From: a phage
NCBI GenBank assembly: GCA_024674815.1
Contig: GCA_024674815.1_4104.1
Length of the DNA stretch: 64,000 nucleotides
Reading direction: 5' to 3' (one strand)
Shown: positions 1 to 64,000 of the stretch, in pieces
Numbering within the stretch: position 1 is the first letter of the stretch
Layout of the letters: each line of letters begins with the position of its first letter
Notes under the pieces: model-generated
Databases searched by the model: none
Seen by the model: only the letters and a program-made list of their open reading frames with translations
What the model was told of the DNA's origin: nothing
Program-made: the position numbers and the translations under genes

Positions 1-133
1 CGGGCAGCTTCACGGGTAGCGTAGAATTTAGTAATCATGGTATACATCCTATTAGTTGAGTTAGTACTACAAGTTAGAGTCTATTATAAAGTACTATCTG
101 GGCAATGTCAAATAGTACTTTAAATGGATTCTA

Positions 134-457
134 TTACATATCTTTCTTACGTTTTACATCGTAGTATCGAACTGTTATTTCTTTGTTGATCTCTTCCTCG
201 ATGCGGTGAATAACTGTTTCTTTCGGGTTGAAACCTATAACGGTTTCTTTAATGATCTCCAAGCCCGTGTATTCGCCTTGTGTACCGTAACCGTAAGTAA
301 AGGTTTCATGTCCCAGGTCTTCCCAGCGGTCGCCAATTAATGCGGACACGTAGCAAGAGTGGTAAGTGTTACCGTTCCGATCAGTCCAGCGATTAACTTT
401 AATGTCAAAGGAGGTTACGATTTTCAGTTCTACTTTCTGGGTAAGGATCATAGTCAT
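134..457 (-). CDS. hypothetical small protein (107 aa)
   Basis: ATG ORF; promoter+leader-hairpin cassette directly upstream. Confidence 0.55.
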   Translation of the reverse strand: MTMILTQKVELKIVTSFDIKVNRWTDRNGNTYHSCYVSALIGDRWEDLGHETFTYGYGTQGEYTGLEIIKETVIGFNPKETVIHRIEEEINKEITVRYYDVKRKKDM

Positions 458-481
458 TTTTATTTCTCTCTCTTTGTTAGG

Positions 482-541
482 AGGGGAACCATTCCCCTCG
501 CTTGATGTAAACTATTATACAGTACTAAGATACTTTGTCAA
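482..541 (-). promoter_or_regulatory. PeSL-like cassette: sigma70-type promoter + leader stem-loop
   Basis: minus strand reads TTGACA-16nt-TGTATAAT then hairpin AGGGGAAUGGUUCCCCU before SD/ATG. Confidence 0.6.
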
Positions 542-544
542 TAC

Positions 545-727
545 TTATTTTTTGGAAAGTTTACGCATTAATTCTACGCTTTCTTGTGAACGTTTTGCTA
601 CCTGGCAAGCTGCATGGACAGTAAACATTTTTGTATAGTCTGACGCTTTGCCACCGAACCGAGCGGCACGTTCACGGGCACTTGGAACTAATACTATTTC
701 TTTCTTGCAGATAGTGCACTTAGCCAT
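545..727 (-). CDS. small Cys-containing (zinc-ribbon-like) protein, 60 aa
   Basis: internal ATG downstream of hairpin; track start is GTG inside cassette; CxxC motif. Confidence 0.45.
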   Translation of the reverse strand: MAKCTICKKEIVLVPSARERAARFGGKASDYTKMFTVHAACQVAKRSQESVELMRKLSKK

Positions 728-750
728 TTTTATTTCTCTCTCTTTGTTAG

Positions 751-812
751 GAGGGGAACCGTTTCCCCTCACTCGATGTAAACTATTATACAGTACTAAG
801 ATACTTTGTCAA
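751..812 (-). promoter_or_regulatory. PeSL-like cassette (near-identical copy of 482-541)
   Basis: ~85-bp direct repeat flanking CDS 545-727; TTGACA/TGTATAAT/GC hairpin. Confidence 0.6.
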
Positions 813-815
813 TAC

Positions 816-1091
816 TTAATTATTGTAAATGTCGTGAATAGTGATAAAGTTTTTACGACCGTAAACCTGCAAATCAATATCAATGTAGTGCTTATCAAGT
901 ACATCCTCGACGCTTAACGCGGTGTCGTGAATATCTTCGTAGAATTGAGGATCTACAATCTTGCTTAAGTCATCCGGCGTTAACTCATCGTTAAGCCGTT
1001 GAACCGCCTGGATATCTGCTTCACGTTTCCAGTCTTCCAGGTTAGTAGTCAGTACTTGTTCGATTTCGTTAGCTGTCAGTAGAATCCGCAT
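816..1091 (-). CDS. hypothetical protein (91 aa)
   Basis: ATG ORF, promoter at 1125-1152. Confidence 0.55.
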   Translation of the reverse strand: MRILLTANEIEQVLTTNLEDWKREADIQAVQRLNDELTPDDLSKIVDPQFYEDIHDTALSVEDVLDKHYIDIDLQVYGRKNFITIHDIYNN

Positions 1092-1124
1092 TTTAATGTT
1101 TCCTTATCAGTGGTTGATGTAAGT

Positions 1125-1152
1125 ATTATACTCTTTTACTTTCTATTGTCAA
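1125..1152 (-). promoter_or_regulatory. sigma70-type promoter
   Basis: TTGACA-16-TATAAT on minus strand. Confidence 0.5.
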
Positions 1153-1162
1153 ACTATTTTAT

Positions 1163-1234
1163 CAGGGGAGTTTTTCGTATGTCTTACTCCTGGACTACTT
1201 AACGGGGTTACTTGTTTCGTTCCCCGTCCTGATG
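1163..1234 (-). other. conserved ~70-nt structured leader element (copy 1 of 3)
   Basis: two GC stems; near-identical at 11985-12060, diverged copy ~8825-8885. Confidence 0.4.
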
Positions 1235-1240
1235 TAAAAC

Positions 1241-1268
1241 ATTATACTTTATTCTAAGTACAATGCAA
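1241..1268 (-). promoter_or_regulatory. sigma70-type promoter
   Basis: TTGCAT-16-TATAAT on minus strand. Confidence 0.45.
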
Positions 1269-1365
1269 GTACTTTTTAAAAATAGTTTTCAGTACTAGCC
1301 ACCAGCAAACAATAGATACATTTATGCACCCTGTGGGCTGATTTGTTTCTATGCGTATATAATAG

Positions 1366-1397
1366 CAAAGGGACTGACCGGAGTCAATCCCTTTTTC
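1366..1397 (-). terminator. hairpin terminator (family with UUCG-type loop)
   Basis: GGGAUUGAC-UCCG-GUCAGUCCC, fully paired only in minus transcript (G-U wobble); short T-run. Confidence 0.45.
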
Positions 1398-1405
1398 AAA
1401 TATTT

Positions 1406-1555
1406 TTAAACTTCTTTCGGGTTGCGATAGGTGATAGCGTTCGGGTACATTTGTTTAATGTTATTCCATGCCTGGTTAACATTATAACCACTTGAGCGAA
1501 TCAGTTGGTTACTACCGACACCTTGAAACACTACTTCGAATAAGAATTCTTTCAT
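1406..1555 (-). CDS. small hypothetical protein (49 aa)
   Basis: hand-translated ATG ORF below track threshold; start overlaps stop of upstream ORF. Confidence 0.35.
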   Translation of the reverse strand: MKEFLFEVVFQGVGSNQLIRSSGYNVNQAWNNIKQMYPNAITYRNPKEV

Positions 1556-1725
1556 GCTTTCACCTCGCTATCTGCTTTACCTTTACGCCAGGACATTACT
1601 AATTGTTCGCGTTGCCATAAGTCGAGTGATACAAAAAGTTTTGCGGTATCACTTTTAGGATACTCTCCAGTAGTACCTAACCGATAAAACAGATCTTTCA
1701 GTACTGATAATTCTACTTGAATCAT
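1552..1725 (-). CDS. small hypothetical protein (57 aa)
   Basis: hand-translated; ATGA overlap with downstream ORF. Confidence 0.35.
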   Translation of the reverse strand: MIQVELSVLKDLFYRLGTTGEYPKSDTAKLFVSLDLWQREQLVMSWRKGKADSEVKA

Positions 1726-1831
1726 TTTATTACTCCTGATTGCGTTAATACTTCTACTATTGCATGAATGATCATAAGTACAGCTAAAACAATAATCATC
1801 GGATTCATTTGCATAAGCTGTACTCCTTATA

Positions 1832-2044
1832 TTAATCTTTCAGCCAATGATCTTGAATGAATTTTTCACCGTATCCCTGTTTCATGGATTCTAACAGGCG
1901 TTCGCGGTGAGCGGCGGCATATTGCTCAGTACTATGCGTTACGCCAGGCTGATAACGTGATACCCCATCCGGTCCGATGTATTGTACATCCCACGGTTTA
2001 GCGTTAGTATCAGACCATTTACGAACGATTAGTTGACCTTGCAT
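1832..2044 (-). CDS. hypothetical protein (70 aa)
   Basis: ATG ORF; cassette upstream. Confidence 0.55.
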   Translation of the reverse strand: MQGQLIVRKWSDTNAKPWDVQYIGPDGVSRYQPGVTHSTEQYAAAHRERLLESMKQGYGEKFIQDHWLKD

Positions 2045-2061
2045 TTTTCTTTCCTCTCAGT

Positions 2062-2121
2062 GGGGAGAATCATTTCTCCCCTTCATGTAACTTATTATAC
2101 AGTACTAGATTATCTTGTCAA
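2062..2121 (-). promoter_or_regulatory. PeSL-like cassette
   Basis: TTGACA-16-TATAAT; hairpin GGGGAGAAAUGAUUCUCCCC. Confidence 0.6.
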
Positions 2122-2127
2122 TAGTTT

Positions 2128-2451
2128 TTATTCACCTTGTTTGAATTTAGTTTTCTCCATTGATTCCATGATTGCAACCAATACACCGTGGATCTCGCTT
2201 AACGCGGAATCACTAAAAGCATTAATGAATAGTCGATCATTCTCGCGAATATTTTTAATGTACTTTTCAGCAGTAGTTGCGAATTCATTCAACGGTAGAT
2301 CAAATGCTTTATCCCATGATGGATGGCGTAATTGTAACAGTACTGGATTATCACGATCACCAGGGGAAAACGTACCAGTGATGAAACATACGCCCGGAAT
2401 ACTTTCGAACTGGCAACGGACTTCCTTTGTGATAGTAGTATGAATGTACAT
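2128..2451 (-). CDS. hypothetical protein (107 aa)
   Basis: ATG ORF, 27 nt after upstream gene (co-transcribed). Confidence 0.55.
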   Translation of the reverse strand: MYIHTTITKEVRCQFESIPGVCFITGTFSPGDRDNPVLLQLRHPSWDKAFDLPLNEFATTAEKYIKNIRENDRLFINAFSDSALSEIHGVLVAIMESMEKTKFKQGE

Positions 2452-2478
2452 TTATTGTTATCCTCTATTAAATTAATA

Positions 2479-2673
2479 TTACAGTTTATGAATCAATTCT
2501 TTATCTAAGCGATAGCGTACATTATTAATAGTAACGGCATTGTTTTTAATGCTACGCTGTACAGGTCCACCAGCAATAACAAATGTTGCTTTATTACCCC
2601 GAACAATGATAGCACTTCCAGGATTACCGAAATCATCTTGTACTAAAATACTTGATAAGTTTTCCATTTTCAT
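2479..2673 (-). CDS. hypothetical protein (64 aa)
   Basis: ATG ORF; cassette upstream. Confidence 0.5.
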   Translation of the reverse strand: MKMENLSSILVQDDFGNPGSAIIVRGNKATFVIAGGPVQRSIKNNAVTINNVRYRLDKELIHKL

Positions 2674-2685
2674 TTCCTCTTAGTA

Positions 2686-2742
2686 GGGGAAGATGTTTCC
2701 CCTTGATGTAAGTACTATAACACTACTGAAAACTAAATGCAA
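2686..2742 (-). promoter_or_regulatory. PeSL-like cassette
   Basis: TTGCAT-16-TTATAG, hairpin GGGGAAACAUCUUCCCC. Confidence 0.5.
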
Positions 2743-2745
2743 GTA

Positions 2746-3102
2746 CTATGATAAAATCATGATAGGATATTCACTATCGATCAGTACCTCGAATCCGAAA
2801 CCTTCGTACCATTCTTTAAGATTAAAGGCGTTATCTTCTCCCGTATCGCATTCTAAAATGATACAATCTGAATCATCGGCGGCATCAATAAAGGCATTCA
2901 TTAATTCGTTACCTTCACCATTGCCCCGACTATCAGGATCAACATAAAGAGAATCAATAAACGCTACACGGTCATAATCAAGATCCGGTGCAATGATTCC
3001 ACGTTTCACAAACCAGTACTGCAATTGTGCTACTTTGCCCTGTACTTGATAGCCAGTGATCTCGCCATTGTCAGTAGTACGCGTGATATGTTGTATTCCC
3101 AT
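2746..3102 (-). CDS. GNAT-like acetyltransferase fold protein (118 aa)
   Basis: motif VDPDSRGNGEGNELM resembles GNAT motif A. Confidence 0.45.
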   Translation of the reverse strand: MGIQHITRTTDNGEITGYQVQGKVAQLQYWFVKRGIIAPDLDYDRVAFIDSLYVDPDSRGNGEGNELMNAFIDAADDSDCIILECDTGEDNAFNLKEWYEGFGFEVLIDSEYPIMILS

Positions 3103-3131
3103 GATTACTATCCTCAGTTAAGATATAAAAC

Positions 3132-3159
3132 ATTATACACTATCTTTCAGTACTGTCAA
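3132..3159 (-). promoter_or_regulatory. sigma70-type promoter
   Basis: TTGACA-16-TATAAT. Confidence 0.5.
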
Positions 3160-3165
3160 TACTTT

Positions 3166-3423
3166 TTATCTCATAGATCTATGCCAACAATTACGCGGAT
3201 CTCTTTTAAAAGTACTATCATGATCCTCCTGGCAAGTAATACAATACATGCACCCTATAACGGCCTGGCGTCGATTCTCAGGGATTTTATCGCCGCAGTC
3301 GAGGCAATGTACTAGTGATTCTCTTTGTGCGTTAATTTGCTTTCTAGCGTGGTTAACGGCTGCCTGAATCACTGCATGAATCTCGTCTTGTTCGGCCCCG
3401 TCTTTCGCGTATCCTACTGCCAT
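3166..3423 (-). CDS. TraR/DksA-family C4 zinc-finger protein (85 aa)
   Basis: CLDCG...x17...CMYCITCQ (CxxC-x17-CxxC). Confidence 0.6.
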   Translation of the reverse strand: MAVGYAKDGAEQDEIHAVIQAAVNHARKQINAQRESLVHCLDCGDKIPENRRQAVIGCMYCITCQEDHDSTFKRDPRNCWHRSMR

Positions 3424-3584
3424 TATTTTAACCTCATTATAAAAATACTATAGTACTGTAATGCTACAATAATACTACTAGTGCTAATCTTATTCAAACC
3501 ATATGATACTACATATCCACCAGCATTACCACGGATAGTAACTCCTTTGTACTGTCTATATAAATTCAACTGCGTATATTGCCT

Positions 3585-3657
3585 TTGATCAAGAATTGAT
3601 CAGAATTATACGCCTTATGCTAAATTGATCCAGTACTTTTTTGATCATTTATTGATC
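3585..3657. repeat. cluster of five TTGATC motifs (GATC-rich tract)
   Basis: 5 copies of TTGATC in 73 bp in an ORF-free leader. Confidence 0.5.
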
Positions 3658-3719
3658 GATATTATATAGTTACATTTGTGCACCCTATGGGTTAGTGACG
3701 TTCTCGTCTTGATGTAAGT

Positions 3720-3748
3720 ATTATGCCAGTACTGGATAATATTGTCAA
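3720..3748 (-). promoter_or_regulatory. sigma70-type promoter followed by conserved leader motif
   Basis: TTGACA-17-CATAAT; motif CACTAACCCAUAGGGUGC ~25 nt downstream. Confidence 0.5.
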
Positions 3749-3752
3749 TAGA

Positions 3753-3950
3753 TTATTTTAATTTTTTTCTGTCATTGATTAATGCTTTCAGTACTATACT
3801 AATAACTTGCAATGATTCATCAATGACAATGAAATTATTCTCTTTCATTAGATGATAGTTACCATTGATTGTATATTCTAACGAGTACTGTTTACGTTTA
3901 ATTTTTGATAATGTTTCTATTTGTTTTTGTACTGATTTCATGCTAATCAT
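3753..3950 (-). CDS. hypothetical protein (65 aa)
   Basis: track start is TTG; first ATG at 3950 used. Confidence 0.45.
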   Translation of the reverse strand: MISMKSVQKQIETLSKIKRKQYSLEYTINGNYHLMKENNFIVIDESLQVISIVLKALINDRKKLK

Positions 3951-4055
3951 TGTCAAACGTCCTGTAACGCATTCTAACGAGATAAACGGTTTAGTACTGG
4001 CATTGTATAGGGTAAATGATTAAAGCCCACCAGCGTTGACCAGTGGGCTATAATC

Positions 4056-4199
4056 TTACATCTTGCGGATAATCTTAACAGTATCTTTCACCGATTTACC
4101 GTCTTGCTGACATTGCTCGATCATCGCGTATTGTTCTGCGGTCAGATCCTCGCCAGTTTTTGCCAGTACTGCGTCGATGAATGAATCCAGTGCGATCAT
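4056..4199 (-). CDS. small hypothetical protein (47 aa)
   Basis: hand-translated ATG ORF; TTGACA-17-TATAAT promoter upstream. Confidence 0.35.
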   Translation of the reverse strand: MIALDSFIDAVLAKTGEDLTAEQYAMIEQCQQDGKSVKDTVKIIRKM

Positions 4200-4289
4200 T
4201 TTATTTCTCTCTTAGGTTAAGTTAACTACTGTTTATAAAACTTATTATACAGTACTATCAAACTATGTCAATAGTACTGGTAATATATT

Positions 4290-4469
4290 TTAGCGGTAGT
4301 CGTCGTATGCTTTATTCACCTGGCGAATATAACTTTCAAAGGCTTCGTCTACCGTTTCATACTCCCGAACATAATCACCATATGAAACTACATACATACC
4401 TTTTTGATCTTCAAACGTCATGATGATAGAATCCAGACCAACGATTTCAGTTTTTGCGATGATAGCCAT
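4290..4469 (-). CDS. small hypothetical protein (59 aa)
   Basis: hand-translated ATG ORF with upstream promoter. Confidence 0.4.
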   Translation of the reverse strand: MAIIAKTEIVGLDSIIMTFEDQKGMYVVSYGDYVREYETVDEAFESYIRQVNKAYDDYR

Positions 4470-4551
4470 TTTTAATTCCTTAATAGTGTAGTTGATAAAA
4501 GTTATTATGTCAGTACTATCAAACTATGTCAATAGTACTGTGATAATATTT

Positions 4552-4764
4552 TTAGTTAATGATAGTCAGTGTAAAATTGTAATCACCGCAGCGATATAGC
4601 ACGTTATTCCCAAATGTTCCAACTAATCGCACATCACACAAAACGCCGGTTTTTTCTTTTACTTCCTTGATACTTGTAACTCCTGTAATATCTTTATTAA
4701 AGTATTCATGATCTGAAAATAAAACTTGTTTTGCATTTTTTAATTTCGACCGGATATTAGCCAT
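4552..4764 (-). CDS. hypothetical protein (70 aa)
   Basis: ATG ORF; cassette upstream. Confidence 0.5.
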   Translation of the reverse strand: MANIRSKLKNAKQVLFSDHEYFNKDITGVTSIKEVKEKTGVLCDVRLVGTFGNNVLYRCGDYNFTLTIIN

Positions 4765-4784
4765 TTTGTTTTCTCTCTGTTAGT

Positions 4785-4844
4785 GGGGAGAATCATTTCT
4801 CCCCTTGATGTAAACTATTATACAGTACTATAATCTATTGTCAA
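4785..4844 (-). promoter_or_regulatory. PeSL-like cassette
   Basis: TTGACA-16-TATAAT; hairpin GGGGAGAAAUGAUUCUCCCC. Confidence 0.6.
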
Positions 4845-4859
4845 ACTATTTTTTTAATA

Positions 4860-5201
4860 TTATTCAAAATCTTCCGGTACTGACTGATAATCATCTTCAC
4901 CGTATGCACTTTCTAACCGCTCGCCAGTGTGATCATCAGTTAGTGAGTCATCCTCATAGTTCACGTCTACGCCAGTGATGTAAAACTGGCTATCGTCTGG
5001 ATCATTGAAATTAATTTTCTGTATGTTTACAATAACTGTATTGATACCCAGGACACTGCCATCAGCCGTTACAAAGTACTGATATTTTTCACAACCGCCT
5101 GAATTGAAACCGTAATTAATTTCGGCCCGACCATCATTTAAACGCAGTGCCTGGGCGATGATTTCATTTTCAAAGTTAGATTGAGCAATTGAGATAGTCA
5201 T
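4860..5201 (-). CDS. acidic hypothetical protein (113 aa)
   Basis: ATG ORF, D/E-rich. Confidence 0.55.
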   Translation of the reverse strand: MTISIAQSNFENEIIAQALRLNDGRAEINYGFNSGGCEKYQYFVTADGSVLGINTVIVNIQKINFNDPDDSQFYITGVDVNYEDDSLTDDHTGERLESAYGEDDYQSVPEDFE

Positions 5202-5221
5202 GATTTGTTTCCTTATTACCA

Positions 5222-5280
5222 GGGGAAACCGTTTCCCCTTTCGATGTAAAACATTATACGCTTATCAGGAAGTAATGCAA
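5222..5280 (-). promoter_or_regulatory. PeSL-like cassette
   Basis: TTGCAT-15-TATAAT; hairpin GGGGAAACGGUUUCCCC. Confidence 0.55.
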
Positions 5281-5283
5281 GTA

Positions 5284-5751
5284 CTATTTCACGTTAATTT
5301 CAAAGTACTGCTCTTTGATGTTTTCCTGTTGGTAAATCTCGTTTAATGCTTTAAGATCTAAAACCTGTTTACCTGCTGCCTGAATATACTTTTTAAGAGT
5401 CGCTAACAGCTTCTCAGGCGTGTTTGTAGTCTTACGTGTTGGGATCTTATCGTGCCCCATAGCGTAGTACTGCTTACGTGCTATAGTACTGATAACACTG
5501 CGGTACGGTTCCATGATCAGCTTGTCTGTGTATTCGTCGCTATCCCCAAACTTCATACCGTGGATCGCAAAGGTCATCATCATGCGGTCGTTATCGCGGA
5601 TATTGTGGGGGCAGTCGGCAAGCTCGCGAGTCAGTGACATAGTGATCCCCACGTCGCCACCCAGCGGTAAAGGTCGGGCGATAAAGAAACCGTTAGGGAA
5701 TACTTTCAGGAAGTTTTCTTGAACTGCTGCGACGAATTCGATGCTATTCAT
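5284..5751 (-). CDS. hypothetical protein (155 aa)
   Basis: ATG ORF. Confidence 0.6.
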   Translation of the reverse strand: MNSIEFVAAVQENFLKVFPNGFFIARPLPLGGDVGITMSLTRELADCPHNIRDNDRMMMTFAIHGMKFGDSDEYTDKLIMEPYRSVISTIARKQYYAMGHDKIPTRKTTNTPEKLLATLKKYIQAAGKQVLDLKALNEIYQQENIKEQYFEINVK

Positions 5752-5771
5752 AATTCATTTCCTTAATTAGT

Positions 5772-5831
5772 GGGGGAAGTTGTTTCCCCTCTCGATGTAA
5801 AACATTATACGCTTATTGAGATAGTTTGCAA
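5772..5831 (-). promoter_or_regulatory. PeSL-like cassette
   Basis: TTGCAA-16-TATAAT; hairpin. Confidence 0.55.
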
Positions 5832-5944
5832 GTACTTTCTACAAATACTTTTAAAATAGTTTTCAGTACTCAAACATTATACAATAGATACACTCCTGCA
5901 CCCTGTGGGCTAGTGAGCTATCTCTCAATGAATATATAATAGCA

Positions 5945-5975
5945 AACTGGCTGACCGAAGTCAACCACTTTTTCA
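5945..5975 (-). terminator. terminator hairpin with UUCG loop, TTGACT -35 embedded
   Basis: GGUUGAC-UUCG-GUCAGCC in minus transcript; TATTAT 17 nt downstream. Confidence 0.5.
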
Positions 5976-6110
5976 TTTATTTTTAGCTTTTAGAATCGCC
6001 GCCTTTCGCGTCATGCCTTGCTTGATGTACTCCTTTACTTTCGCTTTTTTAGCGTTTACCTTGTCTGCTTTCGTTTTAGGAGTACTGTAAATTATACCGT
6101 TAGGATTCAT
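5973..6110 (-). CDS. small basic protein (45 aa)
   Basis: hand-translated ATG ORF, Lys-rich. Confidence 0.3.
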   Translation of the reverse strand: MNPNGIIYSTPKTKADKVNAKKAKVKEYIKQGMTRKAAILKAKNK

Positions 6111-6196
6111 TTAAATCACCATAAAGAATAGATAGGTTACTAACAACGCCGCGATCAATGCACCGACCAGGGCCGAACTATAGTAAGCTAATGATT

Positions 6197-6349
6197 TCAT
6201 TTTTTAGCCTGAAAGTAATGTTTAATTTGAGCGGCGGTCAGTGCACAATTACGCAGGAAGTTTTCTGTATAACTTTTGCGAGTACTGAAAGAGAATTGAC
6301 CTTTGCCGTTACCGATAGTAACATCAAACCGAGCGTTGTATTGTTTCAT
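6197..6349 (-). CDS. small hypothetical protein (50 aa)
   Basis: ATG with AGGAGA SD; track start is an AUG inside the leader hairpin. Confidence 0.4.
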   Translation of the reverse strand: MKQYNARFDVTIGNGKGQFSFSTRKSYTENFLRNCALTAAQIKHYFQAKK

Positions 6350-6367
6350 TTTGATTCTCCTGTTATT

Positions 6368-6427
6368 GGGGAGAATCATTTCTCCCCTTCATGTAAACTA
6401 TTATACAGTACTAAAAACTAATTGCAA
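6368..6427 (-). promoter_or_regulatory. PeSL-like cassette
   Basis: TTGCAA-16-TATAAT; hairpin. Confidence 0.55.
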
Positions 6428-6430
6428 GTA

Positions 6431-6577
6431 TTATTTTTTAGATTTACGTAAACTTTCTACCATCTCAGGAGTAAGCCCCAGCGGGTAGGAAACCACTTCA
6501 TCCACAAAACGCAAAGGGAATACCCCATCTAAAGTTGAACGTGCTTTCTTATTAGTACTCTTTTTTGATGCTTTCAT
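6431..6577 (-). CDS. small hypothetical protein (48 aa)
   Basis: hand-translated ATG ORF; cassette upstream. Confidence 0.4.
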   Translation of the reverse strand: MKASKKSTNKKARSTLDGVFPLRFVDEVVSYPLGLTPEMVESLRKSKK

Positions 6578-6646
6578 TTCATATTCCTTAATTAGTGGGG
6601 AGAACTATTTCTCCACTTCATGTAAACTATTATACAGTACTAAAAA

Positions 6647-6856
6647 CTAATTGCAAGTATTATTTTCTAAAAAATGTTTGTATGCTGAATCAACAACTCT
6701 TTCGATAACATACGCTAACGGCACGTATCCAACTACATGACTACAATAAAAAGGACTACGATTAGAATCATCGTATGCAAATACTTTTTCAGGATCTGCA
6801 TCAATCACATACATATTAACCTTTAAGATGTCGATCTTATCCTGTACAGTAAGCAT
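6647..6856 (-). CDS. hypothetical protein (69 aa)
   Basis: ATG ORF. Confidence 0.5.
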   Translation of the reverse strand: MLTVQDKIDILKVNMYVIDADPEKVFAYDDSNRSPFYCSHVVGYVPLAYVIERVVDSAYKHFLENNTCN

Positions 6857-6861
6857 ATTAA

Positions 6862-7134
6862 TTAACCTTTTAAGTACTGGCTTAAGTAGTCTTTTTGATC
6901 TTCGGTGATTGCAGTCATCTTCCCTAGTACTGGATTAATGATATAATCCCCTGTAACGTCCAGTACAGCATTCTCAGGCTGTTTAACGGCAGGGGTAGCC
7001 ATAGCCATCGCCTGGACTTGTTCGACGCTGTAACGCTCATAAAGGCGGCATTCTTCCGGTGTTAACATAGCATCAATACGTTTCATTGGTTTAATGATGC
7101 TTTCAACTTCATTTAGTACTTGATTAACGTTCAT
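6862..7134 (-). CDS. hypothetical protein (90 aa)
   Basis: ATG ORF. Confidence 0.55.
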   Translation of the reverse strand: MNVNQVLNEVESIIKPMKRIDAMLTPEECRLYERYSVEQVQAMAMATPAVKQPENAVLDVTGDYIINPVLGKMTAITEDQKDYLSQYLKG

Positions 7135-7185
7135 GGTATAATCCCCAATATAAGCGGCCTAAATCGACCACTAACGATGATTTGA

Positions 7186-7455
7186 TCAATAGGTGTATGG
7201 TTGACGCTCAAACAATGATTGCACGTTGTACGCCCCGCTAATGGGCTTAGCTGGCAAATCAATTTTATATTGTTCACGCTTAAAGATAATAAAACGGCAA
7301 TTGTTTTTAACATCAAAATTGATTGAACGTTCCAGGAGTTTACCATCGTGCACAAATACAAGATAACCGCTTGCTACTTGTTTTGTAGTACTGGTTGCAA
7401 CCATAGACCGCCGAACATGTGTACCTGCATCGATTAAAGTACTGATATTTTTCAT
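7186..7455 (-). CDS. hypothetical protein (89 aa)
   Basis: ATG ORF; TTGACA-17-CATAAT promoter at ~7487-7515. Confidence 0.5.
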   Translation of the reverse strand: MKNISTLIDAGTHVRRSMVATSTTKQVASGYLVFVHDGKLLERSINFDVKNNCRFIIFKREQYKIDLPAKPISGAYNVQSLFERQPYTY

Positions 7456-7534
7456 TTTAGTTTCCTTAGTTGTCTTGATAAAATCTATTATGCCAGTACT
7501 ATCAAACTATGTCAATAGTACTGTGATAATATTT

Positions 7535-7678
7535 TTACTTACTTTTTGCTTTCTTGATTGCTTCCACCTGGTCGGCCCATTCTTTACCCCATACTTGTAA
7601 ATTATAATGGTACTGGCAAAGAGCAACGCCCCGCTTTAAACCCGTAATAGATTTCTGACCACATTGACAAGTTTTCAT
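7535..7678 (-). CDS. small Cys-rich protein (47 aa)
   Basis: hand-translated; C-x-C ... C-x2-H pattern. Confidence 0.4.
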   Translation of the reverse strand: MKTCQCGQKSITGLKRGVALCQYHYNLQVWGKEWADQVEAIKKAKSK

Positions 7679-7695
7679 ATTAGTTTCCTTGTAGT

Positions 7696-7756
7696 GGGGA
7701 GAACCATTTTCTCCCCTTGATGTAATGTATTATACTTTATTCGATTTACTTTGCAA
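7696..7756 (-). promoter_or_regulatory. PeSL-like cassette
   Basis: TTGCAA-16-TATAAT; hairpin GGGGAGAAAAUGGUUCUCCCC. Confidence 0.55.
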
Positions 7757-7765
7757 GTACTTTTT

Positions 7766-7993
7766 TTAATTTAATTCATCAAGGCAAAGGATACGCTCAA
7801 CGCCCAAATCAGTTAAACTAATCGACGGCACTTGATAGGTTTCAATGTATGCTACACTTGCCCACTGACCGAACTCATTAACGGCCCAGGTATTCATTGC
7901 ATTTTGCAATTCCGCACCTTCCTTGTTGGTAATGACTGCAACTACTTGTTCGTTGCCAGTAGTACCAGATACGCGAGTAATGATAATAGCCAT
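7766..7993 (-). CDS. hypothetical protein (75 aa)
   Basis: internal ATG downstream of cassette hairpin. Confidence 0.5.
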   Translation of the reverse strand: MAIIITRVSGTTGNEQVVAVITNKEGAELQNAMNTWAVNEFGQWASVAYIETYQVPSISLTDLGVERILCLDELN

Positions 7994-8230
7994 TGTTTTG
8001 ATTCCTTTGATTTGGAAGGAGAACCGTTTCCCCCTCTCGATGTAAAACATTATACGCTAATCTCTTAATCGTGCAAGTACTTTTTATTACTTTTTGCAAA
8101 ATACTTTAAACGCTCTCAATCGCGTTCTTACAGCCTTAACGCCACCAGCTAGGGCAATGCATCAGATAATCAGTTTAATGCGTTAGAATCGTTTCTAGGC
8201 GGTGCTGGTGGCATGGTAAACTATAAACAC

Positions 8231-8256
8231 AAAAAAGCCCACCGTTTAAGGTGGGC
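8231..8256 (-). terminator. intrinsic terminator
   Basis: GCCCACC-uuaaac-GGUGGGC then U6 in minus transcript. Confidence 0.6.
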
Positions 8257-8278
8257 TAGTGATTCAATACTTTAATTG

Positions 8279-8761
8279 TTATGCTTCAACTTTGCGATGA
8301 GCTTCGATCCATTCCTCGCGAGTCATACCGCTTTCTTTGATAGCGTCCAGTACTACCGCAATGCAGTTACCGCGTACAGGAATCAAATGTTCTTCACCGT
8401 TATCAAGTACTACAGTAACACGTTCTTGAATCCATTTTTTAGGTTTAGATTCCGGCTTATCTTCACCGTACTTAACCGCCAGGGCTTTATGTGCCATTTC
8501 AACAACCACTTCCAGATCCAATCCAGACACCGCCGCCTGGATACTTTCAATTGTTGCTTGCAGTTCGGCTTCACGGGCTTTTTTCTGTTCTTCCAGTTCT
8601 GCTACCTTTTTGGCTTGTAATTCTTTCGCTTCACTGTAAGCAATGTTAAAATTGTTGCGTACAGCTTTCATGGTATCGTTATCCAGGTCAGCCAGCAATT
8701 CAGCAGCAATAACAGTATCGTTTGAAATCAGTGCTTTCAGGAATGATTTTACATTAGCCAT
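8279..8761 (-). CDS. hypothetical coiled-coil protein (160 aa)
   Basis: ATG with GAGGA SD; track start is TTG. Confidence 0.6.
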   Translation of the reverse strand: MANVKSFLKALISNDTVIAAELLADLDNDTMKAVRNNFNIAYSEAKELQAKKVAELEEQKKAREAELQATIESIQAAVSGLDLEVVVEMAHKALAVKYGEDKPESKPKKWIQERVTVVLDNGEEHLIPVRGNCIAVVLDAIKESGMTREEWIEAHRKVEA

Positions 8762-8956
8762 TTTATAAATCCTCAATTAAAGTTTAGTTTACGTTTATTA
8801 GTGTATCAAAGTTTTATCGACGTGTCCAGTTTTTCGTTCGACTTACTGGCGGTCTACTTAGTGCTCCCCGTCTTGATGTAATACATTCTACGCCTTTTTG
8901 TGGTAATGTCAACTACTTTTTTAAAACTATTTTTAAAGTATGCAGTACTACAAAAC

Positions 8957-8982
8957 AAAAAAGCCCACTGTTTAAGGTGGGC
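8957..8982 (-). terminator. intrinsic terminator (copy of 8231-8256)
   Basis: same hairpin + U-run. Confidence 0.6.
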
Positions 8983-9000
8983 TAGTGATTCAGTACTATA

Positions 9001-9300
9001 TTATAAACAGTTAATTACTCCGGTGTGCGTTACTTTCTCAGTATCCATAACCGTGACCGATCCACGCTTAGTACTTGCATCATAATAAATTGTTGTGCTA
9101 CCGTTTTCGTCTTCTTCATGGAACGGCCCGTTTTTAAATGCTTCTGGCTGGATCTCTAAATCCTTTAAAACAATCTCGCCTGTACTTTCATTGGTCATCG
9201 CTACCGTGCACTGAATGAATTTTTCACTACTTACATCTAACGACGCATTAACAGCGAAAGAGGAAACAGATAAAGCCAGGGCGATGATTGCAATTTTCAT
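9001..9300 (-). CDS. secreted/periplasmic small protein (99 aa)
   Basis: N-terminal signal-peptide-like MKIAIIALALSVSSFA. Confidence 0.6.
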   Translation of the reverse strand: MKIAIIALALSVSSFAVNASLDVSSEKFIQCTVAMTNESTGEIVLKDLEIQPEAFKNGPFHEEDENGSTTIYYDASTKRGSVTVMDTEKVTHTGVINCL

Positions 9301-9320
9301 TTGATTATCCTTAGTTACCA

Positions 9321-9379
9321 GGGGAAACCGTTTCCCCTTGCGATGTAAAATATTATACAGTACTAAAAACTAATTGCAA
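9321..9379 (-). promoter_or_regulatory. PeSL-like cassette
   Basis: TTGCAA-16-TATAAT; hairpin. Confidence 0.55.
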
Positions 9380-9384
9380 GTACT

Positions 9385-9621
9385 TTATGATTTTTTATAA
9401 AACATTTCGGCAGTGATATTTTTACCCGTTGGTTGTACTTTATCCAGAATTTTTTGATGCCCTGGCCGTCCAAATGAATATGATCCGTAAACCGTAAACC
9501 AGTAGTTACCCTCAGTGTTTACATGTACAGCACAATAGGGAACGCCCCGCGATTCATCACCAATAAAGTGTGATACCGTTCCCGTTACATTAGCAGACGT
9601 TGATTTGATTTGTTCAAGCAT
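9385..9621 (-). CDS. hypothetical protein (78 aa)
   Basis: ATG ORF; cassette 9643-9694. Confidence 0.5.
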   Translation of the reverse strand: MLEQIKSTSANVTGTVSHFIGDESRGVPYCAVHVNTEGNYWFTVYGSYSFGRPGHQKILDKVQPTGKNITAEMFYKKS

Positions 9622-9728
9622 TTTCTTATTCCTTAGTTACCAGGGGAACCGCTCCCCTATGCAAAACATTATACGCGTTTAAAAACTATTAGCAAGTATT
9701 TTAATAAAAAGTATTTGAAAAATAGTTG

Positions 9729-9757
9729 TTGACAAGTGCATCCAGTACTGGCATAAT
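9729..9757 (+). promoter_or_regulatory. plus-strand sigma70-type promoter
   Basis: TTGACA-17-CATAAT on plus strand, no ORF downstream. Confidence 0.5.
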
Positions 9758-9763
9758 TACTAC

Positions 9764-9868
9764 ATCAAGACGAAACAGTCACTAACCCACCGGGTGCCGA
9801 GATCCGTCTATTAAATGATTCAGTACTGAAAAAGTAACGGGGAGTTATTATCTCCCCGCGTTGTTATT
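9764..9868 (+). ncRNA. candidate ~100-nt small RNA
   Basis: promoter 9729-9757, conserved CACUAACCCACCGGGUGC motif, hairpin+U-run terminator 9838-9870. Confidence 0.3.
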
Positions 9869-10085
9869 TGGTAAGGTATAAACAGAAGTCACCTTTATTT
9901 GCTACGCCGCCAGTGTAACGCGATGAATAGTTAGAAATATCTTGTACTTCTGCTATTACCAGTGTATCATCATTCATTTCGTCGCAGAAGCAAACGGCTG
10001 GATCTTTTACGCCGATATTGTCTGCATGTTCCCGCATAGATTTAACCAGTGCTTCCAGTTGAGAAAGAGTAGTGATATTAGCCAT
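9864..10085 (-). CDS. hypothetical protein (73 aa)
   Basis: ATG with GAGGA SD; cassette 10105-10163. Confidence 0.5.
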   Translation of the reverse strand: MANITTLSQLEALVKSMREHADNIGVKDPAVCFCDEMNDDTLVIAEVQDISNYSSRYTGGVANKGDFCLYLTK

Positions 10086-10169
10086 TTTATTTTCCTCATT
10101 ACCAGGGAGAACCATTTCTCCCCTTGATGTAAACTATTATACAGTACTAAAAACTAATTGCAAGTACTT

Positions 10170-10358
10170 TTAATTAAATTCCATAAAATCATTTTCAACG
10201 TGCACAACAATCTGATTATTTTTAAAGGACGCAGAAAACTCTATACAATCATAAACCGCTTTTTCTGTTACCAGACTATGAGCACCAATCGGATTAATTG
10301 GGGATTGAATTGTTTCAATCTCGTTACCTTGTTCATTAACGATTAAAATATTAAACAT
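10170..10358 (-). CDS. hypothetical protein (62 aa)
   Basis: ATG ORF. Confidence 0.45.
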   Translation of the reverse strand: MFNILIVNEQGNEIETIQSPINPIGAHSLVTEKAVYDCIEFSASFKNNQIVVHVENDFMEFN

Positions 10359-10397
10359 TGCCGTTACTCCTGGATAGTGTTAACTCGATATAAAGTA

Positions 10398-10580
10398 TTA
10401 TACGCCTTTATTGCTTAGTGTCCAGTGATCACGCATCATACGCCCCGCACGATCCCAGCTAGTAGGCATGGGTATGCCTTGCAATTCGTTAGGGGAGATC
10501 TCGACCTCGATCCCTACATCAATAACAGTCATTCCAGCTTTCGCAGCTTGCTCGCGGATAACCTCAGATAATGTTGTCAT
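10398..10580 (-). CDS. hypothetical protein (60 aa)
   Basis: ATG ORF. Confidence 0.45.
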   Translation of the reverse strand: MTTLSEVIREQAAKAGMTVIDVGIEVEISPNELQGIPMPTSWDRAGRMMRDHWTLSNKGV

Positions 10581-10654
10581 GATTAAAGCTCCTGGATAGT
10601 GTTAACTCGATATAAAGTATTATACAGTACTGAAAACTAATTGCAAGTACTTTT

Positions 10655-10915
10655 TCAATATTGTTTGTCGTTGTCTTCCTCGATGAATTGACCGACGAAA
10701 TGATCTACTTTCGCTTTGAGGCTTTTATAATCTTCTTCTACTTCCTTTAAACGTTCCTGGTAGTATTCCAGGGCTTGAATATACGCCGCCTCAGCAGTTT
10801 TTGCACGCATAGCTAAATTCATTCCACGCGTTTCATCAAATAGCCAATAACCATCGGTGCAATGACTGATAGATAATGATTTACTTAGTACTGTATAGGC
10901 AATTACTTTACTCAT
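10655..10915 (-). CDS. hypothetical protein (86 aa)
   Basis: ATG ORF. Confidence 0.5.
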   Translation of the reverse strand: MSKVIAYTVLSKSLSISHCTDGYWLFDETRGMNLAMRAKTAEAAYIQALEYYQERLKEVEEDYKSLKAKVDHFVGQFIEEDNDKQY

Positions 10916-10972
10916 TAGATAACCCTCAGTAAAGGCGGGAACTATTACCCGCCATTATCTCAGTACTGAATA

Positions 10973-11212
10973 TTACATTCCAACCATTGCAGCACGGATC
11001 GCAGTAGTGCTATACTTAAAGCCGTCCGGCGTTGTAGTAGTACCGTTGGCTTTTAATCTGCGGTACATACATTCCGCAGCAATATCTTTAGTTCTACTTT
11101 GTGCGATGCAACTTTGAGCAAGCCGATACAATGACTCACCGTTATTAATCCAAAGGCTTACATTCCAATGAGTTTTGTTTTTGTGTCCGTTGTAAGTTTT
11201 AGTACTAGCCAT
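10973..11212 (-). CDS. hypothetical protein, paralog A of 13014-13253 (79 aa)
   Basis: shared GHKNKTHWNVSLWINN and TPDGFKYSTTAIRAAMVGM termini. Confidence 0.55.
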   Translation of the reverse strand: MASTKTYNGHKNKTHWNVSLWINNGESLYRLAQSCIAQSRTKDIAAECMYRRLKANGTTTTPDGFKYSTTAIRAAMVGM

Positions 11213-11230
11213 TTTTAAATCCTCGTTTGA

Positions 11231-11290
11231 GCGGGGAACCACTCCCCGCCTCGATATAAAGTATTATACGCTTTTAAACTTAGTTTGCAA
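11231..11290 (-). promoter_or_regulatory. PeSL-like cassette
   Basis: TTGCAA-16-TATAAT; hairpin GCGGGGAGUGGUUCCCCGC. Confidence 0.55.
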
Positions 11291-11302
11291 GTACTTTTTA
11301 AA

Positions 11303-11914
11303 TTAATATTCGATTGATTCCACTACTCCATCAATAACATTGAATTGATATTCGTTACCCTCAATCAGTGCTGTAATGTTTTCAGTAGTGAATTGATCCT
11401 CATATGCATTCTCTAAATCACGGTACAACTTGCGGGATAATTCACGAATAGTTTCAGTGAGTAGTTCCTCAAGCTCATTAACTAACGTTTCTTGTTTTGC
11501 GGTTAAATCAGTGTAAGCCGATTCAATGTACCCGCTTACAGTATTCTCATGCGAGTAGTGGGAGTGCGAACGCTTTACACTCATCGCCAAATCATCTTCA
11601 TTCAGCAAGTGACGGATTGAGCGATACTTAGTTAATGCTCTTACCTTGCGTAAAAACTTCACTGCGTCAACGTGGTCAGTACTGATTGATGCACCGTCAC
11701 CCTGGGACCAAAAGCCACTGAATCGTAAATCAGCGTCAGTAATGCCATATTCCGGTAGTACTGTTTCTTTATAGTATTCAATTTCACTTTCAGAAAAATA
11801 ATCATCGTTTAAGTTTTTTTCACGTTCCCGAACCAGTTCGATAGCTGACGTTTGTTGTTCTGCGTTCAATTCAGAAAAAGCCATAACATAAGTAGTAGTA
11901 GTGATAGTTTTCAT
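11303..11914 (-). CDS. acidic hypothetical protein (203 aa)
   Basis: ATG ORF, D/E-rich. Confidence 0.6.
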   Translation of the reverse strand: MKTITTTTYVMAFSELNAEQQTSAIELVREREKNLNDDYFSESEIEYYKETVLPEYGITDADLRFSGFWSQGDGASISTDHVDAVKFLRKVRALTKYRSIRHLLNEDDLAMSVKRSHSHYSHENTVSGYIESAYTDLTAKQETLVNELEELLTETIRELSRKLYRDLENAYEDQFTTENITALIEGNEYQFNVIDGVVESIEY

Positions 11915-11984
11915 TTTGTAACCCTCATTCAGTAGTTGATGTAAGTATTATACGCTTTTAAAAACAATTGTCAAACTATTTTAT

Positions 11985-12060
11985 CAGGGGAGTTTTTCGT
12001 GTGCCTTACTCCTGGGCTACTTAATGGGGAGTTACTTATTTCGTTCCCCGTCCTGATGTA
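11985..12060 (-). other. conserved structured leader element (copy 3)
   Basis: near-identical to 1163-1234. Confidence 0.4.
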
Positions 12061-12139
12061 AAACATTATACGCCTTTAAACATAGTTTGCAAGTACTTTT
12101 TAAAAATAGTTTTCTGTACTGAATAGTAAAAAAAAAGTA

Positions 12140-12168
12140 TTGACAGCATTATCAAGTACTGGCATAAT
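12140..12168 (+). promoter_or_regulatory. plus-strand sigma70-type promoter
   Basis: TTGACA-17-CATAAT; conserved motif downstream. Confidence 0.5.
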
Positions 12169-12283
12169 ATACCCCATGACAACAGCTAACCCACCGGGTG
12201 CACAATTGTAACTGTAATAAACTACTTTTTCTATAGATACACTCCCGCACCCTATGGGCTACGGCTTATCTGCCAATGAATAC

Positions 12284-12312
12284 ATTATGCCAGTACTGAC
12301 AAAATAAGTCAA
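12284..12312 (-). promoter_or_regulatory. minus-strand promoter convergent with 12140-12168
   Basis: TTGACT-17-CATAAT; conserved motif downstream. Confidence 0.5.
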
Positions 12313-12342
12313 TACCGGCAATTGTAAAGATTTGTAAACTGC

Positions 12343-12573
12343 TTATACTGCAATCGCGTCCAGGCTGTAATAATAATAAGTGCCGTATTGGTGTACTTTA
12401 TTACCTTTTATTTCAGTACTGAATGAATCCGAACGGTTTGCATATGATGTTAATTTAAAGTACTTTGATTTGCTGATACGTTGCCATACACCACAGATCC
12501 GCTGTAAGTAAGTAGTTTTATTCGTGGTAGTATCTTTTACGGTTTTAACTTCAGTCATATACATATTAGTCAT
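12343..12573 (-). CDS. hypothetical protein (76 aa)
   Basis: ATG ORF; cassette 12595-12653. Confidence 0.5.
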   Translation of the reverse strand: MTNMYMTEVKTVKDTTTNKTTYLQRICGVWQRISKSKYFKLTSYANRSDSFSTEIKGNKVHQYGTYYYYSLDAIAV

Positions 12574-12660
12574 TTTTATTACTCCAGGTTATAGGCGGGA
12601 AGAGTTCCCGCTCTCGATGTAAAACATTATACGCCTTTAAACATAGTTTGCAAGTACTTT

Positions 12661-12927
12661 TTATTCAAGTACTGCAATCTTTTTAGTACGGTACACGGTC
12701 ACGCGGTTGCCCTTTCGGTCGAGCTTTATTTCTACCACTCGACGCGATACACTATCGGGACTTTTTAAGGCCGCTAACCAGTACTGTAATGATCTGGCGG
12801 TACTACGCTTTACAATGGCCCAACGTTTACCACGTTCCGATTGTACGCCCATATCTTTAAACGTTGCCCCGTCCTGGCGAGCGGCGATCCGAGCTTGTTC
12901 ACGCGTCGCAAAATACTTAATATTCAT
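12661..12927 (-). CDS. basic hypothetical protein (88 aa)
   Basis: internal ATG; track start is GTG in promoter. Confidence 0.45.
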   Translation of the reverse strand: MNIKYFATREQARIAARQDGATFKDMGVQSERGKRWAIVKRSTARSLQYWLAALKSPDSVSRRVVEIKLDRKGNRVTVYRTKKIAVLE

Positions 12928-13013
12928 GCTGTTGCCCTTATCGTTGGTGTATGAATAAAACACTATTATAAAGTACTATCGCAAAAAAATGATAGTACTT
13001 TAAATAAATTCTA

Positions 13014-13253
13014 TTACATTCCAACCATCGCCGCACGGATCGCAGTAGTGCTATATTTGAATCCGTCCGGTGTTTTATCTTGTCCAGTCTGTTCTAAAAA
13101 TAACATCATATGACGGGCCGCATCATTGCGATTAGTGCTATCGTTAATAAAGTCCTGGGCCAACCGGTATAATGATTCATCGTTATTAATCCAAAGGCTT
13201 ACATTCCAATGAGTTTTGTTTTTGTGACCTAAGAACATTTTTGATTTAGCCAT
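13014..13253 (-). CDS. hypothetical protein, paralog B of 10973-11212 (79 aa)
   Basis: conserved termini, variable middle; cassette 13273-13330. Confidence 0.55.
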   Translation of the reverse strand: MAKSKMFLGHKNKTHWNVSLWINNDESLYRLAQDFINDSTNRNDAARHMMLFLEQTGQDKTPDGFKYSTTAIRAAMVGM

Positions 13254-13345
13254 TTTTTAATCCTCTTATATAGTGGGGAACTATTCCCCACCTGATGTAA
13301 AACATTATACGCTTTTAAACTTAGTTTGCAAGTACTTTATTAAAC

Positions 13346-13708
13346 TTATTTGTAAATTTTGCCACTGTCAGCCCATACCAGGAAACGAGGCATATTATCC
13401 CATGCATCTTGTTTTAAGTTTAAGCCGTGCAATTCCTCAGTTGTTGCCATCCCTGGTACTGGCTTACTACACACCGCGAAATTTTCGCCCATGTACTGAT
13501 AAACCATCGTTAAATCATTTGAGATCATTACATGGATCATTGAATCAAGCATCAAAGTAGCGGCGTATTGTTCACGCTTAAGCGGCAACATTGCAATAAG
13601 TTCCCGATAAGCTGCAATGTGAATTTTTACAGTTTCAGCCGGAAGACCTTTCATCTCATCGCGGAAGTTTACCAGGTTAAGCATGATTTTATTGATTTGA
13701 GTCGCCAT
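13346..13708 (-). CDS. hypothetical protein (120 aa)
   Basis: internal ATG after cassette hairpin 13733-13749. Confidence 0.55.
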   Translation of the reverse strand: MATQINKIMLNLVNFRDEMKGLPAETVKIHIAAYRELIAMLPLKREQYAATLMLDSMIHVMISNDLTMVYQYMGENFAVCSKPVPGMATTEELHGLNLKQDAWDNMPRFLVWADSGKIYK

Positions 13709-13823
13709 CGTTTTAATCTCTCTTAATGTGTAGCGGGAAGTGTTCCCGCTCTCGATGTAAAACATTATACGCTTTTATCAGTACGGTGCAAGTACTTTCT
13801 ACAAATACTTTTAAAATAGTTTT

Positions 13824-13919
13824 CTTTCTATATAGGAGTACTATTATTCAGTACTGAATCAATCCAGGGGAACTATCTTTCTATATAGGAGTACTATTAT
13901 TCAGTACTGAATCAATCCA
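13824..13919. repeat. 2 x 43-bp direct repeat
   Basis: unit TCTTTCTATATAGGAGTACTATTATTCAGTACTGAATCAATCCA twice, 53-bp period. Confidence 0.6.
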
Positions 13920-14071
13920 CCAAATCACTACTACACCCCATAAAACGGCCTCAGACGCATTCTAACGCATTAATACACATAAGCTATACATTTGCACCAT
14001 TCCAATCATTCCAGGGCTTTACAGGCCGTTTAAACGCGTTAAATTATTTTCAATTATTTTGTTTTTAGGTA

Positions 14072-14099
14072 TTGACTTGATCCTGAAAAAGCGTATAAT
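14072..14099 (+). promoter_or_regulatory. plus-strand sigma70-type promoter
   Basis: TTGACT-16-TATAAT. Confidence 0.5.
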
Positions 14100-14103
14100 T
14101 ACT

Positions 14104-14165
14104 ACATAGACGCGAGAAAGCGGAAACCCCAGAGGGTGCGGAATTACGCCCAAAATTCAAGATAT
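14104..14165 (+). ncRNA. candidate small RNA A
   Basis: own promoter; shares GAGAAAG..GGGUGC..UUACGCCCAAAAUUCA with 14318-14380. Confidence 0.3.
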
Positions 14166-14287
14166 AAAAAAAGGATACACTCCCGCACCCTAGCAGGTAA
14201 ACGCACTTTCTCAGTACTGAAATATAGTACCATAGTCCGGCCCAGGATAGCAAGCAAATTAATTAAAACTTTTTTGCTTCCAGGGTA

Positions 14288-14315
14288 TTGCTTTATTTTT
14301 TCAGTACTGTATAAT
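14288..14315 (+). promoter_or_regulatory. plus-strand promoter
   Basis: TTGCTT-16-TATAAT. Confidence 0.45.
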
Positions 14316-14317
14316 AG

Positions 14318-14380
14318 TTCCATCAAGTCGAGAAAGACTCAAGCCCACCGGGTGCATAGTTACGCCCAAAATTCAGTACT
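14318..14380 (+). ncRNA. candidate small RNA B (paralog of A)
   Basis: conserved sequence blocks with 14104-14165. Confidence 0.3.
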
Positions 14381-14534
14381 GAAAAATTTTTAAAAATATC
14401 CGGCCAGGTCGTTGACATTGCCCCCAGTTTATAAGATAATGATTCCAGATTCAGAAAAATCTAACTACAGATACTGCGGGGAAACTATCCCCACGCGGTA
14501 GGGGAACTATTGGAAAAACAAAATAAAATTTTGA

Positions 14535-14680
14535 TTTAGCCGTCTATACTTCCAGACGTGTAACCATCTAGCCGTTTAGCCGTCTAGCCATCCAGCCATC
14601 CAGAAATCTAGCCGTTTAGCCGTCTAGATGGATAGCCATCTTTACTTCCAGACTTCTGGAGGGCTAGACATATCTACGTC
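14535..14680. repeat. iteron-like short direct/inverted repeat array
   Basis: repeated TAGCCGTCT/AGCCATCC units, palindrome CCATCTAGATGG, CTTCCAGAC x2. Confidence 0.5.
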
Positions 14681-15708
14681 CAAAATCCATCCAGGGTAAC
14701 TACACCCAAAATCCGTCAGTACTATACCATAGATCTATCTTTTGAAAGGGAGTATTCAGTACTGCCATCATAGCCCTCACTATGTTACCCTAGGAGGATG
14801 AAGACTATCATGTAGTACTGAATACTGTTAGAGGGAATCCACCAGCTTGTGCTGGTGGCATAATGCTTTAGATTAAAATCAGTACTGACACCATTCTGTT
14901 AATATCAGTACTGTTATTACAATTTTCATATGAGGTTCAAAAAGATGTACCACCACAGGAGGAACTATCTTTTCTGTACTGTCTCACGACAGGAGGTAGA
15001 GTAAATGAATTGTTCGCAGCAACTCATCTCTCTATGTAGAACATTATACAGTACTGAATCATAATGTCAATAACTTTCTTTCACCATTCAGTACTGATAT
15101 TCTTGAGAACTACCCGTCTACAAACATCATTATATCCCACAAATCATAAACGTCCCAACGTAAATTTCAACTTTCGAAGATCCAACTTTTATTTCATAGG
15201 TACTCCAAAATTTTTAGGATCGAGATTTAGGATGGAGTACTAACCAACTTTTTGCTGGAGCCTCAAGGGGTAATTGAATTTTACCCCGAAGGGTAAAAGG
15301 GTAATTGTAATTAAGGTGAAAGTAATAATTCAGTACTAATCATTGCGTGATTACTTTTGATTACATTTGATGTAATTTGCAAAATGGAAAAGGAGCTTGG
15401 AAACTACAAAGTACGGCAGACTTCCTCTGCCTACTTAGTGGCATATCAGTACTGAATCATTCACACACATTTCCGTGCATTCTTGAGCAATCTTGTCTAT
15501 ACTAATCAGTACTGAATCATATATAATCATTCTGTGATTCTACGGTGCTCATATAAATGTTTATATATGATTACTTATGACTACCTATGATTACGGGGTT
15601 TAGCCTGGGGAGAATCCTAGTGATCGCATTTGTCCAGGCTGAATTTTAACAATTCGCCTGTACATAAAGGTTGTTCACTAGGAGCTTCCCCTGTCTCTAT
15701 GTGTTTAA

Positions 15709-15900
15709 TTACTTTCTATATATAAGCATTAAGATATAGTAGTACTGATTATACTGTACATTCTCTTTAATATTATAAGGGTCTATAGCAATCTCGGTAC
15801 ATCTGTTAAATGCATATCTATTAAATGCCAGTGGAATTATAGATCTAATCCATACTTGTTCATTTTCTTTTAGTTTACTTATATAGAAGTTTTTATACAT
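15709..15900 (-). CDS. small tandem-paralog family protein S1 (63 aa)
   Basis: family: N-term M-x-(K/E)-(E/H)-(F/Y)-Y, hydrophobic C-term; tightly packed array. Confidence 0.55.
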   Translation of the reverse strand: MYKNFYISKLKENEQVWIRSIIPLAFNRYAFNRCTEIAIDPYNIKENVQYNQYYYILMLIYRK

Positions 15901-15915
15901 AGTATTCTCTATTAA

Positions 15916-16098
15916 TTAATATGATAGTACTAGTGTTAGTACTGAGCACAATTGTTCTTTATAGTTCTTATGGTATATAGAATCTTTTATGCACTCATTG
16001 AAGTGCCATAGGTATAATCTTGGGTCGCATTCTTTATATATTCTTACGGGGACGAATGTTAGTTTTCGTATATAGAATTCTTTATGTTCTTTATTCAT
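15916..16098 (-). CDS. small tandem-paralog family protein S2 (60 aa)
   Basis: MNKEHKEFY...; family member. Confidence 0.55.
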   Translation of the reverse strand: MNKEHKEFYIRKLTFVPVRIYKECDPRLYLWHFNECIKDSIYHKNYKEQLCSVLTLVLSY

Positions 16099-16099
16099 A

Positions 16100-16288
16100 T
16101 TAGTACCTGAATATAAGTAGGATTATGTTATAGTACTGGTTAGTACTGCAATGATTCTCTATACATCGATTAACAGTTATGGAATAGCTATATCTGGCGT
16201 AAGCATTATCCAGGGGGATTTTACATTGAGCACTTAGAGAAAGTACAGTAGGTAGTGTATTCAAATAGAAGTCTTTGTAATTATTCAT
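16100..16288 (-). CDS. small tandem-paralog family protein S3 (62 aa)
   Basis: ends ...LLIFRY; 1-nt spacing to S2. Confidence 0.55.
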   Translation of the reverse strand: MNNYKDFYLNTLPTVLSLSAQCKIPLDNAYARYSYSITVNRCIENHCSTNQYYNIILLIFRY

Positions 16289-16490
16289 ACAGGAATAGTA
16301 TACCTATGATGCCGGAGTACAGGTTAGTACTGTTACCATCTTCATTTGCGTTTAAAGTCATTTGAATACAATTATTGTAGCATACTCTGCCGAAAAATGT
16401 ATTAGTACTTAAAGGTGGAGTAGTCCTTAGAAACATTTGTTCTGAGGGGCTTATGTATTTGGAGTAGAATTCTTTATGTTCTTTATTCAT
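16281..16490 (-). CDS. small tandem-paralog family protein S4 (69 aa)
   Basis: MNKEHKEFY...; overlaps S3 start by 8 nt. Confidence 0.55.
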   Translation of the reverse strand: MNKEHKEFYSKYISPSEQMFLRTTPPLSTNTFFGRVCYNNCIQMTLNANEDGNSTNLYSGIIGILFLYE

Positions 16491-16495
16491 ATTAG

Positions 16496-35749: not shown

Positions 35750-36112
35750 TTATTTCCTCATACCCAAACGTTGGTGGATTTCAGAGATCTTTATATATAA
35801 TAGTACCACAAGGTGCAGTACTAAACAACATATAATTACGGCTAATACCAATGAACATATCATAAGACCGAAGGTTATTGTATTCAAAGAGGATGTGAAC
35901 AGTCCAATTATTAATACAATAAAACCAAAATTGAATACTGTACCCAACACAGTATATGCTGGACTATATCTCTTTTGGATTACATCATATATATTTGATA
36001 ATGGTCGCTTATGGAAGTACTTCCCAATGCACACGAATGCATTCAGTGAGAAGATAAATGTATACGCCATTACTAGTAATTGACCAACGAAAGATAATTC
36101 TATCCCATTCAT
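35750..36112 (-). CDS. small membrane protein, family member (120 aa)
   Basis: start at MNGIELSF (ATG abutting upstream stop). Confidence 0.5.
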   Translation of the reverse strand: MNGIELSFVGQLLVMAYTFIFSLNAFVCIGKYFHKRPLSNIYDVIQKRYSPAYTVLGTVFNFGFIVLIIGLFTSSLNTITFGLMICSLVLAVIICCLVLHLVVLLYIKISEIHQRLGMRK

Positions 36113-36113
36113 A

Positions 36114-36482
36114 CTAACCTCGTTTACGTTTTTTAATTGTACTGTGCATCTTTTCGAAATAGGGAACCAAAACATATTGAACAGTTTGCCAGATAACCAT
36201 TAGATTATGCACTGCACCACCAAGGATACCAAACACTAGAACAATAATTGCCATAATAGGATCACCGTCTACCATACCCCATTTAAAGATATGTAAAATC
36301 CAAGCAATGACTAGACAAAATAAACTAAGCCAATACGTAATGAAAAATCCGGCTTGTAATTCATAATCATCAGCAATTTCATCGTATACCGTTTCTAAAA
36401 ATGATACACAAAAGAATTTACCAATTATAACCACAGTACTAATAAACAGCATAGCAGTTAAGATAATAAGAGCAATTTCCAT
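36114..36482 (-). CDS. small membrane protein, family member (122 aa)
   Basis: hydrophobic helices; basic C-tail KKRKRG. Confidence 0.55.
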   Translation of the reverse strand: MEIALIILTAMLFISTVVIIGKFFCVSFLETVYDEIADDYELQAGFFITYWLSLFCLVIAWILHIFKWGMVDGDPIMAIIVLVFGILGGAVHNLMVIWQTVQYVLVPYFEKMHSTIKKRKRG

Positions 36483-36796
36483 TACATCCCTCGTTTACGC
36501 TTTTGATTGCGTCTAAATTCTGATAGTCCACGGCTAATCGGCGGCATCAGACTACATAAAAAAGTAACAGTTGTTGGTAGTAACATCAAGTCAATCATTG
36601 CAGTGTTATCTGGTGGATCAAAAACCAAAAAATACACACAAGAAACACTAATAATGGTTGAACCGATAAAAGGAATACAAAATTCTTTTATCTGTTTTTC
36701 AACATAATCAAACATCTTGAGTACAAATAAAAATCCAACCCAACACATAATGAAATAGAATGAATACAACGTGTAAATCAATGTTACTATATCCAT
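36482..36796 (-). CDS. small membrane protein, family member (104 aa)
   Basis: start/stop overlap with neighbours. Confidence 0.55.
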   Translation of the reverse strand: MDIVTLIYTLYSFYFIMCWVGFLFVLKMFDYVEKQIKEFCIPFIGSTIISVSCVYFLVFDPPDNTAMIDLMLLPTTVTFLCSLMPPISRGLSEFRRNQKRKRGM

Positions 36797-37134
36797 TAGT
36801 ACCTCGCATCAGGAACTTTAGCACGTAACTTATGAACGACTGGGAACAACAACAAACTTACATATGCAATAGTTGAACCCCAATAGAATACTAATACAAT
36901 TGGTTCACCATTAGAACGGAAACCTCTACTAATCATTGAGTAGTGAATAATAGGCATAATCATCGCCATACCAAACCATGCGTGTAATTTTAATTGCAGC
37001 ATGTTATCAGCGATGAATACTGAAATTGGTCGTTTAAAGAACCACATCAGAAAGTAGAATCCAGCACTAATAATATAGTACATGGTACTAACTTTCATAT
37101 ACCACGGCAGTAAATCAATAAAGTACTCCATCAT
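36796..37134 (-). CDS. small membrane protein, family member (112 aa)
   Basis: hydrophobic helices. Confidence 0.55.
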   Translation of the reverse strand: MMEYFIDLLPWYMKVSTMYYIISAGFYFLMWFFKRPISVFIADNMLQLKLHAWFGMAMIMPIIHYSMISRGFRSNGEPIVLVFYWGSTIAYVSLLLFPVVHKLRAKVPDARY

Positions 37135-37478
37135 TCCTCCGGTATCTTATTTCGAAGTTCAATCATAACACAACAAATTTTAATGGTCAATATAAAAGTT
37201 AAACATATCATCCCAAGTGTGCCGTAAACTGCGGAAAAAGCTGGTAGTACCTTTCCTGTGAGTGTTGCTACAATACATGCAATCAATGTTGATGCAAACA
37301 ACGATTGATTAATGGCAGAATTTATAAAATCTTCACCATTACGTTTATAGAATTGTCGTTTAAAATACCATCCTAGAAACATAACTACCCAAAATGATAC
37401 ATAAGTTGTTAGAATAATCCCTGCAAGTGAATGTGCAACTGGACTACTCCTTAAAAACTCAAGATAAGCTTCAAACAT
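37131..37478 (-). CDS. small membrane protein, family member (115 aa)
   Basis: C-term RNKIPEE motif. Confidence 0.55.
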   Translation of the reverse strand: MFEAYLEFLRSSPVAHSLAGIILTTYVSFWVVMFLGWYFKRQFYKRNGEDFINSAINQSLFASTLIACIVATLTGKVLPAFSAVYGTLGMICLTFILTIKICCVMIELRNKIPEE

Positions 37479-37816
37479 TAGAAGTCTCCGCGAATTTTAT
37501 CTCTACCATGAATAATGAGATGGATTAAGTATACAACTAACCAAATGAACAACCCAAAGAATACAATATATTGTGAGATTGAGTTCAAATGAGGATTAGC
37601 ACAATAAATTAAGTGTGCCATAAGACCAACAATTGCAAACAAACCTTGAACTAGTGTGTAAAGAACTAGTGATGAATTCCTTACTGGATACAGTTTAAAA
37701 ACAATTTTCTTTTTAAAATACCACAGTACTACAACCAGTGCATGATAAAAGAAAAAACCAAACAGATAAATCAAAGTAATACTAATCATTGTATCTGAAT
37801 TAAAAAACTCAAGCAT
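37478..37816 (-). CDS. small membrane protein, family member (112 aa)
   Basis: first gene of 7-gene membrane array. Confidence 0.55.
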   Translation of the reverse strand: MLEFFNSDTMISITLIYLFGFFFYHALVVVLWYFKKKIVFKLYPVRNSSLVLYTLVQGLFAIVGLMAHLIYCANPHLNSISQYIVFFGLFIWLVVYLIHLIIHGRDKIRGDF

Positions 37817-37881
37817 ATCGTATCTCCGGTGGTGAATATTAAGTTATAGTACTACACTATGGTAGTACTGTCAATATGGAA

Positions 37882-38652
37882 TTAAATTTTCTCAAGGAAC
37901 AAGTTTTCGCACTGCTCTTCCCAATCGTATGGGTTGTTGTTATATACTGCCGAAATCAACAGTGGCATACGCAGTGAAGGTGAACGAAGAGAATCTTCGT
38001 GCTTCAACATCCAGTTCAGAATTGCTTTACTACCATTACGGTTAATACCCTTAGATTCTAAAATGTTAGTCTGATTCATCACGTTCTCAATGTGAATCAT
38101 GATATCGCTTTTGGTCTGAATCTGTAAGTCAACGTATACAGAACGAGACATAAGAGCAGCATAGTGAGCAGACATTTTCGTTTTAGCTTTAGCATCTAAT
38201 GCTAAATCTTTGTTAGTGATGAATACGATACGACCGTTAAAATCAAAGCTGTTAGGGATACCGTTAGTGGTTAAGTACTTAGAGCTAGTCATGTAAGACA
38301 CAGTACGTTTACCGCTGTCCAGTACTGCTTTGAGCAGGTTCATACCGTCTTCTGAATCAAAGATGCTGTCCATATCATCCAGTACTAATACGTTAGTGCT
38401 GTGACGATTCTTGTACAGAACTTCGTACAGAGCCAGAGTAGTCATTTTACCACTGATGGTAGCTACGTTCCATTCTGCTGCGTCATGAGCTTTCTGGAGG
38501 CGTTTAGACAGGGTGTAAGTCTTACCAACACCAGGAGCACCACTGACAACCATACTTTTTACAGTACTGCTATCGTCGAGCAAACACTCAAGAGCAACCA
38601 TCATGGAGTTGAAGTTTTTCTGGATTTGAATGCTACGTGCTTCTCTGGTCAT
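37882..38652 (-). CDS. P-loop (AAA+-like) ATPase (256 aa)
   Basis: Walker A GAPGVGKT, Walker B VLVLDDMD. Confidence 0.65.
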   Translation of the reverse strand: MTREARSIQIQKNFNSMMVALECLLDDSSTVKSMVVSGAPGVGKTYTLSKRLQKAHDAAEWNVATISGKMTTLALYEVLYKNRHSTNVLVLDDMDSIFDSEDGMNLLKAVLDSGKRTVSYMTSSKYLTTNGIPNSFDFNGRIVFITNKDLALDAKAKTKMSAHYAALMSRSVYVDLQIQTKSDIMIHIENVMNQTNILESKGINRNGSKAILNWMLKHEDSLRSPSLRMPLLISAVYNNNPYDWEEQCENLFLEKI

Positions 38653-38687
38653 TTCGTTATCCTCATCAGTTGATGAAATAATTATAG

Positions 38688-38718
38688 CAAAAAGGGCCGA
38701 CCGAAGTCAACCCTTTTC
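38688..38718 (-). terminator. UUCG-loop terminator with embedded promoter -35
   Basis: GGGUUGAC-UUCG-GUCGGCCC + U-run; TTGAC in stem, TATAAT ~18 nt downstream. Confidence 0.5.
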
Positions 38719-38721
38719 TTG

Positions 38722-39843
38722 TTATTGTTTTACACCACCCCATTTTTCATAGATGGCAATAATTTTATCTATGTTGTTTGGTGTCGTAGTTTCAGTATAC
38801 CCATCCGGCATTTCACGTTTAGTTAAAATACCTTTTCCAAACAGTTTCTTGCATTCTTTTTCAGCTTGCTTACACTGTTCTACCGTTGGGAATAGATAAA
38901 AACATATTATTTCAACATTAAATACTGATTTACTATTTTGCTGGTAAACACGTTTCCCTTTTTGTTTTTCAATACCATATTTCAATGCAACGGGTAAACC
39001 ATTGTCTGAAATATTATTAATATAAGCATATTTCTGTGAAAGCCCAGCAGCAAGTGGATGTCCCTGACCCTTAAAAAAATTACTTGGTAGAATATCAAAC
39101 TCACCAAATTCAGGATCAATAATAGTTACTTTTGTTTTGTTATTAATATAATTAACTTTACTATAATCAAAATCAACATCAGTTCTTCTTTTTTTTGCTT
39201 CTTCAATGAATTGCTCTGTTGTTTTTTTTACGGTGCCACCACGCATTGGATGTCCACTACCACTCAAAAAATTACCAGGTGTAACTTCAAACTCACCAAA
39301 TTCAGGATCAATAATAGTTATTTTTGTATGATAATTAATATAATTAACTTTACTATAATCAAAATCAACATCAGTTCTTCTTTTTTTTGCTTCTTCAATG
39401 AATTGTTCAGTTGATGATGAGCGTGATTTTTTTTGTACCATTCTACCACGTGCAAAATGATTTATACCACTCAAAAAACTATTTGGTAGAATATCAAACT
39501 CACCAAATTCAGGATCAATAATAGTTATTTTCGTTTTAGCATTAATATAATTAACTTTACTATAATCAAAATCAATATCAGTTCTTCTTTCTTTCGCTAA
39601 AGAAATAAAGTGTTCTTTGGATTGTGTAAGTTTTTTTGATATTTTTTGTCTTCCACGCATAAGATGTCCACTACCACGTAGAAAACTATCTGGTGTAATA
39701 TCAAACTCACCAAATTCAGGATCAATAATAGTTACTTTTGTTTTGTTATTAATATAATTAACTTTACTATAATCAAAATCAACATCAGTTCTTCTTTTTT
39801 TTGCTTCTTCAATGAATTGTTCAGTTGTTTTTTTAGCACACAT
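38722..39843 (-). CDS. 4x ~65-aa repeat protein with C-terminal GIY-YIG/T5orf172-like region (373 aa)
   Basis: four tandem repeats ...FDYSKVNYIN-KTK-TIIDPEFGEF...; C-term assignment tentative. Confidence 0.5.
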   Translation of the reverse strand: MCAKKTTEQFIEEAKKRRTDVDFDYSKVNYINNKTKVTIIDPEFGEFDITPDSFLRGSGHLMRGRQKISKKLTQSKEHFISLAKERRTDIDFDYSKVNYINAKTKITIIDPEFGEFDILPNSFLSGINHFARGRMVQKKSRSSSTEQFIEEAKKRRTDVDFDYSKVNYINYHTKITIIDPEFGEFEVTPGNFLSGSGHPMRGGTVKKTTEQFIEEAKKRRTDVDFDYSKVNYINNKTKVTIIDPEFGEFDILPSNFFKGQGHPLAAGLSQKYAYINNISDNGLPVALKYGIEKQKGKRVYQQNSKSVFNVEIICFYLFPTVEQCKQAEKECKKLFGKGILTKREMPDGYTETTTPNNIDKIIAIYEKWGGVKQ

Positions 39844-40072
39844 TACTTAAAACTCCTTTCCAGTACTGAACCCGTCCAGCACCATTAATCTTAGCCTGAA
39901 TCTTATCTTTTTCAACAAGACCTTCTTTGTAATCGATGGAAGTATTATCGCACTTAATTACATCCAAGTCAAGTACTTCTTGTGTACTTAATGAAGTATT
40001 GTCTGCAATTTGTTGTAAAGTAATAATATCAGTACCGAAGAATTCTGCTAAACGTATAAAAGATAGTTTCAT
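39833..40072 (-). CDS. hypothetical protein (79 aa)
   Basis: ATG ORF. Confidence 0.5.
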   Translation of the reverse strand: MKLSFIRLAEFFGTDIITLQQIADNTSLSTQEVLDLDVIKCDNTSIDYKEGLVEKDKIQAKINGAGRVQYWKGVLSNVC

Positions 40073-40105
40073 GTATTACCTCTCGTTTCGATAAAATAAT
40101 TATAG

Positions 40106-40135
40106 CAAAAAGGGCTGACCGAAGTCAACCCTTTA
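40106..40135 (-). terminator. UUCG-loop terminator/promoter element
   Basis: conserved GGGCTGACCGAAGTCAACCC. Confidence 0.5.
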
Positions 40136-40137
40136 TG

Positions 40138-40497
40138 TTATTCTAATTCACTCATAGTAGTAATAGTTAAGCCCATTTCTTCTGCAATGTTGCATAACAG
40201 ACCAACTGCATTACGAAGAATATCAGTGTTGTCCACCGAGAATGATGAGTTTTCATTTACAGTTGAAGACTCAATGTAGTACTCAAAATAACGAGAAGTT
40301 GAACGCACAACTTTAACACCTTCATACTTCTGTAGTTCATAGTTGATACGCTCGATGAGTGAATCTTCCAGTACTCGATAGTCACCATTCATTCCACGTT
40401 TCCATCCATCAGCAGGACGGAAATAAAAAGTTTTTGTACGTTGAATTGTTGAGATTGTTAGTGGGTTGTATTCCGCGATTTCACTTAAAGATGCCAT
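40138..40497 (-). CDS. hypothetical protein (119 aa)
   Basis: ATG ORF; TTGACA-17-TATTAT promoter ~40515-40550. Confidence 0.55.
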   Translation of the reverse strand: MASLSEIAEYNPLTISTIQRTKTFYFRPADGWKRGMNGDYRVLEDSLIERINYELQKYEGVKVVRSTSRYFEYYIESSTVNENSSFSVDNTDILRNAVGLLCNIAEEMGLTITTMSELE

Positions 40498-40603
40498 GTT
40501 GTATTCCTCATTTGGTGATGTACATAATACAGAAAGATAGAACAGGTGTCAATGTTTATATCTCAAATATCCAAATACTTTGGTGTAGCACATACTACAT
40601 CAA

Positions 40604-40798
40604 CTAATCCTCGCTGAAGACAACAATAAGGAATGACACGAACAATGCCGCATAACAAGGAGCTATCTTCATGTACCACGGTACTTCATAATACCATGTA
40701 CCCAATTCATCCCACGAAAAGAGTATACTCAAACCGAAGCCGATTAGCGATAGTACAATAAAAGAAATCCAGAAACGCTTTGAATATACTAATAACAT
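40604..40798 (-). CDS. small membrane protein (64 aa)
   Basis: two hydrophobic segments. Confidence 0.45.
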   Translation of the reverse strand: MLLVYSKRFWISFIVLSLIGFGLSILFSWDELGTWYYEVPWYMKIAPCYAALFVSFLIVVFSED

Positions 40799-40836
40799 GT
40801 TATGTTCCTTTGTGTAACCGAAGTCAATCCTTTCCT

Positions 40837-41352
40837 TTAATAATTATTCATTTCATCTTTGATTTGTTCTTCAATTTCGTCGAACATATCAGTACTAGAT
40901 TCGTTCTTACTACTTACGTTCTGCATATCTTTAACGTACTGTGGACATTCAACATCAGTAAACTTATACCACGTAGGCTTCATCTGGAGCTTCTCAATCA
41001 AACGATCACGAGACATTTTAATCTCTGACTCCGATGGTACATAGTCATTACAAAACTCAGCAGGGAAGCCGCTAATGTCGTTTACTTCAGTGTTTTGAAT
41101 CTTCATACCACGACGCAGACATTCGTTGACAATATCAATATGACGCTTCTGTAAGTACAGTAACTTGTCGTAGAAAAATGTTACATGACCTGAACCTAAC
41201 AGATAAGTACTGTTAATTTTGAAATCACGTACACGCTTACGTGCTTGAACGTGTTTTTGTACAGCACCAAATACACGTGGGAGTTCACGATATTCAGCCA
41301 TCAGATGTTGGTCAGCAAGTTCTTTAACGTGTACTAAGTTAATGCGTGTCAT
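40837..41352 (-). CDS. denV: endonuclease V, pyrimidine-dimer DNA glycosylase (T4 DenV homolog) with C-terminal extension
   Basis: N-terminal ~130 aa recalled as near-colinear with T4 DenV (MTRINL...[21 protein letters not shown]...). Confidence 0.8.
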
Positions 41353-41387
41353 GTATTCATCCTCTCGTTTCGATGAAATGATTATAG

Positions 41388-41420
41388 CAAAAAGGGCCGA
41401 CTGAAGTCAACCCTTTTTTT
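41388..41420 (-). terminator. UUCG-like terminator/promoter element
   Basis: conserved hairpin; TTGACT-18-TATAAT upstream of denV. Confidence 0.5.
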
Positions 41421-41506
41421 CTTTCAATCAAACATAGTCTACCAGAATGTACCATGCGATGGTGATTAGAACAAAGAATCATACACTTCTTCATTGTTTA
41501 ATCCAT

Positions 41507-41776
41507 TTATTCAACAATCCCCAACTTCACAATCTCATACCCGTCCAGATAGCCGTAGGAACACTCAGGTGTTTCATAAGATGAACCATCATAGATGCCC
41601 TGGCATTGGCTTTTGGAATTCTCAAGCAATCGTTGCAGTACTGATACGTCATCAAGAACGTAATACAAGTTAGCATATAGGTCCGTTACAATACAGTACT
41701 CCAACATGTCAAATGTATCAATCGAAATTTCAACCTTAGCAAATCGTTTCTTTTCTTTATTATACAGTGCGTACAT
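41507..41776 (-). CDS. hypothetical protein (89 aa)
   Basis: internal ATG abutting upstream stop; longer track ORF overlaps neighbour. Confidence 0.4.
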   Translation of the reverse strand: MYALYNKEKKRFAKVEISIDTFDMLEYCIVTDLYANLYYVLDDVSVLQRLLENSKSQCQGIYDGSSYETPECSYGYLDGYEIVKLGIVE

Positions 41777-41777
41777 A

Positions 41778-42149
41778 TTAATCTCCATAATCAAGTTTAA
41801 CCAACTTACCACACAGATACCCAAAGTTTTCTGGCTTCGCATCTGAATAGAAGAAGTCAGTACTTAACTCTGAATTCAATGCTAAAGCACACAACTCCAC
41901 CCAAAATAAACCCCTATGTTGTACTGGATTACAACGTTTCTGTACAGTTACTAGTCCAGTACATGATGACCACAAAGTAGGACAGATACCACTACCACTA
42001 CGCTTGGAGTACTGCATCCACGAACGTTCATTGAGGTTAGCTATCATTCCTGTCAAGAATAACTTCCAGCTTTTGAAGGTTGGAATCTTGATAGCATAAT
42101 CCCCAATAAGGATAACAGTTCGTGTTGCACCTTTCAAATCTATATTCAT
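41778..42149 (-). CDS. hypothetical protein (123 aa)
   Basis: first ATG; track start is GTG. Confidence 0.4.
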   Translation of the reverse strand: MNIDLKGATRTVILIGDYAIKIPTFKSWKLFLTGMIANLNERSWMQYSKRSGSGICPTLWSSCTGLVTVQKRCNPVQHRGLFWVELCALALNSELSTDFFYSDAKPENFGYLCGKLVKLDYGD

Positions 42150-42157
42150 ATTTTTAA

Positions 42158-42409
42158 TTAGAAGAACACAAACCAAGTCCAGAATAAATTCCACACTACA
42201 AATAAAGACATAGTGGTTTTATGTACAATATCAGCAGTACTGGTCCATCCTCCACCGTGTCCTATTCCATTTATGAATAGAACTAAGAACAAGATACCAT
42301 TTACTACAATAGTACATAGTAAGTACACAAACACATTCCATGCAAGTTCAGGAGATACTAACGTAAATGGTAAAACAATTAGTAGTATTAGAACTAATAA
42401 AATTTTCAT
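42158..42409 (-). CDS. small membrane protein (83 aa)
   Basis: two hydrophobic helices. Confidence 0.5.
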   Translation of the reverse strand: MKILLVLILLIVLPFTLVSPELAWNVFVYLLCTIVVNGILFLVLFINGIGHGGGWTSTADIVHKTTMSLFVVWNLFWTWFVFF

Positions 42410-42625
42410 TTATCGCCTCACTTAATTAACGTGACAATTAGTACGAATCAGATTCCCAGTACTCGATTGCTTCTTTCAGCAATTCTTTAGCACGTTGTTT
42501 TGCAATGCGAGCGGGTAACAGATATGTGTACATTAACTGACGCTTCACTTCATTCAGTGAAAGCTGTTCATGGTACAGTGCATCCATCAGTCGATTACGA
42601 GTACGTAGTTTCATATAAGTTATCC

Positions 42626-43180
42626 TTATTTCAAAGAATCATAGTAAGCAGTGTCAAAGATTGGAGTCATAATAACATAGTCAATACGGTCAATGTAAGT
42701 TGAACTCCACATTTCTGGTTTGTCATAAAATTGACGCTCGCGTTCATTCATACGAGTCAGTACTTCTTCCAATTTACTACGTGAAGCCATCAATGTATTA
42801 CGCGATCCATAAGTGAAGTACTCAGTCCATTGATATTCATATTCAGTACTGATAGATTGAATAGTACCATCTTTGAAATGAGCTAATGCATAACCTTTCT
42901 CTACAAAGTTATCAGGTGGAAGAACACCATCTGGATTAGTTTTCAATGCTTTTTCTAACTTTTCTTTAATTTCAGTTAACGTGCATACTGAACGAATGTT
43001 CTTCAGGTTTGATACTTGAAAATCACTGTACTTTCCAAAGAAAAATACACGCCAATCTTTAGGTTCATTATCAGATACGGTAACATCAGGATGATGGGCG
43101 AGTAAACGAAGAAGGCCAGCTTTGTGACCGTTAATGTAGATTTCATGGATGTGGTTAGCAGTTTTCTTAAAAGTAATCAT
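42626..43180 (-). CDS. hypothetical protein (184 aa)
   Basis: ATG ORF. Confidence 0.6.
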   Translation of the reverse strand: MITFKKTANHIHEIYINGHKAGLLRLLAHHPDVTVSDNEPKDWRVFFFGKYSDFQVSNLKNIRSVCTLTEIKEKLEKALKTNPDGVLPPDNFVEKGYALAHFKDGTIQSISTEYEYQWTEYFTYGSRNTLMASRSKLEEVLTRMNERERQFYDKPEMWSSTYIDRIDYVIMTPIFDTAYYDSLK

Positions 43181-43256
43181 GGTAGTTCCTCGATTGTAGG
43201 GATGAGAAGTTCATCCCCTTGATAAGCATTATACAGTACTGAATGTGTTTGTCAAC

Positions 43257-43637
43257 TCAAAATAAATTCATTTCATGTGCGTATTGTGGTTCAAGATAAG
43301 ATAAGTTTTTGAAACTGTCTTTCAATTCCGCATCATCTACGTACACAGTACCAGGTACATTCCCCATAGTGAAGCCAACCCAAACAGTCATGTTTCCAGT
43401 TCCTAAGCGGGGCATTGATAGCGTCCCGTCAGGTGAAACATCAAACGCTACACTAAAGTCATCCGTTACAACTTCCGACCCATTTTCCAGAATAATACAA
43501 CCACGTTCTTTAAGCTTCTGAATGTGGATAGCAGCCTCTACAGCACGTTTAAAGTTATAATAAGACTCTTTATCCTCGAACATTGATTGTTTAACCAGAC
43601 GCTTGTTTAGCTCGGTTACTTTGTGCATTTGACGCAT
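43257..43637 (-). CDS. hypothetical protein (126 aa)
   Basis: ATG overlapping upstream stop; track start is GTG. Confidence 0.5.
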   Translation of the reverse strand: MRQMHKVTELNKRLVKQSMFEDKESYYNFKRAVEAAIHIQKLKERGCIILENGSEVVTDDFSVAFDVSPDGTLSMPRLGTGNMTVWVGFTMGNVPGTVYVDDAELKDSFKNLSYLEPQYAHEMNLF

Positions 43638-43891
43638 TACTTCAACTCCCACAGTTGTAGAATTTCATAAGAGCCTGGTGGTGCTGGATTGATAATCTCA
43701 GGGTATTCAGTACTGTTAGGATTACCACCAGCATTGAACTCAGCAAGTAATAATTCGAGTTCATTCCTATCATGTACAACAAACACGCAATATCCAGTTC
43801 CTTCTTCAAGAACTGTAGTTGACCCCGCACAATCCCATACGGTATCAATACATAATAATTCTTTAGTGTTTTTATTACGCAACGCAAACAT
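43637..43891 (-). CDS. hypothetical protein (84 aa)
   Basis: ATG ORF. Confidence 0.45.
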   Translation of the reverse strand: MFALRNKNTKELLCIDTVWDCAGSTTVLEEGTGYCVFVVHDRNELELLLAEFNAGGNPNSTEYPEIINPAPPGSYEILQLWELK

Positions 43892-43900
43892 ATATGTCTC

Positions 43901-44245
43901 CTATCGATTCGGCATATTCTTTCGTAGTCGCAAGAGAAATTCAACCACTGACCATGTTGTAATGAAGGCTATATAAGTTGCAAGGAATCCAGTAAGAATA
44001 AATGCAACCAGCGTACTACCATTTGGGGAATCAGTTTTAATGCCGATGACACCATCGGCTACAGTGAAACATGTAGCCATTAATGTGTAACCTACGTACA
44101 ACACAAAGAAAAACTCATTCTCCATTGAAGGATAGAAACGGTTAAACACTTTATAAAATTTAAAGTACAGTAGGATTATACCAACAAAGGCATAGAATGT
44201 AAACAGTGTTGTTATAATATATGAGATTAGGTTCAAATTATACAT
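43901..44245 (-). CDS. small membrane protein, family member (114 aa)
   Basis: C-term LRKNMPNR; same family as 35377-37816 array. Confidence 0.5.
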   Translation of the reverse strand: MYNLNLISYIITTLFTFYAFVGIILLYFKFYKVFNRFYPSMENEFFFVLYVGYTLMATCFTVADGVIGIKTDSPNGSTLVAFILTGFLATYIAFITTWSVVEFLLRLRKNMPNR

Positions 44246-44246
44246 A

Positions 44247-44588
44247 TCAACGCTCCGGTAGATTATCACGTAATGTTTTAATTCGATGATACATTTTCAT
44301 ACCAATATTACCAAAGATACCATATCCAAGTACTAAAATGTATGCAATAAGCATAGTAATAATTACTATAGTGCCAAAACTATAATGTACACTACTGATA
44401 CCCATTGTAGTTTCAACGATTATTTGAGAAACTGAAAGAATCAAAAGTACAACTACAATTGGATGATTTGGGTACATTCGGTTGAACAACGTTTTGTACT
44501 TAAAGAAGCACAGTACTCCACCGAATAAGAAGTACACAATGTAAATGCAAGCAACAGCATAGGCAAACATGTTAGTGTAATAAATCAT
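44247..44588 (-). CDS. small membrane protein, family member (113 aa)
   Basis: C-term LRDNLPER. Confidence 0.5.
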   Translation of the reverse strand: MIYYTNMFAYAVACIYIVYFLFGGVLCFFKYKTLFNRMYPNHPIVVVLLILSVSQIIVETTMGISSVHYSFGTIVIITMLIAYILVLGYGIFGNIGMKMYHRIKTLRDNLPER

Positions 44589-44597
44589 TACCAATCC

Positions 44598-44936
44598 TTA
44601 CTTTTCAGGGATATTAGAACGCCATATATCAATGCGATGAACTAGTCCAAAGAACAACCATACTGGAACGGCAGCTATCATAACAACAAATGAAAACCCA
44701 GTCAACACCGATACCAGATTTAATTCATCAGTACTATACCCACATATCAGTACTTCTAATATTCCCCACGTACATGCACAAAACATCAAGAATGAAATTG
44801 GGGCATCATAGTAGATACGTTCATATAAAGTAGTATATCGGAAGAATGCAATAATATAGCAAAACATATAATACACCCAAACCAAAGATACTACATAAAA
44901 TGATACTTTGTTTATTAATTCAAAATATTGTTCCAT
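44598..44936 (-). CDS. small membrane protein, family member (112 aa)
   Basis: C-term WRSNIPEK. Confidence 0.55.
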   Translation of the reverse strand: MEQYFELINKVSFYVVSLVWVYYMFCYIIAFFRYTTLYERIYYDAPISFLMFCACTWGILEVLICGYSTDELNLVSVLTGFSFVVMIAAVPVWLFFGLVHRIDIWRSNIPEK

Positions 44937-44938
44937 TT

Positions 44939-45220
44939 TTACCCCAATATATATTCAGAGAGTAATGTATTAGCTTCATCTTTGTTCTTAAGGTAATACA
45001 TGTAATATAGATTCGGTTCACCATCTTTAGTACTCAAATCAAAGTACTTTAAACTATGTACTTTCATAGTAAAAACAAATAATGACTTAAAACCAATCTC
45101 ACCGTACTTAATAAACAGTTCATCCAAATGAATGTAACTTTTTGATTTGGATAATTCTTTAACGTCTGCATCAATTTCAGATAAAAGATGCTTACCTATT
45201 AAGTTTTCAAATGAACGCAT
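44939..45220 (-). CDS. hypothetical protein (93 aa)
   Basis: ATG ORF. Confidence 0.5.
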   Translation of the reverse strand: MRSFENLIGKHLLSEIDADVKELSKSKSYIHLDELFIKYGEIGFKSLFVFTMKVHSLKYFDLSTKDGEPNLYYMYYLKNKDEANTLLSEYILG

Positions 45221-45281
45221 GATTTTATCCTTTACCGCAATTTTTATGGTTTATTAAGAATACACCAGAACATCAGTTCTG

Positions 45282-45923
45282 TCAATAAAAAACTGGATCT
45301 TCTTCAGTAATTGGTATTTCTCTACGCACATCACACGAAAGAGGATCAGTAATGAATACATTCCCATCTTTATCCATCATTACATTACTTGAATGAATGT
45401 CTGGTACAAAACGCCCGTGAAACTCTTTCATGATGTTAGCAGCGACCGTCGCAATAGCAATCTCTTCAGAATTACCACGCATATCATTCACTGAAGTAGC
45501 GTACTGACCAGCATGTGCATAAGAATATAAATCTCCAATTTTAGTACTAACAAAGTCATCATAATTATTTTTTTGTTTAATTATAGGATAGTACTTGTCC
45601 ATCTCATACCATCCAAAGTTTCCTTGTTCGTTGGCACTGTAGATCACTGGAAGAAACTTGGTTCCTGCGTTTTCAATGCAGTACTTTGCATAAGCACGAA
45701 AACCATCCCAGCGTGAAGTGGTTACTTTAAATGCACGTCCAGGATAGTTTTTATGTTCAACTACTACAGAGTACATCCCCATTCCAAGAAAAGTAAGTCC
45801 AGCAGCTTTAACTTGTGGAAAGATTACGCGTTCAGCATAAGGAATATCAAACTCCATCGCACAACGAGTTTTTGATGGACGCAAAATGTCAATTAAAGTT
45901 TTGAATATGTCTTGCTTAGTCAT
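45282..45923 (-). CDS. possible kinase-like fold protein (213 aa)
   Basis: DIHSSNVMMDKDGNVFITD resembles kinase/APH catalytic loop; ATG with GAGGA SD. Confidence 0.4.
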   Translation of the reverse strand: MTKQDIFKTLIDILRPSKTRCAMEFDIPYAERVIFPQVKAAGLTFLGMGMYSVVVEHKNYPGRAFKVTTSRWDGFRAYAKYCIENAGTKFLPVIYSANEQGNFGWYEMDKYYPIIKQKNNYDDFVSTKIGDLYSYAHAGQYATSVNDMRGNSEEIAIATVAANIMKEFHGRFVPDIHSSNVMMDKDGNVFITDPLSCDVRREIPITEEDPVFY

Positions 45924-45960
45924 TACTTTATCCTCTGTAGTTAATACCAACATCATAACA

Positions 45961-45988
45961 AAAAAGGCTGACCGAAGTCAACCCTTTT
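45961..45988 (-). terminator. UUCG-loop terminator/promoter element
   Basis: GGCTGACCGAAGTCAACC. Confidence 0.5.
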
Positions 45989-45992
45989 ATTA

Positions 45993-46412
45993 TCATTTAC
46001 AGTTTTCTATAACTATTGCACGTTTTAGTATTTTACTTTCATAAACATACTTAAGATGACCTTCTTCACGAATACGATTGAACACATATCCTAGTTTATC
46101 TTTTAGTACTGAAGCGGTATCAATGTCAAGATTAACTTCAACCCCTCCTGTTAATTTAACTTTATATGTAAATCTAAAAGCATCACCAGATTCAACCAAT
46201 GGGACTACTTGTTCATACGTATTCAACATAACTCGTTCATCATTAACTAAATTATATATTACTATATCACAAGTTTTTACCCCAATTTCCTCTAATGTAG
46301 GAGCATTATCTACTATAACATCTTTTACTGTATTTGCAACCTGTTTAGCATCTGCTGCATATACATTAAAACTAAAAAGTACTAAAATAATACTTAAAAA
46401 AATCTTTTTCAT
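45993..46412 (-). CDS. secreted protein (139 aa)
   Basis: signal peptide MKKIFLSIILVLFSFNVYA. Confidence 0.6.
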   Translation of the reverse strand: MKKIFLSIILVLFSFNVYAADAKQVANTVKDVIVDNAPTLEEIGVKTCDIVIYNLVNDERVMLNTYEQVVPLVESGDAFRFTYKVKLTGGVEVNLDIDTASVLKDKLGYVFNRIREEGHLKYVYESKILKRAIVIENCK

Positions 46413-46421
46413 TATATATCC

Positions 46422-46745
46422 TTATTTTATTTTACACGTCATATCGGGTTGTGCTTGTTTATTATTTTTAAACGGATTAGGTTTTTTATCTTTCTTTTTA
46501 TCTTTTAAAGGTTTTTTGTCTTCTTTTTTATCTTTATCTTTGTCTTTTTTATTTTTATCAGGTTCAGAGGGAGTATTACATTGTGCTGGGGGTTGATTAG
46601 TTGGAGTACAGCTATTGTCTGATGGGAGTATTACTTCTTTACAATTGTAAAATAGTAAACTTTTATTTGTGGTTAAATTATGAAAACGATAGTTACGTTC
46701 ATTATTATAATAAATTGTTTTAGTACTTTCAATGCCATTGCACAT
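46422..46745 (-). CDS. Cys-containing protein with K/D-rich tail (107 aa)
   Basis: KDKDKDKKEDKK low-complexity tail. Confidence 0.45.
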   Translation of the reverse strand: MCNGIESTKTIYYNNERNYRFHNLTTNKSLLFYNCKEVILPSDNSCTPTNQPPAQCNTPSEPDKNKKDKDKDKKEDKKPLKDKKKDKKPNPFKNNKQAQPDMTCKIK

Positions 46746-46755
46746 TGCTACTGAA

Positions 46756-47007
46756 TCACCGGAACTCTTTTTCTATTCCCATTACATCAGTCTTACGCTC
46801 AGATAGTATACCTGAAGTATATGAATCTTTGTTGTCAAACGCATTAAATCCAATAGTTCTGTCGGTGTCGTGTATTATTCCTTTTGTGTATGAGGTAGTA
46901 TAGAACTCCCCATTTCTGAAATCCTGCCTTGCTACGGAGCAATGATAATCTGCACCATAAGCAGTACTGGAAAATAATACAATTCCAAATATAATATATT
47001 TTTTCAT
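46756..47007 (-). CDS. secreted small protein (83 aa)
   Basis: internal ATG gives signal peptide MKKYIIFGIVLFSSTAYG; longer ORF overlaps terminator. Confidence 0.5.
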   Translation of the reverse strand: MKKYIIFGIVLFSSTAYGADYHCSVARQDFRNGEFYTTSYTKGIIHDTDRTIGFNAFDNKDSYTSGILSERKTDVMGIEKEFR

Positions 47008-47043
47008 TGTAATCCCTCTTCTTAATTCCTCTTTTGTATTTAC

Positions 47044-47073
47044 AAAAAAAGGCTGACCGAAGTCAACCTTTTG
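47044..47073 (-). terminator. UUCG-loop terminator
   Basis: GGCTGACCGAAGTCAACC. Confidence 0.5.
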
Positions 47074-47078
47074 TTTTA

Positions 47079-48356
47079 TCATTTACCGTATTTGCTCATG
47101 ATGTCCTTTTCCCAAGGAGTTACATTTCCATTTTCGTAATCACGGAAAGAGTCATCAAGTGTAGTCAATGCATAATCATATGCCTCACCGGATTCAACAT
47201 CAATATCAACAGCACCATTCACTACATCAGTCCACGCTTTTTGTAGTTTACGAGCGTTGTTACCAACTTTATCTTTAATCCAACTAAGATTTCGGTTTAT
47301 ACTCTTCTTATCAGCACCAGCTTTTTCACCAACATCTGCAACCCATTGCATTAATTTCTGTAGTTCGTTATGGGATTTTTCAGTCATTTGGCGGTCTTGT
47401 GACAGTTCAGCTTCCATGTCATCAATTTCTTCGTCTGAATGAACATCGTTCTGTTCTACTGCACCTTCTTCATCATCACGCATCAGATAACCATCTCGTG
47501 TAACCTTCTCACCATGATCAGCTTCATACTTTTTCATAGTATTGAATGCAGCATCCATTGCAGTTACAAAACGACTCTTTTCACCTTGTACATAAGATTT
47601 AAGTGCATCGTTAACTGCATCAGATACTAATTTAATCTTATCGTCTTTACCTTCCAGACGGTTTTCTAACTTAGCTAGTACATTCTTAACTTTTTGAGCA
47701 TTAGCACGGTCTTCTTTACCAATACTATCAAATGTTTTAAGTACGCTTTCAAGACTTACTTCCTCTTGTGCAGGCACATCACCTTGTTGCGTACCTTCAA
47801 GTGCACGCATTATAGTACTGAATACTTCAGTTGGTTCAGTACTGGTATTTCCACTCATTGCATCAAGCACAGCTTGTGCTTTGACTTTTAATTCTTCTTT
47901 AGGTACAGATTGCAATTCTTTCACAATACCTTGGATAAGTTGTGGTTTATTAGCAAAAATCTTACCTAACTTATCCGACAGTTCTTTGACAGGGTTAACC
48001 GCCTTTGGTGCTTCTTGTTTTGGTTCTTCTTTAGCAGGAGCAGATTTTTCTTTTTCTTCACGTTCCATATCAGCTAGGCGTTGTTTTTGTGTAGCATTAA
48101 GAAGTCCCAATGAATTAACATAACGTAGCTTTTCTAGCTCAGTCATGTTCTCAGTACTCTTAACTTCACCTGCTTCTGCGTTTGCTTTACCAGCTAGACC
48201 AGTTCCTTGGTTACGTGATCCACGTGAACCTTGACCTGCTTGATAACTATTTGGACGGCGGTTGCGTTCACTCCATTTATCAGAGTGACCAGCCATGTTA
48301 CCACCATTTTTATCAGTAAAATTACTTGGCATTTGATTTCTCTCCATAGATTTCAT
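47079..48356 (-). CDS. large Lys/Glu-rich protein with LxSLGLL motif (425 aa), late-expressed
   Basis: TATAAATA late-type promoter upstream; alternative starts at M4/M9. Confidence 0.55.
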   Translation of the reverse strand: MKSMERNQMPSNFTDKNGGNMAGHSDKWSERNRRPNSYQAGQGSRGSRNQGTGLAGKANAEAGEVKSTENMTELEKLRYVNSLGLLNATQKQRLADMEREEKEKSAPAKEEPKQEAPKAVNPVKELSDKLGKIFANKPQLIQGIVKELQSVPKEELKVKAQAVLDAMSGNTSTEPTEVFSTIMRALEGTQQGDVPAQEEVSLESVLKTFDSIGKEDRANAQKVKNVLAKLENRLEGKDDKIKLVSDAVNDALKSYVQGEKSRFVTAMDAAFNTMKKYEADHGEKVTRDGYLMRDDEEGAVEQNDVHSDEEIDDMEAELSQDRQMTEKSHNELQKLMQWVADVGEKAGADKKSINRNLSWIKDKVGNNARKLQKAWTDVVNGAVDIDVESGEAYDYALTTLDDSFRDYENGNVTPWEKDIMSKYGK

Positions 48357-48372
48357 TTTTTCTCTATGTCTA

Positions 48373-48380
48373 TATTTATA
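48373..48380 (-). promoter_or_regulatory. T4-type late promoter TATAAATA
   Basis: exact TATAAATA on minus strand ~17 nt upstream of ATG. Confidence 0.45.
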
Positions 48381-48387
48381 GTATAAA

Positions 48388-48418
48388 GAAAAGGCTGACC
48401 GAAGTCAACCTTATTTTG
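48388..48418 (-). terminator. UUCG-loop terminator
   Basis: GGCTGACCGAAGTCAACC. Confidence 0.5.
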
Positions 48419-48570
48419 TTACTTAGATTGTTCTTGTGCAGGTGGATTTACTTTTTGATCCACTACATAGAATACACCACCAACCAGTACTGCGGCGATG
48501 AGTGCAGCAACTACAAATTTCAAACCTTGCATATATGATACCTCAGTTATATTGAGAATTTATGATACAA

Positions 48571-48600
48571 CAAAGGGCTGACCTTAGTCAACCCCTTTTT
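48571..48600 (-). terminator. terminator hairpin (variant loop)
   Basis: GGGCTGACCttaGTCAACCCC. Confidence 0.45.
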
Positions 48601-48601
48601 A

Positions 48602-48985
48602 TTACTTCTTGAACTTATGTTTTTCACTTTCGATTGCATTCACGATTTCATCATGAATTTTACGAAGATTGTGAGTTTTCTTTAGAGATTCATGTAATGC
48701 ACGGAATGCAGAGTGTACAGTTGCTTTAAAGTGCTCTTTAGGAGTTACTTTAAGTTTCTCGATAATATCACGTACATAGATTGGGTGATCCTCAAACACA
48801 CGATTAAGCTCATGACCTAGTGATTCTAGGCTAAATGCTTTTTCACGGGATGGACGATCATGTGCAAGACTTTGGTCTGGTTTTAGAAGACCTAGTGAAT
48901 CTAGATACTTGTGCTTATGTGCATTGTCTAGACCAGAAATATCAACATCATGTGATGGATCTTTCTTATTCCATTTATCAACCAT
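48602..48985 (-). CDS. hypothetical protein with LDSLGLL motif (127 aa), late-expressed
   Basis: shares YxxSLGLL motif with 47079-48356; TATAAATA upstream. Confidence 0.55.
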   Translation of the reverse strand: MVDKWNKKDPSHDVDISGLDNAHKHKYLDSLGLLKPDQSLAHDRPSREKAFSLESLGHELNRVFEDHPIYVRDIIEKLKVTPKEHFKATVHSAFRALHESLKKTHNLRKIHDEIVNAIESEKHKFKK

Positions 48986-49021
48986 TTTTATAACTCCTAT
49001 AAGAGATAAATTTTACTATAA

Positions 49022-49029
49022 TATTTATA
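49022..49029 (-). promoter_or_regulatory. T4-type late promoter TATAAATA
   Basis: exact TATAAATA on minus strand, AGGAG SD before ATG. Confidence 0.45.
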
Positions 49030-49100
49030 GTTCCGTTGTCATTTATATCGAATGACATAAAACATTATATCATAATAAGAATGGTTGTCCCAAAGTTAAA

Positions 49101-49544
49101 TTAGTACTGATCAAGTTCAGATGTAAAAATGAATGCATCCATGTCTTCCAACGTAAGTTTTAAGTCTGGTACATACTTAAGAATAACGCACTCTGGCTTC
49201 TTAATAGCAGCTTGATAAGCAGCAATGGCAAGGGATTCCAACTGCTGTGCTGTATAATTTTTACGTTCTGCATTAAAAACTTTGTTTTTGATATCACCAC
49301 CTGGGAGTTTTTCAAACTCACGCATAACTGCGGTAAGAACATCGTCAGCAGTGTTACTATATACCCATTGGGGTAATTGCATTACATTATAAATCACACC
49401 ACTATCATCCATCAAAGAGATCCATTTGTACCCATCACTAGCACTGAACAAACGCCCTTTTAGTACTGTGTTATTAGTTAAATTTACAAATGCAAAAATA
49501 TCTTGTTCGTTAAGTTCAATACTATTAACATTTACCCAACTCAT
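49101..49544 (-). CDS. hypothetical protein (147 aa)
   Basis: first ATG; track start is TTG. Confidence 0.5.
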   Translation of the reverse strand: MSWVNVNSIELNEQDIFAFVNLTNNTVLKGRLFSASDGYKWISLMDDSGVIYNVMQLPQWVYSNTADDVLTAVMREFEKLPGGDIKNKVFNAERKNYTAQQLESLAIAAYQAAIKKPECVILKYVPDLKLTLEDMDAFIFTSELDQY

Positions 49545-49557
49545 TACGATTCCCCAT

Positions 49558-50130
49558 TCATAAATCACGAACAATATTCATTAAACACAATTTAGGTTTT
49601 ATAGCATTCAACACCCATATGCATTCTTTGTAAGTAGCTATTATATCATCTAAATGCTCAGTTACAATGCTTTCTTGAAAATATTCTTCATCATTGAGCT
49701 TTGCTAATTTAGTAACATCACACGTAGGCACTATAGGTCTGGATTTTACACCCATTCCATTATTGATATTAGTGAAATGTACAAAATGGTACTTCACAAC
49801 ACCTTTATCTAGATTTATTATACATGACAAATTTTCCAACTCAGTTAGTTTTTTATTACAAGTAACATTAATGAAACCAGCATTATAGGCTCTATAATCA
49901 TCTACTGATATCTCAAAATCATTACGTTCAAATATAAGTGAAATGAGTTGGTCCAGTGGTTTGACATTCATATATTTTAATGAATTTACGTATGATACTT
50001 CAATCTTAGATGAAATTATCTTTTTACTAAGTGCAGTTAATTCTTTGTTAGATTTAACTGTTAAAACAATAGGTTTAAACCTAGAACTTTTGTTCTTTTT
50101 TGATACTTTAAAACGACCTTTACGATTCAT
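49558..50130 (-). CDS. hypothetical protein (190 aa)
   Basis: ATG with GAGGA SD; track start is GTG. Confidence 0.55.
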   Translation of the reverse strand: MNRKGRFKVSKKNKSSRFKPIVLTVKSNKELTALSKKIISSKIEVSYVNSLKYMNVKPLDQLISLIFERNDFEISVDDYRAYNAGFINVTCNKKLTELENLSCIINLDKGVVKYHFVHFTNINNGMGVKSRPIVPTCDVTKLAKLNDEEYFQESIVTEHLDDIIATYKECIWVLNAIKPKLCLMNIVRDL

Positions 50131-50137
50131 AATTTCC

Positions 50138-50359
50138 TCAATTAATAATTTCACATTTAACGTGTGGTTTATATAGCATAATTAACCCATTTTTAAGTAC
50201 AATGATTGTTGCTCTGTTAGTAATCGAAACGTTTTTAATTATACTTTTTTTATATGTTTCAACATATTTCTCTTCATAATTTATACATTTAACATATTCT
50301 TTTTGTTTAGCACTTACAACAGTACTGAATAATATCAGTACAAGTACTATATATTTCAT
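50138..50359 (-). CDS. secreted small protein (73 aa)
   Basis: signal peptide MKYIVLVLILFSTVVSA. Confidence 0.5.
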   Translation of the reverse strand: MKYIVLVLILFSTVVSAKQKEYVKCINYEEKYVETYKKSIIKNVSITNRATIIVLKNGLIMLYKPHVKCEIIN

Positions 50360-50411
50360 TACTATACCTTATAAACAAAAAGGAATTCATTTAAGAATTC
50401 CTTTTTTACAA

Positions 50412-50705
50412 TCATTTATCTAACATACCATTGTGCAAACGTTCATATACTTCAGTTCGACGCAAATTCACAATATCTTCTGCGTATTTTAATGTAAATG
50501 CCCATGCTTTTGGATGTACGTTAAGCTTCATACGAATTCGATTTTTCATCAACTCTCCACTTAAACGAATAAATTCGTGTACACCACGACTACCGTATTC
50601 AGTAATTAAATCATTAATGTACATATCACGAAGAGTTTCATCTGCACATTCTTTAACCATTTCTACGTCAGCGACGATGCTTTCATTAACTGAAGTACTG
50701 ATCAT
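50412..50705 (-). CDS. hypothetical protein (97 aa)
   Basis: ATG ORF. Confidence 0.5.
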   Translation of the reverse strand: MISTSVNESIVADVEMVKECADETLRDMYINDLITEYGSRGVHEFIRLSGELMKNRIRMKLNVHPKAWAFTLKYAEDIVNLRRTEVYERLHNGMLDK

Positions 50706-50717
50706 TTTTAATTTACC

Positions 50718-50984
50718 TTATTTAAATTCGACTGTAATTTTATCACCTTCAACTACGAACTTACAGTTGTAGCGACGTGCCATATCCATGTACATATGCT
50801 CAGAGTACCAAGGAACATCAATAATCGGATGCTCTGCATATTGTAGAACTTCACGGTCGCCCACTGTAGTAATGATGAAAGGAATGTTCATCTCTCGTAA
50901 AAACAGTTCAGCACCAGGAGAACGATTAATAAATTCAGTATCATTACGTAAAGTAAATCCATTATATTGTAATTTAAGCTTCAT
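50718..50984 (-). CDS. hypothetical protein (88 aa)
   Basis: ATG ORF. Confidence 0.5.
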   Translation of the reverse strand: MKLKLQYNGFTLRNDTEFINRSPGAELFLREMNIPFIITTVGDREVLQYAEHPIIDVPWYSEHMYMDMARRYNCKFVVEGDKITVEFK

Positions 50985-50998
50985 ATGTTATCCTCTAT

Positions 50999-51343
50999 TC
51001 AATACCATTCTTTAAAACCATTAAGTTCGGCTACGTGAGTGATTATAACACATATAACATTCAGGTCAAGTATAATTTGATCATAATTTAATTTTATACG
51101 ATCATCATTATATGCTCTAAAAACTACATCGTAATCAAAGAAATTTGCGTTTTCATCATTCATTGAAACGATTCGGTATCTACGTCTTCCATCTGTATTG
51201 AATATAGTTAAACACTGTTGAAACTTTCTCATTAACTGTTTAGATAGGATATTATAATATTCAATATCTTTTTGTGAATTACGTGGGTCATCAGGAAAAT
51301 AGAATGAAACAAATTTCTTTAATTCTATTTGAGTTTTATCCAT
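50999..51343 (-). CDS. hypothetical protein (114 aa)
   Basis: ATG ORF. Confidence 0.5.
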   Translation of the reverse strand: MDKTQIELKKFVSFYFPDDPRNSQKDIEYYNILSKQLMRKFQQCLTIFNTDGRRRYRIVSMNDENANFFDYDVVFRAYNDDRIKLNYDQIILDLNVICVIITHVAELNGFKEWY

Positions 51344-51776
51344 ATATTACCTCATGTGTTTCTCTTTTACTTTGTCGGAACTCATCCTTTGCTTCCTTAA
51401 CTGACATGATACGAACTAATTTAGCACTACCGCAATAGTACTGAACCTGATTACGACCAATGTCTACATGGTGGTCTGGAACTTCATATACAGATATAGC
51501 AAACCCAGCACGATGCAATTTACCCAAGTCCATAGTGAAGAATCTGAACAAATCTTTCAAACTTTGACAGCCAAATACCCATCCACTTTTGATTGAATAG
51601 ATCCCATCCTCAGTTGGTTCAGGTTGGAATTGAGAAGGTGTAGTCATAAGCAAACGGTCAAATCCATTTTTAGTACTGTATCTAGTTGAATACCGTGCAA
51701 ACGGACCTACAGTTCGTGCAGGATCTAAGTTAGGTTCAATGTAACTAAATTTAAGTTCAAAACGATATACATACAT
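51336..51776 (-). CDS. hypothetical protein (146 aa)
   Basis: ATG ORF; terminator/promoter element upstream. Confidence 0.55.
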   Translation of the reverse strand: MYVYRFELKFSYIEPNLDPARTVGPFARYSTRYSTKNGFDRLLMTTPSQFQPEPTEDGIYSIKSGWVFGCQSLKDLFRFFTMDLGKLHRAGFAISVYEVPDHHVDIGRNQVQYYCGSAKLVRIMSVKEAKDEFRQSKRETHEVIYG

Positions 51777-51812
51777 AATTAAAATCCTCTAATTTATTAA
51801 GAGAATTATAAC

Positions 51813-51840
51813 AAAAAAGGCTGACCGAAGTCAACCTTTG
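51813..51840 (-). terminator. UUCG-loop terminator/promoter element
   Basis: GGCTGACCGAAGTCAACC. Confidence 0.5.
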
Positions 51841-52022
51841 TTTTGAAGTTCTTGAACTAATTGTCGTACTTCGTTAATATTTTTACACTGCTTTACAGTG
51901 AAGTAATCATACTTACGACCATAGGTTCTTGGGTCATCACCTTCCATATACTGCTGCACATCAAAGATTTGTAAGTAGGGATGCTGCATAACACGAATAT
52001 TATCACTTTGATAAATCAACAT
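51831..52022 (-). CDS. small hypothetical protein (63 aa)
   Basis: first ATG; stop inside terminator hairpin. Confidence 0.35.
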   Translation of the reverse strand: MLIYQSDNIRVMQHPYLQIFDVQQYMEGDDPRTYGRKYDYFTVKQCKNINEVRQLVQELQNKG

Positions 52023-52026
52023 AATA

Positions 52027-52377
52027 TCAATCCTTATATTTACACAAGCCACCAAAACTAGTTTCTTTAGCACCACGACGCATCATAACTAATTTAGCAT
52101 ATTGTGTGCCATTACTATCTTCATATACATCTACTTCAATAAACGCTAAGAAGTTAGGGTCTGTGTCGTTAGAAAACTCAGTGAAGCTAATGTCGCCTAC
52201 TGTATGCTCTTTAACAAACGTATATGATTGTCCATCAATATATACAATATCTCGATCGTCACTATCACCTTGATAGATATGTTTAATATTACCATCTGTA
52301 CAAACTAAACCTTCCAATGGTTCAGCATATGACAATCCACACATTAACATACATACAAAAAATAAAATAATTTTCAT
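52027..52377 (-). CDS. secreted protein (116 aa)
   Basis: signal peptide MKIILFFVCMLMCGLSYA. Confidence 0.55.
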   Translation of the reverse strand: MKIILFFVCMLMCGLSYAEPLEGLVCTDGNIKHIYQGDSDDRDIVYIDGQSYTFVKEHTVGDISFTEFSNDTDPNFLAFIEVDVYEDSNGTQYAKLVMMRRGAKETSFGGLCKYKD

Positions 52378-52379
52378 GA

Positions 52380-52757
52380 TTATTTTCCTCCAACGTTAAG
52401 TGATTTCTTGTACTGATATTCTTTATAAGTACTATACCATATATCACCAACGTAAATCAAGTACCACGTAGCAGGATAAAGAGCCAATCCAGTACTGATG
52501 TATACGAACTTTTGGTCAAGGACATCAAATACATACAGAAGGAAAGTTACTCCCATAATGCAAGAACAAATTAACCACAAGTTATAAGCAATCGAATCGC
52601 AAGCAAAAATAGAATCAAGCTTAGAAATTAGGACATATTTGTTTGTTAAAATGAAATGAATTACTGCAACTAAACAATATCCTGCCATAAAAATAGAAAT
52701 TAAAAAAGACAGAATAATTGGAATATTCAACAACAAAAGTAAAATAGTGTTTACCAT
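52380..52757 (-). CDS. membrane protein (125 aa)
   Basis: multiple hydrophobic helices. Confidence 0.5.
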   Translation of the reverse strand: MVNTILLLLLNIPIILSFLISIFMAGYCLVAVIHFILTNKYVLISKLDSIFACDSIAYNLWLICSCIMGVTFLLYVFDVLDQKFVYISTGLALYPATWYLIYVGDIWYSTYKEYQYKKSLNVGGK

Positions 52758-52768
52758 TTTTTTAAGTC

Positions 52769-53128
52769 CTATATTTCACAGTGTAAGTTCAATTTATCTA
52801 TATCTAGGTCACGGCGTACCGATGAGTCCAAGTAAATTACTATATAGATATCACCATTACCAGTTCTTGGGTCTACAATTAATATTACGTTTGCTAATGT
52901 ACCAGAATCATCTCTATAAGTCGAGATTTTTTTATTACCGATAATACTTTCTACTTTAAAACGATAAATCACACCATCAACAACTATATTTTTACCATTT
53001 CTAGGGTCGTTAGTCAATACATGCCACGTTCCCTTAGTACTACGACAATATGTTTCTGCTGCTGCACCATAACTAAAACATGAAAATAATGCACACACAA
53101 GTGCTATTAATTTTATATAACTCTTCAT
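52769..53128 (-). CDS. secreted protein (119 aa)
   Basis: signal peptide MKSYIKLIALVCALFSCFSYGAAA. Confidence 0.55.
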   Translation of the reverse strand: MKSYIKLIALVCALFSCFSYGAAAETYCRSTKGTWHVLTNDPRNGKNIVVDGVIYRFKVESIIGNKKISTYRDDSGTLANVILIVDPRTGNGDIYIVIYLDSSVRRDLDIDKLNLHCEI

Positions 53129-53206
53129 AACAAACCTCTAACGAGAAATACTTCTGTACTATATATATGTACAGAAGTATTTAATACTATAGAGATATTT
53201 TCACTG

Positions 53207-53533
53207 TTACATCTTATTCGTGAACTTGAATTTGATAATATCAATCCAAATTTTAACATTTCCTGCAAATAGTGCTTTGATTAGCCACATAATTGCAACA
53301 AAGTTCTCAACTAAATCCAAAGTTTTAACTACTGCACCGAGTGGGAAGATAAAACTCAAAATCCATACAATTACTGAAACCACAACGACTGTATAGAAAA
53401 TACGCACAATCGGTGAATCAAGCATAAACAACTCAGAGAACTCTTTTTTATCATTATCATCAGTAATAAAGCATTCGTAAACCAGAAGCCAAATCAGAAT
53501 TAAAGACGGAATTGAAATTAGTACTGATAGCAT
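53207..53533 (-). CDS. membrane protein (108 aa)
   Basis: hydrophobic helices. Confidence 0.5.
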   Translation of the reverse strand: MLSVLISIPSLILIWLLVYECFITDDNDKKEFSELFMLDSPIVRIFYTVVVVSVIVWILSFIFPLGAVVKTLDLVENFVAIMWLIKALFAGNVKIWIDIIKFKFTNKM

Positions 53534-53591
53534 ATTTTTTTACCTCAAGTTTAAGTGTTAAGTTTCAGACTACAGGAACCATTATACAGTA

Positions 53592-53834
53592 CTACGAACG
53601 TTTGTCAACATTTGTTTCTTCAATAAGCATAAGATAACTTAACACGAAGAGTAATACCGAAATAATATCAATAACTGTAAAGCTCACTGGAATGATAATA
53701 GACACCAGTACTAATGCCACGTTTAGCAAGAATACAGTAGTGAGATCTACCATCGTTCGCCTAGTGGCTAATGCCACTAGTGTAGGATAGAACATAAACA
53801 ATAGTGCAACAACAAAACTTAGTACTAGATACAT
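53592..53834 (-). CDS. membrane protein (80 aa)
   Basis: two hydrophobic helices. Confidence 0.45.
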   Translation of the reverse strand: MYLVLSFVVALLFMFYPTLVALATRRTMVDLTTVFLLNVALVLVSIIIPVSFTVIDIISVLLFVLSYLMLIEETNVDKRS

Positions 53835-54487
53835 TTCTTTTTCACCTTAATAAAATTATAACACAAAACCACATCAACATCTGGCTCATCATACAAGTAC
53901 TCAAAACGTTCTTTACTTCGTTTAGTACCGATATACTCACCATTCTTATGCCAACGCCATCCACCATCCTTTGGTTGTTCAGACTTCAGTACTGGGTGAT
54001 AGCACAGGACAATTTCTTCTGGACCTTCAATTAGGTTCTTGTACTTATTCATAATCTGTTCAAGCGTATCTGCTACACCATAAGATGGATGCATAAGATA
54101 AGACTCAGGACGTGGACGTCCACTTGGTAGAATATCATCAGTACTATTAAAGATAGCACGGAAGTCTTCAGATGTGTATAGACTTCCATCTTCATGGATC
54201 ATTGGGTATTCATCCACGACATCGTAATCAGTGAAGTGTTCAATTGCATGTGCAGGTCGATAACCTGCAAGGATACCTGCATGTTTAGTCTGGACAATAG
54301 TCATAACAGATGTATTGTTGTTTACATTTGGATCATGAATTTCAGCCCAAAACGGATGATTTGGATCAAAAGTTGCATTTACCAATGTACACTCACCAAT
54401 GTAGTCAAACATAGTTTCCTTGAAGTTTAAAGAAACTCCACGTAATGCCCAGTCAGGTGAAGTGATGAAATTAAGATTAACTAACAT
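53825..54487 (-). CDS. hypothetical protein (220 aa)
   Basis: first ATG; track start is TTG. Confidence 0.55.
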   Translation of the reverse strand: MLVNLNFITSPDWALRGVSLNFKETMFDYIGECTLVNATFDPNHPFWAEIHDPNVNNNTSVMTIVQTKHAGILAGYRPAHAIEHFTDYDVVDEYPMIHEDGSLYTSEDFRAIFNSTDDILPSGRPRPESYLMHPSYGVADTLEQIMNKYKNLIEGPEEIVLCYHPVLKSEQPKDGGWRWHKNGEYIGTKRSKERFEYLYDEPDVDVVLCYNFIKVKKKCI

Positions 54488-54519
54488 AAGTATCCTCAGA
54501 TGCAATTTTTTTGATGTGG

Positions 54520-54735
54520 TTATTGTATCAAAGATGTATCGATTTGTACAACATTTATTGTAACTATTTCGTACATATAGTCAGGTGCATTGAACTCAGC
54601 ATACCACTCAATGATCTCACAAGCAGCATCAACTTGGTTGTTCGCATTAACACGTCTTGCATAGGTACTAGACATTTTATATCTACCATTTACATACACG
54701 TTATATACACCATGACACCACCACATCTTAGTCAT
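54520..54735 (-). CDS. hypothetical protein (71 aa)
   Basis: ATG ORF. Confidence 0.4.
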   Translation of the reverse strand: MTKMWWCHGVYNVYVNGRYKMSSTYARRVNANNQVDAACEIIEWYAEFNAPDYMYEIVTINVVQIDTSLIQ

Positions 54736-54946
54736 TTATACTAGGCCATACTTTATATTGTAAGTTCTGGTATTGAAATTTACCAATTTCATTTTTCTTA
54801 CGGAATGATTCATCTACTTGAATTTCCGCATCGTACTGACCATCAGCCTGTACAACGTACTTAAATTCTTCTACGTGTGAAAAACGTTGACCTTCACCTT
54901 CTGGTTTATAGACTTGTACTAAACCTTCAACTAGATATAAATTCAT
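54728..54946 (-). CDS. hypothetical protein (72 aa)
   Basis: ATG ORF. Confidence 0.4.
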   Translation of the reverse strand: MNLYLVEGLVQVYKPEGEGQRFSHVEEFKYVVQADGQYDAEIQVDESFRKKNEIGKFQYQNLQYKVWPSIND

Positions 54947-54949
54947 TTA

Positions 54950-55171
54950 TCATTCCTCATCACTTTCAGTTAGCATAATGCTATGTACAGTTTCCACATA
55001 GCGGTGTGTTTTAGGTGTGTTATACTTTGTAATTTCATCAAACAATTTAAACAGTGCATCTACTTCACTAAGAGCACGAATGAATACATCCATCTTGGTG
55101 ACTACTCTGGAAAACCCGCGTATGTTATTAAATTCAGAGACGTGTTCATACACAACATAGTATCTATTCAT
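54950..55171 (-). CDS. hypothetical protein (73 aa)
   Basis: ATG ORF. Confidence 0.4.
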   Translation of the reverse strand: MNRYYVVYEHVSEFNNIRGFSRVVTKMDVFIRALSEVDALFKLFDEITKYNTPKTHRYVETVHSIMLTESDEE

Positions 55172-55686
55172 ATATTAAAAAGTTCCATGAATTCATTGAA
55201 TAAAGAAGTTCTAATGCACATAACAAATTCAAAATCAACATCTATGGTGTCAAGTAGTTTGAACAACTTTGGTACTAATGGATCATTCACCTCAAAGTTA
55301 TGAATCAAACTTTGTTGAAACACATTTTCTTCAGTACTATAATCAATAACAAAATATTCAGCAATACCAGGTGGTGTATAAACATCATATAAAATATGGC
55401 GGTGATGATTTGTTTTAGAACTAGGGGAATATATAAGTTCTATTTCATAAGATTTATCAGCACTGCGTGCGTAACAAACAATATCAGTACTCGTTATTTC
55501 TGAACCATCACTTCTCTCTGAAAAACAAACATCAGCATAGCGTTTTCCAGAGAGATTCAAAAGGTCATGAGTTGTTTTACCATAACAGAAATCAGTTTCA
55601 ATGCGTATCACATCTTGATATTCAATTGGTCTTGTATCGCGGCGTTCACGATTAAACACTAATTTCAACAACTCATTAATATCCAT
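55168..55686 (-). CDS. hypothetical protein (172 aa)
   Basis: ATG ORF. Confidence 0.55.
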   Translation of the reverse strand: MDINELLKLVFNRERRDTRPIEYQDVIRIETDFCYGKTTHDLLNLSGKRYADVCFSERSDGSEITSTDIVCYARSADKSYEIELIYSPSSKTNHHRHILYDVYTPPGIAEYFVIDYSTEENVFQQSLIHNFEVNDPLVPKLFKLLDTIDVDFEFVMCIRTSLFNEFMELFNI

Positions 55687-55886
55687 TATTTCGCCTCGAT
55701 AACCTTAAGGTTAACAAAATCACCTTTTACTTTCATGCATTTGAATTCAGTGCGAGTTTCATCCCCACTATCGCGAGGCCAATGAGTGGCAGAGTAGCAC
55801 TGGTCTGGTGTTTTATATACACCTTCACCAATAGTACGAGTGATTTCACCATTGGTGAGAACTACTGCGAGATATAAAGTAAACAT
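55686..55886 (-). CDS. small hypothetical protein (66 aa)
   Basis: first ATG; track start is TTG. Confidence 0.35.
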   Translation of the reverse strand: MFTLYLAVVLTNGEITRTIGEGVYKTPDQCYSATHWPRDSGDETRTEFKCMKVKGDFVNLKVIEAK

Positions 55887-56039
55887 GATATTCGCCTTAG
55901 AATAATTTATTAATAATAATAGCACCCAACGCAAGAACTGCAATAATTACAGATACCCACATTACTGCATTCACTGTACCAGTAAGTTCTTTATCAAACT
56001 CCCTGCACTTCTTGCGGTAATCTTCCCACTCTTTGTTAT

Positions 56040-56255
56040 TCACACTGCCACTCCTAATAGGTCGGTAGCTTTCTTGAGTACTACGTCAATGGTTTCCAGT
56101 ACTGCACCTTTGTGTTCAATTGATACAATATTATTATAAGTATCAAGGTCCAAGTACTCCATATATTCAGTTTTGAATACACGAACATCAGTACTAGTGA
56201 TTTTAATATCACAACCTTTATCCCAAATAACCTGCATCATTTCATTGGTAGTCAT
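56040..56255 (-). CDS. hypothetical protein (71 aa)
   Basis: ATG ORF. Confidence 0.4.
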   Translation of the reverse strand: MTTNEMMQVIWDKGCDIKITSTDVRVFKTEYMEYLDLDTYNNIVSIEHKGAVLETIDVVLKKATDLLGVAV

Positions 56256-56530
56256 TATTCAACCTTATCATAAACAAGTTTGTGTGTGCTTAGTACTTTG
56301 TTGTGATGTCCAGGGCATTCATATACATACAATCGCTCCTGTCGTTTTTCCCAACCACCACAGATACGACCTGATTGTGTACATACCTCATACTCGTTAA
56401 TAAAAGACTTACCTGTGAATGTACAATCCTGACGAACTAAGTCTTTTGCACTAAACCTGCCGTCATCATTACATGCTGTAAGAAACATTGTACAGAATAC
56501 AAAGACAACTGTCAATAGTTTTTTAATCAT
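56255..56530 (-). CDS. putative lipoprotein (91 aa)
   Basis: MIKKLLTVVFVFCTMFLTAC lipobox-like. Confidence 0.5.
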   Translation of the reverse strand: MIKKLLTVVFVFCTMFLTACNDDGRFSAKDLVRQDCTFTGKSFINEYEVCTQSGRICGGWEKRQERLYVYECPGHHNKVLSTHKLVYDKVE

Positions 56531-56895
56531 TGAACATCACCCCAACGGAAGCCATTCATATAATTCAAATTCACCTCAACGAGTTCATGTGTTTTTGTAC
56601 ACCAAATTGATAGAGTTTTTGTAACATCACCAGGTGAACTTTCATACTTCACACAATACCCTTCAATGCGAAGAGTTTTGTTAGTCCAATGTTGCCACTC
56701 AATCCAAATTTCATTAGGATAATAAACCATATCTTCCTTGAACCTATGGTATTGATCCATCGGTAAGTGACCTTCAACTTCAATTACTTCAGCACTTCGA
56801 ACAAGTTTGTCAAGCTTGTACTTTATCTCAGCAAGATATTCTTCATCATTCAGACGAGTTAATAAATCTGCTGCACGTGTTGTATCAAGGCTCAT
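56527..56895 (-). CDS. hypothetical protein (122 aa)
   Basis: ATG ORF. Confidence 0.5.
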   Translation of the reverse strand: MSLDTTRAADLLTRLNDEEYLAEIKYKLDKLVRSAEVIEVEGHLPMDQYHRFKEDMVYYPNEIWIEWQHWTNKTLRIEGYCVKYESSPGDVTKTLSIWCTKTHELVEVNLNYMNGFRWGDVQ

Positions 56896-56897
56896 TG

Positions 56898-57143
56898 TTA
56901 TTCTCCATGAATTACGGAAGTGTTGATTCGTGTTTTACCGCTAGTGTATCCAGTACTTGTATTTGCATTAGGACAGTACACAGTGTATAAAGTCGCACCA
57001 GCACCATCTTGTTGCATACGATAAATCTTACACCCTGCTTCTTTTAATTCAGCAGGTAGAACAAAATCACTTGTACGTTCTTTGGTAGAAGCATCACATG
57101 CAGTGAGTAGAAATGCGACGAGTACTGCTACAATGTATTTCAT
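56898..57143 (-). CDS. putative lipoprotein (81 aa)
   Basis: MKYIVAVLVAFLLTAC lipobox. Confidence 0.5.
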   Translation of the reverse strand: MKYIVAVLVAFLLTACDASTKERTSDFVLPAELKEAGCKIYRMQQDGAGATLYTVYCPNANTSTGYTSGKTRINTSVIHGE

Positions 57144-57451
57144 TAACGAACCTCCACTTCTTGAGAAAGAGCATGAGTCAGTGCATTTGAATTCGAACCA
57201 TTCATTTCACGCTGACATACAAACATAATGGCATCTTGTACTGAACCTGCGATTTCATACTCACGACCTTCTGGATCAGTTACCAGATGTTCAACGATAC
57301 AACCACCTCTCAGTACAGAAGCACCAGTACTTACACTAATTTTGTAACCTAAGAAATCAAACTGCATACATGCGTCAGTAGGTTTCATCCAATGACCGCT
57401 GTTTTGATTCAAATCGATGATTACAAAACCTTGAGTGTTAGTTTGAAACAT
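57143..57451 (-). CDS. hypothetical protein (102 aa)
   Basis: ATG ORF. Confidence 0.5.
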   Translation of the reverse strand: MFQTNTQGFVIIDLNQNSGHWMKPTDACMQFDFLGYKISVSTGASVLRGGCIVEHLVTDPEGREYEIAGSVQDAIMFVCQREMNGSNSNALTHALSQEVEVR

Positions 57452-57570
57452 AGTTAATTCCTCATTTAATTTAAAAGGGCGGGAACGCAGTGACGAGTAC
57501 GATTATGCTGTCTTTCCTTTCACTGCATTCCCTTTTATATAAAACATAATACTGCTATTATTCAGTACTG

Positions 57571-57864
57571 TCAATCGATATAAGTACCTTTTTTAACATC
57601 ACAGACTTCTTCCATCCAATGTGGATTTTCGTTTTTATCAGTGAAGATTTGTTCTGCTTCTTCTTTTGTTTCAGCTAGGACAATACGATCCCCTTCATCC
57701 AAATCACGGATACGATACACTTTCAGTTCTTGTTTCTTCTCAAGAATATTACACAGTTCACGTGCTTTTTCTTCATCGCACTTCCCTTCATTAGCATAAA
57801 ACCAAATTGCTTTTTTAATAAGGTCACGTTCTTCTTTAGAAAAAGACATAATATTTCCTATCAT
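57571..57864 (-). CDS. hypothetical protein (97 aa)
   Basis: ATG ORF. Confidence 0.5.
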   Translation of the reverse strand: MIGNIMSFSKEERDLIKKAIWFYANEGKCDEEKARELCNILEKKQELKVYRIRDLDEGDRIVLAETKEEAEQIFTDKNENPHWMEEVCDVKKGTYID

Positions 57865-58018
57865 TTGTTAAAGTGGATTTCGTTTGATATAAACATTATA
57901 CAGTACTGATATCTTATGTCAAGTATTAATCACCAAAAATCATCAGATACCCAAACCAACCCACACAGACGACTAAGCTAACAATACCAAAGACAATCTC
58001 TAAAGTCATGTTGTATCC

Positions 58019-58237
58019 TTAATCAACGATTTTATATTCACGATGACCATAGAATCCAGCCTCAAGGATGCGATTACCATCAGCATCTTCCAAATCCCAC
58101 CCACGGGATGTTTCGGCAATAATAGTCATGATGTGACCTCTTGGGAAAATTCCACTCATGGTGGATACATCTTCAAGTAATTGAACTTTCTTACCAACAT
58201 TGGAATTCGGTTTAAACATTTTATGGCCCTTATTCAT
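58019..58237 (-). CDS. hypothetical protein (72 aa)
   Basis: ATG ORF. Confidence 0.45.
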   Translation of the reverse strand: MNKGHKMFKPNSNVGKKVQLLEDVSTMSGIFPRGHIMTIIAETSRGWDLEDADGNRILEAGFYGHREYKIVD

Positions 58238-58412
58238 TGATCACATCAAGTACTTTATCCAGCTTTTTACCAATGCTTTCCTTTGGTTTCTCACCATTCT
58301 GGAATACATTAGTACTGCAATACTCAGGACGCGTATTAGGAAACTTCTCGTTCATCCAGGAGTGACCGTAAACACCCAGCATGATGCCAACGATAAGAAT
58401 GATAATTTGCAT
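58230..58412 (-). CDS. small membrane protein (60 aa)
   Basis: N-terminal hydrophobic helix; 8-nt overlap with downstream gene. Confidence 0.3.
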   Translation of the reverse strand: MQIIILIVGIMLGVYGHSWMNEKFPNTRPEYCSTNVFQNGEKPKESIGKKLDKVLDVINE

Positions 58413-58427
58413 GATAATTTCCTCTGA

Positions 58428-59216
58428 TTAAATGTTAGTAGTATAGTACTTGATTTCGTTTTGAATTGCAAGTTCTATTTGTTTATTGAAAAGAATTCCA
58501 AACTCTTTGATTGATTCACAATCGAATTCAATAGAAAAAGTATACTCTGGTACACGTACATTGTCAATACCCAAATACTCTTTTATGTAAATTTTAATGA
58601 GTTCACATAGTGCAGTACTAAGACATTGAATTTCAAAATGTTTTGCACCTTTGTCAAAATACTTGAATGCATCAATATCACCCACAATAAAACTATTCTT
58701 TAATGTAGTGAATAGGTTCTCAGGAAACACGGTAATAGGTGACATTGATTTAAGAATGTATGTATCTTTGGCATTCTTAATGTACTCAATGAAGCAGTAG
58801 TTAACGTCAGGCTCGATTGAACGATCCGCGTTATGATACCAGTGTTTAAACTCACTGTATTCAGCAAACTTATGCTGGCGTAATGCGTTACAATCTTCAC
58901 ACAGTGCAGTCATGTTCTCTTTATCATTACCGCCCTGAAGACAGTCCAGTACATTATGGTCTAACGTCATGCGTACAAGGCGTTTCCCTTTAAGTACATA
59001 AGGTCTGAATTTATAACGATCTTTAGTACTGTGCTTGTGTAAAGTGAATACTACATTAGATTCACCGCAACAATCACATTTAAAGCCATCACGTGACATT
59101 ACATGAATGAGTTTTCGAGTATTTGGACCAAACTCTGATTTGGTAATGTTACCTACAATTTCTGATGGTTGGTAATATTTTGAATTCCGTCGAATCAGTT
59201 CATCTATAGTGCTCAT
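58428..59216 (-). CDS. HNH endonuclease (262 aa)
   Basis: CDCCG...LDHNV...GGND..ENMTALCEDCNALR (HNH motif). Confidence 0.6.
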   Translation of the reverse strand: MSTIDELIRRNSKYYQPSEIVGNITKSEFGPNTRKLIHVMSRDGFKCDCCGESNVVFTLHKHSTKDRYKFRPYVLKGKRLVRMTLDHNVLDCLQGGNDKENMTALCEDCNALRQHKFAEYSEFKHWYHNADRSIEPDVNYCFIEYIKNAKDTYILKSMSPITVFPENLFTTLKNSFIVGDIDAFKYFDKGAKHFEIQCLSTALCELIKIYIKEYLGIDNVRVPEYTFSIEFDCESIKEFGILFNKQIELAIQNEIKYYTTNI

Positions 59217-59217
59217 T

Positions 59218-59448
59218 TTACATTAATCCTTCTATGCTACAACCAATAAGTACTTTTTTCACTTCAATAACTCGTACCAAATAGAATCCATTTGAAAAGT
59301 TAAAACTATACATTTGTACTAAGGCATCTGCTTCAGATTTCGCACGGATACATGATAGATAAATTTCACGTATATCACCATCCAACGATACTTGTTTCTC
59401 TGCATTGATGACAATAGAACGAATCTCAAAACGAACGCCATAACTCAT
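59218..59448 (-). CDS. hypothetical protein (76 aa)
   Basis: ATG ORF. Confidence 0.4.
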   Translation of the reverse strand: MSYGVRFEIRSIVINAEKQVSLDGDIREIYLSCIRAKSEADALVQMYSFNFSNGFYLVRVIEVKKVLIGCSIEGLM

Positions 59449-59654
59449 TGAGTTTGTCCTACAATAAGCTTTGTGTTAGTATTACTATTGTAACACCACA
59501 TTTGTTCTTTACTAACTGTAATCCAAATATCTTTGTTTACTTGTTCGTATGTACTATCACGTACTGCTATGCATTGATTCATGGAATTCATTGGGGTTAT
59601 TTGTACACCGGAATTAACAGAGAAAGCGACTACTAAAAAGATTACTGAATTCAT
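59445..59654 (-). CDS. secreted small protein (69 aa)
   Basis: signal-peptide-like MNSVIFLVVAFSVNSG. Confidence 0.45.
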   Translation of the reverse strand: MNSVIFLVVAFSVNSGVQITPMNSMNQCIAVRDSTYEQVNKDIWITVSKEQMWCYNSNTNTKLIVGQTQ

Positions 59655-59714
59655 TTGATATTCCTTAATGGTTAATCATCCATCTCTTCGAGATGTCTGT
59701 TCGCTTCTAATACT

Positions 59715-59745
59715 ACGTATTCTACGCGAATGATTAATAACTGTC
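59715..59745 (-). promoter_or_regulatory. sigma70-type promoter
   Basis: TTGACA-17-TAGAAT on minus strand. Confidence 0.4.
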
Positions 59746-60271
59746 AAGGACTTTTAATATTGACGGGATTTGAGGAAGGGATTTTTCTTCCCCCCACAAG
59801 GAGGGAAATTTGACGCTGATGGTATCAGAGCTATTGCATTGAAGATTACTCATAAAGAGTGCGAAAGCGGGTCATCCTGTTTCTCTCTACTTCAGTTTCA
59901 TATGACGGTCTACACTTTTAAACATAGTGTATCTTCATTAAGTATCTATGCAATCAAATACTTAATGTGAGTACTCAAATTTTGGACGCAACTTTCCTGT
60001 ACAAAATTCGATAACTCTCCCTTAGATAATTCGTAAGGTGTTATCCTTATATGTCTATCAAGGAACCACCAGCTATCCTAACGTGGTTCTTTATACAGCC
60101 GCATTGCCGTGAGGGGTTCAAACTATGCCCACATCTAACGGGTTTCTTTTGCTGTTCGCACTGTCGGACTGCTCAACTGCCCTCTACGTTTTCGAGTGGA
60201 TCAGGTACATGAATATCATGCCAACAGAATTGTACAAGATAATTATATCACAAACTTTTACTTCATCCCAT

Positions 60272-60297
60272 AAAAAAAGGTTGGCATAAGCCAACCC
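60272..60297 (-). terminator. intrinsic terminator after sigma-factor gene
   Basis: GGUUGGCuuauGCCAACC + U7 in minus transcript. Confidence 0.55.
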
Positions 60298-60304
60298 TTG
60301 TTCT

Positions 60305-61270
60305 TTAGAAATCTTCGTATTCGTACCCTTTTGCAAGTACTAACTTCTTAAGCTTTTGCATAGCTTCACTGTACTTTCGATGTATTGATGAACGGGATTT
60401 AACATATTTTCCATTATCATCAACAAAACCATTATCAGCAATCTCACGAAGCGTTTCAGGTTCATATTCACCTAGACCATGAACACGCTGGATAATCTCA
60501 CGTTCTTTAGTACTCAATTCGTTGGTCAGTTCATTGATAGCATAACGCAAAGGTGCACGGATACTATCAACATTGAGGTTAAAATCAGAAGCAGGTGAAT
60601 GAATAATGTCACCTAATGTACCATCTGTAACACCGTCTAATGGTGCATCCAGCGAAGTGTATTCGCTTTGAAATAACAAACAATTATTAACATGCTGAAT
60701 CTCAATCCCAGTACCCTCTGAGATTATTTCAGGAGTTGGGCGAACACCATGTTTACGCATATATTCCTGACAGAATCTTTTTACTTTGATCTTATGAACA
60801 CTCATATAACGTGGGAAGTGTACCATATAGTTAGCGTCAGAACTTTCGTTATAGACTGTCATGTAAATACTAGAAGAAGCATAGGTAATGAACTTAACAT
60901 TCTTATTAAGATCAAAGGTTTTTAGTGCTCTCATGAACCCCTCAACACCATATGAAATCTTATCTTCAAATGGGATATAACAAGTACATTTACTTGCTAC
61001 ATCAATAATCAGTCCATAATTGTAACGAACTAACAGTTCAGTGTTTTTCTTTACATTGATACCAGCTTGAATATCACGAATTAGATCTTCATTGGAAACA
61101 TTTGGTGGTCGCTTAAGTGTAATATTATATTTGAAACTGCTTTGTACTTTACCTTCATTATCATCTTTATCTTCAACGAAATCTAAGGCTTCTAGTGTGT
61201 TGACTTCTTCATTAGCAAAACATTCATCCAGAACTTCTTCGGCAATTGTATTTAAATCAAGCTTTTTCAC
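60305..61270 (-). CDS. sigma-70 family RNA polymerase sigma factor (321 aa)
   Basis: region 2 (FITYAS...VHFPRYM), 3 (GVRPTPEI), 4 (EREIIQRVHGL...ETLREIA); GTG start with AGGAGA SD. Confidence 0.65.
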   Translation of the reverse strand: MKKLDLNTIAEEVLDECFANEEVNTLEALDFVEDKDDNEGKVQSSFKYNITLKRPPNVSNEDLIRDIQAGINVKKNTELLVRYNYGLIIDVASKCTCYIPFEDKISYGVEGFMRALKTFDLNKNVKFITYASSSIYMTVYNESSDANYMVHFPRYMSVHKIKVKRFCQEYMRKHGVRPTPEIISEGTGIEIQHVNNCLLFQSEYTSLDAPLDGVTDGTLGDIIHSPASDFNLNVDSIRAPLRYAINELTNELSTKEREIIQRVHGLGEYEPETLREIADNGFVDDNGKYVKSRSSIHRKYSEAMQKLKKLVLAKGYEYEDF

Positions 61271-61291
61271 TTACATCTCCTAATGACGAAA

Positions 61292-61789
61292 TCAAAATCG
61301 ATATACATTAATATTATCATCTGTGAAGCAATCATGGTTGTGCACATCCATGAAAGTACTAAACACTTTATCATATAAAGTTGTATGTTCTTCATGAATA
61401 GCAGCATCTAGCATGTATTCTCCACCACTTCCCATAAAGAAAGTGTAGTCTTCATGTAGGTATTCAAGTTTTTTAATAAACTTTCCTTTAGTTAAAATCA
61501 TATGAATAACATAATCTTTAGAAAGAAGCACACAATGGCAACTTAACTTTCTGTCAGGTATAACTGGTACTTTATTAATTAACCAATCCAGTACTTTATC
61601 AATTTCACTTACTACCCCACTAGCACTGAATAAACGGTCATGTACATATAAAGTTTTTTGATTAACAACTCCATATTGATATTTTGGTCTTAGTGGGAAA
61701 AAACCAAATAAGTTTCGTGGTATAGTTGACGTAACTCTAGAATCGGTAATCAATAAATTTAATCGTTTATCAATATAAACAGTTGTCAT
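61292..61789 (-). CDS. hypothetical protein (165 aa)
   Basis: ATG ORF. Confidence 0.55.
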   Translation of the reverse strand: MTTVYIDKRLNLLITDSRVTSTIPRNLFGFFPLRPKYQYGVVNQKTLYVHDRLFSASGVVSEIDKVLDWLINKVPVIPDRKLSCHCVLLSKDYVIHMILTKGKFIKKLEYLHEDYTFFMGSGGEYMLDAAIHEEHTTLYDKVFSTFMDVHNHDCFTDDNINVYRF

Positions 61790-61790
61790 A

Positions 61791-62210
61791 TTAAACCTTA
61801 TCTAAGAATTTATCGTATATATAAAATTCTTTATCGGTGAATACATTAATTCTAGTATCGAATCTTTGCATCGTGTTCATATACAATGAACTTTTTAAAT
61901 AAAAATACAAAGCAACAAATTCTGATATATGCATATTCTTTTTATTGTTACATAAATTCTTTAGCATTTTGATGCTATCAAATTCTTCTTTATCAAATCT
62001 GTACTGGTAAAAATTATATCTATTGAACTGGCACTCATAGATACGAAGTGCCATTATATCAATACATGCTTGCGATTTACAGTACTTATTCAATACGTCA
62101 TAATCACCCGTACATAATGCTACAAAGATTTTATGTGCAAGTGTAGCTTTTCCTTCAATCGTATGATAACCAAAGAACTTAATGATTAAGTACTGAAGAA
62201 ATCTAAACAT
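61791..62210 (-). CDS. hypothetical protein (139 aa)
   Basis: ATG ORF. Confidence 0.55.
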   Translation of the reverse strand: MFRFLQYLIIKFFGYHTIEGKATLAHKIFVALCTGDYDVLNKYCKSQACIDIMALRIYECQFNRYNFYQYRFDKEEFDSIKMLKNLCNNKKNMHISEFVALYFYLKSSLYMNTMQRFDTRINVFTDKEFYIYDKFLDKV

Positions 62211-62215
62211 TTTAT

Positions 62216-62476
62216 TTAGAATTTCTCCGAAATTACAAGTGTATCATCATAATCATCAGCAATATCATGAAGAACTTTTAAGTTACTTTCACCAGAAACG
62301 CTTTTTACTTCGTTCAAAAGATAGTTTAGATCAACTTTAGTTACTTTTTCTGAATCAAACACACAGAAAGTTAATTCAGCGTTTGGACAGATCTTCTTCA
62401 GATTATCAGCAACCACTTGTTTGAAGTTGAAAGATGGGGAAGCAACTAGGTTAACTGCAACGAGAATAGATTTCAT
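62216..62476 (-). CDS. hypothetical protein (86 aa)
   Basis: ATG ORF. Confidence 0.5.
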   Translation of the reverse strand: MKSILVAVNLVASPSFNFKQVVADNLKKICPNAELTFCVFDSEKVTKVDLNYLLNEVKSVSGESNLKVLHDIADDYDDTLVISEKF

Positions 62477-62550
62477 AATGTTTTCCTTTCTAGCTGATAA
62501 TTAAATTAGGAGCACATTGTACTCCATATTATTTGTTATGTCAAATACTT

Positions 62551-62802
62551 TTAGATACCAAGTGCAGTAGATAACTCTTTACGTTTGTTATATGAATCAG
62601 ATTCAATCTTACTTTTCTTGTTGAAAAGGGATTCGATATCCTTATAGATTGCTTCGATAGATTTAGTTACTACCCATTCTGATTCTTGAAGCATACCTTG
62701 GAGTCGTGCGTACTCAACTTTGATAGTACTGCGAAGTTCTTCACAAACTTCTTCATTCTTAATTAGTGCAGCACTAAGTTCTTTGACCGTATCGATGTTC
62801 AT
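62551..62802 (-). CDS. hypothetical protein (83 aa)
   Basis: ATG ORF. Confidence 0.5.
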   Translation of the reverse strand: MNIDTVKELSAALIKNEEVCEELRSTIKVEYARLQGMLQESEWVVTKSIEAIYKDIESLFNKKSKIESDSYNKRKELSTALGI

Positions 62803-62861
62803 AAGTTCCTTACTCTAATTTGTTTTTAACAAAATAATTATATATAACATACTAAATTATG

Positions 62862-63287
62862 TCAAGTATTTTTAGTACCTTCTTCTGCCATTTTTGTGAT
62901 ATACCAATTAAGTACTGATTTGTGTACCATAAAAAATGTGAATGCAAATATAGCAATAGCTGCTGATGTAACACTATTAGATAATGACCCAAGTTGGATG
63001 TTAGTACCTAAAATAACAATAAATGGATACAACACAATCAATCTACTGTAAGGTTCGTCTCCAGTATCACGGAGAAATCCAAGCCTTTCATGATCCGTAT
63101 CCATAGTGACAATTGGACAGAACATAAGTGCAGACATAAGAGCAATACCAATTTGTGCTACATTGGAAATTGTAAACCACAAAGGATTTAAACCATATGA
63201 AATATTATTTTCTGTACAGTAGTAACCAAACGAATTGAATGCACAAACTAAAAATACAAAAATACAAATCTTATTATAGCCTCTCAT
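62862..63287 (-). CDS. membrane protein (141 aa)
   Basis: multiple hydrophobic helices. Confidence 0.5.
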   Translation of the reverse strand: MRGYNKICIFVFLVCAFNSFGYYCTENNISYGLNPLWFTISNVAQIGIALMSALMFCPIVTMDTDHERLGFLRDTGDEPYSRLIVLYPFIVILGTNIQLGSLSNSVTSAAIAIFAFTFFMVHKSVLNWYITKMAEEGTKNT

Positions 63288-63706
63288 TTGTTTAGTTCCG
63301 TTAATTTTCGTTTAACTTCTAGATCATGAAACTCATCGGCATATGAGTTTTGAACAGTTCTGATGTATTCCAACATAACAAACATAGTTCCACATACCCA
63401 TAGATATGTATAGTAATCAAATACAAATGCATATAACATGCACGGTAATAAAATGAAAGTGTAAACAAAACTATATCGTGTAGTTCCAAATACTTTCAGA
63501 TATAACAAACGTCGATAATCACGGGCAAATGTATTGATGCACACTGAAAATGTAATTAATGTATACCATGAAATACCCTGAATTAAACCTGAAACATTTA
63601 CAAGTTTATGTTCATCGGAAAACCCCAGTGCATTTAGCACTGGAGCCATAACCCAACCAATAATACTAATAAGAAAAAGATATTTTGCATTACTTAGTGT
63701 GAACAT
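63284..63706 (-). CDS. membrane protein (140 aa)
   Basis: multiple hydrophobic helices. Confidence 0.5.
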   Translation of the reverse strand: MFTLSNAKYLFLISIIGWVMAPVLNALGFSDEHKLVNVSGLIQGISWYTLITFSVCINTFARDYRRLLYLKVFGTTRYSFVYTFILLPCMLYAFVFDYYTYLWVCGTMFVMLEYIRTVQNSYADEFHDLEVKRKLTELNK

Positions 63707-63707
63707 A

Positions 63708-63968
63708 TTACTTTAGTCCCCATGCTTTTTTGATTGCATCAACAGAGTTTTGGTCCACTACTTCCTTTTTTTCTGATGTAGTTTGAAGTTTATTAATTAC
63801 ATATTCCTTTGCATCTTTTTCTATCATAAATTTACCATCAACCAACACACCAAAAACTTTAGAATTTCGGGCTGGATATGGATTAATTTCATCAAGAGTA
63901 CGGACTTTCTTATCAACTATAATGGCTTTGATGTAACCAGTTTCAAGTACTGTTGTAATCACAGTCAT
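63708..63968 (-). CDS. hypothetical protein (86 aa)
   Basis: ATG ORF. Confidence 0.45.
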   Translation of the reverse strand: MTVITTVLETGYIKAIIVDKKVRTLDEINPYPARNSKVFGVLVDGKFMIEKDAKEYVINKLQTTSEKKEVVDQNSVDAIKKAWGLK

Positions 63969-64000
63969 TTCAATTGCAACTGGTGAATCTTCCCAATACG

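Follow-up and report, generated by a model that had tools for sequence, protein, structure and literature searches.

We identified, in a 64,000-nucleotide stretch of phage DNA (the window), an intact denV gene whose predicted product is a pyrimidine-dimer DNA glycosylase/AP lyase with a C-terminal tail added to it. This tail is probably a docking or self-regulating peptide, and we tentatively favour the reading that the intact gene carries an optional, tethered short linear motif which docks in trans to a partner protein. The enzyme itself is known, and the gene has already been deposited and annotated in many genomes; what is new is the optional accessory peptide tethered to a known phage base-excision repair (BER) glycosylase. 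In a literature search, we found no paper that discusses the DenV tail or describes one for the T4 endonuclease V family.

Identity and setting of the denV gene

The DenV protein was 100% identical to the products of genes from the Escherichia phages vB_EcoM_CRJP21 and E9.1, and 99.4% identical to gp217 of 121Q, which is annotated as 'endonuclease V'. The Asteriusvirus genes carrying this annotation (121Q gp217, E9.1, JP4 and Sharanji) are the same gene, at 99-100% identity, with 171 aa and the tail present. Because the protein is 99-100% identical to the CRJP21, E9.1 and 121Q genes, the window is assigned by sequence to an Asteriusvirus jumbo phage of the 121Q/PBECO4 group that infects E. coli. 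We take Asteriusvirus to be a jumbo myovirus of ~350-380 kb within the RaK2-like group. The gene is surrounded by a long series of small same-strand genes whose function is not known, and it is preceded by its own strong promoter and a Shine-Dalgarno sequence (Table 1). A structured RNA and an antisense gene were also considered at this locus and rejected, as Rfam gave one sub-threshold chance match, outside denV, and the plus-strand ORFs over denV are short and run antisense to a conserved CDS.

Table 1. Features of the denV locus in the window
Feature	Position	Strand	Residues or motif	Remarks
denV CDS	40837..41352	minus	1-171	ATG ORF from the ORF list; 171 aa and TAA stop
Catalytic core	40960..41352	minus	1-131	Gap-free colinearity with T4 endonuclease V
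C-terminal segment	40921..40959	minus	132-144	Common to all RaK2-like jumbo-phage DenVs; replaces T4 YGKAIYA
Linker	40891..40920	minus	145-154	S/T/N-rich; length and sequence variable (tail alignment)
Terminal peptide	40840..40890	minus	155-171	Conserved acidic amphipathic helix, 17 aa, net charge -6
Direct repeat 1	40924..40929	minus	GATATG	Codons D142-M143; left end of the 39-nt deletion
Direct repeat 2	40885..40890	minus	GATATG	Codons D155-M156; right end of the 39-nt deletion
Shine-Dalgarno	41360..41366	minus	GAGAGGA	7 nt 5' of the denV ATG; read from the sequence
denV promoter, sigma-70-type	41381..41410	minus	TTGACT, 18 nt, TATAAT	11/12 matches (promoter scan)
PeSL-like copy	41395-41410	minus		Just 5' of denV; -35 hexamer of the denV promoter in the stem-loop
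Degenerate PeSL-like element	40812..40827	minus	TTGACTTCGGTTACAC	Begins ~10 nt past the denV stop

The core is that of the T4 endonuclease V family

The original prediction had taken the protein for a DenV homolog whose first ~135 residues are nearly colinear with T4 endonuclease V. Both statements held: sequence, Pfam, catalytic residues and predicted fold supported the homology, and the alignment of residues 1-131 with residues 1-131 of the T4 enzyme was ungapped (E 1.8e-54 to PDB 2END). Identity to T4 was 64.9% by tblastn (~65% over 1-131), and the Pfam match to PF03013 scored 55.8 bits against a cut-off of 23. In an alignment of 90 sequences, T2, R3, R22, E23, R26 and R117 were invariant, while K121 was invariant in an 8-sequence alignment and at least 90% conserved in the 90-sequence one. 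In the 1VAS complex, Arg3, Arg22, Arg26, Arg117 and Lys121 are the basic DNA-contact residues. The N-terminus of the protein reads MTRINL, with Thr immediately after the initiator Met. In T4-PDG, the alpha-amine of Thr2 acts as the Schiff-base nucleophile; its proton-transfer partner is the active-site Glu, numbered Glu23 in the gene and Glu22 in the processed protein (PMC3285167).

The AF2 model of the protein reached a pLDDT of 91.1, with the core above 90, and Foldseek aligned it to 2END with an E of 8.5e-17, a target-normalised TM of 0.94 and an rmsd of 1.2 Å over 133 columns. The all-alpha, three-helix fold of T4 endonuclease V is present in this predicted structure. Sequence and modelled fold agree on every point in marking the denV product as a bona fide member of the family, with the fold and the catalytic residues of the T4 enzyme (2END, 1VAS, 2FCC). 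At UV-induced cyclobutane dimers, the predicted enzyme would incise the DNA by means of the Thr2 alpha-amine and Glu23.

The C-terminus carries a variable linker and a conserved acidic peptide

T4 DenV has 138 aa and the window protein is 33 aa longer; beyond the last alignable residue, 40 aa follow in the window protein versus 7 in T4. The extension had been put at ~35 aa, which agrees with the 33 aa beyond T4, and the C-terminal ending quoted for it matched the ORF exactly. However, residues 132-144 are present in every RaK2-like jumbo-phage DenV (144-147 aa) and so are not peculiar to the window gene, which narrows the distinctive part to residues 145-171. Where T4 endonuclease V ends at 138, the window DenV instead has the 132-144 helix followed by a 27-aa linker and acidic helix. 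AF2 predicted this helix from residue 138 on, and the equivalent block of the metagenomic cluster P0009 (141-150) had a pLDDT of ~90. As delimited by the alignments, the distinctive tail is therefore residues 145-171, 27 aa with a net charge of -6, consisting of a linker and a terminal peptide. The lengths and C-terminal ends of the DenV proteins are compared in Table 2.

Table 2. DenV proteins by length and C-terminal end
Type	Length	C-terminal end	Examples
T4-type	138-142 aa	...WYKYYGKAIYA	T4, Serratia phage 92A1
Jumbo short	144-147 aa	132-144 segment (P.YY..M[LI]), no tail	PBECO4, RaK2, GAP32, CBB, Kaldavass
Jumbo long	158-179 aa	Short-type segment + linker + ...EMNNY	window, 121Q, ph0011, XbC2, P0003, P0008, P0009

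The linker is 10 aa long in the window, 6 aa in ph0011 and ~18-22 aa in P0008, P0009 and XbC2, and it is reduced to 0 aa in P0003 and P0004. The terminal peptide has the consensus D.[FLY][DEN][EDN][IV]E.QIK[DEN]EMNNY, in which E, Q, I, K, E, M and N were invariant across variants from three lineages. Its last residue is Y in the Asteriusvirus and XbC2/P0009 alleles, and P0008 terminates in ...EMNLE. The hydrophobic residues of the window peptide are M156, F157, I160, I164, M168 and Y171, and its hydrophobic moment of 0.51 was matched by 0.2% of shuffles; the XbC2 peptide was similar. In the AF2 model of the window protein, the tail formed part of a single continuous helix (138-169) that included the short linker, with a pLDDT of 70-82. 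In the P0009 model, the linker (155-163) was disordered (pLDDT <50) and a separate terminal helix (164-177, pLDDT ~50-57) showed no confident packing on the core. The AF2 alignment held only ~7 tail-bearing rows, so that the missing intramolecular contact is weak evidence.

The heptad-like spacing of F157, I160, I164, M168 and Y171, on so long a predicted helix, would suit a coiled coil by which the amphipathic helix dimerises DenV. Such self-association is very improbable, since homomeric pairing would be electrostatically unfavourable at a charge of -6 with just one lysine in 17 residues, the helix has only ~4 turns, and the T4 endonuclease V crystals 2END and 1VAS hold one chain per entry.

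The tail also changes the charge of the enzyme. Residues 1-144 have a net charge of +4 (pI 9.0) and the full protein one of -2 (pI 6.2), whereas T4 DenV has +5 (pI 9.4) and PBECO4 DenV likewise +5. This shift speaks for the main alternative to docking, in which the tail is autoinhibitory and mimics DNA: the acidic helix would fold back, in cis or between molecules, on the basic DNA-binding face of DenV, reducing its non-specific DNA affinity and tuning electrostatic, processive scanning. The processive scanning of T4 endonuclease V is salt-sensitive and depends on positive charge, which the tail cancels. Processivity of the T4 enzyme on UV-irradiated DNA was reportedly found by Lloyd et al. 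in 1980. Moreover, the acidic tail of T7 gp2.5 is said to compete with ssDNA for the same surface, a result attributed to Marintcheva et al. in 2008. Nevertheless, we consider autoinhibition unlikely. The linker-free alleles P0003 and P0004 retain the peptide, although a fold-back would be expected to constrain linker length, and the strict hydrophobic positions together with QIK.EMNNY exceed the needs of a generic polyanion. AF2 gave no confident docking of the helix on the core either, a point to which the shallow tail alignment lends little weight.

The tail is accessory and was found in three lineages

A tail of equal length, within a 171-aa ORF, was present in 19 independently sequenced Asteriusvirus genome records, and homologous but diverged tails were found in Xanthomonas phage XbC2 and in the metagenomic clusters P0008 and P0009. 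Of the 1101 records with a DenV match in the phage collection, 20 carried the tail (19 Asteriusvirus and XbC2), as did 6 of the 120 best protein clusters, among which the modal lengths were 138 and 144 aa. It had been asked earlier whether the extension might be absent on resequencing or typical of DenV homologs, and these counts answer both questions in the negative. The tail was missing from about half of the Asteriusvirus records and from most other jumbo-phage DenVs. Because many close relatives lack it, the tail is dispensable in nature and is an accessory part of the protein.

In a tree built from the core only, the tail-bearing proteins fell into three separate clades, namely Asteriusvirus, P0008 beside the short P0012, and XbC2/P0009 beside Kaldavass, and long and short alleles were interleaved within Asteriusvirus. 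This pattern indicates repeated tail loss or lateral exchange of the 3' end. Other homologs bore unrelated C-terminal extensions (P0013, P0015, P0017 and P0025), and SD-2_S15 a 242-aa fusion. The tail of P0025 (181 aa) was not significant against the tail HMM (score -0.1) and was excluded from the count of homologs.

Nothing except the difference in length from T4 points to an artefact, be it a sequencing or assembly error or the read-through of a 138-144-aa gene by way of a mutated stop, and the probability of this explanation is negligible. The recurrence of the ORF in the 19 genomes excludes a sequencing artefact, and the tail is conserved as protein in other genera. The check for a mutated stop that accompanied the original prediction was negative: tail-less relatives differ by indels or by replacement of the 3' end (~340 nt in PBECO4, ~87 nt for Kaldavass versus XbC2), not by a stop change, and the DNA alignments revealed no tail-coding remnant past the stop codons of the short alleles.

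The 3' end of denV lies in a recombining region

The short RaK2-like DenVs (PBECO4, RaK2, GAP32, CBB and Kaldavass) have the core and the 132-144 segment in common with the window DenV, but they stop at about residue 144 and the tail DNA is absent; the Asteriusvirus 3' end from about codon 136 is another haplotype. DNA identity between the window and PBECO4 ended after codon 135, the long and short 3' haplotypes splitting from about codon 136, and resumed at the promoter of the next shared gene. The ~340 extra nt of the window comprise the long-type 3' end, the tail and a 64-aa ORF with two TM segments. XbC2 (179 aa) and Kaldavass (144 aa) have the same flanking genes, and the ~87 nt by which they differ are exactly the tail. 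Both long and short alleles occur in three jumbo-phage lineages.

A pattern search found 9 copies of a promoter-terminator composite on the minus strand of the window, where chance alone would give 0.04. The element consists of a stem-loop, GGGTTGAC-TTCG-GTCAGCCC, and a T-run, with a TTGACT -35 hexamer within the stem and TATAAT 18 nt on. It matches the description of the PeSL cassettes of T4-type phages, promoter-terminator elements that have been reported as mediators of modular shuffling in these phages (PMC2839356, PMC4122927). One copy lies just upstream of denV, and a degenerate one follows the stop codon (Table 1). The latter was kept after the stop in the window, in UE-S1 and in P0003 despite their differing downstream genes, and it marks the boundary beyond which downstream gene cassettes vary among phages. 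On the 5' side of denV, an HNH homing-endonuclease gene that is intact in fEgEco12 and EC.P1 was reduced to its last 24 codons. Tail-bearing alleles adjoined at least 4 different downstream genes, indicating that the tail is not tied to one neighbour. We propose that long and short alleles are exchanged or lost by recombination in this hyperplastic region, bounded by PeSL-like repeats and homing-endonuclease genes.

Such a locus invites the view that the tail is a neutral appendage, extra codons that hitch-hike on the exchange of denV 3'-end cassettes through PeSL repeats and homing endonucleases. Several results favour this view: the tail is dispensable and about half of the Asteriusvirus records do without it, the unrelated extensions of other homologs show that the C-terminus tolerates additions, and the gene sits at a recombination hot spot, flanked on either side by PeSL-like repeats, where an HNH remnant precedes it and the genes that follow vary. 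The conservation of the terminal peptide itself, however, argues against neutrality and makes it improbable, as set out below.

Signs of constraint on the terminal peptide

Among seven Asteriusvirus alleles, pN/pS (Nei-Gojobori) was 0.10 in the core and 0.62 over the tail as a whole; for the terminal 17 codons it came to 0.38, a figure based on very few substitutions. Between the window and XbC2, synonymous sites were near saturation (pS 0.5-0.7) and the linkers could not be aligned, but the last 9-13 residues were conserved and the last 9 differed by one D/E exchange only. When the window, P0003 and UE-S1 alleles were aligned as DNA, the 158-aa P0003 and P0004 alleles proved to derive from an in-frame deletion of exactly 39 nt, which removed 13 linker codons between two GATATG direct repeats (Table 1) and left the peptide in place. 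The cores of P0003 and P0004 diverged from each other after this deletion. The conservation of the peptide despite saturated pS, together with the in-frame deletion, argues at the sequence level for protein-level constraint on the terminal peptide and for none on the linker.

These results bear directly on the neutral appendage. The peptide was conserved in three lineages whose cores are only ~70% identical, with synonymous sites near saturation and a linker free to diverge; the reading frame was kept through the 39-nt deletion; and the strong amphipathicity of the helix is non-random.

A possible docking motif acting in trans

The original prediction had proposed a regulatory or interaction tail. 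The anatomy fits this proposal, with a variable linker and a conserved peptide kept in frame, and a partner or a regulatory effect is what we infer from it. More specifically, we infer that the terminal peptide is functional and works by docking in trans. Short linear docking motifs typically take the form of a brief, conserved amphipathic peptide on a variable tether, which is why we read the tail as one, and because linker lengths from 0 to 22 aa are tolerated, action in trans is favoured over binding to one fixed site in cis. The flexible, fast-evolving S/T/N-rich linker would be the tether and the 17-residue helix the docking motif, whose acid-framed hydrophobic face (M156 to Y171) would bind a basic or hydrophobic groove of the partner. 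This partner would most likely be a phage or host protein of DNA metabolism, and docking would recruit DenV or pass on its nicked product. Several observations count against docking. The tail is dispensable, and its terminal peptide, with a pN/pS of 0.38, is under weaker constraint than the core, at 0.10. The C-terminal aromatic residue is also not invariant, as the P0008 end shows.

One version of the docking reading, which we hold to be possible but doubtful, is that the helix is a dedicated peptide linking DenV to a repair or replication hub particular to jumbo phages, such as the phage SSB, DNA polymerase, RNase H or ligase. Docking to such a hub would couple dimer incision to downstream processing. 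Searches for the tail on other proteins gave the following results. A tblastn search with the tail against 50,697 phage records returned DenV C-termini only, and the tail HMM, run on stop-to-stop segments of the window and 23 loci, found DenV only, apart from a chance match to 11 internal residues of a membrane protein. An exhaustive tail-profile search of a representative library yielded 4 matches, all of them internal repeats of unrelated repetitive proteins; each 50% cluster is represented in this library by a single sequence, and the tail-bearing DenVs were not retrieved either, so this is a weak negative. A tail-profile search for protein homologs returned nothing and missed the known positives too, and is thus uninformative. 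Across the window, the other loci compared, the phage collection and the representative library, the terminal peptide was on no protein other than DenV, so that nothing points to a docking motif in common use.

Two specific kinds of peptide were also considered. Among ~35 inspected protein C-termini, none was a clear match that would make the tail a mimic of the acidic C-terminus of the phage SSB. In the replication module of RaK2, no gene is labelled gp32. A sliding-clamp-binding peptide (T4 gp45-binding or PIP-like) was disfavoured on two grounds. According to the RaK2 genome paper, a gp45 homolog is not detectable in the RaK2 phage group (PMC3622015), and in QIKDEMNNY, by inspection, an Asp rather than a hydrophobic residue occupies PIP position 4.

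Comparison with other acidic and non-catalytic tails

The layout of the DenV tail, a flexible linker followed by a conserved acidic end, resembles that of the tails of several ssDNA-binding proteins. In the A-domain of T4 gp32 and the C-terminal end of E. coli SSB (SSB-Ct), a flexible linker leads to an acidic peptide in which hydrophobic or aromatic residues are key; tails of this type engage other proteins and can compete with DNA for a basic surface. As a precedent for the docking reading, T7 gp2.5 contacts other replication proteins through its acidic C-terminal tail (PMC10359462). The likeness to these three is one of analogy: DenV is a glycosylase and not an SSB, and its tail ends in a longer amphipathic helix instead of a short DDDIPF-type tip. 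The SSB-type tails would form a work-alike class and not a homology family with the DenV tail. A conceptual analogue may be seen in eukaryotic glycosylases, where the non-catalytic C-terminus of NEIL1 and N-terminus of UNG2 recruit partners or modulate DNA scanning. The sequences and folds of these extensions are unrelated to the DenV tail, and they are much longer.

Implications for phage base-excision repair

T4 endonuclease V is a textbook case of a repair enzyme that works alone, and DNA-damage assays and skin-repair formulations make use of it. If the tail is selectively maintained, phage base-excision repair could be partner-wired or self-regulated, and the natural pairs of tail-plus and tail-minus alleles offer material for studying the effects of charge and tethering on lesion search. 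Should the tail be neutral, the locus would still illustrate cleanly how 3'-end cassettes are exchanged in a hyperplastic jumbo-phage region. If docking to a repair or replication hub holds true, the T4 endonuclease V family would gain in the terminal peptide its first described recruitment motif, and phages a counterpart to the tails through which eukaryotic BER glycosylases bind their partners.

A putative composite promoter-terminator repeat

A composite element occurs in nine copies on the minus strand of the window, as against 0.04 expected by chance. It consists of a UUCG-loop stem-loop and a T-run; the stem contains a TTGACT -35 hexamer, which is followed after 18 nt by TATAAT. This element, carried here by a RaK2-like jumbo phage, resembles the PeSL promoter-terminator stem-loop cassettes through which T4-type phages shuffle genes (PMC2839356, PMC4122927).

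Composite elements across the window, and genes near denV, in window positions
Feature	Position	Strand	Details
PeSL-like element	5949-5964	minus	
PeSL-like element	38695-38710	minus	
373-aa ORF	38722-39843	minus	four internal repeats of ~90 aa (TTEQFIEEAKKRRTDVDFDYSKVNYIN...IIDPEFGEF...)
PeSL-like element	40113-40128	minus	
64-aa ORF	40604-40798	minus	two predicted transmembrane segments; homologous to 121Q gp218
PeSL-like element	40812-40827	minus	degenerate
PeSL-like element	41395-41410	minus	
HNH homing-endonuclease gene, 3' remnant	41411-41488	minus	last 24 codons, KCMILCSNHHRMVHSGRLCLIERKKG
PeSL-like element	45966-45981	minus	
PeSL-like element	47051-47066	minus	
PeSL-like element	48393-48408	minus	
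PeSL-like element	51819-51834	minus	

Genes around denV

Phages fEgEco12 and EC.P1 carry a full HNH homing-endonuclease gene directly upstream of denV, and its remnant in the window persists only within a spurious 45-aa ORF overlapping the denV promoter. Two genes downstream of denV, the 373-aa ORF is probably a homing-endonuclease-type gene; its C-terminus is similar to RaK2 ORF115 and RB49ORF239c, and in relatives it is annotated as an HNH endonuclease or DUF4379 protein. The 64-aa ORF falls within the ~340-nt segment missing from PBECO4, whose DenV is short and tail-less. It was found in 121Q and UE-S1 but is absent from other phages with a tailed DenV, and is therefore not linked to the tail.

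In Salmonella phage SD-2_S15 (OR699181.1; L009:2501-3229), a 242-aa protein annotated 'endonuclease' joins DenV residues 1-136 in frame to a homolog of the 119-aa protein encoded downstream of denV at window 40138-40497. Either a deletion has truly fused the two genes or the assembly is wrong here; matches in the sister records SD-6_S16 and SD-1_S14 were split or truncated.

On the plus strand, opposite to denV, at least 12 paralogous genes of ~370-400 aa follow one another in tandem; in phage E9.1 their annotation reads 'regulator of chromosome condensation' (RCC1-like). The window position of the array, approximately 20300-33300, was derived from locus L018:27501-40513.

Acidic or aromatic C-termini on other proteins

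P0025, a metagenomic DenV homolog of 181 aa from a GAP32-like clade, ends in a distinct 35-aa acidic, aromatic-rich tail (...HDEFSEVADATWNEYYQENHF). Since this tail showed no significant similarity to the HMM profile of the DenV tail, it may be analogous and of independent origin.

The annotation of RaK2 58-128 kb (L022 and L023) labels no protein as a gp32-type SSB. Several replication-module proteins in this region bear acidic or aromatic C-terminal peptides, among them the DNA polymerase (...STAQDFGFFS), ORF112 (...EDSGDF) and ORF119 (...DDDEEEGYY), which suggests that docking peptides at the C-terminus may be widespread among RaK2-like phages.

What the first reader, a model, noticed from the sequence alone, without database searches (positions are those of the whole stretch)
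45993..59654. Cluster of small secreted proteins and lipoproteins
At least eight small ORFs carry N-terminal signal peptides or lipoboxes (9001, 45993, 46756, 50138, 52027, 52769, 56255, 56898, 59445), which is unusual density for a phage early region. Small periplasmic or outer-membrane-targeted phage proteins often modify envelope functions.
Basis: partly seen in the sequence, partly recalled or inferred. Interest (0 to 1): 0.4.

Follow-up and report, generated by a model that had tools for sequence, protein, structure and literature searches.

The report
Jumbo-phage cluster of exported small proteins
An early-transcribed stretch of a giant E. coli phage genome really does pack seven small proteins that are sent to the host's periplasm or membranes, probably to protect or remodel the envelope of the infected cell, though none has a demonstrated function.

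Summary
The window is an Asteriusvirus jumbo coliphage (99.7% identical to phage JP4; PBECO4/121Q group). Between 45993 and 57143, seven minus-strand genes encode small exported proteins: five SPase-I substrates (g45993, g46756 from its internal start, g50138, g52027, g52769) and two lipoproteins (g56255, g56898). g9001 is also exported but lies 37 kb away. g59445 is only a weak candidate.

Signal peptides, lipoboxes and every mature-domain cysteine are conserved in orthologs down to about 30-40% identity, and dN/dS is 0.06-0.40. The density is a real local enrichment: 7/37 genes against 1/99 in the rest of the window, genome-wide scan p≈0.002, and T4's densest stretch has 3 per 35 genes. Near-consensus σ70 promoters (18 on the coding strand, about 1 expected) support early expression.

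The proteins fall into at least six unrelated families. A confident model of g52027/g52769 is an eight-stranded β-barrel with a β1-β8 cysteine pair, closest to the lysozyme inhibitor PliC, but it lacks the MliC/PliC motifs. g56898 belongs to the widespread phage lipoprotein family DUF4884. Its apparent similarity to Llp and Cor comes from the signal peptide alone. Function is inferred: envelope protection or superinfection exclusion.

The parts
45993..46412 (-). g45993, 139 aa, SPase-I exported protein (SP 19 aa, VYA|AD). The mature 120 aa has 2 Cys (C29, C119).
   Evidence: Orthologs in fEgEco12 and JNE01 are about 41% identical, keep signal-peptide features with different sequence, and keep both Cys. 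dN/dS 0.19-0.36. No PHROG, Pfam or PDB match. The counterpart gp032c was not found in the phAPEC6 virion proteome.
46756..47007 (-). g46756, 83 aa from the internal ATG, SPase-I exported (AYG|AD). The mature 65 aa has 1 Cys.
   Evidence: The short start has an RBS and lies downstream of the hairpin cassette at 47072-47044. phrog_28901 (unknown function). dN/dS 0.06.
50138..50359 (-). g50138, 73 aa, SPase-I exported (VSA|KQ). The mature 56 aa has Cys8 and Cys52.
   Evidence: Both Cys are conserved in orthologs 29-49% identical. phrog_31284 (unknown function).
52027..52377 (-). g52027, 116 aa, SPase-I exported (SYA|EP). The mature 98 aa is modelled as an 8-stranded beta-barrel with Cys8 on strand 1 and Cys94 on strand 8.
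52769..53128 (-). g52769, 119 aa, paralog of g52027, SPase-I exported (SYG|AA). Mature Cys7 and Cys96.
   Evidence: Cross-hits between the two families at 1e-5 to 1e-6 through orthologs and a PHROG cross-hit. C, D and C are invariant in alignments A1 and A2. The LFSC pseudo-lipobox is not conserved.
56255..56530 (-). g56255, 91 aa lipoprotein (lipobox LTAC, +2 Asn, so probably sorted to the outer membrane). The mature part has 4 further Cys.
   Evidence: The lipobox and all 4 Cys are conserved in JNE01 (39% identity; LTGC, +2 Asp there). Its start overlaps the stop of the upstream gene. phrog_31263 (unknown function). No BLASTP alignment to T5 Llp. Not annotated in phAPEC6.
56898..57143 (-). 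g56898, 81 aa lipoprotein (lipobox LTAC, +2 Asp, so probably retained in the inner membrane), with 2 further invariant Cys. Member of the DUF4884 / phrog_902 family.
   Evidence: phrog_902 E=5.7e-7 on the mature part alone; 244 clusters; 123/148 members with a lipobox, 103 of them with exactly 2 more Cys; PF16225 = DUF4884; JNE01 ortholog.
59445..59654 (-). g59445, 69 aa, weak candidate. It has a conserved short hydrophobic N-terminus without a positive n-region and 2 conserved Cys. It may be an atypical signal or an anchor.
   Evidence: PHROG 37707 models only residues 25-69, so some annotators use a downstream start.
9001..9300 (-). g9001, 99 aa, SPase-I exported (VNA|SL), mature Cys12 and Cys79. 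It is an outlier 37 kb from the cluster.
   Evidence: phrog_31669 (unknown function).
58230..58412 (-). g58230, 60 aa, N-terminal hydrophobic segment (MQIIILIVGIMLGVYG...). Either a signal-anchor or an uncleaved signal.
   Evidence: Conserved in fEgEco12 and JNE01, weakly in K64-1.
55686..55886 (-). g55686, 66 aa, short hydrophobic N-terminus plus 2 conserved Cys. Export is uncertain.
   Evidence: Conserved as far as K64-1. phrog_15821.
52380..52757 (-). 125-aa multi-pass membrane protein lying between the two beta-barrel paralogs.
   Evidence: phrog_31707, unknown function.
53207..53834 (-). Two small 3-TM membrane proteins (53207-53533 and 53592-53834).
47044..47072 (-). Hairpin cassette (terminator fused to a TTGACT -35 box) upstream of the unit g46756-g46422-g45993.
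   Evidence: G17 annotates a terminator here.
45960..45988 (-). Hairpin cassette closing the g46756-g45993 unit and lying upstream of the kinase gene.
57895..57922 (-). Perfect sigma-70 promoter (TTGACA-N16-TATAAT), intergenic, upstream of the block that contains both lipoprotein genes.
53581..53608 (-). Perfect sigma-70 promoter (TTGACA-N16-TATAAT), intergenic, upstream of 53207-53533 and of the g52769 / 52380 / g52027 run.

Best explanation
This stretch belongs to the host-RNA-polymerase-transcribed (early) accessory region of an Asteriusvirus jumbo phage. It has accumulated a mixed battery of small proteins that the Sec pathway exports out of the cytoplasm. Five are cleaved by signal peptidase I and released into the periplasm. 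Two are lipidated, one probably sorted to the outer membrane and one probably kept on the inner membrane. Several small membrane proteins are interleaved with them. In the oxidising periplasm most of the exported proteins are probably locked by disulfides, typically one bond tying the N- and C-terminal ends together.

Inferred function: soon after infection they modify or shield the envelope of the infected cell. Possible actions are blocking peptidoglycan hydrolases (the PliC-like barrels g52027 and g52769), or masking receptors or entry routes (the lipoproteins). The effect would be to exclude superinfecting phages or other envelope attacks during the long jumbo-phage cycle.

Shown: gene reality, signal peptides and lipoboxes, cysteine conservation, clustering, promoter enrichment, and the fold of one family. 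Inferred: actual export, disulfide formation, expression timing, and all functions.
For: - Identity and gene reality; dN/dS 0.06-0.40.
- Signal peptides and lipoboxes, and their conservation despite sequence drift.
- Cysteines: 6/7 mature domains have an even Cys count of at least 2, against 80/314 small cytoplasmic proteins (p=0.0018). The N-/C-terminal two-Cys pattern occurs in 1/314 cytoplasmic proteins against 4/13 exported ones. All Cys are conserved in orthologs.
- Clustering.
- Early-type transcription signals: 18 sigma-70 matches of at least 11/12 on the coding strand against 1 on the other strand, shuffles mean 1.1. Literature inference for phage CBB.
- Not virion components: the phAPEC6 proteome has only gp035c and gp037c from this stretch.
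- Precedents for early exported exclusion factors: T4 Spackle (PMC7677548) and T5 Llp (PMC9586334).
- Gene turnover and a trend to faster divergence than neighbouring genes fit conflict-driven accessory genes.
Against: - There is no functional evidence at all. Every family is annotated 'unknown function'.
- The lipoproteins show no real similarity to Llp or Cor.
- Expression timing is inferred from promoter sequence only.
- The faster-divergence trend is not significant (p about 0.06).
- Signal-peptide calls are rule-based.
- In phages outside this group the DUF4884 gene also sits among small unannotated genes, not next to receptor-binding genes, so there is no genomic hint of a receptor link.
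Confidence: 0.55

Rival explanations
1. Some or all of the exported proteins are lysis-timing components, such as antiholins like T4 RI, spanin-type lipoproteins or lysis-inhibition sensors, and not exclusion or protection factors.
For: T4 RI is a small exported periplasmic protein and is picked up by the same scorer. Jumbo phages have long latent periods that need lysis control. A periplasmic hydrolase-inhibitor-like fold could restrain the phage's own endolysin.
Against: No holin, endolysin or i-spanin neighbour is present. The genes flanking the two lipoproteins (56527-56895 and 57143-57451) have no TM segment, and the lipoproteins are not proline-rich Rz1-like. A better o-spanin candidate lies elsewhere in the genome (EC22.5-2 141591-141899). 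The region carries early-type promoters.
Confidence: 0.15
2. They protect the infected cell against non-phage envelope attack, acting as immunity-like proteins against T6SS effectors, colicins or host lysozymes, or they alter host surface properties. They would not act on competing phages.
Against: No PADLOC, Pfam or NCBIfam immunity family is matched. The families occur only on phage-sized contigs. A strictly lytic phage gains less from long-term host protection.
Confidence: 0.15
3. The signal peptides are false positives: hydrophobic N-termini arising by chance in an AT-rich genome, on proteins that stay cytoplasmic or membrane-anchored.
For: The rule-based scorer gives many hits on T-rich non-coding frames (15 SPI of 271). 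It mis-typed T4 Spackle as a lipoprotein. g59445, g55686 and g58230 really are ambiguous.
Against: Seven genes keep n/h/c architecture, cleavage sites or lipoboxes in orthologs whose signal-peptide sequence has diverged. h-regions are 11-14 residues, which is signal-peptide length and not TM length. Cys pairing is strongly non-random. Only 18/608 real genes are flagged genome-wide.
Confidence: 0.04
4. They are virion or assembly proteins that happen to have hydrophobic N-termini.
For: Two neighbouring genes (47079-48332 and 48602-48985) are virion proteins by mass spectrometry in phAPEC6.
Against: None of the annotated exported counterparts (gp032c, gp034c, gp040c, gp047c) was detected in virions. 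Periplasmic export is incompatible with cytoplasmic assembly. Three counterparts were not annotated in phAPEC6 and so could not have been scored.
Confidence: 0.03

Closest known systems
T4 Spackle (gp61.3), periplasmic inhibitor of the tail lysozyme gp5
   Same: An early gene product with a cleaved signal peptide. It is a small periplasmic protein (about 75 aa mature) with a single disulfide joining N- and C-terminal regions (Cys29-Cys81). It acts on the envelope of the already infected cell to exclude superinfection (PMC7677548). T4 is a distant relative of this phage group.
   Different: Spackle is an alpha-helical bundle, whereas g52027 and g52769 are modelled as beta-barrels. There is no sequence similarity. 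Inhibition of any lysozyme by the proteins here is untested.
MliC/PliC family and Neisseria ACP (bacterial periplasmic or lipoprotein lysozyme inhibitors)
   Same: An eight-stranded antiparallel beta-barrel of about 90-100 residues, exported, with cysteines on the first and last strands as in the conserved beta1-beta8 disulfide (PMC5507604). ACP shows the fold can inhibit lysozyme without the family motifs.
   Different: Motifs SxSGAxY (loop 4) and YxxxTKG (beta6) are absent from all 21 family members at the proper positions. Loop 4 is a 2-residue turn. No Pfam or PDB sequence match. Sequence identity is 3-7%. The family is phage-encoded and restricted to Rak2-like jumbo phages.
T5 Llp (lytic conversion lipoprotein) and T1/phi80 Cor
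   Same: Small phage lipoproteins (about 60-70 aa mature) made early, with a Cys pair. A relative's record (fEgEco12) labels the counterparts of g46756, g56255 and g56898 'lytic conversion lipoprotein'.
   Different: There is no homology once signal peptides are removed. The Cor PHROG hit vanishes. The DUF4884 profile against Llp gives probability 0.4%, a score reached by 22/100 shuffles. There is no BLASTP alignment for g56255 and no PDB hit. The genes are not next to a receptor-binding protein gene. g56898 has Asp+2, suggesting inner-membrane retention, while Llp acts at the outer membrane. g46756 has no lipobox at all. DUF4884 and Cor coexist as separate genes in phage Henu8.
DUF4884 (PF16225) / phrog_902 small phage lipoproteins
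   Same: g56898 is a full-length member, with lipobox, LP.EL..CK.Y and CPN.T.T..GK motifs and two invariant Cys.
   Different: Nothing differs. However, the family has no known function, so membership explains nothing mechanistically.

Membership tests
Sec-dependent SPase-I signal peptide | Positively charged n-region, 7-15-residue uncharged h-region, small residues at -3 and -1, no later TM segment | tested here: met
   g45993, g46756 (short start), g50138, g52027, g52769 and g9001. The scorer was validated on controls. It is rule-based and not SignalP.
Bacterial lipoprotein (SPase II / Lgt substrate) | Lipobox [LVI][ASTVI][GAS]C at the end of the h-region, with the Cys conserved in orthologs | tested here: met
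   g56255 has LTAC (LTGC in JNE01). g56898 has LTAC (LSAC in JNE01), and the lipobox Cys is at least 90% conserved across 61 family members. g52769's LFSC is not conserved, so it is not a lipoprotein.
MliC/PliC lysozyme inhibitors | Eight-stranded antiparallel beta-barrel | tested here: met
MliC/PliC lysozyme inhibitors | Disulfide between strands beta1 and beta8 | tested here: met
   The invariant Cys8 lies in strand 1 (residues 6-10) and Cys94 in strand 8 (residues 90-96). The feature is defined in PMC5507604. Bond formation itself is not testable here.
MliC/PliC lysozyme inhibitors | Sequence motifs SxSGAxY (loop 4) and YxxxTKG (beta6) | tested here: not met
   SxSGAxY is absent in 21/21 members. 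YxxxTKG occurs only in g52769 and one close relative, near beta1 and not beta6, and is not conserved. No Pfam MliC hit at E<=1. No PliC or MliC in the PDB profile search.
MliC/PliC lysozyme inhibitors | Inhibits a lysozyme | not testable with these tools
   Needs purified protein and enzyme assays.
T5 Llp (lytic conversion lipoprotein) | Sequence or profile homology of the mature domain to Llp | tested here: not met
   The Llp sequence was verified against PDB 8a60_B. The DUF4884 profile finds no Llp in the PDB. The full-length hhalign probability of 80% falls to 0.4% with mature sequences, a score reached by 22/100 shuffles. g56255 against Llp gives no BLASTP alignment.
T5 Llp (lytic conversion lipoprotein) | Fold similarity to Llp | tested here: inconclusive
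T5 Llp / Cor | Gene adjacent to the receptor-binding or tail-fibre gene whose receptor it blocks | tested here: not met
   The neighbours are small hypothetical genes. The same holds for the POP15 homolog. In Henu8, Cor sits by the tail fibre while DUF4884 is in the early arm.
Cor superinfection exclusion protein (phrog_1119) | Profile match of the mature protein | tested here: not met
   E=0.0079 with the full-length protein over residues 1-48. No hit at E<=1 with the mature sequence.
DUF4884 (PF16225) / phrog_902 | Profile match over the mature domain, with the shared motifs | tested here: met
   phrog_902 E=5.7e-7 on the mature part. phmmer finds 244 clusters over the full length. The precomputed PF16225 tag is on all 41 relatives, including a 99%-identical one. 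The local Pfam copy gave no hit.
Rz1-type o-spanin | Lipoprotein gene embedded in or adjacent to an i-spanin gene with an N-terminal TM segment, within a lysis cassette | tested here: not met
   The adjacent genes lack TM segments. No endolysin or holin is nearby.
T4 Spackle | Alpha-helical bundle that binds gp5 lysozyme | tested here: not met
   The g52027 model is all-beta. No PHROG or Pfam match to Spackle. Only the functional logic is shared.

The most novel reading that the evidence does not exclude
The g52027/g52769 family would be a phage-borne MliC/PliC-fold periplasmic inhibitor of peptidoglycan hydrolases. That would make it a second, structurally independent invention of the Spackle strategy. 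It would work alongside the DUF4884 inner-membrane lipoprotein, the 4-Cys outer-membrane lipoprotein and the other disulfide-stapled proteins as a multi-layered early 'envelope lock-down' programme of Rak2-like jumbo phages. DUF4884 would then be a widespread, so far unrecognised, superinfection-exclusion family of large virulent enterobacterial phages.
Probability: 0.2. Interest if true: 0.65.

Novelty: new variant of a known kind. Interest (0 to 1): 0.42.

Why it matters
Early exported phage proteins such as T4 Spackle and Imm, T5 Llp and T1 Cor are the classic agents of superinfection exclusion. They are few, and each was found one at a time. No such factors are known for jumbo phages of the PBECO4/121Q/RaK2 group, whose receptors and exclusion mechanisms are undescribed. 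The papers on JP4, fEgEco12, Sharanji and phAPEC6 do not mention these genes.

This locus offers seven compact, clonable candidates in 11 kb. It includes a confidently modelled lysozyme-inhibitor-like barrel and a member of a 244-cluster lipoprotein family (DUF4884) found in many large virulent phages. If any of them excludes phages or inhibits cell-wall hydrolases, that would bear on phage-cocktail design, because it implies interference between therapeutic phages. It would also assign a function to a widespread family of unknown function.

Tried and rejected
1. First greedy ORF caller. It chose a spurious plus-strand ORF (46123-46596) over g45993 and showed high false-positive signal-peptide rates on T-rich non-coding frames. 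I replaced it with a codon-usage-based caller. That caller still merged the JNE01 g56898 ortholog into a neighbour, which I fixed by direct translation.
2. First version of the scorer. It mis-called LacZ, GFP and RecA and missed the Llp lipobox. I tightened it.
3. One search, protein 8 (g9001 mature).
4. Cor and TrbK-type weak hits. Rejected as signal-peptide-driven.
5. Llp homology. hhalign gave 80% probability with full-length sequences. Rejected after the mature-only and shuffle controls.
6. g52769 as a lipoprotein. Rejected because the lipobox is not conserved. The same trap mis-typed T4 Spackle.
7. A common origin for all the 'stapled' proteins. hhalign all-against-all gave probabilities below 6%.
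8. PADLOC, NCBIfam, Pfam, and PDB sequence searches for g45993, g56255 and g56898. Nothing found.
9. Faster evolution of exported proteins compared with neighbours. Only a trend, p about 0.06.
10. Fold search for g56898. The model was too weak and no hits appeared.

Full report
IDENTITY AND CONTEXT

The 13.8-kb stretch is 99.7% identical to Escherichia phage JP4 and 97-99% identical to PBECO4, 121Q, phAPEC6, SP27 and G17. These are jumbo myoviruses of the genus Asteriusvirus, in the Rak2-like group. All genes here are on the minus strand, and the deposited records call nearly all of them 'hypothetical protein'. Landmarks are a T7 gp0.7-like protein kinase (45282-45956), two genes annotated as virion proteins (47079-48332 and 48602-48985), an HNH endonuclease (58428-59216) and an RNA polymerase sigma factor (60305-61270).

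CHECKING THE OBSERVATION

No signal-peptide predictor was available, so I wrote a rule-based scorer. It checks n-region charge, an uncharged h-region of at least 9 residues, the -3/-1 rule and the lipobox. I tightened it until ten textbook E. coli or T5 signal peptides were typed correctly and five cytoplasmic N-termini were not called. On phage T4 it flags Spackle, RI, the o-spanin PseT.2, imm.1, vs and vs.1, and leaves lysozyme e, RegA and RIII unflagged. It does mis-type Spackle as a lipoprotein because of an LASC string inside its signal peptide. Genes were called with a codon-usage log-odds model after a first greedy caller failed.

Seven genes between 45993 and 57143 carry strong export signals:
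- g45993: VYA|AD.
- g46756: AYG|AD, but only from the internal start at 47007. The longer ORF runs through a terminator hairpin, and G17 and fEgEco12 annotate the short form.
- g50138: VSA|KQ.
- g52027: SYA|EP.
- g52769: SYG|AA.
- g56255: lipoprotein, LTAC with Asn at +2.
- g56898: lipoprotein, LTAC with Asp at +2.

g9001 is an eighth good one, but it lies 37 kb away. g59445 is weak: it has no positive n-region and no clear cleavage site. g55686, g58230 and the 37-aa gene at 48419 have hydrophobic N-termini of uncertain meaning. Five multi-pass or tail-anchored membrane proteins are interleaved with them.

ARE THE SIGNALS REAL?

I compared the syntenic loci of relatives at about 84% (fEgEco12), 72% (JNE01) and 69% (Klebsiella phage K64-1) DNA identity.
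- Orthologs keep the n/h/c architecture and cleavage sites even where the signal-peptide sequence has changed. The g45993 orthologs, for example, start MLKVIFRSISSLLLMISSVCYA|NE and MKKTILSVIGAVLFMVTSVASA|AT.
- Both lipoboxes are conserved.
- The LFSC string of g52769 is not conserved, so that protein is an SPase-I substrate.
- Every cysteine of the mature domains is conserved.
- Six of seven mature domains have an even Cys count of at least 2 (excluding the lipid Cys), against 80 of 314 small cytoplasmic proteins of the genome (p=0.0018).
- A 'terminal staple' pattern occurs in 1 of 314 cytoplasmic proteins against 4 of 13 exported ones. The pattern is exactly two Cys, one near the mature N-terminus and one within six residues of the C-terminus. 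g9001, g45993, g50138, g52027 and g52769 all show it (g52769 once its curated cleavage site is used).
- dN/dS is 0.06-0.40 for all but one saturated comparison.

These are real, constrained genes whose products are very probably exported and disulfide-bonded.

IS THE DENSITY UNUSUAL?

- Within the window: 7 of 37 genes in the region against 1 of 99 outside (Fisher p=4.5e-4).
- Genome-wide: in a complete, unannotated close relative (EC22.5-2, 351,992 bp), 18 of 608 called genes have a signal peptide without later TM segments, and 7 of those lie in the 11.4-kb counterpart of this region (hypergeometric p=2.3e-5). A permutation scan statistic reaches 7 in 35 consecutive genes in 45 of 20,000 shuffles.
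- T4 benchmark: the same pipeline gives a similar overall rate (7/279), but never more than 3 per 35 genes.

The enrichment is genuine and moderate.

IS IT AN EARLY REGION?

Sigma-70-type matches of at least 11/12 are 18 on the coding strand against 1 on the other strand in 34-64 kb. Composition-preserving shuffles give a mean of 1.1 and a maximum of 4. Two of the matches in the finding's range are perfect TTGACA-N16-TATAAT promoters in intergenic gaps (57922-57895 and 53608-53581).

A repeated cassette fuses a GC-rich hairpin and T-run to a promoter whose TTGACT -35 box lies inside the stem. Two copies bracket the unit g46756-g46422-g45993. The CBB paper infers that the equivalent region of that related phage (RpoD-like promoters, short ORFs, sigma factor) is the early host-takeover region (PMC5259590). 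No transcriptome exists for this genus in the library I searched, so the timing remains inferred.

WHAT ARE THE PROTEINS?

Pfam, NCBIfam and PADLOC give nothing above threshold, and PHROGs gives only families of unknown function. Profile-profile comparison finds no relationship among the families (all below 6% probability). The exception is g52027 and g52769, which are paralogs. The cluster is therefore an accretion of at least six unrelated families and not a duplication array.

Content varies between relatives. fEgEco12, JNE01 and K64-1 carry an extra exported gene between the two virion-protein genes. JNE01 lacks g46756. K64-1 keeps only the barrel pair plus the ambiguous small genes. Exported proteins tend to be more diverged than their neighbours (median identity 69% vs 85%, and 49% vs 63%), but p is about 0.06.

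In the phAPEC6 virion proteome, only gp035c and gp037c from this stretch were detected, and none of the four annotated exported counterparts. Three others were not annotated in that record.

THE BARREL FAMILY

The g52027/g52769 family comprises 20 clusters, all on jumbo-phage-sized contigs or fragments. AlphaFold2 with a 21-sequence alignment gives pLDDT 85.2 and pTM 0.75, with eight beta-strands.

The literature defines the MliC/PliC fold as an eight-stranded barrel with a conserved beta1-beta8 disulfide, plus the motifs SxSGAxY (loop 4) and YxxxTKG (beta6). ACP has the fold and the disulfide but not the motifs, and it still inhibits lysozyme (PMC5507604). Here the invariant cysteines fall on strand 1 and strand 8, but both motifs are absent and loop 4 is a two-residue turn. 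Sequence-profile searches do not find PliC or MliC. So it has the same fold class and the same disulfide position, but it is not a family member. Hydrolase inhibition is a hypothesis only. In BFVD the fold recurs only in uncharacterised phage proteins.

THE LIPOPROTEINS

g56898 belongs to a large family. An exhaustive phmmer search finds 244 clusters at the 50% level, mostly 75-90 aa. 123 of 148 members carry a lipobox by my scorer, and 103 of those have exactly two further Cys. The shared motifs are LP.EL..CK.Y and CPN.T.T..GK. Precomputed tables tag the family PF16225 = DUF4884, though the local Pfam copy does not hit it.

Named members come from jumbo phage EJP2, from phages of about 141-153 kb (A7_1, A73, UPEC06, Pectobacterium POP15) and from T1-like Henu8. 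In Henu8 it coexists with a separate Cor gene.

The fEgEco12 record labels the counterparts of g46756, g56255 and g56898 'lytic conversion lipoprotein'. I tested that label and found no support:
- The Cor PHROG hit disappears when the signal peptide is removed.
- The DUF4884 profile does not find Llp in the PDB. The Llp sequence was verified as 8a60_B.
- A full-length hhalign probability of 80% collapses to 0.4% with mature sequences, a score reached by 22 of 100 shuffles.
- g56255 gives no alignment to Llp.
- g46756 has no lipobox at all.

The AF2 model of g56898 is weak (pLDDT 67) and finds nothing. Asp at +2 suggests inner-membrane retention by the established Lol-avoidance rule. Asn at +2 in g56255 suggests the outer membrane, and its JNE01 ortholog has Asp.

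INTERPRETATION

The best-supported reading is an early-expressed, fast-turning-over set of envelope-directed accessory proteins. By analogy with T4 Spackle (an early, periplasmic, single-disulfide inhibitor of the tail lysozyme; PMC7677548) and T5 Llp (an early lipoprotein that inactivates the receptor from the periplasmic side; PMC9586334), they probably protect or seal the envelope of the infected cell. The barrel pair is the most concrete candidate, as a possible hydrolase inhibitor.

Rival readings are lysis-timing proteins, immunity against non-phage attack, prediction artefacts, and virion components. All are less well supported, and the first two cannot be excluded without experiments.

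NOVELTY

The kind of thing, early exported phage proteins acting on the envelope, is well known. The families here are not members of the known ones. The density is unusual. A PliC-like fold in a phage-encoded exported protein was not found in the literature I searched. The published descriptions of JP4, fEgEco12, Sharanji and phAPEC6 do not discuss these genes. I rate it a new variant of a known kind, of moderate interest, mainly as a compact set of testable candidates.

Noticed in passing
window 38689-38717, 40107-40134, 41389-41420, 45960-45988, 47044-47072, 48389-48412, 48572-48600, 51813-51839 (minus strand); variant hairpin at 60276-60299: A repeated intergenic cassette: a GC-rich hairpin AAAGG(G)TTGACTTCGGTCAGCC(C)TTT, then a T-run, then TATAAT about 17-18 nt after a TTGACT that lies inside the stem. 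It is a fused terminator and sigma-70-type promoter. The same element matched a GAP32 'terminator' and a CBB 'redundant repeat' in a distant-mode search, so it is conserved across Rak2-like genera.
   Followed up: partly
window 43228-43255, 53581-53608, 57895-57922 (minus strand): A second promoter family: about 34 nt of conserved sequence containing a perfect TTGACA-N16-TATAAT.
   Followed up: partly
window 35377-37816 and 43901-44936 (minus strand): Tandem arrays of seven and three paralogous small (104-123 aa) proteins, nearly all with three predicted TM segments. They match only PHROGs of unknown function. Together with the exported cluster, a large share of the 34-64 kb early arm is envelope-directed.
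   Followed up: partly
window 39047-39827: Four tandem direct repeats of about 175 nt at 192-207 nt spacing, 79-91% identical. Their nature is unknown (small repeated ORFs or regulatory repeats).
   Followed up: no
window 47079-48332 and 48602-48985 (minus strand): Two proteins detected in phAPEC6 virions (gp035c, gp037c) are encoded inside this early-type region, each bracketed by the hairpin cassettes. Their translations share motifs: YVNSLGLLNATQ / YLDSLGLLKPDQ and IVKELQSVPKEELKV / IIEKLKVTPKEHFKA (read). They might be paralogous injected or internal proteins. The larger one varies in length between relatives (417 to 606 aa).
   Followed up: partly
window 46422-46745 (minus strand): A 107-aa protein with an extremely K/D-rich low-complexity C-terminal half (…DKNKKDKDKDKKEDKKPLKDKKKDKKPN…) and no signal peptide. 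It sits between two exported genes in the same cassette-bounded unit. No PHROG hit.
   Followed up: no
L015 (phAPEC6 MK817115) gaps at locus 6859-7306, 10354-10624, 10994-11240; L001 (JP4) 3857-4183: Annotation inconsistencies. phAPEC6 does not annotate the counterparts of g52769, g56255 and g56898. JP4 and phAPEC6 annotate g46756 from the upstream start, which hides its signal peptide and runs over a terminator.
   Followed up: yes
L011 (fEgEco12 PP777464) 923-1174, 11612-11887, 12249-12500: Three genes are labelled 'lytic conversion lipoprotein'. The first has no lipobox, and none shows homology to T5 Llp once the signal peptide is removed. This is probably an automated label driven by the signal peptide.
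   Followed up: yes
L011:2839-3135, L012:3210-3503, L013:4584-4886 (minus strand): The relatives carry an additional exported protein of about 98-100 aa, with the same N-/C-terminal Cys pattern, between the two virion-protein genes. This window has no counterpart there, which is evidence of gene gain or loss at the locus.
   Followed up: partly
T4 NC_000866 19758-20051 (L016): T4 Spackle's signal peptide contains a canonical lipobox-like LASC (Cys15) upstream of its AMA|G site, so rule-based lipoprotein callers mis-type it. T4 also has a run of tiny predicted membrane or periplasmic ORFs (ndd.2-ndd.6) below my 35-aa cut-off.
   Followed up: no
BFVD hit A0A097EXD3 (Escherichia phage 121Q, 93 aa): Another 121Q protein, with 18% identity, has a predicted structure similar to the g52027 barrel (TM 0.66-0.70, E=7e-3). 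I did not determine which gene of this genome it corresponds to.
   Followed up: no
EC22.5-2 (OR845138) 125104-125337, 141591-141899, 328336-328791: Other exported candidates elsewhere in the genome: a 77-aa protein with an ILCGC lipobox-like site, a 102-aa proline-containing lipoprotein (ISGC) that could be the o-spanin, and a 151-aa SPI protein (VHA|EE).
   Followed up: no

Follow-up and report, generated by a model that had tools for sequence, protein, structure and literature searches.

Two neighbouring genes of a jumbo coliphage, here called A and B, are very probably late paralogues of an Asteriusvirus that are transcribed as separate units, each with an exact late promoter, whose products are found in virions and belong to a family restricted to Rak2-like phages. 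The stretch of DNA analysed (64 kb, hereafter the window) is that of an Asteriusvirus, a Rak2-like jumbo myovirus, with ~99% identity to JP4, E9.1 and phAPEC6; the phage harbouring both genes is an E. coli jumbo coliphage with a genome of ~350 kb. A T4-like identity for the window was rejected, the genome being that of a Rak2-like jumbo phage. The same genes occur as gp035c and gp037c in phAPEC6, gp201 and gp199 in 121Q, and CBB_38 in Pectobacterium phage CBB (phrog_20398 and phrog_16530, ‘virion structural protein’), and the phAPEC6 and 121Q counterparts have the same promoters and terminators and differ in nothing essential. Both the late promoters and the packaging of the proteins are already on record, through GenBank annotations and the publications on phAPEC6 and CBB.

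Positions given below are those of the window, and all features so located lie on its minus strand. Genes A and B are late-promoter islands within a block of small early-type genes that includes a gene for a T7 gp0.7-like kinase; they are distant from the head module and lie outside the tail and baseplate clusters. The first-pass annotation had set them next to denV, the pyrimidine-dimer glycosylase gene, but denV is at 40837–41352 (Pfam Pyr_excise PF03013, E=5.9e-15; annotated in JP4 and phAPEC6), on the same strand and downstream of gene A by 5.7 kb and ~14 ORFs, and the supposed adjacency does not hold.

Genes, promoters and terminators

Gene A (47079–48332) encodes a protein of 417 aa, 46.39 kDa and pI 5.1 that is 99.8% identical to phAPEC6 gp035c and matches the profiles of phrog_20398 (E=1.8e-179) and phrog_16530 (E=5.6e-38). 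Its start is most likely at 48332 and not at 48356, given the Shine-Dalgarno sequence GGAGAG read at 48340–48345, the MP with which all homologues begin, and the agreement of the 46.39 kDa mass with that published for phAPEC6 gp035c; the ATG at 48356 lacks a Shine-Dalgarno sequence and leaves a mere 16 nt to the promoter. The gene originally proposed at 47079–48356 is thus retained with its start moved. Gene B (48602–48985), preceded by an AGGAG read at 48994–48998, encodes 127 aa (14.83 kDa, pI 9.05) that are 100% identical to phAPEC6 gp037c and 121Q gp199 and match phrog_16530 at E=3.6e-56.

An exact TATAAATA octamer precedes each gene, at 49022–49029 for B (first base of the motif 44 nt before the A of the ATG) and at 48373–48380 for A (48 nt before the ATG at 48332), upstream of each gene as the first-pass annotation had stated, and these minus-strand sites are the sole copies in the window. 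Shuffled sequence would be expected to hold 13.8 ± 3.7 copies of the octamer, against the two found, and 44 ± 6.8 copies of the heptamer ATAAATA, which is likewise present twice, at the A and B promoters. The rest of the window thus shows strong avoidance of the late-promoter motif, whose two copies directly precede A and B. The position and sequence of the gene B promoter are identical in 121Q and phAPEC6, and the element recurs at -39 to -48 in K64-1, Hallingskeid, Munch_040 and RaK2 despite diverged flanks.

The whole phAPEC6 genome gives the same picture, with 15 exact TATAAATA sites where ~67 would be expected. Seven of these 15 stand 42–55 nt before genes whose products were verified in virions by mass spectrometry (MS), namely gp035c, gp037c, gp158c, gp225c (the major capsid protein), gp226c (the scaffold), gp238 and gp323c, and four more precede other genes. 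The looser form N[ACT]TAAATA lies within 110 nt upstream of 33 of the 61 MS-verified phAPEC6 genes, mostly at -34 to -58, and papers on CBB and GAP32 describe an ATAAATA motif before structural genes. The Rak2-like group is reported to have a gp55-like late sigma factor, as phAPEC6 gp237c (identified as such by annotation) and as CBB_244 in the CBB paper. The depletion of the motif, its association with virion genes in phAPEC6 and the annotated sigma factor together support the view that these are late promoters of the T4 type. They would need no -35 element and would presumably be read by the host RNA polymerase with the phage gp55-like sigma factor. With the gp55-dependent TATAAATA promoters of T4 they share the identical octamer, a similar distance to the start codon, avoidance elsewhere in the genome, an association with structural genes and a gp55-like sigma factor; they differ in that CBB has no gp33 or gp45 homologues according to its authors, and in that the wider Rak2-like consensus, N[ACT]TAAATA, is looser.

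Elements resembling sigma-70 promoters are also present at both late promoters, overlapping or preceding them: TTGACT-17-TATACT, with its -10 TATACT at 48380–48385, overlaps that of gene A, and a TATAAT stands at 49064–49069. The orthologue in CBB, GAP32, BF and Yen9-04 is preceded by a near-consensus TTGACA-N18-TATAAT; given the elements near both late promoters, A and B may not be strictly late. The literature searched contains no mapped transcription start or timing for any Rak2-like phage and no Asteriusvirus transcriptome.

That A and B each carry their own Shine-Dalgarno sequence and a stereotyped intrinsic terminator with a UUCG loop is strongly supported. The hairpin after B (48575–48594, GGGTTGAC-TAAG-GTCAGCCC) coincides with a terminator annotated in G17, and it may also serve a 37-aa ORF at 48419–48532 as a promoter of the sigma-70 type, since 18 nt separate its TTGACT from a TATCAT. 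This intervening ORF, which is 121Q gp200 and phAPEC6 gp036c, encodes one hydrophobic helix (MQGLKFVVAALIAAVLVGGVFYVV...), has no Pfam match and is unrelated to A or B. Directly upstream of A’s promoter stands a second terminator hairpin with a UUCG loop (48391–48412, AAGGTTGAC-TTCG-GTCAGCCTT), and the hairpin after A (47049–47070), also annotated in G17, is again AAGGTTGAC-TTCG-GTCAGCCTT, here followed by seven T residues.

A family of Rak2-like phages

The relationship between A and B proposed from their common Y(V/L)(N/D)SLGLL motif is borne out by BLASTP (E=4e-8, 24% identity over 119 aa) and by shared PHROG families, both paralogues matching phrog_16530 and phrog_20398. The motif itself reads YVNSLGLL in A (residues 71–78, 48099–48122, with a helix at residues 65–74) and YLDSLGLL in B (residues 27–34, 48884–48907), where K24, Y27, L31 and G32 are the same in all family members. 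The family core consists of an amphipathic KLKYFNSLGLL motif (K-L-K-Y-F-x-S-L-G-L-L), a linker rich in Pro, Glu and Lys, and a four-helix bundle of ~70 aa; most members, A included, add a conserved, basic, disordered N-terminal arm, and the long forms, of which A is one, also have a C-terminal extension that is acidic and helical. Profile matches and this order of domains (motif, linker, four-helix bundle) place both A and B in the Rak2-like virion protein family. An exhaustive profile search of 1.84 billion proteins found only 35 representatives; of the profile-search matches looked at, leaving aside the weakest short ones, all were family members and none was of known function. The neighbourhood of one distant short form holds another long-plus-short pair.

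In A, the arm (residues 1–56, 48165–48332; pI 10) is rich in Gly, Ser, Arg, Asn and Gln and is highly conserved in sequence though predicted to be disordered, with H16, G35, R40, N41, Q42, T44, G45 and G48 invariant. The conserved four-helix domain (residues 113–179, 47796–47996, NPVKELSDKLGKIF...EVFSTIMRALEG) is common to B and all short forms. Protein B comprises the motif helix and the bundle, with no Gly/Ser/Arg-rich arm (AF2 model, pLDDT 69.5, helices at 21–30, 53–63, 68–79, 86–103 and 107–125), and there is strong support for regarding gene B as a shortened member whose arm has been lost; short forms of 127–175 aa are found in CBB, GAP32 and BF.

The C-terminal extension of A (residues 181–417, 47082–47792) is acidic (pI 4.7), all-helical and mosaic. 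It forms an island of divergence, with 68–88% nucleotide identity and an indel of ~280 nt relative to 121Q and G17 in surrounding DNA that is 99–100% identical, and with dS ~0.8 and dN/dS ~0.2; the 121Q and G17 alleles carry a different C-terminal cassette and are 495–506 aa long as against 417 aa. It is strongly supported that the extension is exchanged as divergent allelic cassettes among otherwise near-identical phages, and such a hotspot is as expected for a host-facing effector, a role that the extension may have.

Searches by domain and fold against Pfam, NCBIfam and PDB profiles returned nothing specific, and a Foldseek search of the AF2 model of A against BFVD and PDB recovered family members only. 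The SMC/chromosome segregation label given to phAPEC6 gp035c in GenBank was rejected: no SMC, Rad50 or SbcC ATPase head domain emerged, and protein A is wholly helical or disordered with no Walker motifs, and has no Pfam match at E<=0.1, no NCBIfam match above noise and no PDB profile match. A further candidate role, that of the SLGLL motif as a targeting signal common to other virion proteins, was also rejected, since among the plausible genes of 50 aa or more in the whole phAPEC6 genome the motif is confined to these two, and it is kept in mature CBB_38.

Presence and position in the virion

The suggestion that A and B are packaged, for which virion proteomics had been the proposed check, agrees with published MS of purified particles: phAPEC6 virions yielded 8 peptides of gp035c (28.8% coverage) and 5 of gp037c (48%) by ESI-MS/MS (phAPEC6 Table 1), and CBB virions yielded 9 peptides of CBB_38 (56.6% coverage; CBB Table 4 and peptide report). 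The phAPEC6 list also includes evident non-structural proteins (thymidylate synthase, UvsX and a ssDNA-binding protein), and detection by MS therefore says little, by itself, for a structural role. In another explanation A and B act in the infected cell, as abundant proteins made late or both early and late, and simply co-purify with particles, making the ‘virion structural protein’ label an artefact; it draws on those non-structural entries, on the sigma-70-like promoters that overlap or precede the late promoters here, and on the TTGACA-N18-TATAAT ahead of the CBB, GAP32, BF and Yen9-04 orthologue, which suggests expression outside the late period. We consider it quite improbable: detection was independent and of high coverage in two phage genera after CsCl gradients, both paralogues were detected, and the exact-consensus late promoter is common to the capsid and scaffold genes.

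Cleavage by the prohead protease, the other check proposed at the outset, finds no support. The phage’s own capsid protein has an LTE↓S site that fits its processing from 42.2 to 37 kDa, and the protease specificity accordingly appears T4-like. Only three [LIV]xE sites occur in A, none of them before residue 115 (the first is at 115–117), and the first in B is at 63–65; sites such as AGE and SLE occur but are not conserved, and the family alignments contain no conserved L/I-x-E or S/A/G-x-E cleavage site. The first 65 residues of CBB_38 lack Glu, and its virion peptides, which cover residues 50–62 and 74–172, show no break at the SLGL motif, in the linker or at the position that aligns with VKE↓L of A; these bridging peptides exclude cleavage at the motif, the linker or the VKE↓L-aligned site in CBB. 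Residues 1–49 of CBB_38 gave no reported peptide in a search that was fully tryptic only, for which trimming, modification or poor detection of short, hydrophilic peptides are possible reasons.

As for where the proteins sit, our likeliest guess, and a tentative one, is that they are internal to the head. A and B would be head-associated, and the conserved motif and bundle would bring them into the prohead with no targeting peptide being removed; they would lie against the packaged DNA, the basic arm touching it, and would contribute to the radiation-sensitive inner body of 121Q and phAPEC6. They might also leave the head together with the DNA on ejection, in which case the variable extension would act inside the host. 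The guess is prompted by the fact that these Asteriusviruses have an inner body (91 x 18 nm) of unassigned composition, and it gains from the setting of A and B as late islands in an early-type block, which recalls ipIII and ipII of T4, from the allelic-cassette hotspot in A, from the basic, conserved N-terminal arm of A and from the exact consensus promoter that A and B have in common with the capsid and scaffold genes. Against it stand the lack of homology to T4 internal proteins, of a T4-like targeting peptide and of protease processing, the overall acidity of protein A, the presence of B in virions despite its having no basic arm, and the cement network and hexamer-centre fibres of phAPEC6, external capsid proteins to which no gene is assigned and which are equally open candidates. 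The literature searched offers neither localisation data inside the head for the A/B family nor a high-resolution Asteriusvirus structure, and gp275 is absent from the text of the RaK2 paper.

That second candidate position, on the outside of the capsid, is possible but on balance unlikely. The motif and bundle would there form a cement network on the outer surface or the base of the hexamer-centre fibre, and the Pro/Glu/Lys linker and the acidic extension of A would project outward as capsid ‘hair’. In phAPEC6, cryo-EM reveals a decoration protein that equals the major capsid protein in copy number, together with a fibre at each hexamer centre, neither with a gene assigned; linkers that are flexible and rich in Pro, and a distal domain that is mosaic and recombines, are typical of exposed virion parts that face the host or the environment, the promoter class is that of the capsid protein and fits a high copy number, and the lack of proteolytic processing is what proteins added from outside would show. 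A conserved basic Gly/Ser/Arg arm would be unusual on a surface protein, however, the short forms of CBB, GAP32 and BF (127–175 aa) cannot build fibres, and the genes are far from the head module and among early-type genes. A tail, neck or whisker association, for example as fibres ringed along the sheath, is less probable still. Although phAPEC6 and CBB have whiskers and collar or tail decoration proteins with no assigned genes, the family also occurs in RaK2 and GAP32, which are not described as whiskered and so argue against a whisker role, and neither the tail nor the baseplate cluster includes A or B; the weak matches of A to the tail or tape-measure-like helical proteins phrog_1204 (E=0.0027) and RcGTA_tape (E=0.063), both sub-threshold, come nowhere near a cut-off and are due to a composition that is helical and charged.

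Comparison with T4 and phiKZ internal proteins

An internal position invites comparison with the internal proteins (IPs) of T4, to which the first-pass annotation had likened A and B. Homology to IPII and IPIII was rejected, with hhalign probabilities of 0.1–0.3%, below 1% in every case, and with different PHROG families (IPIII in phrog_5341 and IPII in phrog_7857; A in phrog_20398 and B in phrog_16530). The T4 proteins too are virion proteins encoded outside the head cluster, in late islands of an early region, their genes too lie upstream of denV on the same strand as two neighbouring and separate units, and B resembles them in being small and basic. The capsid-targeting sequence of the MKTYQEFIAE type, with its L/I-x-E site, is missing from A and B, whose N-termini read MPSNFTDK... 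and MVDKWNKK... and contain no such peptide; the CBB orthologue is uncut in virions, and A is large and acidic; and denV adjoins the ip genes in T4 and is 5.7 kb away here.

Outside the phiKZ group, an inner body has been reported for 121Q and phAPEC6 alone. The phiKZ inner-body proteins (gp89, gp90, gp93, gp95, gp97 and gp162) likewise belong to a jumbo phage with an inner body visible in bubblegrams, and their genes, like A and B, are paralogous and clustered and encode abundant virion proteins whose fold is not known. These phiKZ proteins are reported to be extensively processed by the head protease, in contrast to A and B, which show no sign of processing; with CBB_38 uncut, the protease processing that is a hallmark of both T4 and phiKZ internal proteins is absent. 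The phAPEC6 authors found no phAPEC6 protein similar to the phiKZ inner-body proteins.

A bolder extension, which we hold to be doubtful, is that A, B and their Rak2-like orthologues are inner-body blocks or ejected internal proteins that make up a third independent system with a delivered anti-defence effector. Such a system would be non-homologous to the T4 IPs and to the phiKZ inner-body proteins, its loading would proceed through KLKYFNSLGLL and the bundle, and the recombining C-terminal domain of A would be the effector delivered against host defences.

As abundant, late virion proteins encoded outside the structural modules, A and B are reasonable candidates for the inner body. Should they prove to be part of it, inner bodies would have arisen independently, from unrelated proteins and without protease-dependent targeting, and the narrow stretch of A to which allelic variation is confined would then probably be a domain that interacts with the host.

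Two paralogous genes of an Asteriusvirus

Across the surrounding 24 kb the phage shares 99.3% identity with E9.1 and 98.6% with phAPEC6, and over a 3-kb region identity is complete (100%) with Escherichia phage JP4 and 99.4-99.9% with E9.1, phAPEC6, SP27 and ELP-22. By these identities it is an Asteriusvirus, a member of the Rak2-like group of jumbo myoviruses (~350-370 kb) and not a T4-like phage, so the T4 frame of the first-pass annotation holds by analogy only. The short paralogue, gene B (48602-48985, minus strand, 127 aa), follows a Shine-Dalgarno sequence AGGAG at 48994-48998; the long paralogue, gene A (417 aa), spans 47079-48332 on the same strand. The start of A, previously put at 48356, is best placed at 48332, behind a Shine-Dalgarno GGAGAG at 48340-48345, because all A homologues compared begin with MP, this start is the one annotated in JP4, phAPEC6 and 121Q, and the computed masses of 46.39 kDa (A) and 14.83 kDa (B) equal the published phAPEC6 values. 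The kinship first noticed in a common motif (YVNSLGLL in A, YLDSLGLL in B) is genuine: the products are true paralogues that align with a BLASTP E-value of 4e-8 and match the same PHROG families. Their supposed position next to denV is not accurate, as 5.7 kb and about 14 ORFs separate A from denV (40837-41352, Pfam Pyr_excise), which lies downstream.

In a set of 5.8 billion proteins 71 and 13 clusters were found, 35 representatives came from 1.84 billion proteins searched exhaustively by profile, and genome matches fell in Rak2-like phages only; as sampled here, this is a small family, restricted to that group. Its architecture begins with a basic N-terminal arm of ~56 aa (pI 10), rich in Gly, Ser, Arg, Asn and Gln, that is predicted to be disordered yet holds many invariant residues. 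A short helix bearing K-L-K-Y-F-x-S-L-G-L-L follows, then a linker that is rich in Pro, Glu, Lys and Ala and varies in length, then a conserved domain of four helices (~70 aa) and, in long forms only, an acidic (pI 4.7), all-helical extension built of interchangeable cassettes. B reads as a short form from which the arm was deleted, with the family representative P0084 as an intermediate; more distant short forms begin directly at the motif. On metagenome contig SRR23924999_345976 (locus L023, 524-2191) a 412-aa long form (P0049) is directly followed by a 127-aa short form (P0105) beginning at a KYYNKLGLL motif, so that the pair recurs in another lineage, in the order opposite to that seen here. 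Domain, solved-structure and fold searches gave no specific match for A or B, and the label 'chromosome segregation/SMC' attached to the phAPEC6 counterpart of A, gp035c, was set aside as unsupported by any domain or fold match.

The C-terminal three quarters of A (residues ~90 to 417, 47000-48067) form a sharp island of divergence, with 68-88% nucleotide identity to 121Q and G17 and an indel of ~280 nt; the rest of the surrounding 9 kb is 99-100% identical. Within the island dS is ~0.8 and dN/dS ~0.2, which points to old alleles exchanged by recombination rather than to fast recent change. Asteriusvirus isolates carry alleles of A that encode 417 to 606 aa.

Late promoters and presence in virions

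Exact copies of TATAAATA, the T4-type late promoter octamer, had been reported immediately ahead of both genes, and the only two in the window are indeed there, on the minus strand, at 48373-48380 (48 nt ahead of the start codon of A) and 49022-49029 (44 nt ahead of that of B). Shuffled sequences held 13.8 +/- 3.7 copies; the core ATAAATA likewise occurs twice, against 44 +/- 6.8 expected. The promoter element is retained at an unchanged distance ahead of the orthologous genes of K64-1, Hallingskeid, Munch and RaK2; in CBB, GAP32, BF, Yen9-04 and XbC2 it takes the form CTAAATA. In the 350 kb of the phAPEC6 genome assembled for scanning, the octamer is again depleted (15 copies vs ~67 expected under a first-order Markov model), as is ATAAATA (54 vs ~233). 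Of these 15 copies, seven stand 42-55 nt ahead of genes with products detected in virions by mass spectrometry (MS), namely gp035c, gp037c (the counterpart of B), gp158c, gp225c (major capsid protein), gp226c (scaffold), gp238 and gp323c; four precede gp232, gp234 (an endonuclease VII homologue), gp242 (baseplate cluster) and gp214c, another is placed 195 nt ahead of MS-verified gp347, and three are intragenic. Relaxing the motif to N[ACT]TAAATA places a site within 110 nt upstream of 33 of the 61 genes verified by MS, for the most part between -34 and -58. A late sigma factor is annotated in phAPEC6 as gp237c, and the CBB paper describes both a sigma factor resembling gp55 and, in CBB and GAP32, the motif ATAAATA, found with MEME, ahead of structural genes. 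At the level of sequence, TATAAATA is thus well supported as a late promoter in this phage group; a literature search found no transcript mapping for Asteriusvirus.

That both products are packaged is affirmed by published proteomics. Table 1 of the phAPEC6 study lists 62 virion-associated proteins, among them gp035c (46.39 kDa, 8 unique peptides, 28.8% coverage) and gp037c (14.83 kDa, 5 peptides, 48% coverage), to which A and B are 99.8% and 100% identical, respectively; the list also includes clearly non-structural proteins, a caveat on MS detection. CBB_38, the only orthologue in Pectobacterium phage CBB, was detected with 9 peptides (56.6% coverage), and both genes are labelled as structural proteins in 121Q, PBECO4, UB and others. 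The late-promoter and packaging parts of the reading are correct, though annotation and two proteomics papers had already reported them.

Terminator hairpins and neighbouring genes

B, A and a conserved 37-aa ORF between them (48419-48532, minus strand; one hydrophobic helix; gp200 of 121Q, gp036c of phAPEC6) are each bracketed by the same hairpin, GGTTGAC-TTCG-GTCAGCC, with a UUCG loop and a T-run. Eight copies occur in the window where none is expected, all on the minus strand (5949-5966, 38695-38712, 40113-40130, 45966-45983, 47051-47068, 48393-48410, 48576-48593 and 51819-51836). In seven, a -10-like hexamer (TATAAT, TATGAT, TATCAT, TATACT or TATTAT) comes 17-18 nt after the TTGACT of the 5' arm, which gives the element the look of a cassette that joins an intrinsic terminator to a sigma-70-type promoter. 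The 350 kb of phAPEC6 hold only eight copies, seven of them within 18.7-32.2 kb, and the hairpin stands 3' of the orthologous gene in RaK2, K64-1, BF, Yen9-04, XbC2 and Munch. Ahead of A a putative sigma-70 promoter, TTGACT-17-TATACT, overlaps the late promoter, and TTGGGA-18-TG-TATAAT precedes B, so the two genes may not be exclusively late.

Another arrangement occupies the ~120 nt upstream of the orthologue in CBB (locus L005, 2380-2500), GAP32 (L007), BF (L008), Yen9-04 (L009) and XbC2 (L014), where CTAAATA sits inside the spacer of a near-consensus TTGACA-N18-TATAAT, itself nested in a long inverted repeat, AATCCCCTAA...TTAGGGGATT, with a T-run. This would amount to a promoter inside the loop of a terminator-like hairpin, through which a virion-protein gene may be read both early and late in those genera.

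A T7 gp0.7-like protein kinase (45282-45923, minus strand; phrog_15752, E=3e-97) lies 1.1 kb downstream of A, and an RpoD-like sigma-70 family protein (60305-61270, minus strand; Pfam regions 2, 3 and 4) 11 kb upstream; the late genes would thus be embedded in a region of host-takeover type. At 43901-44936 and 36114-37816, also on the minus strand, consecutive ORFs of ~104-122 aa with similar hydrophobic sequences (e.g. ...FKYKTLFNRMYP..., ...FRYTTLYERIYY...) look like tandem paralogous small membrane proteins.

Place in the particle

The first-pass annotation had suggested that A and B may be internal proteins, as IPII and IPIII are in T4. Sequence kinship with these is absent: hhalign gave a probability below 1% and the PHROG families differ. 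In T4 the internal proteins are made with an N-terminal targeting peptide, which ends in L/I-x-E and is cut off by the prohead protease; A and B have no such peptide. The phage's own protease seems T4-like; an LTE↓S site at residues 41-43 of the phAPEC6 capsid protein agrees with its reported processing from 42.2 to 37 kDa, and the scaffold holds 26 [LIV]xE sites. A has three, none before residue 115 and none conserved family-wide. In CBB_38 the reported tryptic peptides LNTMPSQGVDTSK, SLGLMPGAEPTPEPEVQPEPKPER and NKVQALTQDLQK, onward to the C-terminus, indicate that the motif, the linker and the site aligned with VKE↓L of A are intact in virions; residues 1-49 yielded no peptide in a fully tryptic search, their three suitable peptides being short and hydrophilic; the gap may reflect trimming or modification of the arm, or simply poor detection. 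The SLGLL motif was rejected as a signal common to other virion proteins because in phAPEC6 it occurs in these two genes only. A T4-like internal role would be an analogy, one that the sequence-level tests do not bear out.

Genes of the phAPEC6 head module (record 141122-145063; locus L017, 41122-45063) are ordered as in T4, from the portal through two small genes, the protease and the scaffold to the capsid gene. The N-terminus of gp228c (pI 4.06, MS-detected in virions), MANLKLLQE↓A, has a T4-like targeting and cleavage signature; on that criterion it outranks A and B as a candidate for a processed internal core protein.

We hold an internal location for A and B only tentatively, at somewhat less than an even chance. 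In its favour, the genes are late-promoter islands in a long block of small early-type genes that includes the kinase, much as ipIII and ipII in T4 lie on the denV strand, upstream of that gene; their exact-consensus promoter is also that of the capsid and scaffold genes; the N-terminal arm is basic and its sequence conserved; and the family also occurs in RaK2 and GAP32, neither described as whiskered. Against it stand the lack of processing, the acidity of A and the missing arm of B. It is rather unlikely, though less so than the remaining readings, that they are external capsid proteins, for which phAPEC6 offers a cement network and hexamer-centre fibres, outer capsid proteins without gene assignment. 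A place in the tail or elsewhere is improbable, and slimmer still is the chance that they are non-structural proteins that co-purify.

Bubblegrams of 121Q and phAPEC6 reveal a phiKZ-like inner body of 91 x 18 nm, for whose make-up the authors could only guess at the RCC1-like proteins, in phAPEC6 gp001-gp010; a 2026 review makes no mention of Rak2-like data. Counterparts of gp001-gp010, several of which were MS-detected in virions, form a plus-strand tandem array here (20597-33467) of ~11 paralogues of ~370-420 aa with RCC1 repeats (Pfam RCC1_2), whose upstream regions have ATTAAATA-tag-TATAAT in common. A and B are of modest interest, as candidates for the inner body of Rak2-like phages and for the allelic hotspot in A.

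Follow-up and report, generated by a model that had tools for sequence, protein, structure and literature searches.

A predicted family of large pseudoknotted RNAs encoded at regularly spaced places around the genomes of Rak2-like jumbo phages

Introduction

ColE1 RNA II is a folded primer of ~550 nt that needs a contact between G-rich RNA and C-rich DNA, and the mitochondrial CSBII G-run makes a primer 3' end. In phage T4, middle-promoter transcripts serve as R-loop primers at oriF and oriG. Large RNAs that combine pseudoknots with invariant loops are rare, and the majority proved to be either ribozymes or assemblies of an unusual kind. Phages often carry GOLLD and ROOL. These two, like OLE, are large ornate RNAs that assemble into homo-oligomers and whose function is unknown (PMC12286853).

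Here we describe an ORF-free block of a jumbo coliphage which comparison with its homologues identifies as a putative gene for a large non-coding RNA, one of four paralogues in this phage. Like GOLLD, ROOL and OLE, the predicted RNA has several hundred nucleotides, many helices with pseudoknots, and highly conserved unpaired nucleotides. Like ColE1 RNA II, it would be a folded RNA of several hundred nucleotides that has its own promoter and points at a fixed DNA site.

Results

The window, by which we mean the whole stretch of 64,000 nt analysed, belongs to an Asteriusvirus jumbo coliphage and is 100% identical to vB_EcoM_E9.1. A sequence-only reading had singled out a GC-rich, ORF-free block between the terminator of a sigma-factor gene and a promoter, and both boundaries were confirmed on the minus strand (Table 1). 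Between the sigma-factor gene and the next minus-strand ORF (59445-59654) lie only mechanical ORFs of 50-66 aa, none of which matches any PHROG family. The block itself (59756-60241) contains neither a credible ORF nor a tRNA and matches nothing in Rfam; ARAGORN finds neither tRNA nor tmRNA, as the earlier inspection by eye had suggested, and the repeat associated with the element does not recur elsewhere in the window. The GC enrichment is real but modest, at 40.7% (59756-60241) versus 35.5% for the window, which places the block at the 94th percentile among 480-nt windows. The downstream sigma-70 promoter lies outside the conserved unit and is not conserved at the other RNA copies. The block is conserved well beyond chance, with 66-75% identity among phages of nine host genera and covarying variable stems.

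Transcription of the predicted gene would start near 60235, giving an RNA of about 426 nt to the end of repeat R1, or about 476 nt if it continued through repeat R2. Many of the pairs are G.U on the minus strand and would become A.C mismatches if the plus strand were read, which fixes the minus strand as that of the RNA. The promoter pattern TG(A/G)(A/G)A(C/T)-N17/18-TATAAT stands upstream of 62/62 copies and occurs three times in the window, always on the minus strand, against 0.6 occurrences expected. Promoters with a 'TGAAACG -35', of the same class, were described in phages CBB and GAP32, and 11 of the 18 CBB promoters of the TGAAACG/TGGGAY class fall within the region holding DNA-synthesis genes (PMC5259590). 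An intrinsic terminator follows R1 in about half of the copies, and in one lineage the GUCAG of R1 doubles as the 5' arm of the terminator stem; the window copy has none after R1.

Covariation was assessed in 61 distinct copies from phages of Escherichia, Salmonella, Yersinia, Serratia, Erwinia, Pectobacterium, Cronobacter and Klebsiella. The 83 proposed pairs, including two pseudoknots, were paired in 94.4% of 4791 cells, versus 39.5-43.3% in controls with the partners slid by 1-3 columns. Double (compensatory) changes were seen at 62 of the 83 pairs (21-29 in the slid controls) and in 837 cells (91-123 in the slid controls), and the observed pairing score was reached by 0/500 shuffles. Mutual information, given no structure model, ranked Watson-Crick covarying stacks at the top and recovered the helices de novo, pseudoknot PK1 among them. 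Such compensatory changes beyond controls are those expected of a stand-alone structured ncRNA. The sequence-only reading had proposed a candidate structured ncRNA that should have covariance-supported structure, and this proposal is well supported by strong base-pair covariation, pseudoknots, a promoter of its own and, at about half of the copies, an intrinsic terminator. The stem which it quoted (GAACCACC...GGTGGTTC, plus strand 60063-60089) corresponds to helix H3, compensatory at 6/6 pairs across 61 homologues.

At least 14 helices make up the predicted fold, together with two well-supported pseudoknots; its loops and junctions are near-invariant. In the region 60161..60227, two-sided changes occur at 8/8 and 7/8 pairs of its helices 1 and 2, respectively, while the H2 region contains the near-invariant internal loop A(A/G)A(A/U)GAAAC // CAAUGCG and the H4a region (59969..60049) carries the invariant UAAGGGAG. 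A third pseudoknot, formed by the H4a loop, is called tentative because its support is partial, with at least 6 complementary bases in a run in 48% of copies versus 15% of shuffles. The optional hairpin has a conserved 17-nt loop, UACAnnAnAGnUnCGUC, and sits at either of two alternative sites, varying by copy. The H6 loop (59953-59948) supplies the 5' strand of PK1, whose sequences differ among one genome's four paralogues. In PK2, the 5' strand directly follows an invariant GACC, the 3' strand lies in the H10 loop, and one pair is UA in 31 and CG in 28 copies. Helices H9-H11 of the 3' domain (59840..59894) are 98-100% paired, with 11 of 13 pairs compensatory. Minimum-free-energy z-scores are weak (-1.5 for the minus and -1.9 for the plus strand) and do not separate the strands, so that thermodynamics alone would miss this RNA. 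As RNAalifold on the raw MAFFT alignment returned a partial structure, the helices were taken from mutual information and by hand.

Table 1. Coordinates of the predicted RNA gene, its structural elements and its neighbours in the window
Feature	Position	Strand	Basis or remark
Sigma-factor gene	60305-61270	minus	Pfam Sigma70 r2/r3/r4
Intrinsic terminator of upstream sigma-factor gene, unit boundary	60276..60299	minus	10 pairs and U-run
RNA gene promoter	60242..60270	minus	TGGGA-N18-TATAAT; -10 at 60247-60242; extended -10 TG at 60250-60249
Core structured RNA, about 426 nt, putative start to R1 end	59810..60235	minus	nhmmer, mutual information, pairing
Helix H1	60227-60220 with 60167-60161	minus	encloses variable hairpin and hairpin H1b
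Hairpin H1b	60204-60177	minus	conserved loop GAAAAnGUA
Helix H2 (region 60095..60155)	60155-60151 with 60099-60095	minus	100% paired; 4/5 pairs compensatory
Inner helix H2a	60141-60138 with 60110-60107	minus	100% paired
Inner helix H2b	inside H2 region 60095..60155	minus	pairing analysis
Hairpin H3	60089-60084 with 60068-60063	minus	6/6 pairs changed on both sides, 3-5 pair types each
Hairpin H4a (region 59969..60049)	60049-60046 with 60037-60034	minus	pairing analysis
Tentative pseudoknot	H4a loop with 60016-60011	minus	complementarity
Helix GAGU/ACUC	60017-60014 with 59972-59969	minus	encloses optional hairpin
Hairpin H6	59967-59956 with 59947-59936	minus	11/12 pairs compensatory
Pseudoknot PK1	UUGCAU 59953-59948 with AUGCAA 59839-59834	minus	100% paired; 5/6 compensatory
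Pseudoknot PK2	GUCAU 59906-59902 with AUGAC 59875-59871	minus	100% paired; 3/5 compensatory
H9, 3' domain	59894-59890 with 59844-59840	minus	pairing analysis
H10, 3' domain	59887-59883 with 59867-59863	minus	loop AAACAGnnnnACCCG
H11, 3' domain	59860-59858 with 59850-59848	minus	pairing analysis
Repeat R1 (CCAUCAGCGUCAA), final 13 nt of conserved core	59810..59822	minus	core matches R2 of the same copy
C-rich/G-rich hairpin	59785..59808; arms 59807-59800 (5') and 59795-59788 (3')	minus	96% paired
Repeat R2 (CAAAUCCCGUCAA), 13 nt, direct repeat of R1 core	59760..59772	minus	sequence comparison
Sigma-70 promoter of downstream genes, boundary	59719..59747	minus	TTGACA-17-TAGAAT, 11/12 matches

Downstream of the RNA, a module follows in the order terminator (some copies), invariant G-run hairpin, R2. 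The G-run motif GGGGGGA(A/U)GAA (59795-59785) is invariant and occurs in a 352-kb genome solely beside the four RNA copies; likewise, R2 is found nowhere in this genome apart from the RNA copies, and an invariant GGGGGG precedes R2 by 20-25 nt in 61/61 copies. Variation in the hairpin is confined to C/U exchanges opposite invariant G, free of compensatory change, a pattern consistent with a minus-strand RNA hairpin and suggesting that the module functions as RNA. The ~40 nt beyond R2 are 77-78% A+T versus 63-70% further on, a small enrichment in a genome of 64.5% A+T.

R1 and R2 are matched copy by copy. They agree in 59/59 copies at a T/C position and again in 59/59 at a C/T position, which is T/T in two independent lineages, and in 55/59 at the final G/A. 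For instance, among close relatives, L028 and L066 are 95.8% identical, and two of their 21 differences amount to one matched substitution in R1 and R2; a matched substitution likewise separates L017 from L003, and RaK2 exhibits three coupled R1/R2 changes. Since the R1/R2 variants differ within one genome, the match must be kept per copy, and since R1 and R2 differ from each other identically in all lineages (an extra A, other 5' parts), they are not fresh duplications. Neither mutual information nor RNAduplex pointed to a consistent partner site for R1/R2 inside the RNA; the GAUGAG junction, a recurring candidate, fails at the window copy.

Copies were located by nhmmer. The element is present in 62/62 related phage records, with 66-100% identity and at 3-5 places each, and 4-5 copies were present in each of the fully assembled Rak2-like jumbo phage genomes that we examined: four in this phage, four each in 121Q and coliphage ECO103, and five in most relatives. 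Within a genome, all copies lie on a single strand, that of most genes, and 44-112 kb apart. The gaps are 62/80/84/78/74 kb in the CBB record (the last shortening to about 52 kb once the 22-kb terminal repeat is excluded), 64/79/84/79/53 kb in GAP32 and 69/81/86/74/44 kb in Yen9-04, and five uncultured genomes exhibit a similar spacing. For five random points on a circle, our own formula gives a probability of about 0.001 that the minimum gap reaches at least 16% of the circle. Owing to the synteny of these genomes, however, the even spacing amounts in effect to a single evolutionary observation. Paralogue clusters track genome position across phage genera, the 4-5 copies per genome being old, position-specific paralogues. 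Among the 62 records there were no empty sites in close relatives and no copies at non-homologous positions, and neither a GC-skew feature nor a strand switch was seen at the copies, the skew following gene strand and transcription. A scan of genome contigs with a 16-base degenerate motif yielded one real copy among 120 loci, the rest being almost all chance matches.

The flanking genes are complete and different from copy to copy, and no conserved protein partner was found beside the copies; no protein recurs in the ORF neighbourhoods of all four paralogues. A 262-aa ORF at 58428-59216 looked HNH-like by eye; Pfam gives no hit for it, nor is it related to the 264-aa ORF that flanks the BF copy. 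The suggestion that the block could be an acquired element is not supported: none of the 62 related phage records lacks it, its copies group according to their place in the genome, and no mobility gene is associated with it.

The Rfam scan proposed earlier gave no relevant family match. At gathering thresholds the 4227 models of Rfam 15, assumed here to cover group I/II introns, RNase P, tmRNA, 6S, GOLLD, ROOL, OLE and HEARO, had 0 matches in the whole window; at E <= 10, the hits in the segment 59600-60350 were all terminator-like or due to chance, scoring 12-20 bits versus thresholds of 37-88, and in six diverse homologues no hit at E <= 1 overlapped the element. A group I intron was rejected, as the element is intergenic, has its own promoter directly upstream in 62/62 copies and leaves no exons to join; nor did the group I, group II and HEARO models match at E <= 10. 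The hallmark of RNase P RNA is the P4 pseudoknot, with the sequences GGAAAGUCC ... ACAGNRAACCCGGCUUA. The likeness here is loose (ACAGnnCAACCCGCUU, in the H10 loop): the segment pairs with GUUGY (PK2), has no P4-like partner and is matched by no model. Omega-RNA/HEARO guide RNAs are encoded beside or overlapping tnpB/iscB (or tnpA), and an IS200/IS605 origin of this kind was rejected, Pfam having revealed no such family among the neighbours of five copies. In the related phage PA5oct, ncRNAs have been defined by RNA-seq (PMC7318152); of ncRNA001 to ncRNA004, the comparison covered the first two, which did not match the RNA family (nhmmer --max). The RNA family is new, being absent from Rfam 15 and from the searched literature.

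Discussion

Even spacing and a common strand suggest that the unit does its job in place on the chromosome, possibly in starting DNA replication. We consider it a serious possibility, short of likely, that each unit is a cis-acting, origin-type element whose RNA opens or primes the DNA at R2. RNA polymerase would initiate at the TGGGAY/TGAAAC-type promoter, a class also found ahead of CBB DNA-synthesis genes, and produce the folded RNA; its R1 tail and/or G-rich read-through RNA would then pair with the template strand of R2, a site adjoining the G/C-rich hairpin and an A+T-rich stretch. The stable RNA-DNA hybrid would open the duplex, providing a primer or a helicase-loading site for a T4-like replisome. 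Phage CBB does have a T4-like replication core, and the RNA-promoter class is shared with its DNA-synthesis genes (PMC5259590). Several co-oriented, evenly spaced units would divide the 350 kb of the genome among replicons of about equal size. The full picture, in which Rak2-like phages copy their ~350-kb chromosome as 4-5 replicons, each having its own structured "origin RNA" guided to R2 by its 3' tail, is frankly doubtful. The folded core might also be a ribozyme or a protein-recruiting platform that processes its own 3' end into the primer.

Several observations count against an origin. The phage R-loop origins known so far work without an elaborate fold of the RNA, and pseudoknots with invariant loops are more typical of ribozymes and of RNP or RNA-only assemblies. 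Furthermore, the copies display no GC-skew feature, the A+T enrichment after R2 is small, the one-sided C/U variation of the hairpin suggests a module that works as RNA, and the even spacing counts in effect as a single observation. With a terminator between R1 and R2 in about half of the copies, the G-run and R2 may often stay untranscribed; this would fit a processed primer invading at R2, at the cost of an extra assumption.

The main rival is a trans-acting ornate RNA, a stable particle made of RNA only or with a phage or host protein and working away from its gene, a reading that we hold possible if somewhat doubtful. Comparable to GOLLD, ROOL or phi29 pRNA, it might be a hetero-oligomer of the 4-5 paralogues, serving as scaffold, decoy, ribozyme or packaging/assembly RNA, and the downstream module would then serve in 3' processing or in RNA stability. 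Its size, pseudoknots and near-invariant unpaired nucleotides resemble those of ribozymes and ornate RNAs, the optional 17-nt-loop hairpin shifts between two sites as peripheral tertiary-contact elements do, PK1 varies in sequence among one genome's four paralogues, and GOLLD, ROOL and OLE set the precedent of homo-oligomers (PMC12286853). However, a diffusible RNA needs neither regular spacing, nor a single orientation, nor position-specific paralogues across genera; the identity of R1 and R2 in each copy is left without a reason, and no Rfam model of any ornate RNA matches. That identity is equally unexplained if the unit is a cis-acting transcription element, in which the nascent RNA would modify its polymerase for processive antitermination, as HK022 put or EAR do, so that it passes the terminator and a long series of co-directional genes, or would be a giant sensing leader controlling read-through. 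Here the genome is transcribed almost wholly in one direction, consistent with one orientation and regular spacing; promoter, RNA, terminator (about half of copies) and co-directional genes (most loci) follow in a fitting order; the use of the R1 GUCAG as a terminator arm in one lineage recalls an expression platform; and the window copy has no terminator ahead of the next genes. We nonetheless judge both forms unlikely, given that one conserved paralogue, the copy in L034, lies between convergent genes and has no co-directional gene downstream to control, that a strong promoter distinct from that of the RNA comes after the unit both in the window copy and in the BF-type copies, and that known antitermination RNAs measure 70-120 nt.

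A segment with a hairpin flanked by direct repeats, and with ...UCAA/UCAG ends that resemble IS608-type cleavage sites, might instead suggest a relic, or a non-autonomous mobile or self-splicing element, be it an IS200/IS605-like end with its hairpin, TCAA-type cleavage site and guide RNA, a group I/II intron derivative, or an insertion with R1/R2 as target-site duplication. All these forms are very unlikely: the copies are positional orthologues and not scattered insertions, their differing neighbours include no transposase, TnpB/IscB, reverse transcriptase or homing-endonuclease family, the fixed difference between R1 and R2 is not that of a fresh duplication, the element is intergenic, and the group I, group II and HEARO models gave no match. 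The probability that the block encodes small proteins is negligible. Its 50-66 aa ORFs are annotated as 'hypothetical protein' four to five times in E9.1 and JP4, whereas most other records annotate nothing there and PHROG gives no match; moreover, homologues differ by many 1-2 nt indels and by whole stems, and substitutions follow base-pair compensation and are not codon-like. In practical terms, several GenBank records carry spurious 'hypothetical proteins' over these predicted RNA genes.

Regularly spaced, co-oriented and position-specific copies around a giant phage genome have no described parallel, nor has the copy-by-copy identity between a short downstream repeat and the RNA's own 3' end. 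Were the units origins, they would account for how replication of 350 kb begins in T4-related jumbo phages and add an RNA-addressed mode of origin firing, unlike any described origin. If the RNA acts in trans, it would represent a new class of ornate RNA in culturable coliphages, in which genetics is easy.

Among known systems, HK022 put and EAR are likewise structured RNAs placed right after a promoter and ahead of terminators in a co-directional gene array, but the present RNA exceeds them four- to sixfold in size, no co-directional gene lies downstream of one paralogue, and no model matches. With GOLLD, ROOL and OLE it shares being encoded by phages without an adjacent dedicated protein; it is shorter, however, has no sequence or structure match to them (Rfam cmscan) and differs from what is described for them in its 4-5 diverged, evenly spaced and co-oriented paralogues and in the G-run and repeat module downstream. 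ColE1 RNA II offers a G-rich RNA segment with a C-rich template near the 3' end, as found here, and a fold that decides hybrid formation, as we propose, whereas there is no homology, five dispersed copies lie on a phage genome, and the R1/R2 repeat is without counterpart. The T4 origins oriF (uvsY) and oriG (34) are reminiscent of our model in their number per genome, in the T4-related replication system and in a promoter class, putatively non-early here, common to DNA-synthesis genes (PMC5259590 for the replisome homologues and the promoter class); as proposed here, the transcript would also stay hybridised as an R-loop across a region rich in A+T, where it would prime the leading strand, although the A+T enrichment is weak in our case. 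Moreover, while the T4 origins are mutually unrelated and their transcripts lack a known conserved structure, the 430-nt RNA predicted here is pseudoknotted and conserved across genera.

The RNA gene and its fold

The ORF-free block downstream of a sigma-factor gene (window 59756-60241, minus strand) almost certainly encodes a large structured RNA whose family had not been described before. The terminator and promoter that the sequence-only reading had set as its bounds were both located; between them the only ORFs are mechanical ones of 50-66 aa that match nothing in PHROG. No credible ORF exists there, and a coding reading is unlikely. The higher GC content proved real, though modest (40.7% vs 35.5% window G+C, 94th percentile), the stem quoted is helix H3 of the RNA, and a tRNA search of the block was likewise negative. 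No family in Rfam 15 matched, either at the gathering threshold or at E <= 10, and a literature search found no description of the element. Depositors annotated over it nothing in most records, a bare 'repeat_region' in ON568341.1, and 4-5 small 'hypothetical proteins' in PP886230.1 and PQ330092.1 (window 59750-60240), the latter being probably over-annotation.

Features of the RNA gene and its surroundings (window positions)
Feature	Position	Strand	Remark
Sigma-factor gene	60305-61270	minus	Pfam Sigma70 r2, r3, r4
Terminator of sigma-factor gene	60299-60276	minus	
RNA gene promoter	60270-60242	minus	TG(A/G)(A/G)A(C/T)-N17/18-TATAAT pattern
Helix H3	60089-60084 with 60068-60063	minus	
Pseudoknot PK1	H6 loop 59953-59948 with 59839-59834	minus	100% paired, 5/6 pairs compensatory
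Pseudoknot PK2	59906-59902 with H10 loop 59875-59871	minus	100% paired, 3/5 pairs compensatory
R1, last 13 nt of core	59822-59810	minus	C-Y-A-Y-C-A-N-Y-G-U-C-A-R
Invariant G-run, 3' arm of hairpin past R1	59795-59785	minus	GGGGGGA(A/U)GAA
R2, past G-run hairpin	59772-59760	minus	C-A-A-A-Y-C-N-Y-G-U-C-A-R
Strong sigma-70 promoter past block	59747-59719	minus	

Alignment of seven distant copies revealed invariant blocks between stems changing on both sides. We took a plain MAFFT alignment, without structure input, and calculated mutual information with average-product correction; the top pairs were Watson-Crick covarying positions that stack into antiparallel helices, and two long-range pairings also emerged. 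We then placed 83 pairs in 15 helices on an alignment of 61 copies and counted: standard pairs filled 94.4% of 4791 cells, as compared with a mean of 76.0% in shuffles (observed value reached by 0/500) and 39.5-43.3% when partners were slid by 1-3 columns. Sliding likewise lowered the pairs with changes on both sides from 62 to 21-29, the cells with such changes from 837 to 91-123, and the covariation score from 0.475 to 0.07-0.10; the earlier suggestion of a structured ncRNA is thus borne out. Besides PK1 and PK2, a third pseudoknot (H4a loop) finds support in only about half of the copies, and a hairpin whose 17-nt loop is conserved sits at either of two alternative sites, depending on the copy, such switching being typical of peripheral tertiary elements. 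Folding energy was uninformative by itself (z-scores of -1.5 and -1.9 for the two strands), and the frequent G.U pairs (e.g. 41 U.G at one pair and 36 G.U at another among 61 copies) identify the window minus strand as the RNA strand.

Distribution and genome arrangement

Window 59600-60350 is matched at 100% identity by Escherichia phage vB_EcoM_E9.1 (PP886230.1) and by JP4, and at 98-99.7% by 121Q, PBECO4, phAPEC6 and others, all Rak2-like jumbo myoviruses of ~350 kb (genus Asteriusvirus). By sensitive blastn, the block is present at 3-5 places in each of 62 phage records, from hosts of Escherichia, Salmonella, Erwinia, Yersinia, Serratia, Pectobacterium, Cronobacter, Klebsiella and Xanthomonas, occupying CDS-free gaps of ~600 nt and retaining 66-75% identity across ~440 nt in distant genera. 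The analysis also covered a whole unannotated relative, coliphage ECO103 4-12-1, and IMG/VR, scanned with two conserved motifs; an nhmmer profile found 62 distinct near-full-length copies in all, some of them, as in Klebsiella phage RaK2, divergent. The window holds no second copy. In metagenomes, a specific two-motif scan found only 26 stretches, several on jumbo-phage-sized contigs. In a species-representative bacterial genome collection, one of 120 motif hits was a real copy (L244:2742-3429, 275 bits), the rest being chance; it could be phage DNA within a bacterial assembly.

Within each complete genome, every copy lies on one strand, which in ECO103 and in CBB (gene strand from PMC5259590) is that of nearly all genes. 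Copies are regularly spaced, with gaps of 62/80/84/78/74 kb in CBB (the last ~52 kb without the terminal repeat), 64/79/84/79/53 kb in GAP32 and 69/81/86/74/44 kb in Yen9-04, and similarly in five uncultured genomes; 121Q has four copies (gaps 102/55/79/112 kb), and ECO103 exactly four by nhmmer profile, at 18, 128, 208 and 262 kb. Similar copies cluster by genome position across genera, hence the 4-5 copies are old, position-specific paralogues, and a mobile-element reading is unlikely. No neighbouring proteins are common to different copies, one paralogue sits between convergent genes, and GC skew follows transcription only. Two RaK2 copies (L078:1960-2420 and L135:4595-5040) have the 3' half of the RNA and the next >400 nt of flank in common, in identical form, but differ in the 5' half, a pattern that points to a putative recent duplication or gene conversion. 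Near the window copy, a 262-aa ORF (58428-59216, minus) shows by eye an HNH/zinc-finger nuclease-like CxxC ... DH ... N ... CxxC spacing; it has no Pfam hit and is dissimilar to the ORF adjoining another copy of the RNA (the BF copy).

Promoter and terminators

The promoter pattern precedes every copy, mostly with an extended -10 TG, and the window contains three instances of it, each on the minus strand, where 0.6 were expected; the other two (TGGGAC-N18-TATAAT) lie at 15129-15157 and 49064-49092. Judged by its motif, the RNA gene promoter is a predicted member of the 'divergent RpoD-like' class reported in CBB and GAP32, with TGAAACG replacing TTGACA; in CBB, 11 of 18 such promoters precede ORFs 258-329, among which are many DNA-synthesis genes (PMC5259590). 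About half of the copies, the window copy not among them, have an intrinsic terminator directly past the conserved core. In several paralogue lineages (L019, L009, L012, L016, L005, L037 and others), a strong terminator-like hairpin with U-run also occupies the first 40-60 nt past the -10 box, before the conserved RNA start; it could protect the 5' end, act as an attenuator, or be the terminator of the upstream gene, with which the promoter would then overlap. Elsewhere, a 55-100-nt intergenic module recurs at least 15 times among many small genes at 5200-13900; on the minus strand it consists of a G/C hairpin (GGGGAGAA...TTCTCCCC) and then TTGCAA-N17-(G)TATAAT, and it looks like a putative repeated terminator-plus-early-promoter cassette.

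The downstream repeat and possible function

Past the core, the G-run and R2 occur in a 352-kb genome only beside the four RNA genes. The sole variation in the G-run hairpin (helix 15) is C<->U opposite invariant G, which fits an RNA hairpin on the minus strand, without compensatory proof. The cores of R1 and R2 match copy by copy, at the first Y in 59/59, at the second Y in 59/59 and at the final purine in 55/59. T/T at the second Y arose in two lineages, and pairs of close relatives differ by one and the same substitution in the two repeats (L028 vs L066, where it accounts for 2 of the 21 differences over 500 positions, and likewise L017 vs L003); in RaK2, three homologous positions changed jointly (R1 CTACGAGCTTCAAG, R2 CAAACGCCTTCAAG). 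As different variants exist within one genome, the match is not set by genome-wide protein specificity. No partner for either repeat was found within the RNA, and the 40 nt past R2 are slightly enriched in A+T. The simplest explanation of the per-copy identity would be base pairing between the 3' end of the RNA and the strand that is complementary to R2.

Regular spacing, single orientation, position-specific paralogues and the strictly linked downstream module argue for action in cis. Our tentative preference is for an element of origin type, either primed by RNA or acting through an R-loop, given the arrangement, the R1/R2 identity, the G-run, the promoter class in common with DNA-synthesis genes and the T4-like replisome. 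An ornate RNA acting in trans, only slightly less likely, would account better for the elaborate fold, but leaves the genome arrangement and the R1/R2 repeat unexplained; a cis-acting antitermination or leader element ranks third and seems improbable. Our literature search found no RNA-seq data on Rak2-like phages of enterobacteria. In the related Pseudomonas phage PA5oct, ncRNAs have been reported, of which RNA-seq shows ncRNA001 and ncRNA002 to be highly transcribed (PMC7318152); these two (MK797984.1 8263-8498 and 21951-22401) have no similarity to our RNA family by nhmmer --max, and may represent a separate class of jumbo-phage ncRNA.

Follow-up and report, generated by a model that had tools for sequence, protein, structure and literature searches.

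Which promoters does a jumbo phage read with a sigma factor of its own? The question is raised by a sigma-70-family gene at positions 60305–61270 (minus strand) of a 64,000-nucleotide stretch of phage DNA, hereafter called the window. It concerns the Rak2-like jumbo phages as a whole (121Q, PBECO4, RaK2, GAP32 and CBB), which have no annotated polymerase and about 600 genes to time. A preliminary description of the window had presented the product as a conventional sigma-70 factor in a T4-like setting and had proposed that it implies a distinct promoter class, possibly the TATAAT-only promoters of an array of RCC1-like genes.

The sigma gene and its relatives

The window is 99% identical to jumbo phages of Asteriusvirus (121Q, PBECO4 and SHEFM2K), and the 4-kb stretch around the sigma gene is 98–99.4% identical in the Escherichia phages SHEFM2K, E9.1, SP27, 121Q, PBECO4, slurp01, phAPEC6 and Sharanji. 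121Q is classed in Asteriusvirus, and the genomes of 121Q and its near relatives measure 347–373 kb. The T4-like setting is correct as far as the core genes and the presence of a gp55-like late sigma (121Q gp591) are concerned, but the phage itself is an Asteriusvirus jumbo phage and not of the T4 type.

The gene encodes 321 amino acids and is the orthologue of 121Q gp167. Its GTG start is preceded at 6 nt by the Shine-Dalgarno sequence AGGAG (61277–61281, minus strand), which can be read directly; an ATG lying in the spacer between the two is followed at once by TAA and forms a start-stop pair. Homologues with as little as about 31% identity share the N-terminal sequence (MKKLDLN...) from the first residue onwards, and the GTG start with its good Shine-Dalgarno sequence, as originally proposed, is therefore sound.

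The protein is 99.7% identical to the annotated sigma factors of SHEFM2K and JP4 and 99.4% to that of PBECO4. All Asteriusvirus entries fall between 99.1 and 99.7%, while homologues in other genera (RaK2, K64-1, Munch/7t3, GAP32, CBB, Serratia BF, Yersinia fHe-Yen9-03/04 and XbC2) share 31–44% identity. An exhaustive phmmer search shows that these proteins form a discrete phage clade, in which 15 cluster representatives score below 1e-30 and are separated by a gap from 4e-29 to 6e-20 from ordinary sigma factors. The clade became visible by exhaustive phmmer and tblastn searches, whereas a word-indexed protein search returned close relatives only. The protein is evolving fast: it is 59% identical between phages of the 121Q and WPEC5 types, whose primases are 92% identical. 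Every related record examined contains the sigma gene, and its ORF is intact in all of these genomes. One paper reports that the sigma factor is absent from phage Ecwhy_1; we reject this, since the sigma DNA is present there at 99.7% identity.

The gene is a known jumbo-phage sigma factor: most of the near-relative records already label it an RNA polymerase sigma factor. Phage sigma factors, of a minimal and an RpoD-like type, have been described as marking 'group 2' jumbo phages, which have no RNA polymerase (Iyer et al. 2021, PMC7824862), and the report on Sharanji merely supposes that the sigma factor acts with the host polymerase (PMC11895373). Our literature search found neither an experiment on the protein nor experimental or transcriptomic evidence on promoters for this phage group. 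The present analysis adds a clade signature for the protein, a genome-wide class of middle promoters in 121Q with its match to the recognition helix, and an adjacent RNA family.

Domain organisation of the sigma protein

At the superfamily level, the protein is a member of the sigma-70 family with domains 2, 3 and 4, and on this point Pfam, PHROG 351, NCBIfam, a phmmer search of PDB sequences and AlphaFold/Foldseek all bear out the preliminary description. PHROG 351 ('RNA polymerase sigma factor') matches at E=1.9e-60, NCBIfam TIGR02937 (sigma-70 superfamily) scores above its cutoff, and phmmer aligns regions 2–4 with RpoD, SigA and RpoS chains at 1e-11 to 7e-17. The search with the three Pfam profiles, which had been suggested as a check, gave a more divided result. 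Sigma70_r3 lies well above its cutoff (E=2e-9, 37.8 bits against 25.3), while Sigma70_r2 (23.0 bits against 24) and Sigma70_r4 (23.8 against 24.1) fall just under theirs. The r4 match covers only the first half of the helix-turn-helix (HTH) because a clade-specific insertion of 8 residues splits this motif. The AlphaFold model, built with 29 homologues, has a mean pLDDT of 74, with the three domains mostly at 80–92; the helical domains (residues 60–147, 154–199 and 241–313) are well predicted and residues 1–51 are predicted to be disordered. Foldseek matches the model to sigmaS and sigmaA chains at E values of about 1e-10 to 1e-11. Agreement on this scale cannot be put down to chance.

'Conventional' is nonetheless the wrong word for this divergent three-domain sigma factor. 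Pfam finds no match to Sigma70_r1_1 or Sigma70_r1_2, RpoD models score the protein at 57–88 bits against cutoffs of 354–779, and the RpoD_Cterm model matches at 6e-25, yet far under its equivalog cutoff. Among the NCBIfam families listed, no equivalog or subfamily cutoff for RpoD, RpoS, FliA or SigB/F/G is reached. The protein thus lacks both the region 1.1/1.2 matches and the RpoD equivalog score of group 1 (RpoD-type) factors, and the residues W433, W434, Q437, T440 and H455/E458, by which groups 1 and 2 can be recognised, are all replaced. A T4 gp55 profile shows no similarity either, and PHROG 351 is the only PHROG matched.

Domain 2 (residues 80–147; 60830–61033, minus strand) aligns to residues 373–450 of sigma-70 and is modelled with pLDDT of about 90 over most of its length. 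The equivalents of D403, G408, G411, F419, K426, F427, Y430 and A431 are kept, as are those of N383 and L386. The kept residues F419, K426, F427, Y430, N383 and L386 include what we take to be the pockets that receive -11A and -7T when these are flipped out, and their conservation makes the protein compatible with a TATAAT-like -10 element. The equivalents of W433, W434, Q437 and T440 are S, S, M and Y; across the clade the two tryptophans are replaced by S, T or A, and no member examined has the WW pair. Also not conserved are the equivalents of Q406, E407 and N409, which in sigma-70 presumably contact the beta-prime coiled coil. In domain 3 (residues 154–226; 60593–60811, minus strand) the region 3.0 pair H455/E458, which reads the TG of an extended -10 element, is Y/V, and in the clade Y or H followed by V or another non-acidic residue.

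Domain 4 (residues 241–313; 60332–60550, minus strand) is modelled as a helix (274–280), a hairpin and a second helix (293–313) with pLDDT of about 90. The hairpin corresponds to the 8-residue insertion (G-F-V-D-D-N-G-K..., 60398–60430, minus strand) in the turn of the region 4.2 HTH, where it is predicted as a beta-hairpin, and all clade members share its motif, G-[FY]-x-D-x-x-G-K. In the recognition helix, RSSIHRKY stands where sigma-70 has RERIRQIE: R584, which according to published genetics contacts C-31 in sigma-70, is kept, while R588/Q589 are changed to H/R. Further signatures of the clade are an N-terminal motif, KKL[DN]LxxIxxEVLDECF, in an acidic, disordered and conserved segment, and a CTCxIPFxDK motif in region 2.1/2.2. 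The window protein belongs to the Rak2-like clade by full-length similarity, the missing WW pair, the HTH hairpin and the N-terminal KKL[DN]L.

The sigma gene lies at the end of an early operon

Three ORFs of 86, 139 and 165 amino acids (61292–62476, minus strand; PHROGs 26969, 37211 and 24804) precede the sigma gene and are apparently co-transcribed with it. Pfam has no match in the three, and the last of them shows a weak HslV-like match. The four-gene operon is headed by a host-type early promoter, TTGACA-17-TACAAT (11 of 12 consensus positions; 62516–62544, minus strand), and a perfect one, TTGACA-17-TATAAT (12 of 12; 62837–62865, minus strand), is located one gene further upstream. Five nucleotides past the sigma stop codon begins an intrinsic terminator with a 10-bp stem and a T run (60276–60299, minus strand). 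Host-type early promoters in the window are confined to the minus strand (18 against 0), and in the 121Q genome their distribution between strands is 44 against 0, with a concentration at 50–150 kb. From the host-consensus promoters upstream and from this distribution we place the sigma gene among the early genes, in agreement with the assignment of its counterpart CBB_513 to the early region of CBB (PMC5259590). The early-operon position is conserved among relatives, and in WPEC5 the order of ORFs around the gene is the same.

Three promoter classes in the 121Q genome

A survey of the sequences upstream of ORFs in the whole 121Q genome, based on k-mers and a position matrix, resolved three promoter classes. 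The early class is TTGACA-17-TATAAT or, more fully, TTGACA-17-(c)TGTATAAT. The late class consists of (A/T)TAAATA, found at capsid, portal-region, sheath, tube, baseplate and fibre genes 32–56 nt upstream of the ATG, and is often followed by a TATAAT-like hexamer. Between these stands a class of the form TGrGACA-N13-TGnTATAAT, more fully aaaa..T-G-(G/A)-G-A-C-A-a, 11 nt, gTG(A/C)TATAAT, which we call middle. With the matrix of this class, the coding strand yields 41 sites and the other strand a single one, as compared to 0–5 in shuffled genomes, and true sites score 19–36. Genes preceded by such sites are ssb (two sites), ClpA, the late sigma gene gp591 and those for primase, an exonuclease and topoisomerase, and the DNA polymerase region is preceded by the class as well. 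A tRNA-Ser/Leu cluster has a site a short way ahead of it, and others stand before non-coding stretches. A promoter class distinct from both the host-type early and the T4-type late promoters thus exists in the genome, as the preliminary description had foreseen. The k-mer survey of 121Q revealed no fourth conserved promoter motif. Sequences upstream of genes are also enriched in the motif GGTTGACTTCGG, but this represents a terminator hairpin, and we rejected it as a sigma site.

The window holds three middle-class sites, all on the minus strand. The first, TGGGATG-N13-TGATATAAT (60236–60277; matrix score 27.0), is located just past the sigma terminator and points into a structured RNA described below. 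The second (49058–49099; score 29.4) precedes the ORF at 48602–48985 (121Q gp199), and the third (15123–15164; score 26.2) lies inside a 1.9-kb non-coding, repeat-rich stretch.

The annotation of 121Q includes no phage RNA polymerase. The late sigma gp591 belongs to the gp55 family (PHROG 12791/234) and is a separate gene from the sigma gene of the window. The late class together with this gp55-like factor accounts for the structural genes, which suggests three sigma factors for three classes. In CBB, three promoter motifs have been described, one of them 'divergent RpoD-like' and assigned to no factor (PMC5259590). A middle-type class has been reported for CBB and GAP32 with no factor assigned; the supplement of the CBB paper gives the equivalent motif as TGAAACG-N13-TGGTATAAT, with one site before the gp55-like gene (PMC5259590).

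The -35-like element follows the recognition helix

We compared 41-kb replication regions that are syntenic between RaK2, 7t3 and CBB, the promoters before 34 copies of the structured RNA and 15 sigma sequences. TGnTATAAT is invariant across genera and the upstream element, located at the normal -35 distance (16–17 bp), varies by lineage. It is TG(G/A)GACA in 121Q, WPEC5, Munch/7t3 and two uncultivated contigs, TGAAAC(A/G/C) in CBB, GAP32, XbC2, Yen9-04, Serratia BF and four uncultivated contigs, and TGAAC(A/G) in RaK2, to which only five sites contributed. The recognition helices fall into the classes R-[ST]-S-x-H-R, K-A-T-L-S-R and R-G-T-L-H-Y, which pair one to one with these elements in that order, and the equivalent of R584 is kept where 'ACA' is kept.

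Overall relatedness of the sigma proteins predicts another grouping. Identity is 45% between 121Q and RaK2 and 44% between Munch and CBB, yet it is 121Q and Munch, only 36% identical, that have the helix class and the -35 element in common. Over the three classes of helix, which represent some four independent lineages, the -35-like element thus appears to follow the recognition helix and not overall sigma relatedness, which supports, short of proof, the sigma factor as its reader. The element differs by genus although most of the hosts are enterobacteria related to one another and CBB has plain TTGACA in its early promoters (PMC5259590, supplement), which implies a reader encoded by the phage. 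The window sigma factor is the only phage protein identified here with a region 4.

A structured RNA beside the sigma gene

Downstream of the sigma terminator, within an ORF-free stretch of 620 nt, lies the first copy of a structured RNA (59756–60209, minus strand), the core of an element of about 460 nt. It is 96% identical in phages of the WPEC5 type, where the sigma protein shares only 59% identity, and nucleotide identity is still about 70% in CBB, GAP32, Munch, Yen9-04 and XbC2. An alignment of ten copies from six lineages (591 columns) yields 78 base pairs with RNAalifold, 39 of which show compensatory double changes. The proportion of paired cells is 96.2%, as compared to 36–45% when the partners are slid by 1–3 columns, and none of 500 shuffles reached the observed values. 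Covariation of this strength favours an RNA over a DNA element, for example an origin of the T4 type.

The 121Q genome contains four copies (at 90328, 192841, 247509 and 326679), each behind a middle-class promoter, and 2–5 copies per genome were detected in Rak2-like jumbo phages. Scanning IMG/VR for an exact pattern gave 32 loci with 1–4 matches per contig, all of them on contigs of jumbo-phage size (345–380 kb) or on fragments of 33–174 kb. TGnTATAAT is present 27–75 nt upstream in 33 of the 34 nhmmer matches within these loci; the remaining match is truncated by its locus end. The sigma gene is followed by a copy at a distance of 0.06 kb in 121Q, 0.3 kb in RaK2 (where it overlaps the annotated ORF245), 1.7 kb in Yen9-04, 3.3 kb in an uncultivated contig and 4.3 kb in CBB.

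Rfam has no match to the RNA, either in a scan of the window or in an E-value-mode scan of 59500–60400, and a tRNA scan of the window gave nothing meaningful. The 451-nt ncRNA002 of PA5oct, which is supported by RNA-seq, shows no nhmmer similarity to it, and our literature search found no paper describing it. The RNA family is apparently undescribed. Being large, covarying, multi-copy, so far confined to these phages and absent from Rfam, it is probably a more novel object than the sigma factor itself.

A model for middle transcription

We propose that the window sigma factor is an early-made middle sigma which works on the host core polymerase and reads the middle class, and we assign this reading a probability of roughly 0.55. 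The host sigma-70 holoenzyme would transcribe the sigma gene from the consensus early promoters; the product would then bind the host core RNA polymerase and direct it to T-G-(G/A)-G-A-C-A, 13 nt, TGnTATAAT, with region 4.2 and its inserted hairpin reading the -35-like element. The middle promoters so served would supply genes of replication and nucleotide metabolism, at least one tRNA cluster, the four copies of the structured RNA and the gp55-like late sigma gene. Host sigma-70, window sigma and late sigma would thus act in turn, in a three-step cascade of inferred timing. It is tempting to go further and to regard the sigma factor as the specificity factor of a promoter class private to the phage, whose -35 element co-evolves with the helix and which also drives the RNA of about 460 nt, so that sigma factor and RNA would form a single host-takeover module; this extension is offered as a tentative one, with the odds somewhat against it.

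The strongest competing explanation, which we consider rather unlikely, is that host sigma-70 itself reads the middle promoters through their extended -10 element, while a MotA-like activator or small HTH regulator reads the upstream element, or the element tunes promoter strength, and that the phage sigma factor serves another set of promoters. T4 middle promoters do work by host sigma-70 together with a phage activator. The points that speak for such an arrangement are the same that hold back the middle-sigma model. TGnTATAAT is the canonical extended -10 element of the host, usable by sigma-70 without a -35 element. The phage sigma factor lacks the sigma-70 residues that read the TG (H455/E458) and position -12 (Q437/T440), and its region 2.4 differs between genera (IYM as compared to IRQ), as does region 3.0, while the -10 element does not. 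A separate DNA-binding activator of the phage could co-vary with the element in the same manner, and an HTH regulator gene does adjoin the sigma gene, just upstream of it, in CBB and XbC2. The model is also weakened by the loss of several of the beta-prime coiled-coil contacts named above and by the small number of helix classes (three), independent lineages (about four) and RaK2 sites (five) behind the match of helix and element. Against an activator, the upstream element stands at the normal -35 distance and not at the -30 of a MotA box, and it tracks the sigma helix across lineages that are not sisters. Moreover, AsiA was not found in 121Q in a weak test by tblastn with a T4 query (best E=0.055, gp502, a protein with no Pfam AsiA domain), and the k-mer survey offers no further conserved motif that the phage sigma factor could serve instead.

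A lower probability attaches to the possibility that the protein is a mimic or competitor, which would shut down host transcription by occupying the core polymerase of the host, or a partner of host or phage origin, while directing no initiation. The loss of the W433/W434 melting pair and of several core-contact residues, the fast evolution of the protein relative to the primases and the conserved acidic, disordered N-terminal segment would all suit such a role. However, the WW pair is likewise missing from several group 3 sigma factors that do initiate. The parts that read DNA (the pockets for -11A and -7T, the helix classes and the HTH hairpin) are kept in the clade, and a match between helix and promoter is unexpected for a pure decoy. 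We therefore regard this reading as improbable.

The suggestion that the sigma factor drives the TATAAT-only promoters of the RCC1-like array (20597–34692 of the window) fares worse still. These promoters do have a perfect TATAAT and no TTGACA-like -35 element; however, the middle-class matrix gives them scores of -3.6 or lower, and they lack both the TGn and the TGrGACA element. Instead, TAAATA, often as TAAATA-nnn-TATAAT, is located about 32 nt before the ATG in most of the repeated intergenic units, and the same arrangement precedes the tail tube gene gp553, gp597 and gp155; at about 32–41 nt from the ATG it is common to the array and to tail tube, tail fibre and other virion genes. The array promoters therefore look like members of the late (gp55-type) class, and we give their link to the window sigma factor very little credence. 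Equally hard to credit is a captured cellular sigma gene carried as decaying or dispensable cargo: Iyer et al. have suggested that the RpoD-like sigma factors of group 2 jumbo phages are secondary acquisitions from cells (PMC7824862), but the intact ORFs, the discrete clade with its specific conserved motifs and the conserved early-operon position all speak against decay.

The middle-sigma model turns an annotation into a cascade that can be tested with exact promoter sequences and predicted pairs of helix residues and bases. If it is true, the sigma factor and its promoters would make an orthogonal expression pair in E. coli.

Comparison with known systems

The closest counterparts are the sigma factors of the other Rak2-like or 'group 2' jumbo phages (121Q gp167, PBECO4, slurp01 rpoD, Sharanji WNN14470.1, RaK2 ORF244, GAP32 and CBB_513), which represent the same gene with the same early-region position and domain content. 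With the cellular group 2 and 3 factors (RpoS, SigB/F/G and FliA) the phage protein has in common three domains and no region 1.1, and its best structural matches are sigmaS and sigmaA; it differs from them in the HTH hairpin and in its own N-terminal and CTCxIPFxDK motifs.

Bacillus phage SPO1 runs a sigma cascade on the host core polymerase, with gp28 as middle and gp33/34 as late factors. The logic proposed here is alike, in that an early phage sigma factor would serve middle genes which include the late factor. However, SPO1 middle promoters depart from those of the host in both the -35 and the -10 element, whereas the -10 element of the 121Q-type promoters is the host consensus, and the late factors gp33/34 of SPO1 are matched in the 121Q-type phages by one that resembles T4 gp55.

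T4 is similar in having early, middle and late classes and middle promoters which keep a sigma-70-type, often extended, -10 element and replace the -35 element, as they do in 121Q. The late promoters of 121Q resemble TATAAATA, as in T4, and a gp55-family sigma factor is encoded. The two systems part at the upstream element, which is located at -30 in T4 (the MotA box) and at about -35 in the 121Q-type phages. T4 appropriates the host sigma factor through AsiA and MotA, whereas the 121Q-type phages encode a complete sigma factor with a region 4 of its own.

A structured RNA family behind middle-class promoters

A structured RNA of about 460 nt is located at 59756-60209 (-) of the window, and its paralogues are present in the related Asteriusvirus jumbo phage 121Q at 192841-193314, 247509-248046 and 326679-327147. 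The family has no match in Rfam. Its consensus structure contains 78 pairs, 39 of which display compensatory changes. Between 2 and 5 copies are detected per genome, and the family is so far restricted to the Rak2-like jumbo phages. Nearly all copies are preceded by a middle-class promoter (TGrGACA-N13-TGnTATAAT in 121Q), and several genera keep one copy downstream of the sigma gene (60305-61270 (-) in the window).

Outside the window, tRNA-Ser/tRNA-Leu genes of 121Q are also directly preceded by a middle-class promoter, at 73473. With the tRNA cluster and the structured RNA each placed behind such a promoter, the stable RNAs examined share a promoter class.

Evolution of the sigma gene and its neighbourhood

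The sigma factor is fast-evolving: 121Q-type phages share 59% identity in this protein with the WPEC5 type, as against 92% in their primases and 96% nucleotide identity in the RNA adjoining the sigma gene. Despite this pace, the recognition helix RSSxHRKY is retained. Immediately upstream of the sigma gene lies an ORF of 165 aa (61292-61789 (-)) with a weak match to an HslV-peptidase-like PHROG (9e-6). In fEgEco12 this ORF carries the annotation HslV, and in WPEC5 its position adjoining the sigma gene is retained.

According to a paper from 2026, Escherichia phage Ecwhy_1 lacks the sigma factor. The DNA is present there (MH791411.1, 1032-3229) at 99.7% identity and is annotated in that record as 'similar to RNA polymerase sigma factor'.

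Non-coding stretch and repeated intergenic units

The 1.9-kb non-coding stretch at 13766-15708 contains a promoter of the middle class (15164..15123) and, about 55 nt beyond it, one of the early type. It is rich in CAGTACTG palindromes and includes an 8-nt/40-nt tandem array of TAGCCGTC at 14535-14628. This stretch may serve in regulation or as an origin.

On the (-) strand, a terminator hairpin of the form GG(G)TTGACTTCGGTCAGCC(C) with a T run recurs at 40128, 45981, 47066, 48408, 51834 and 5964. Some copies of the hairpin are directly followed by TGCTATAAT or GTTATAAT, and in these the TTGACT of the stem lies about 18 nt from a -10, thus forming compact terminator-promoter units.

An array of 13 ORFs, most of about 370-420 aa, occupies 20597-34692 (+); three of them were searched with Pfam and proved RCC1-like. 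In most cases neighbouring ORFs are separated by a near-identical unit consisting of the hairpin GCCAGTAC..TACTGGC, a T run and then GTATTAAATATAGTATAATGAATAAGGAGG. The promoter part of this unit, to which the preliminary description had tentatively tied the sigma factor, resembles the late promoters of virion genes.
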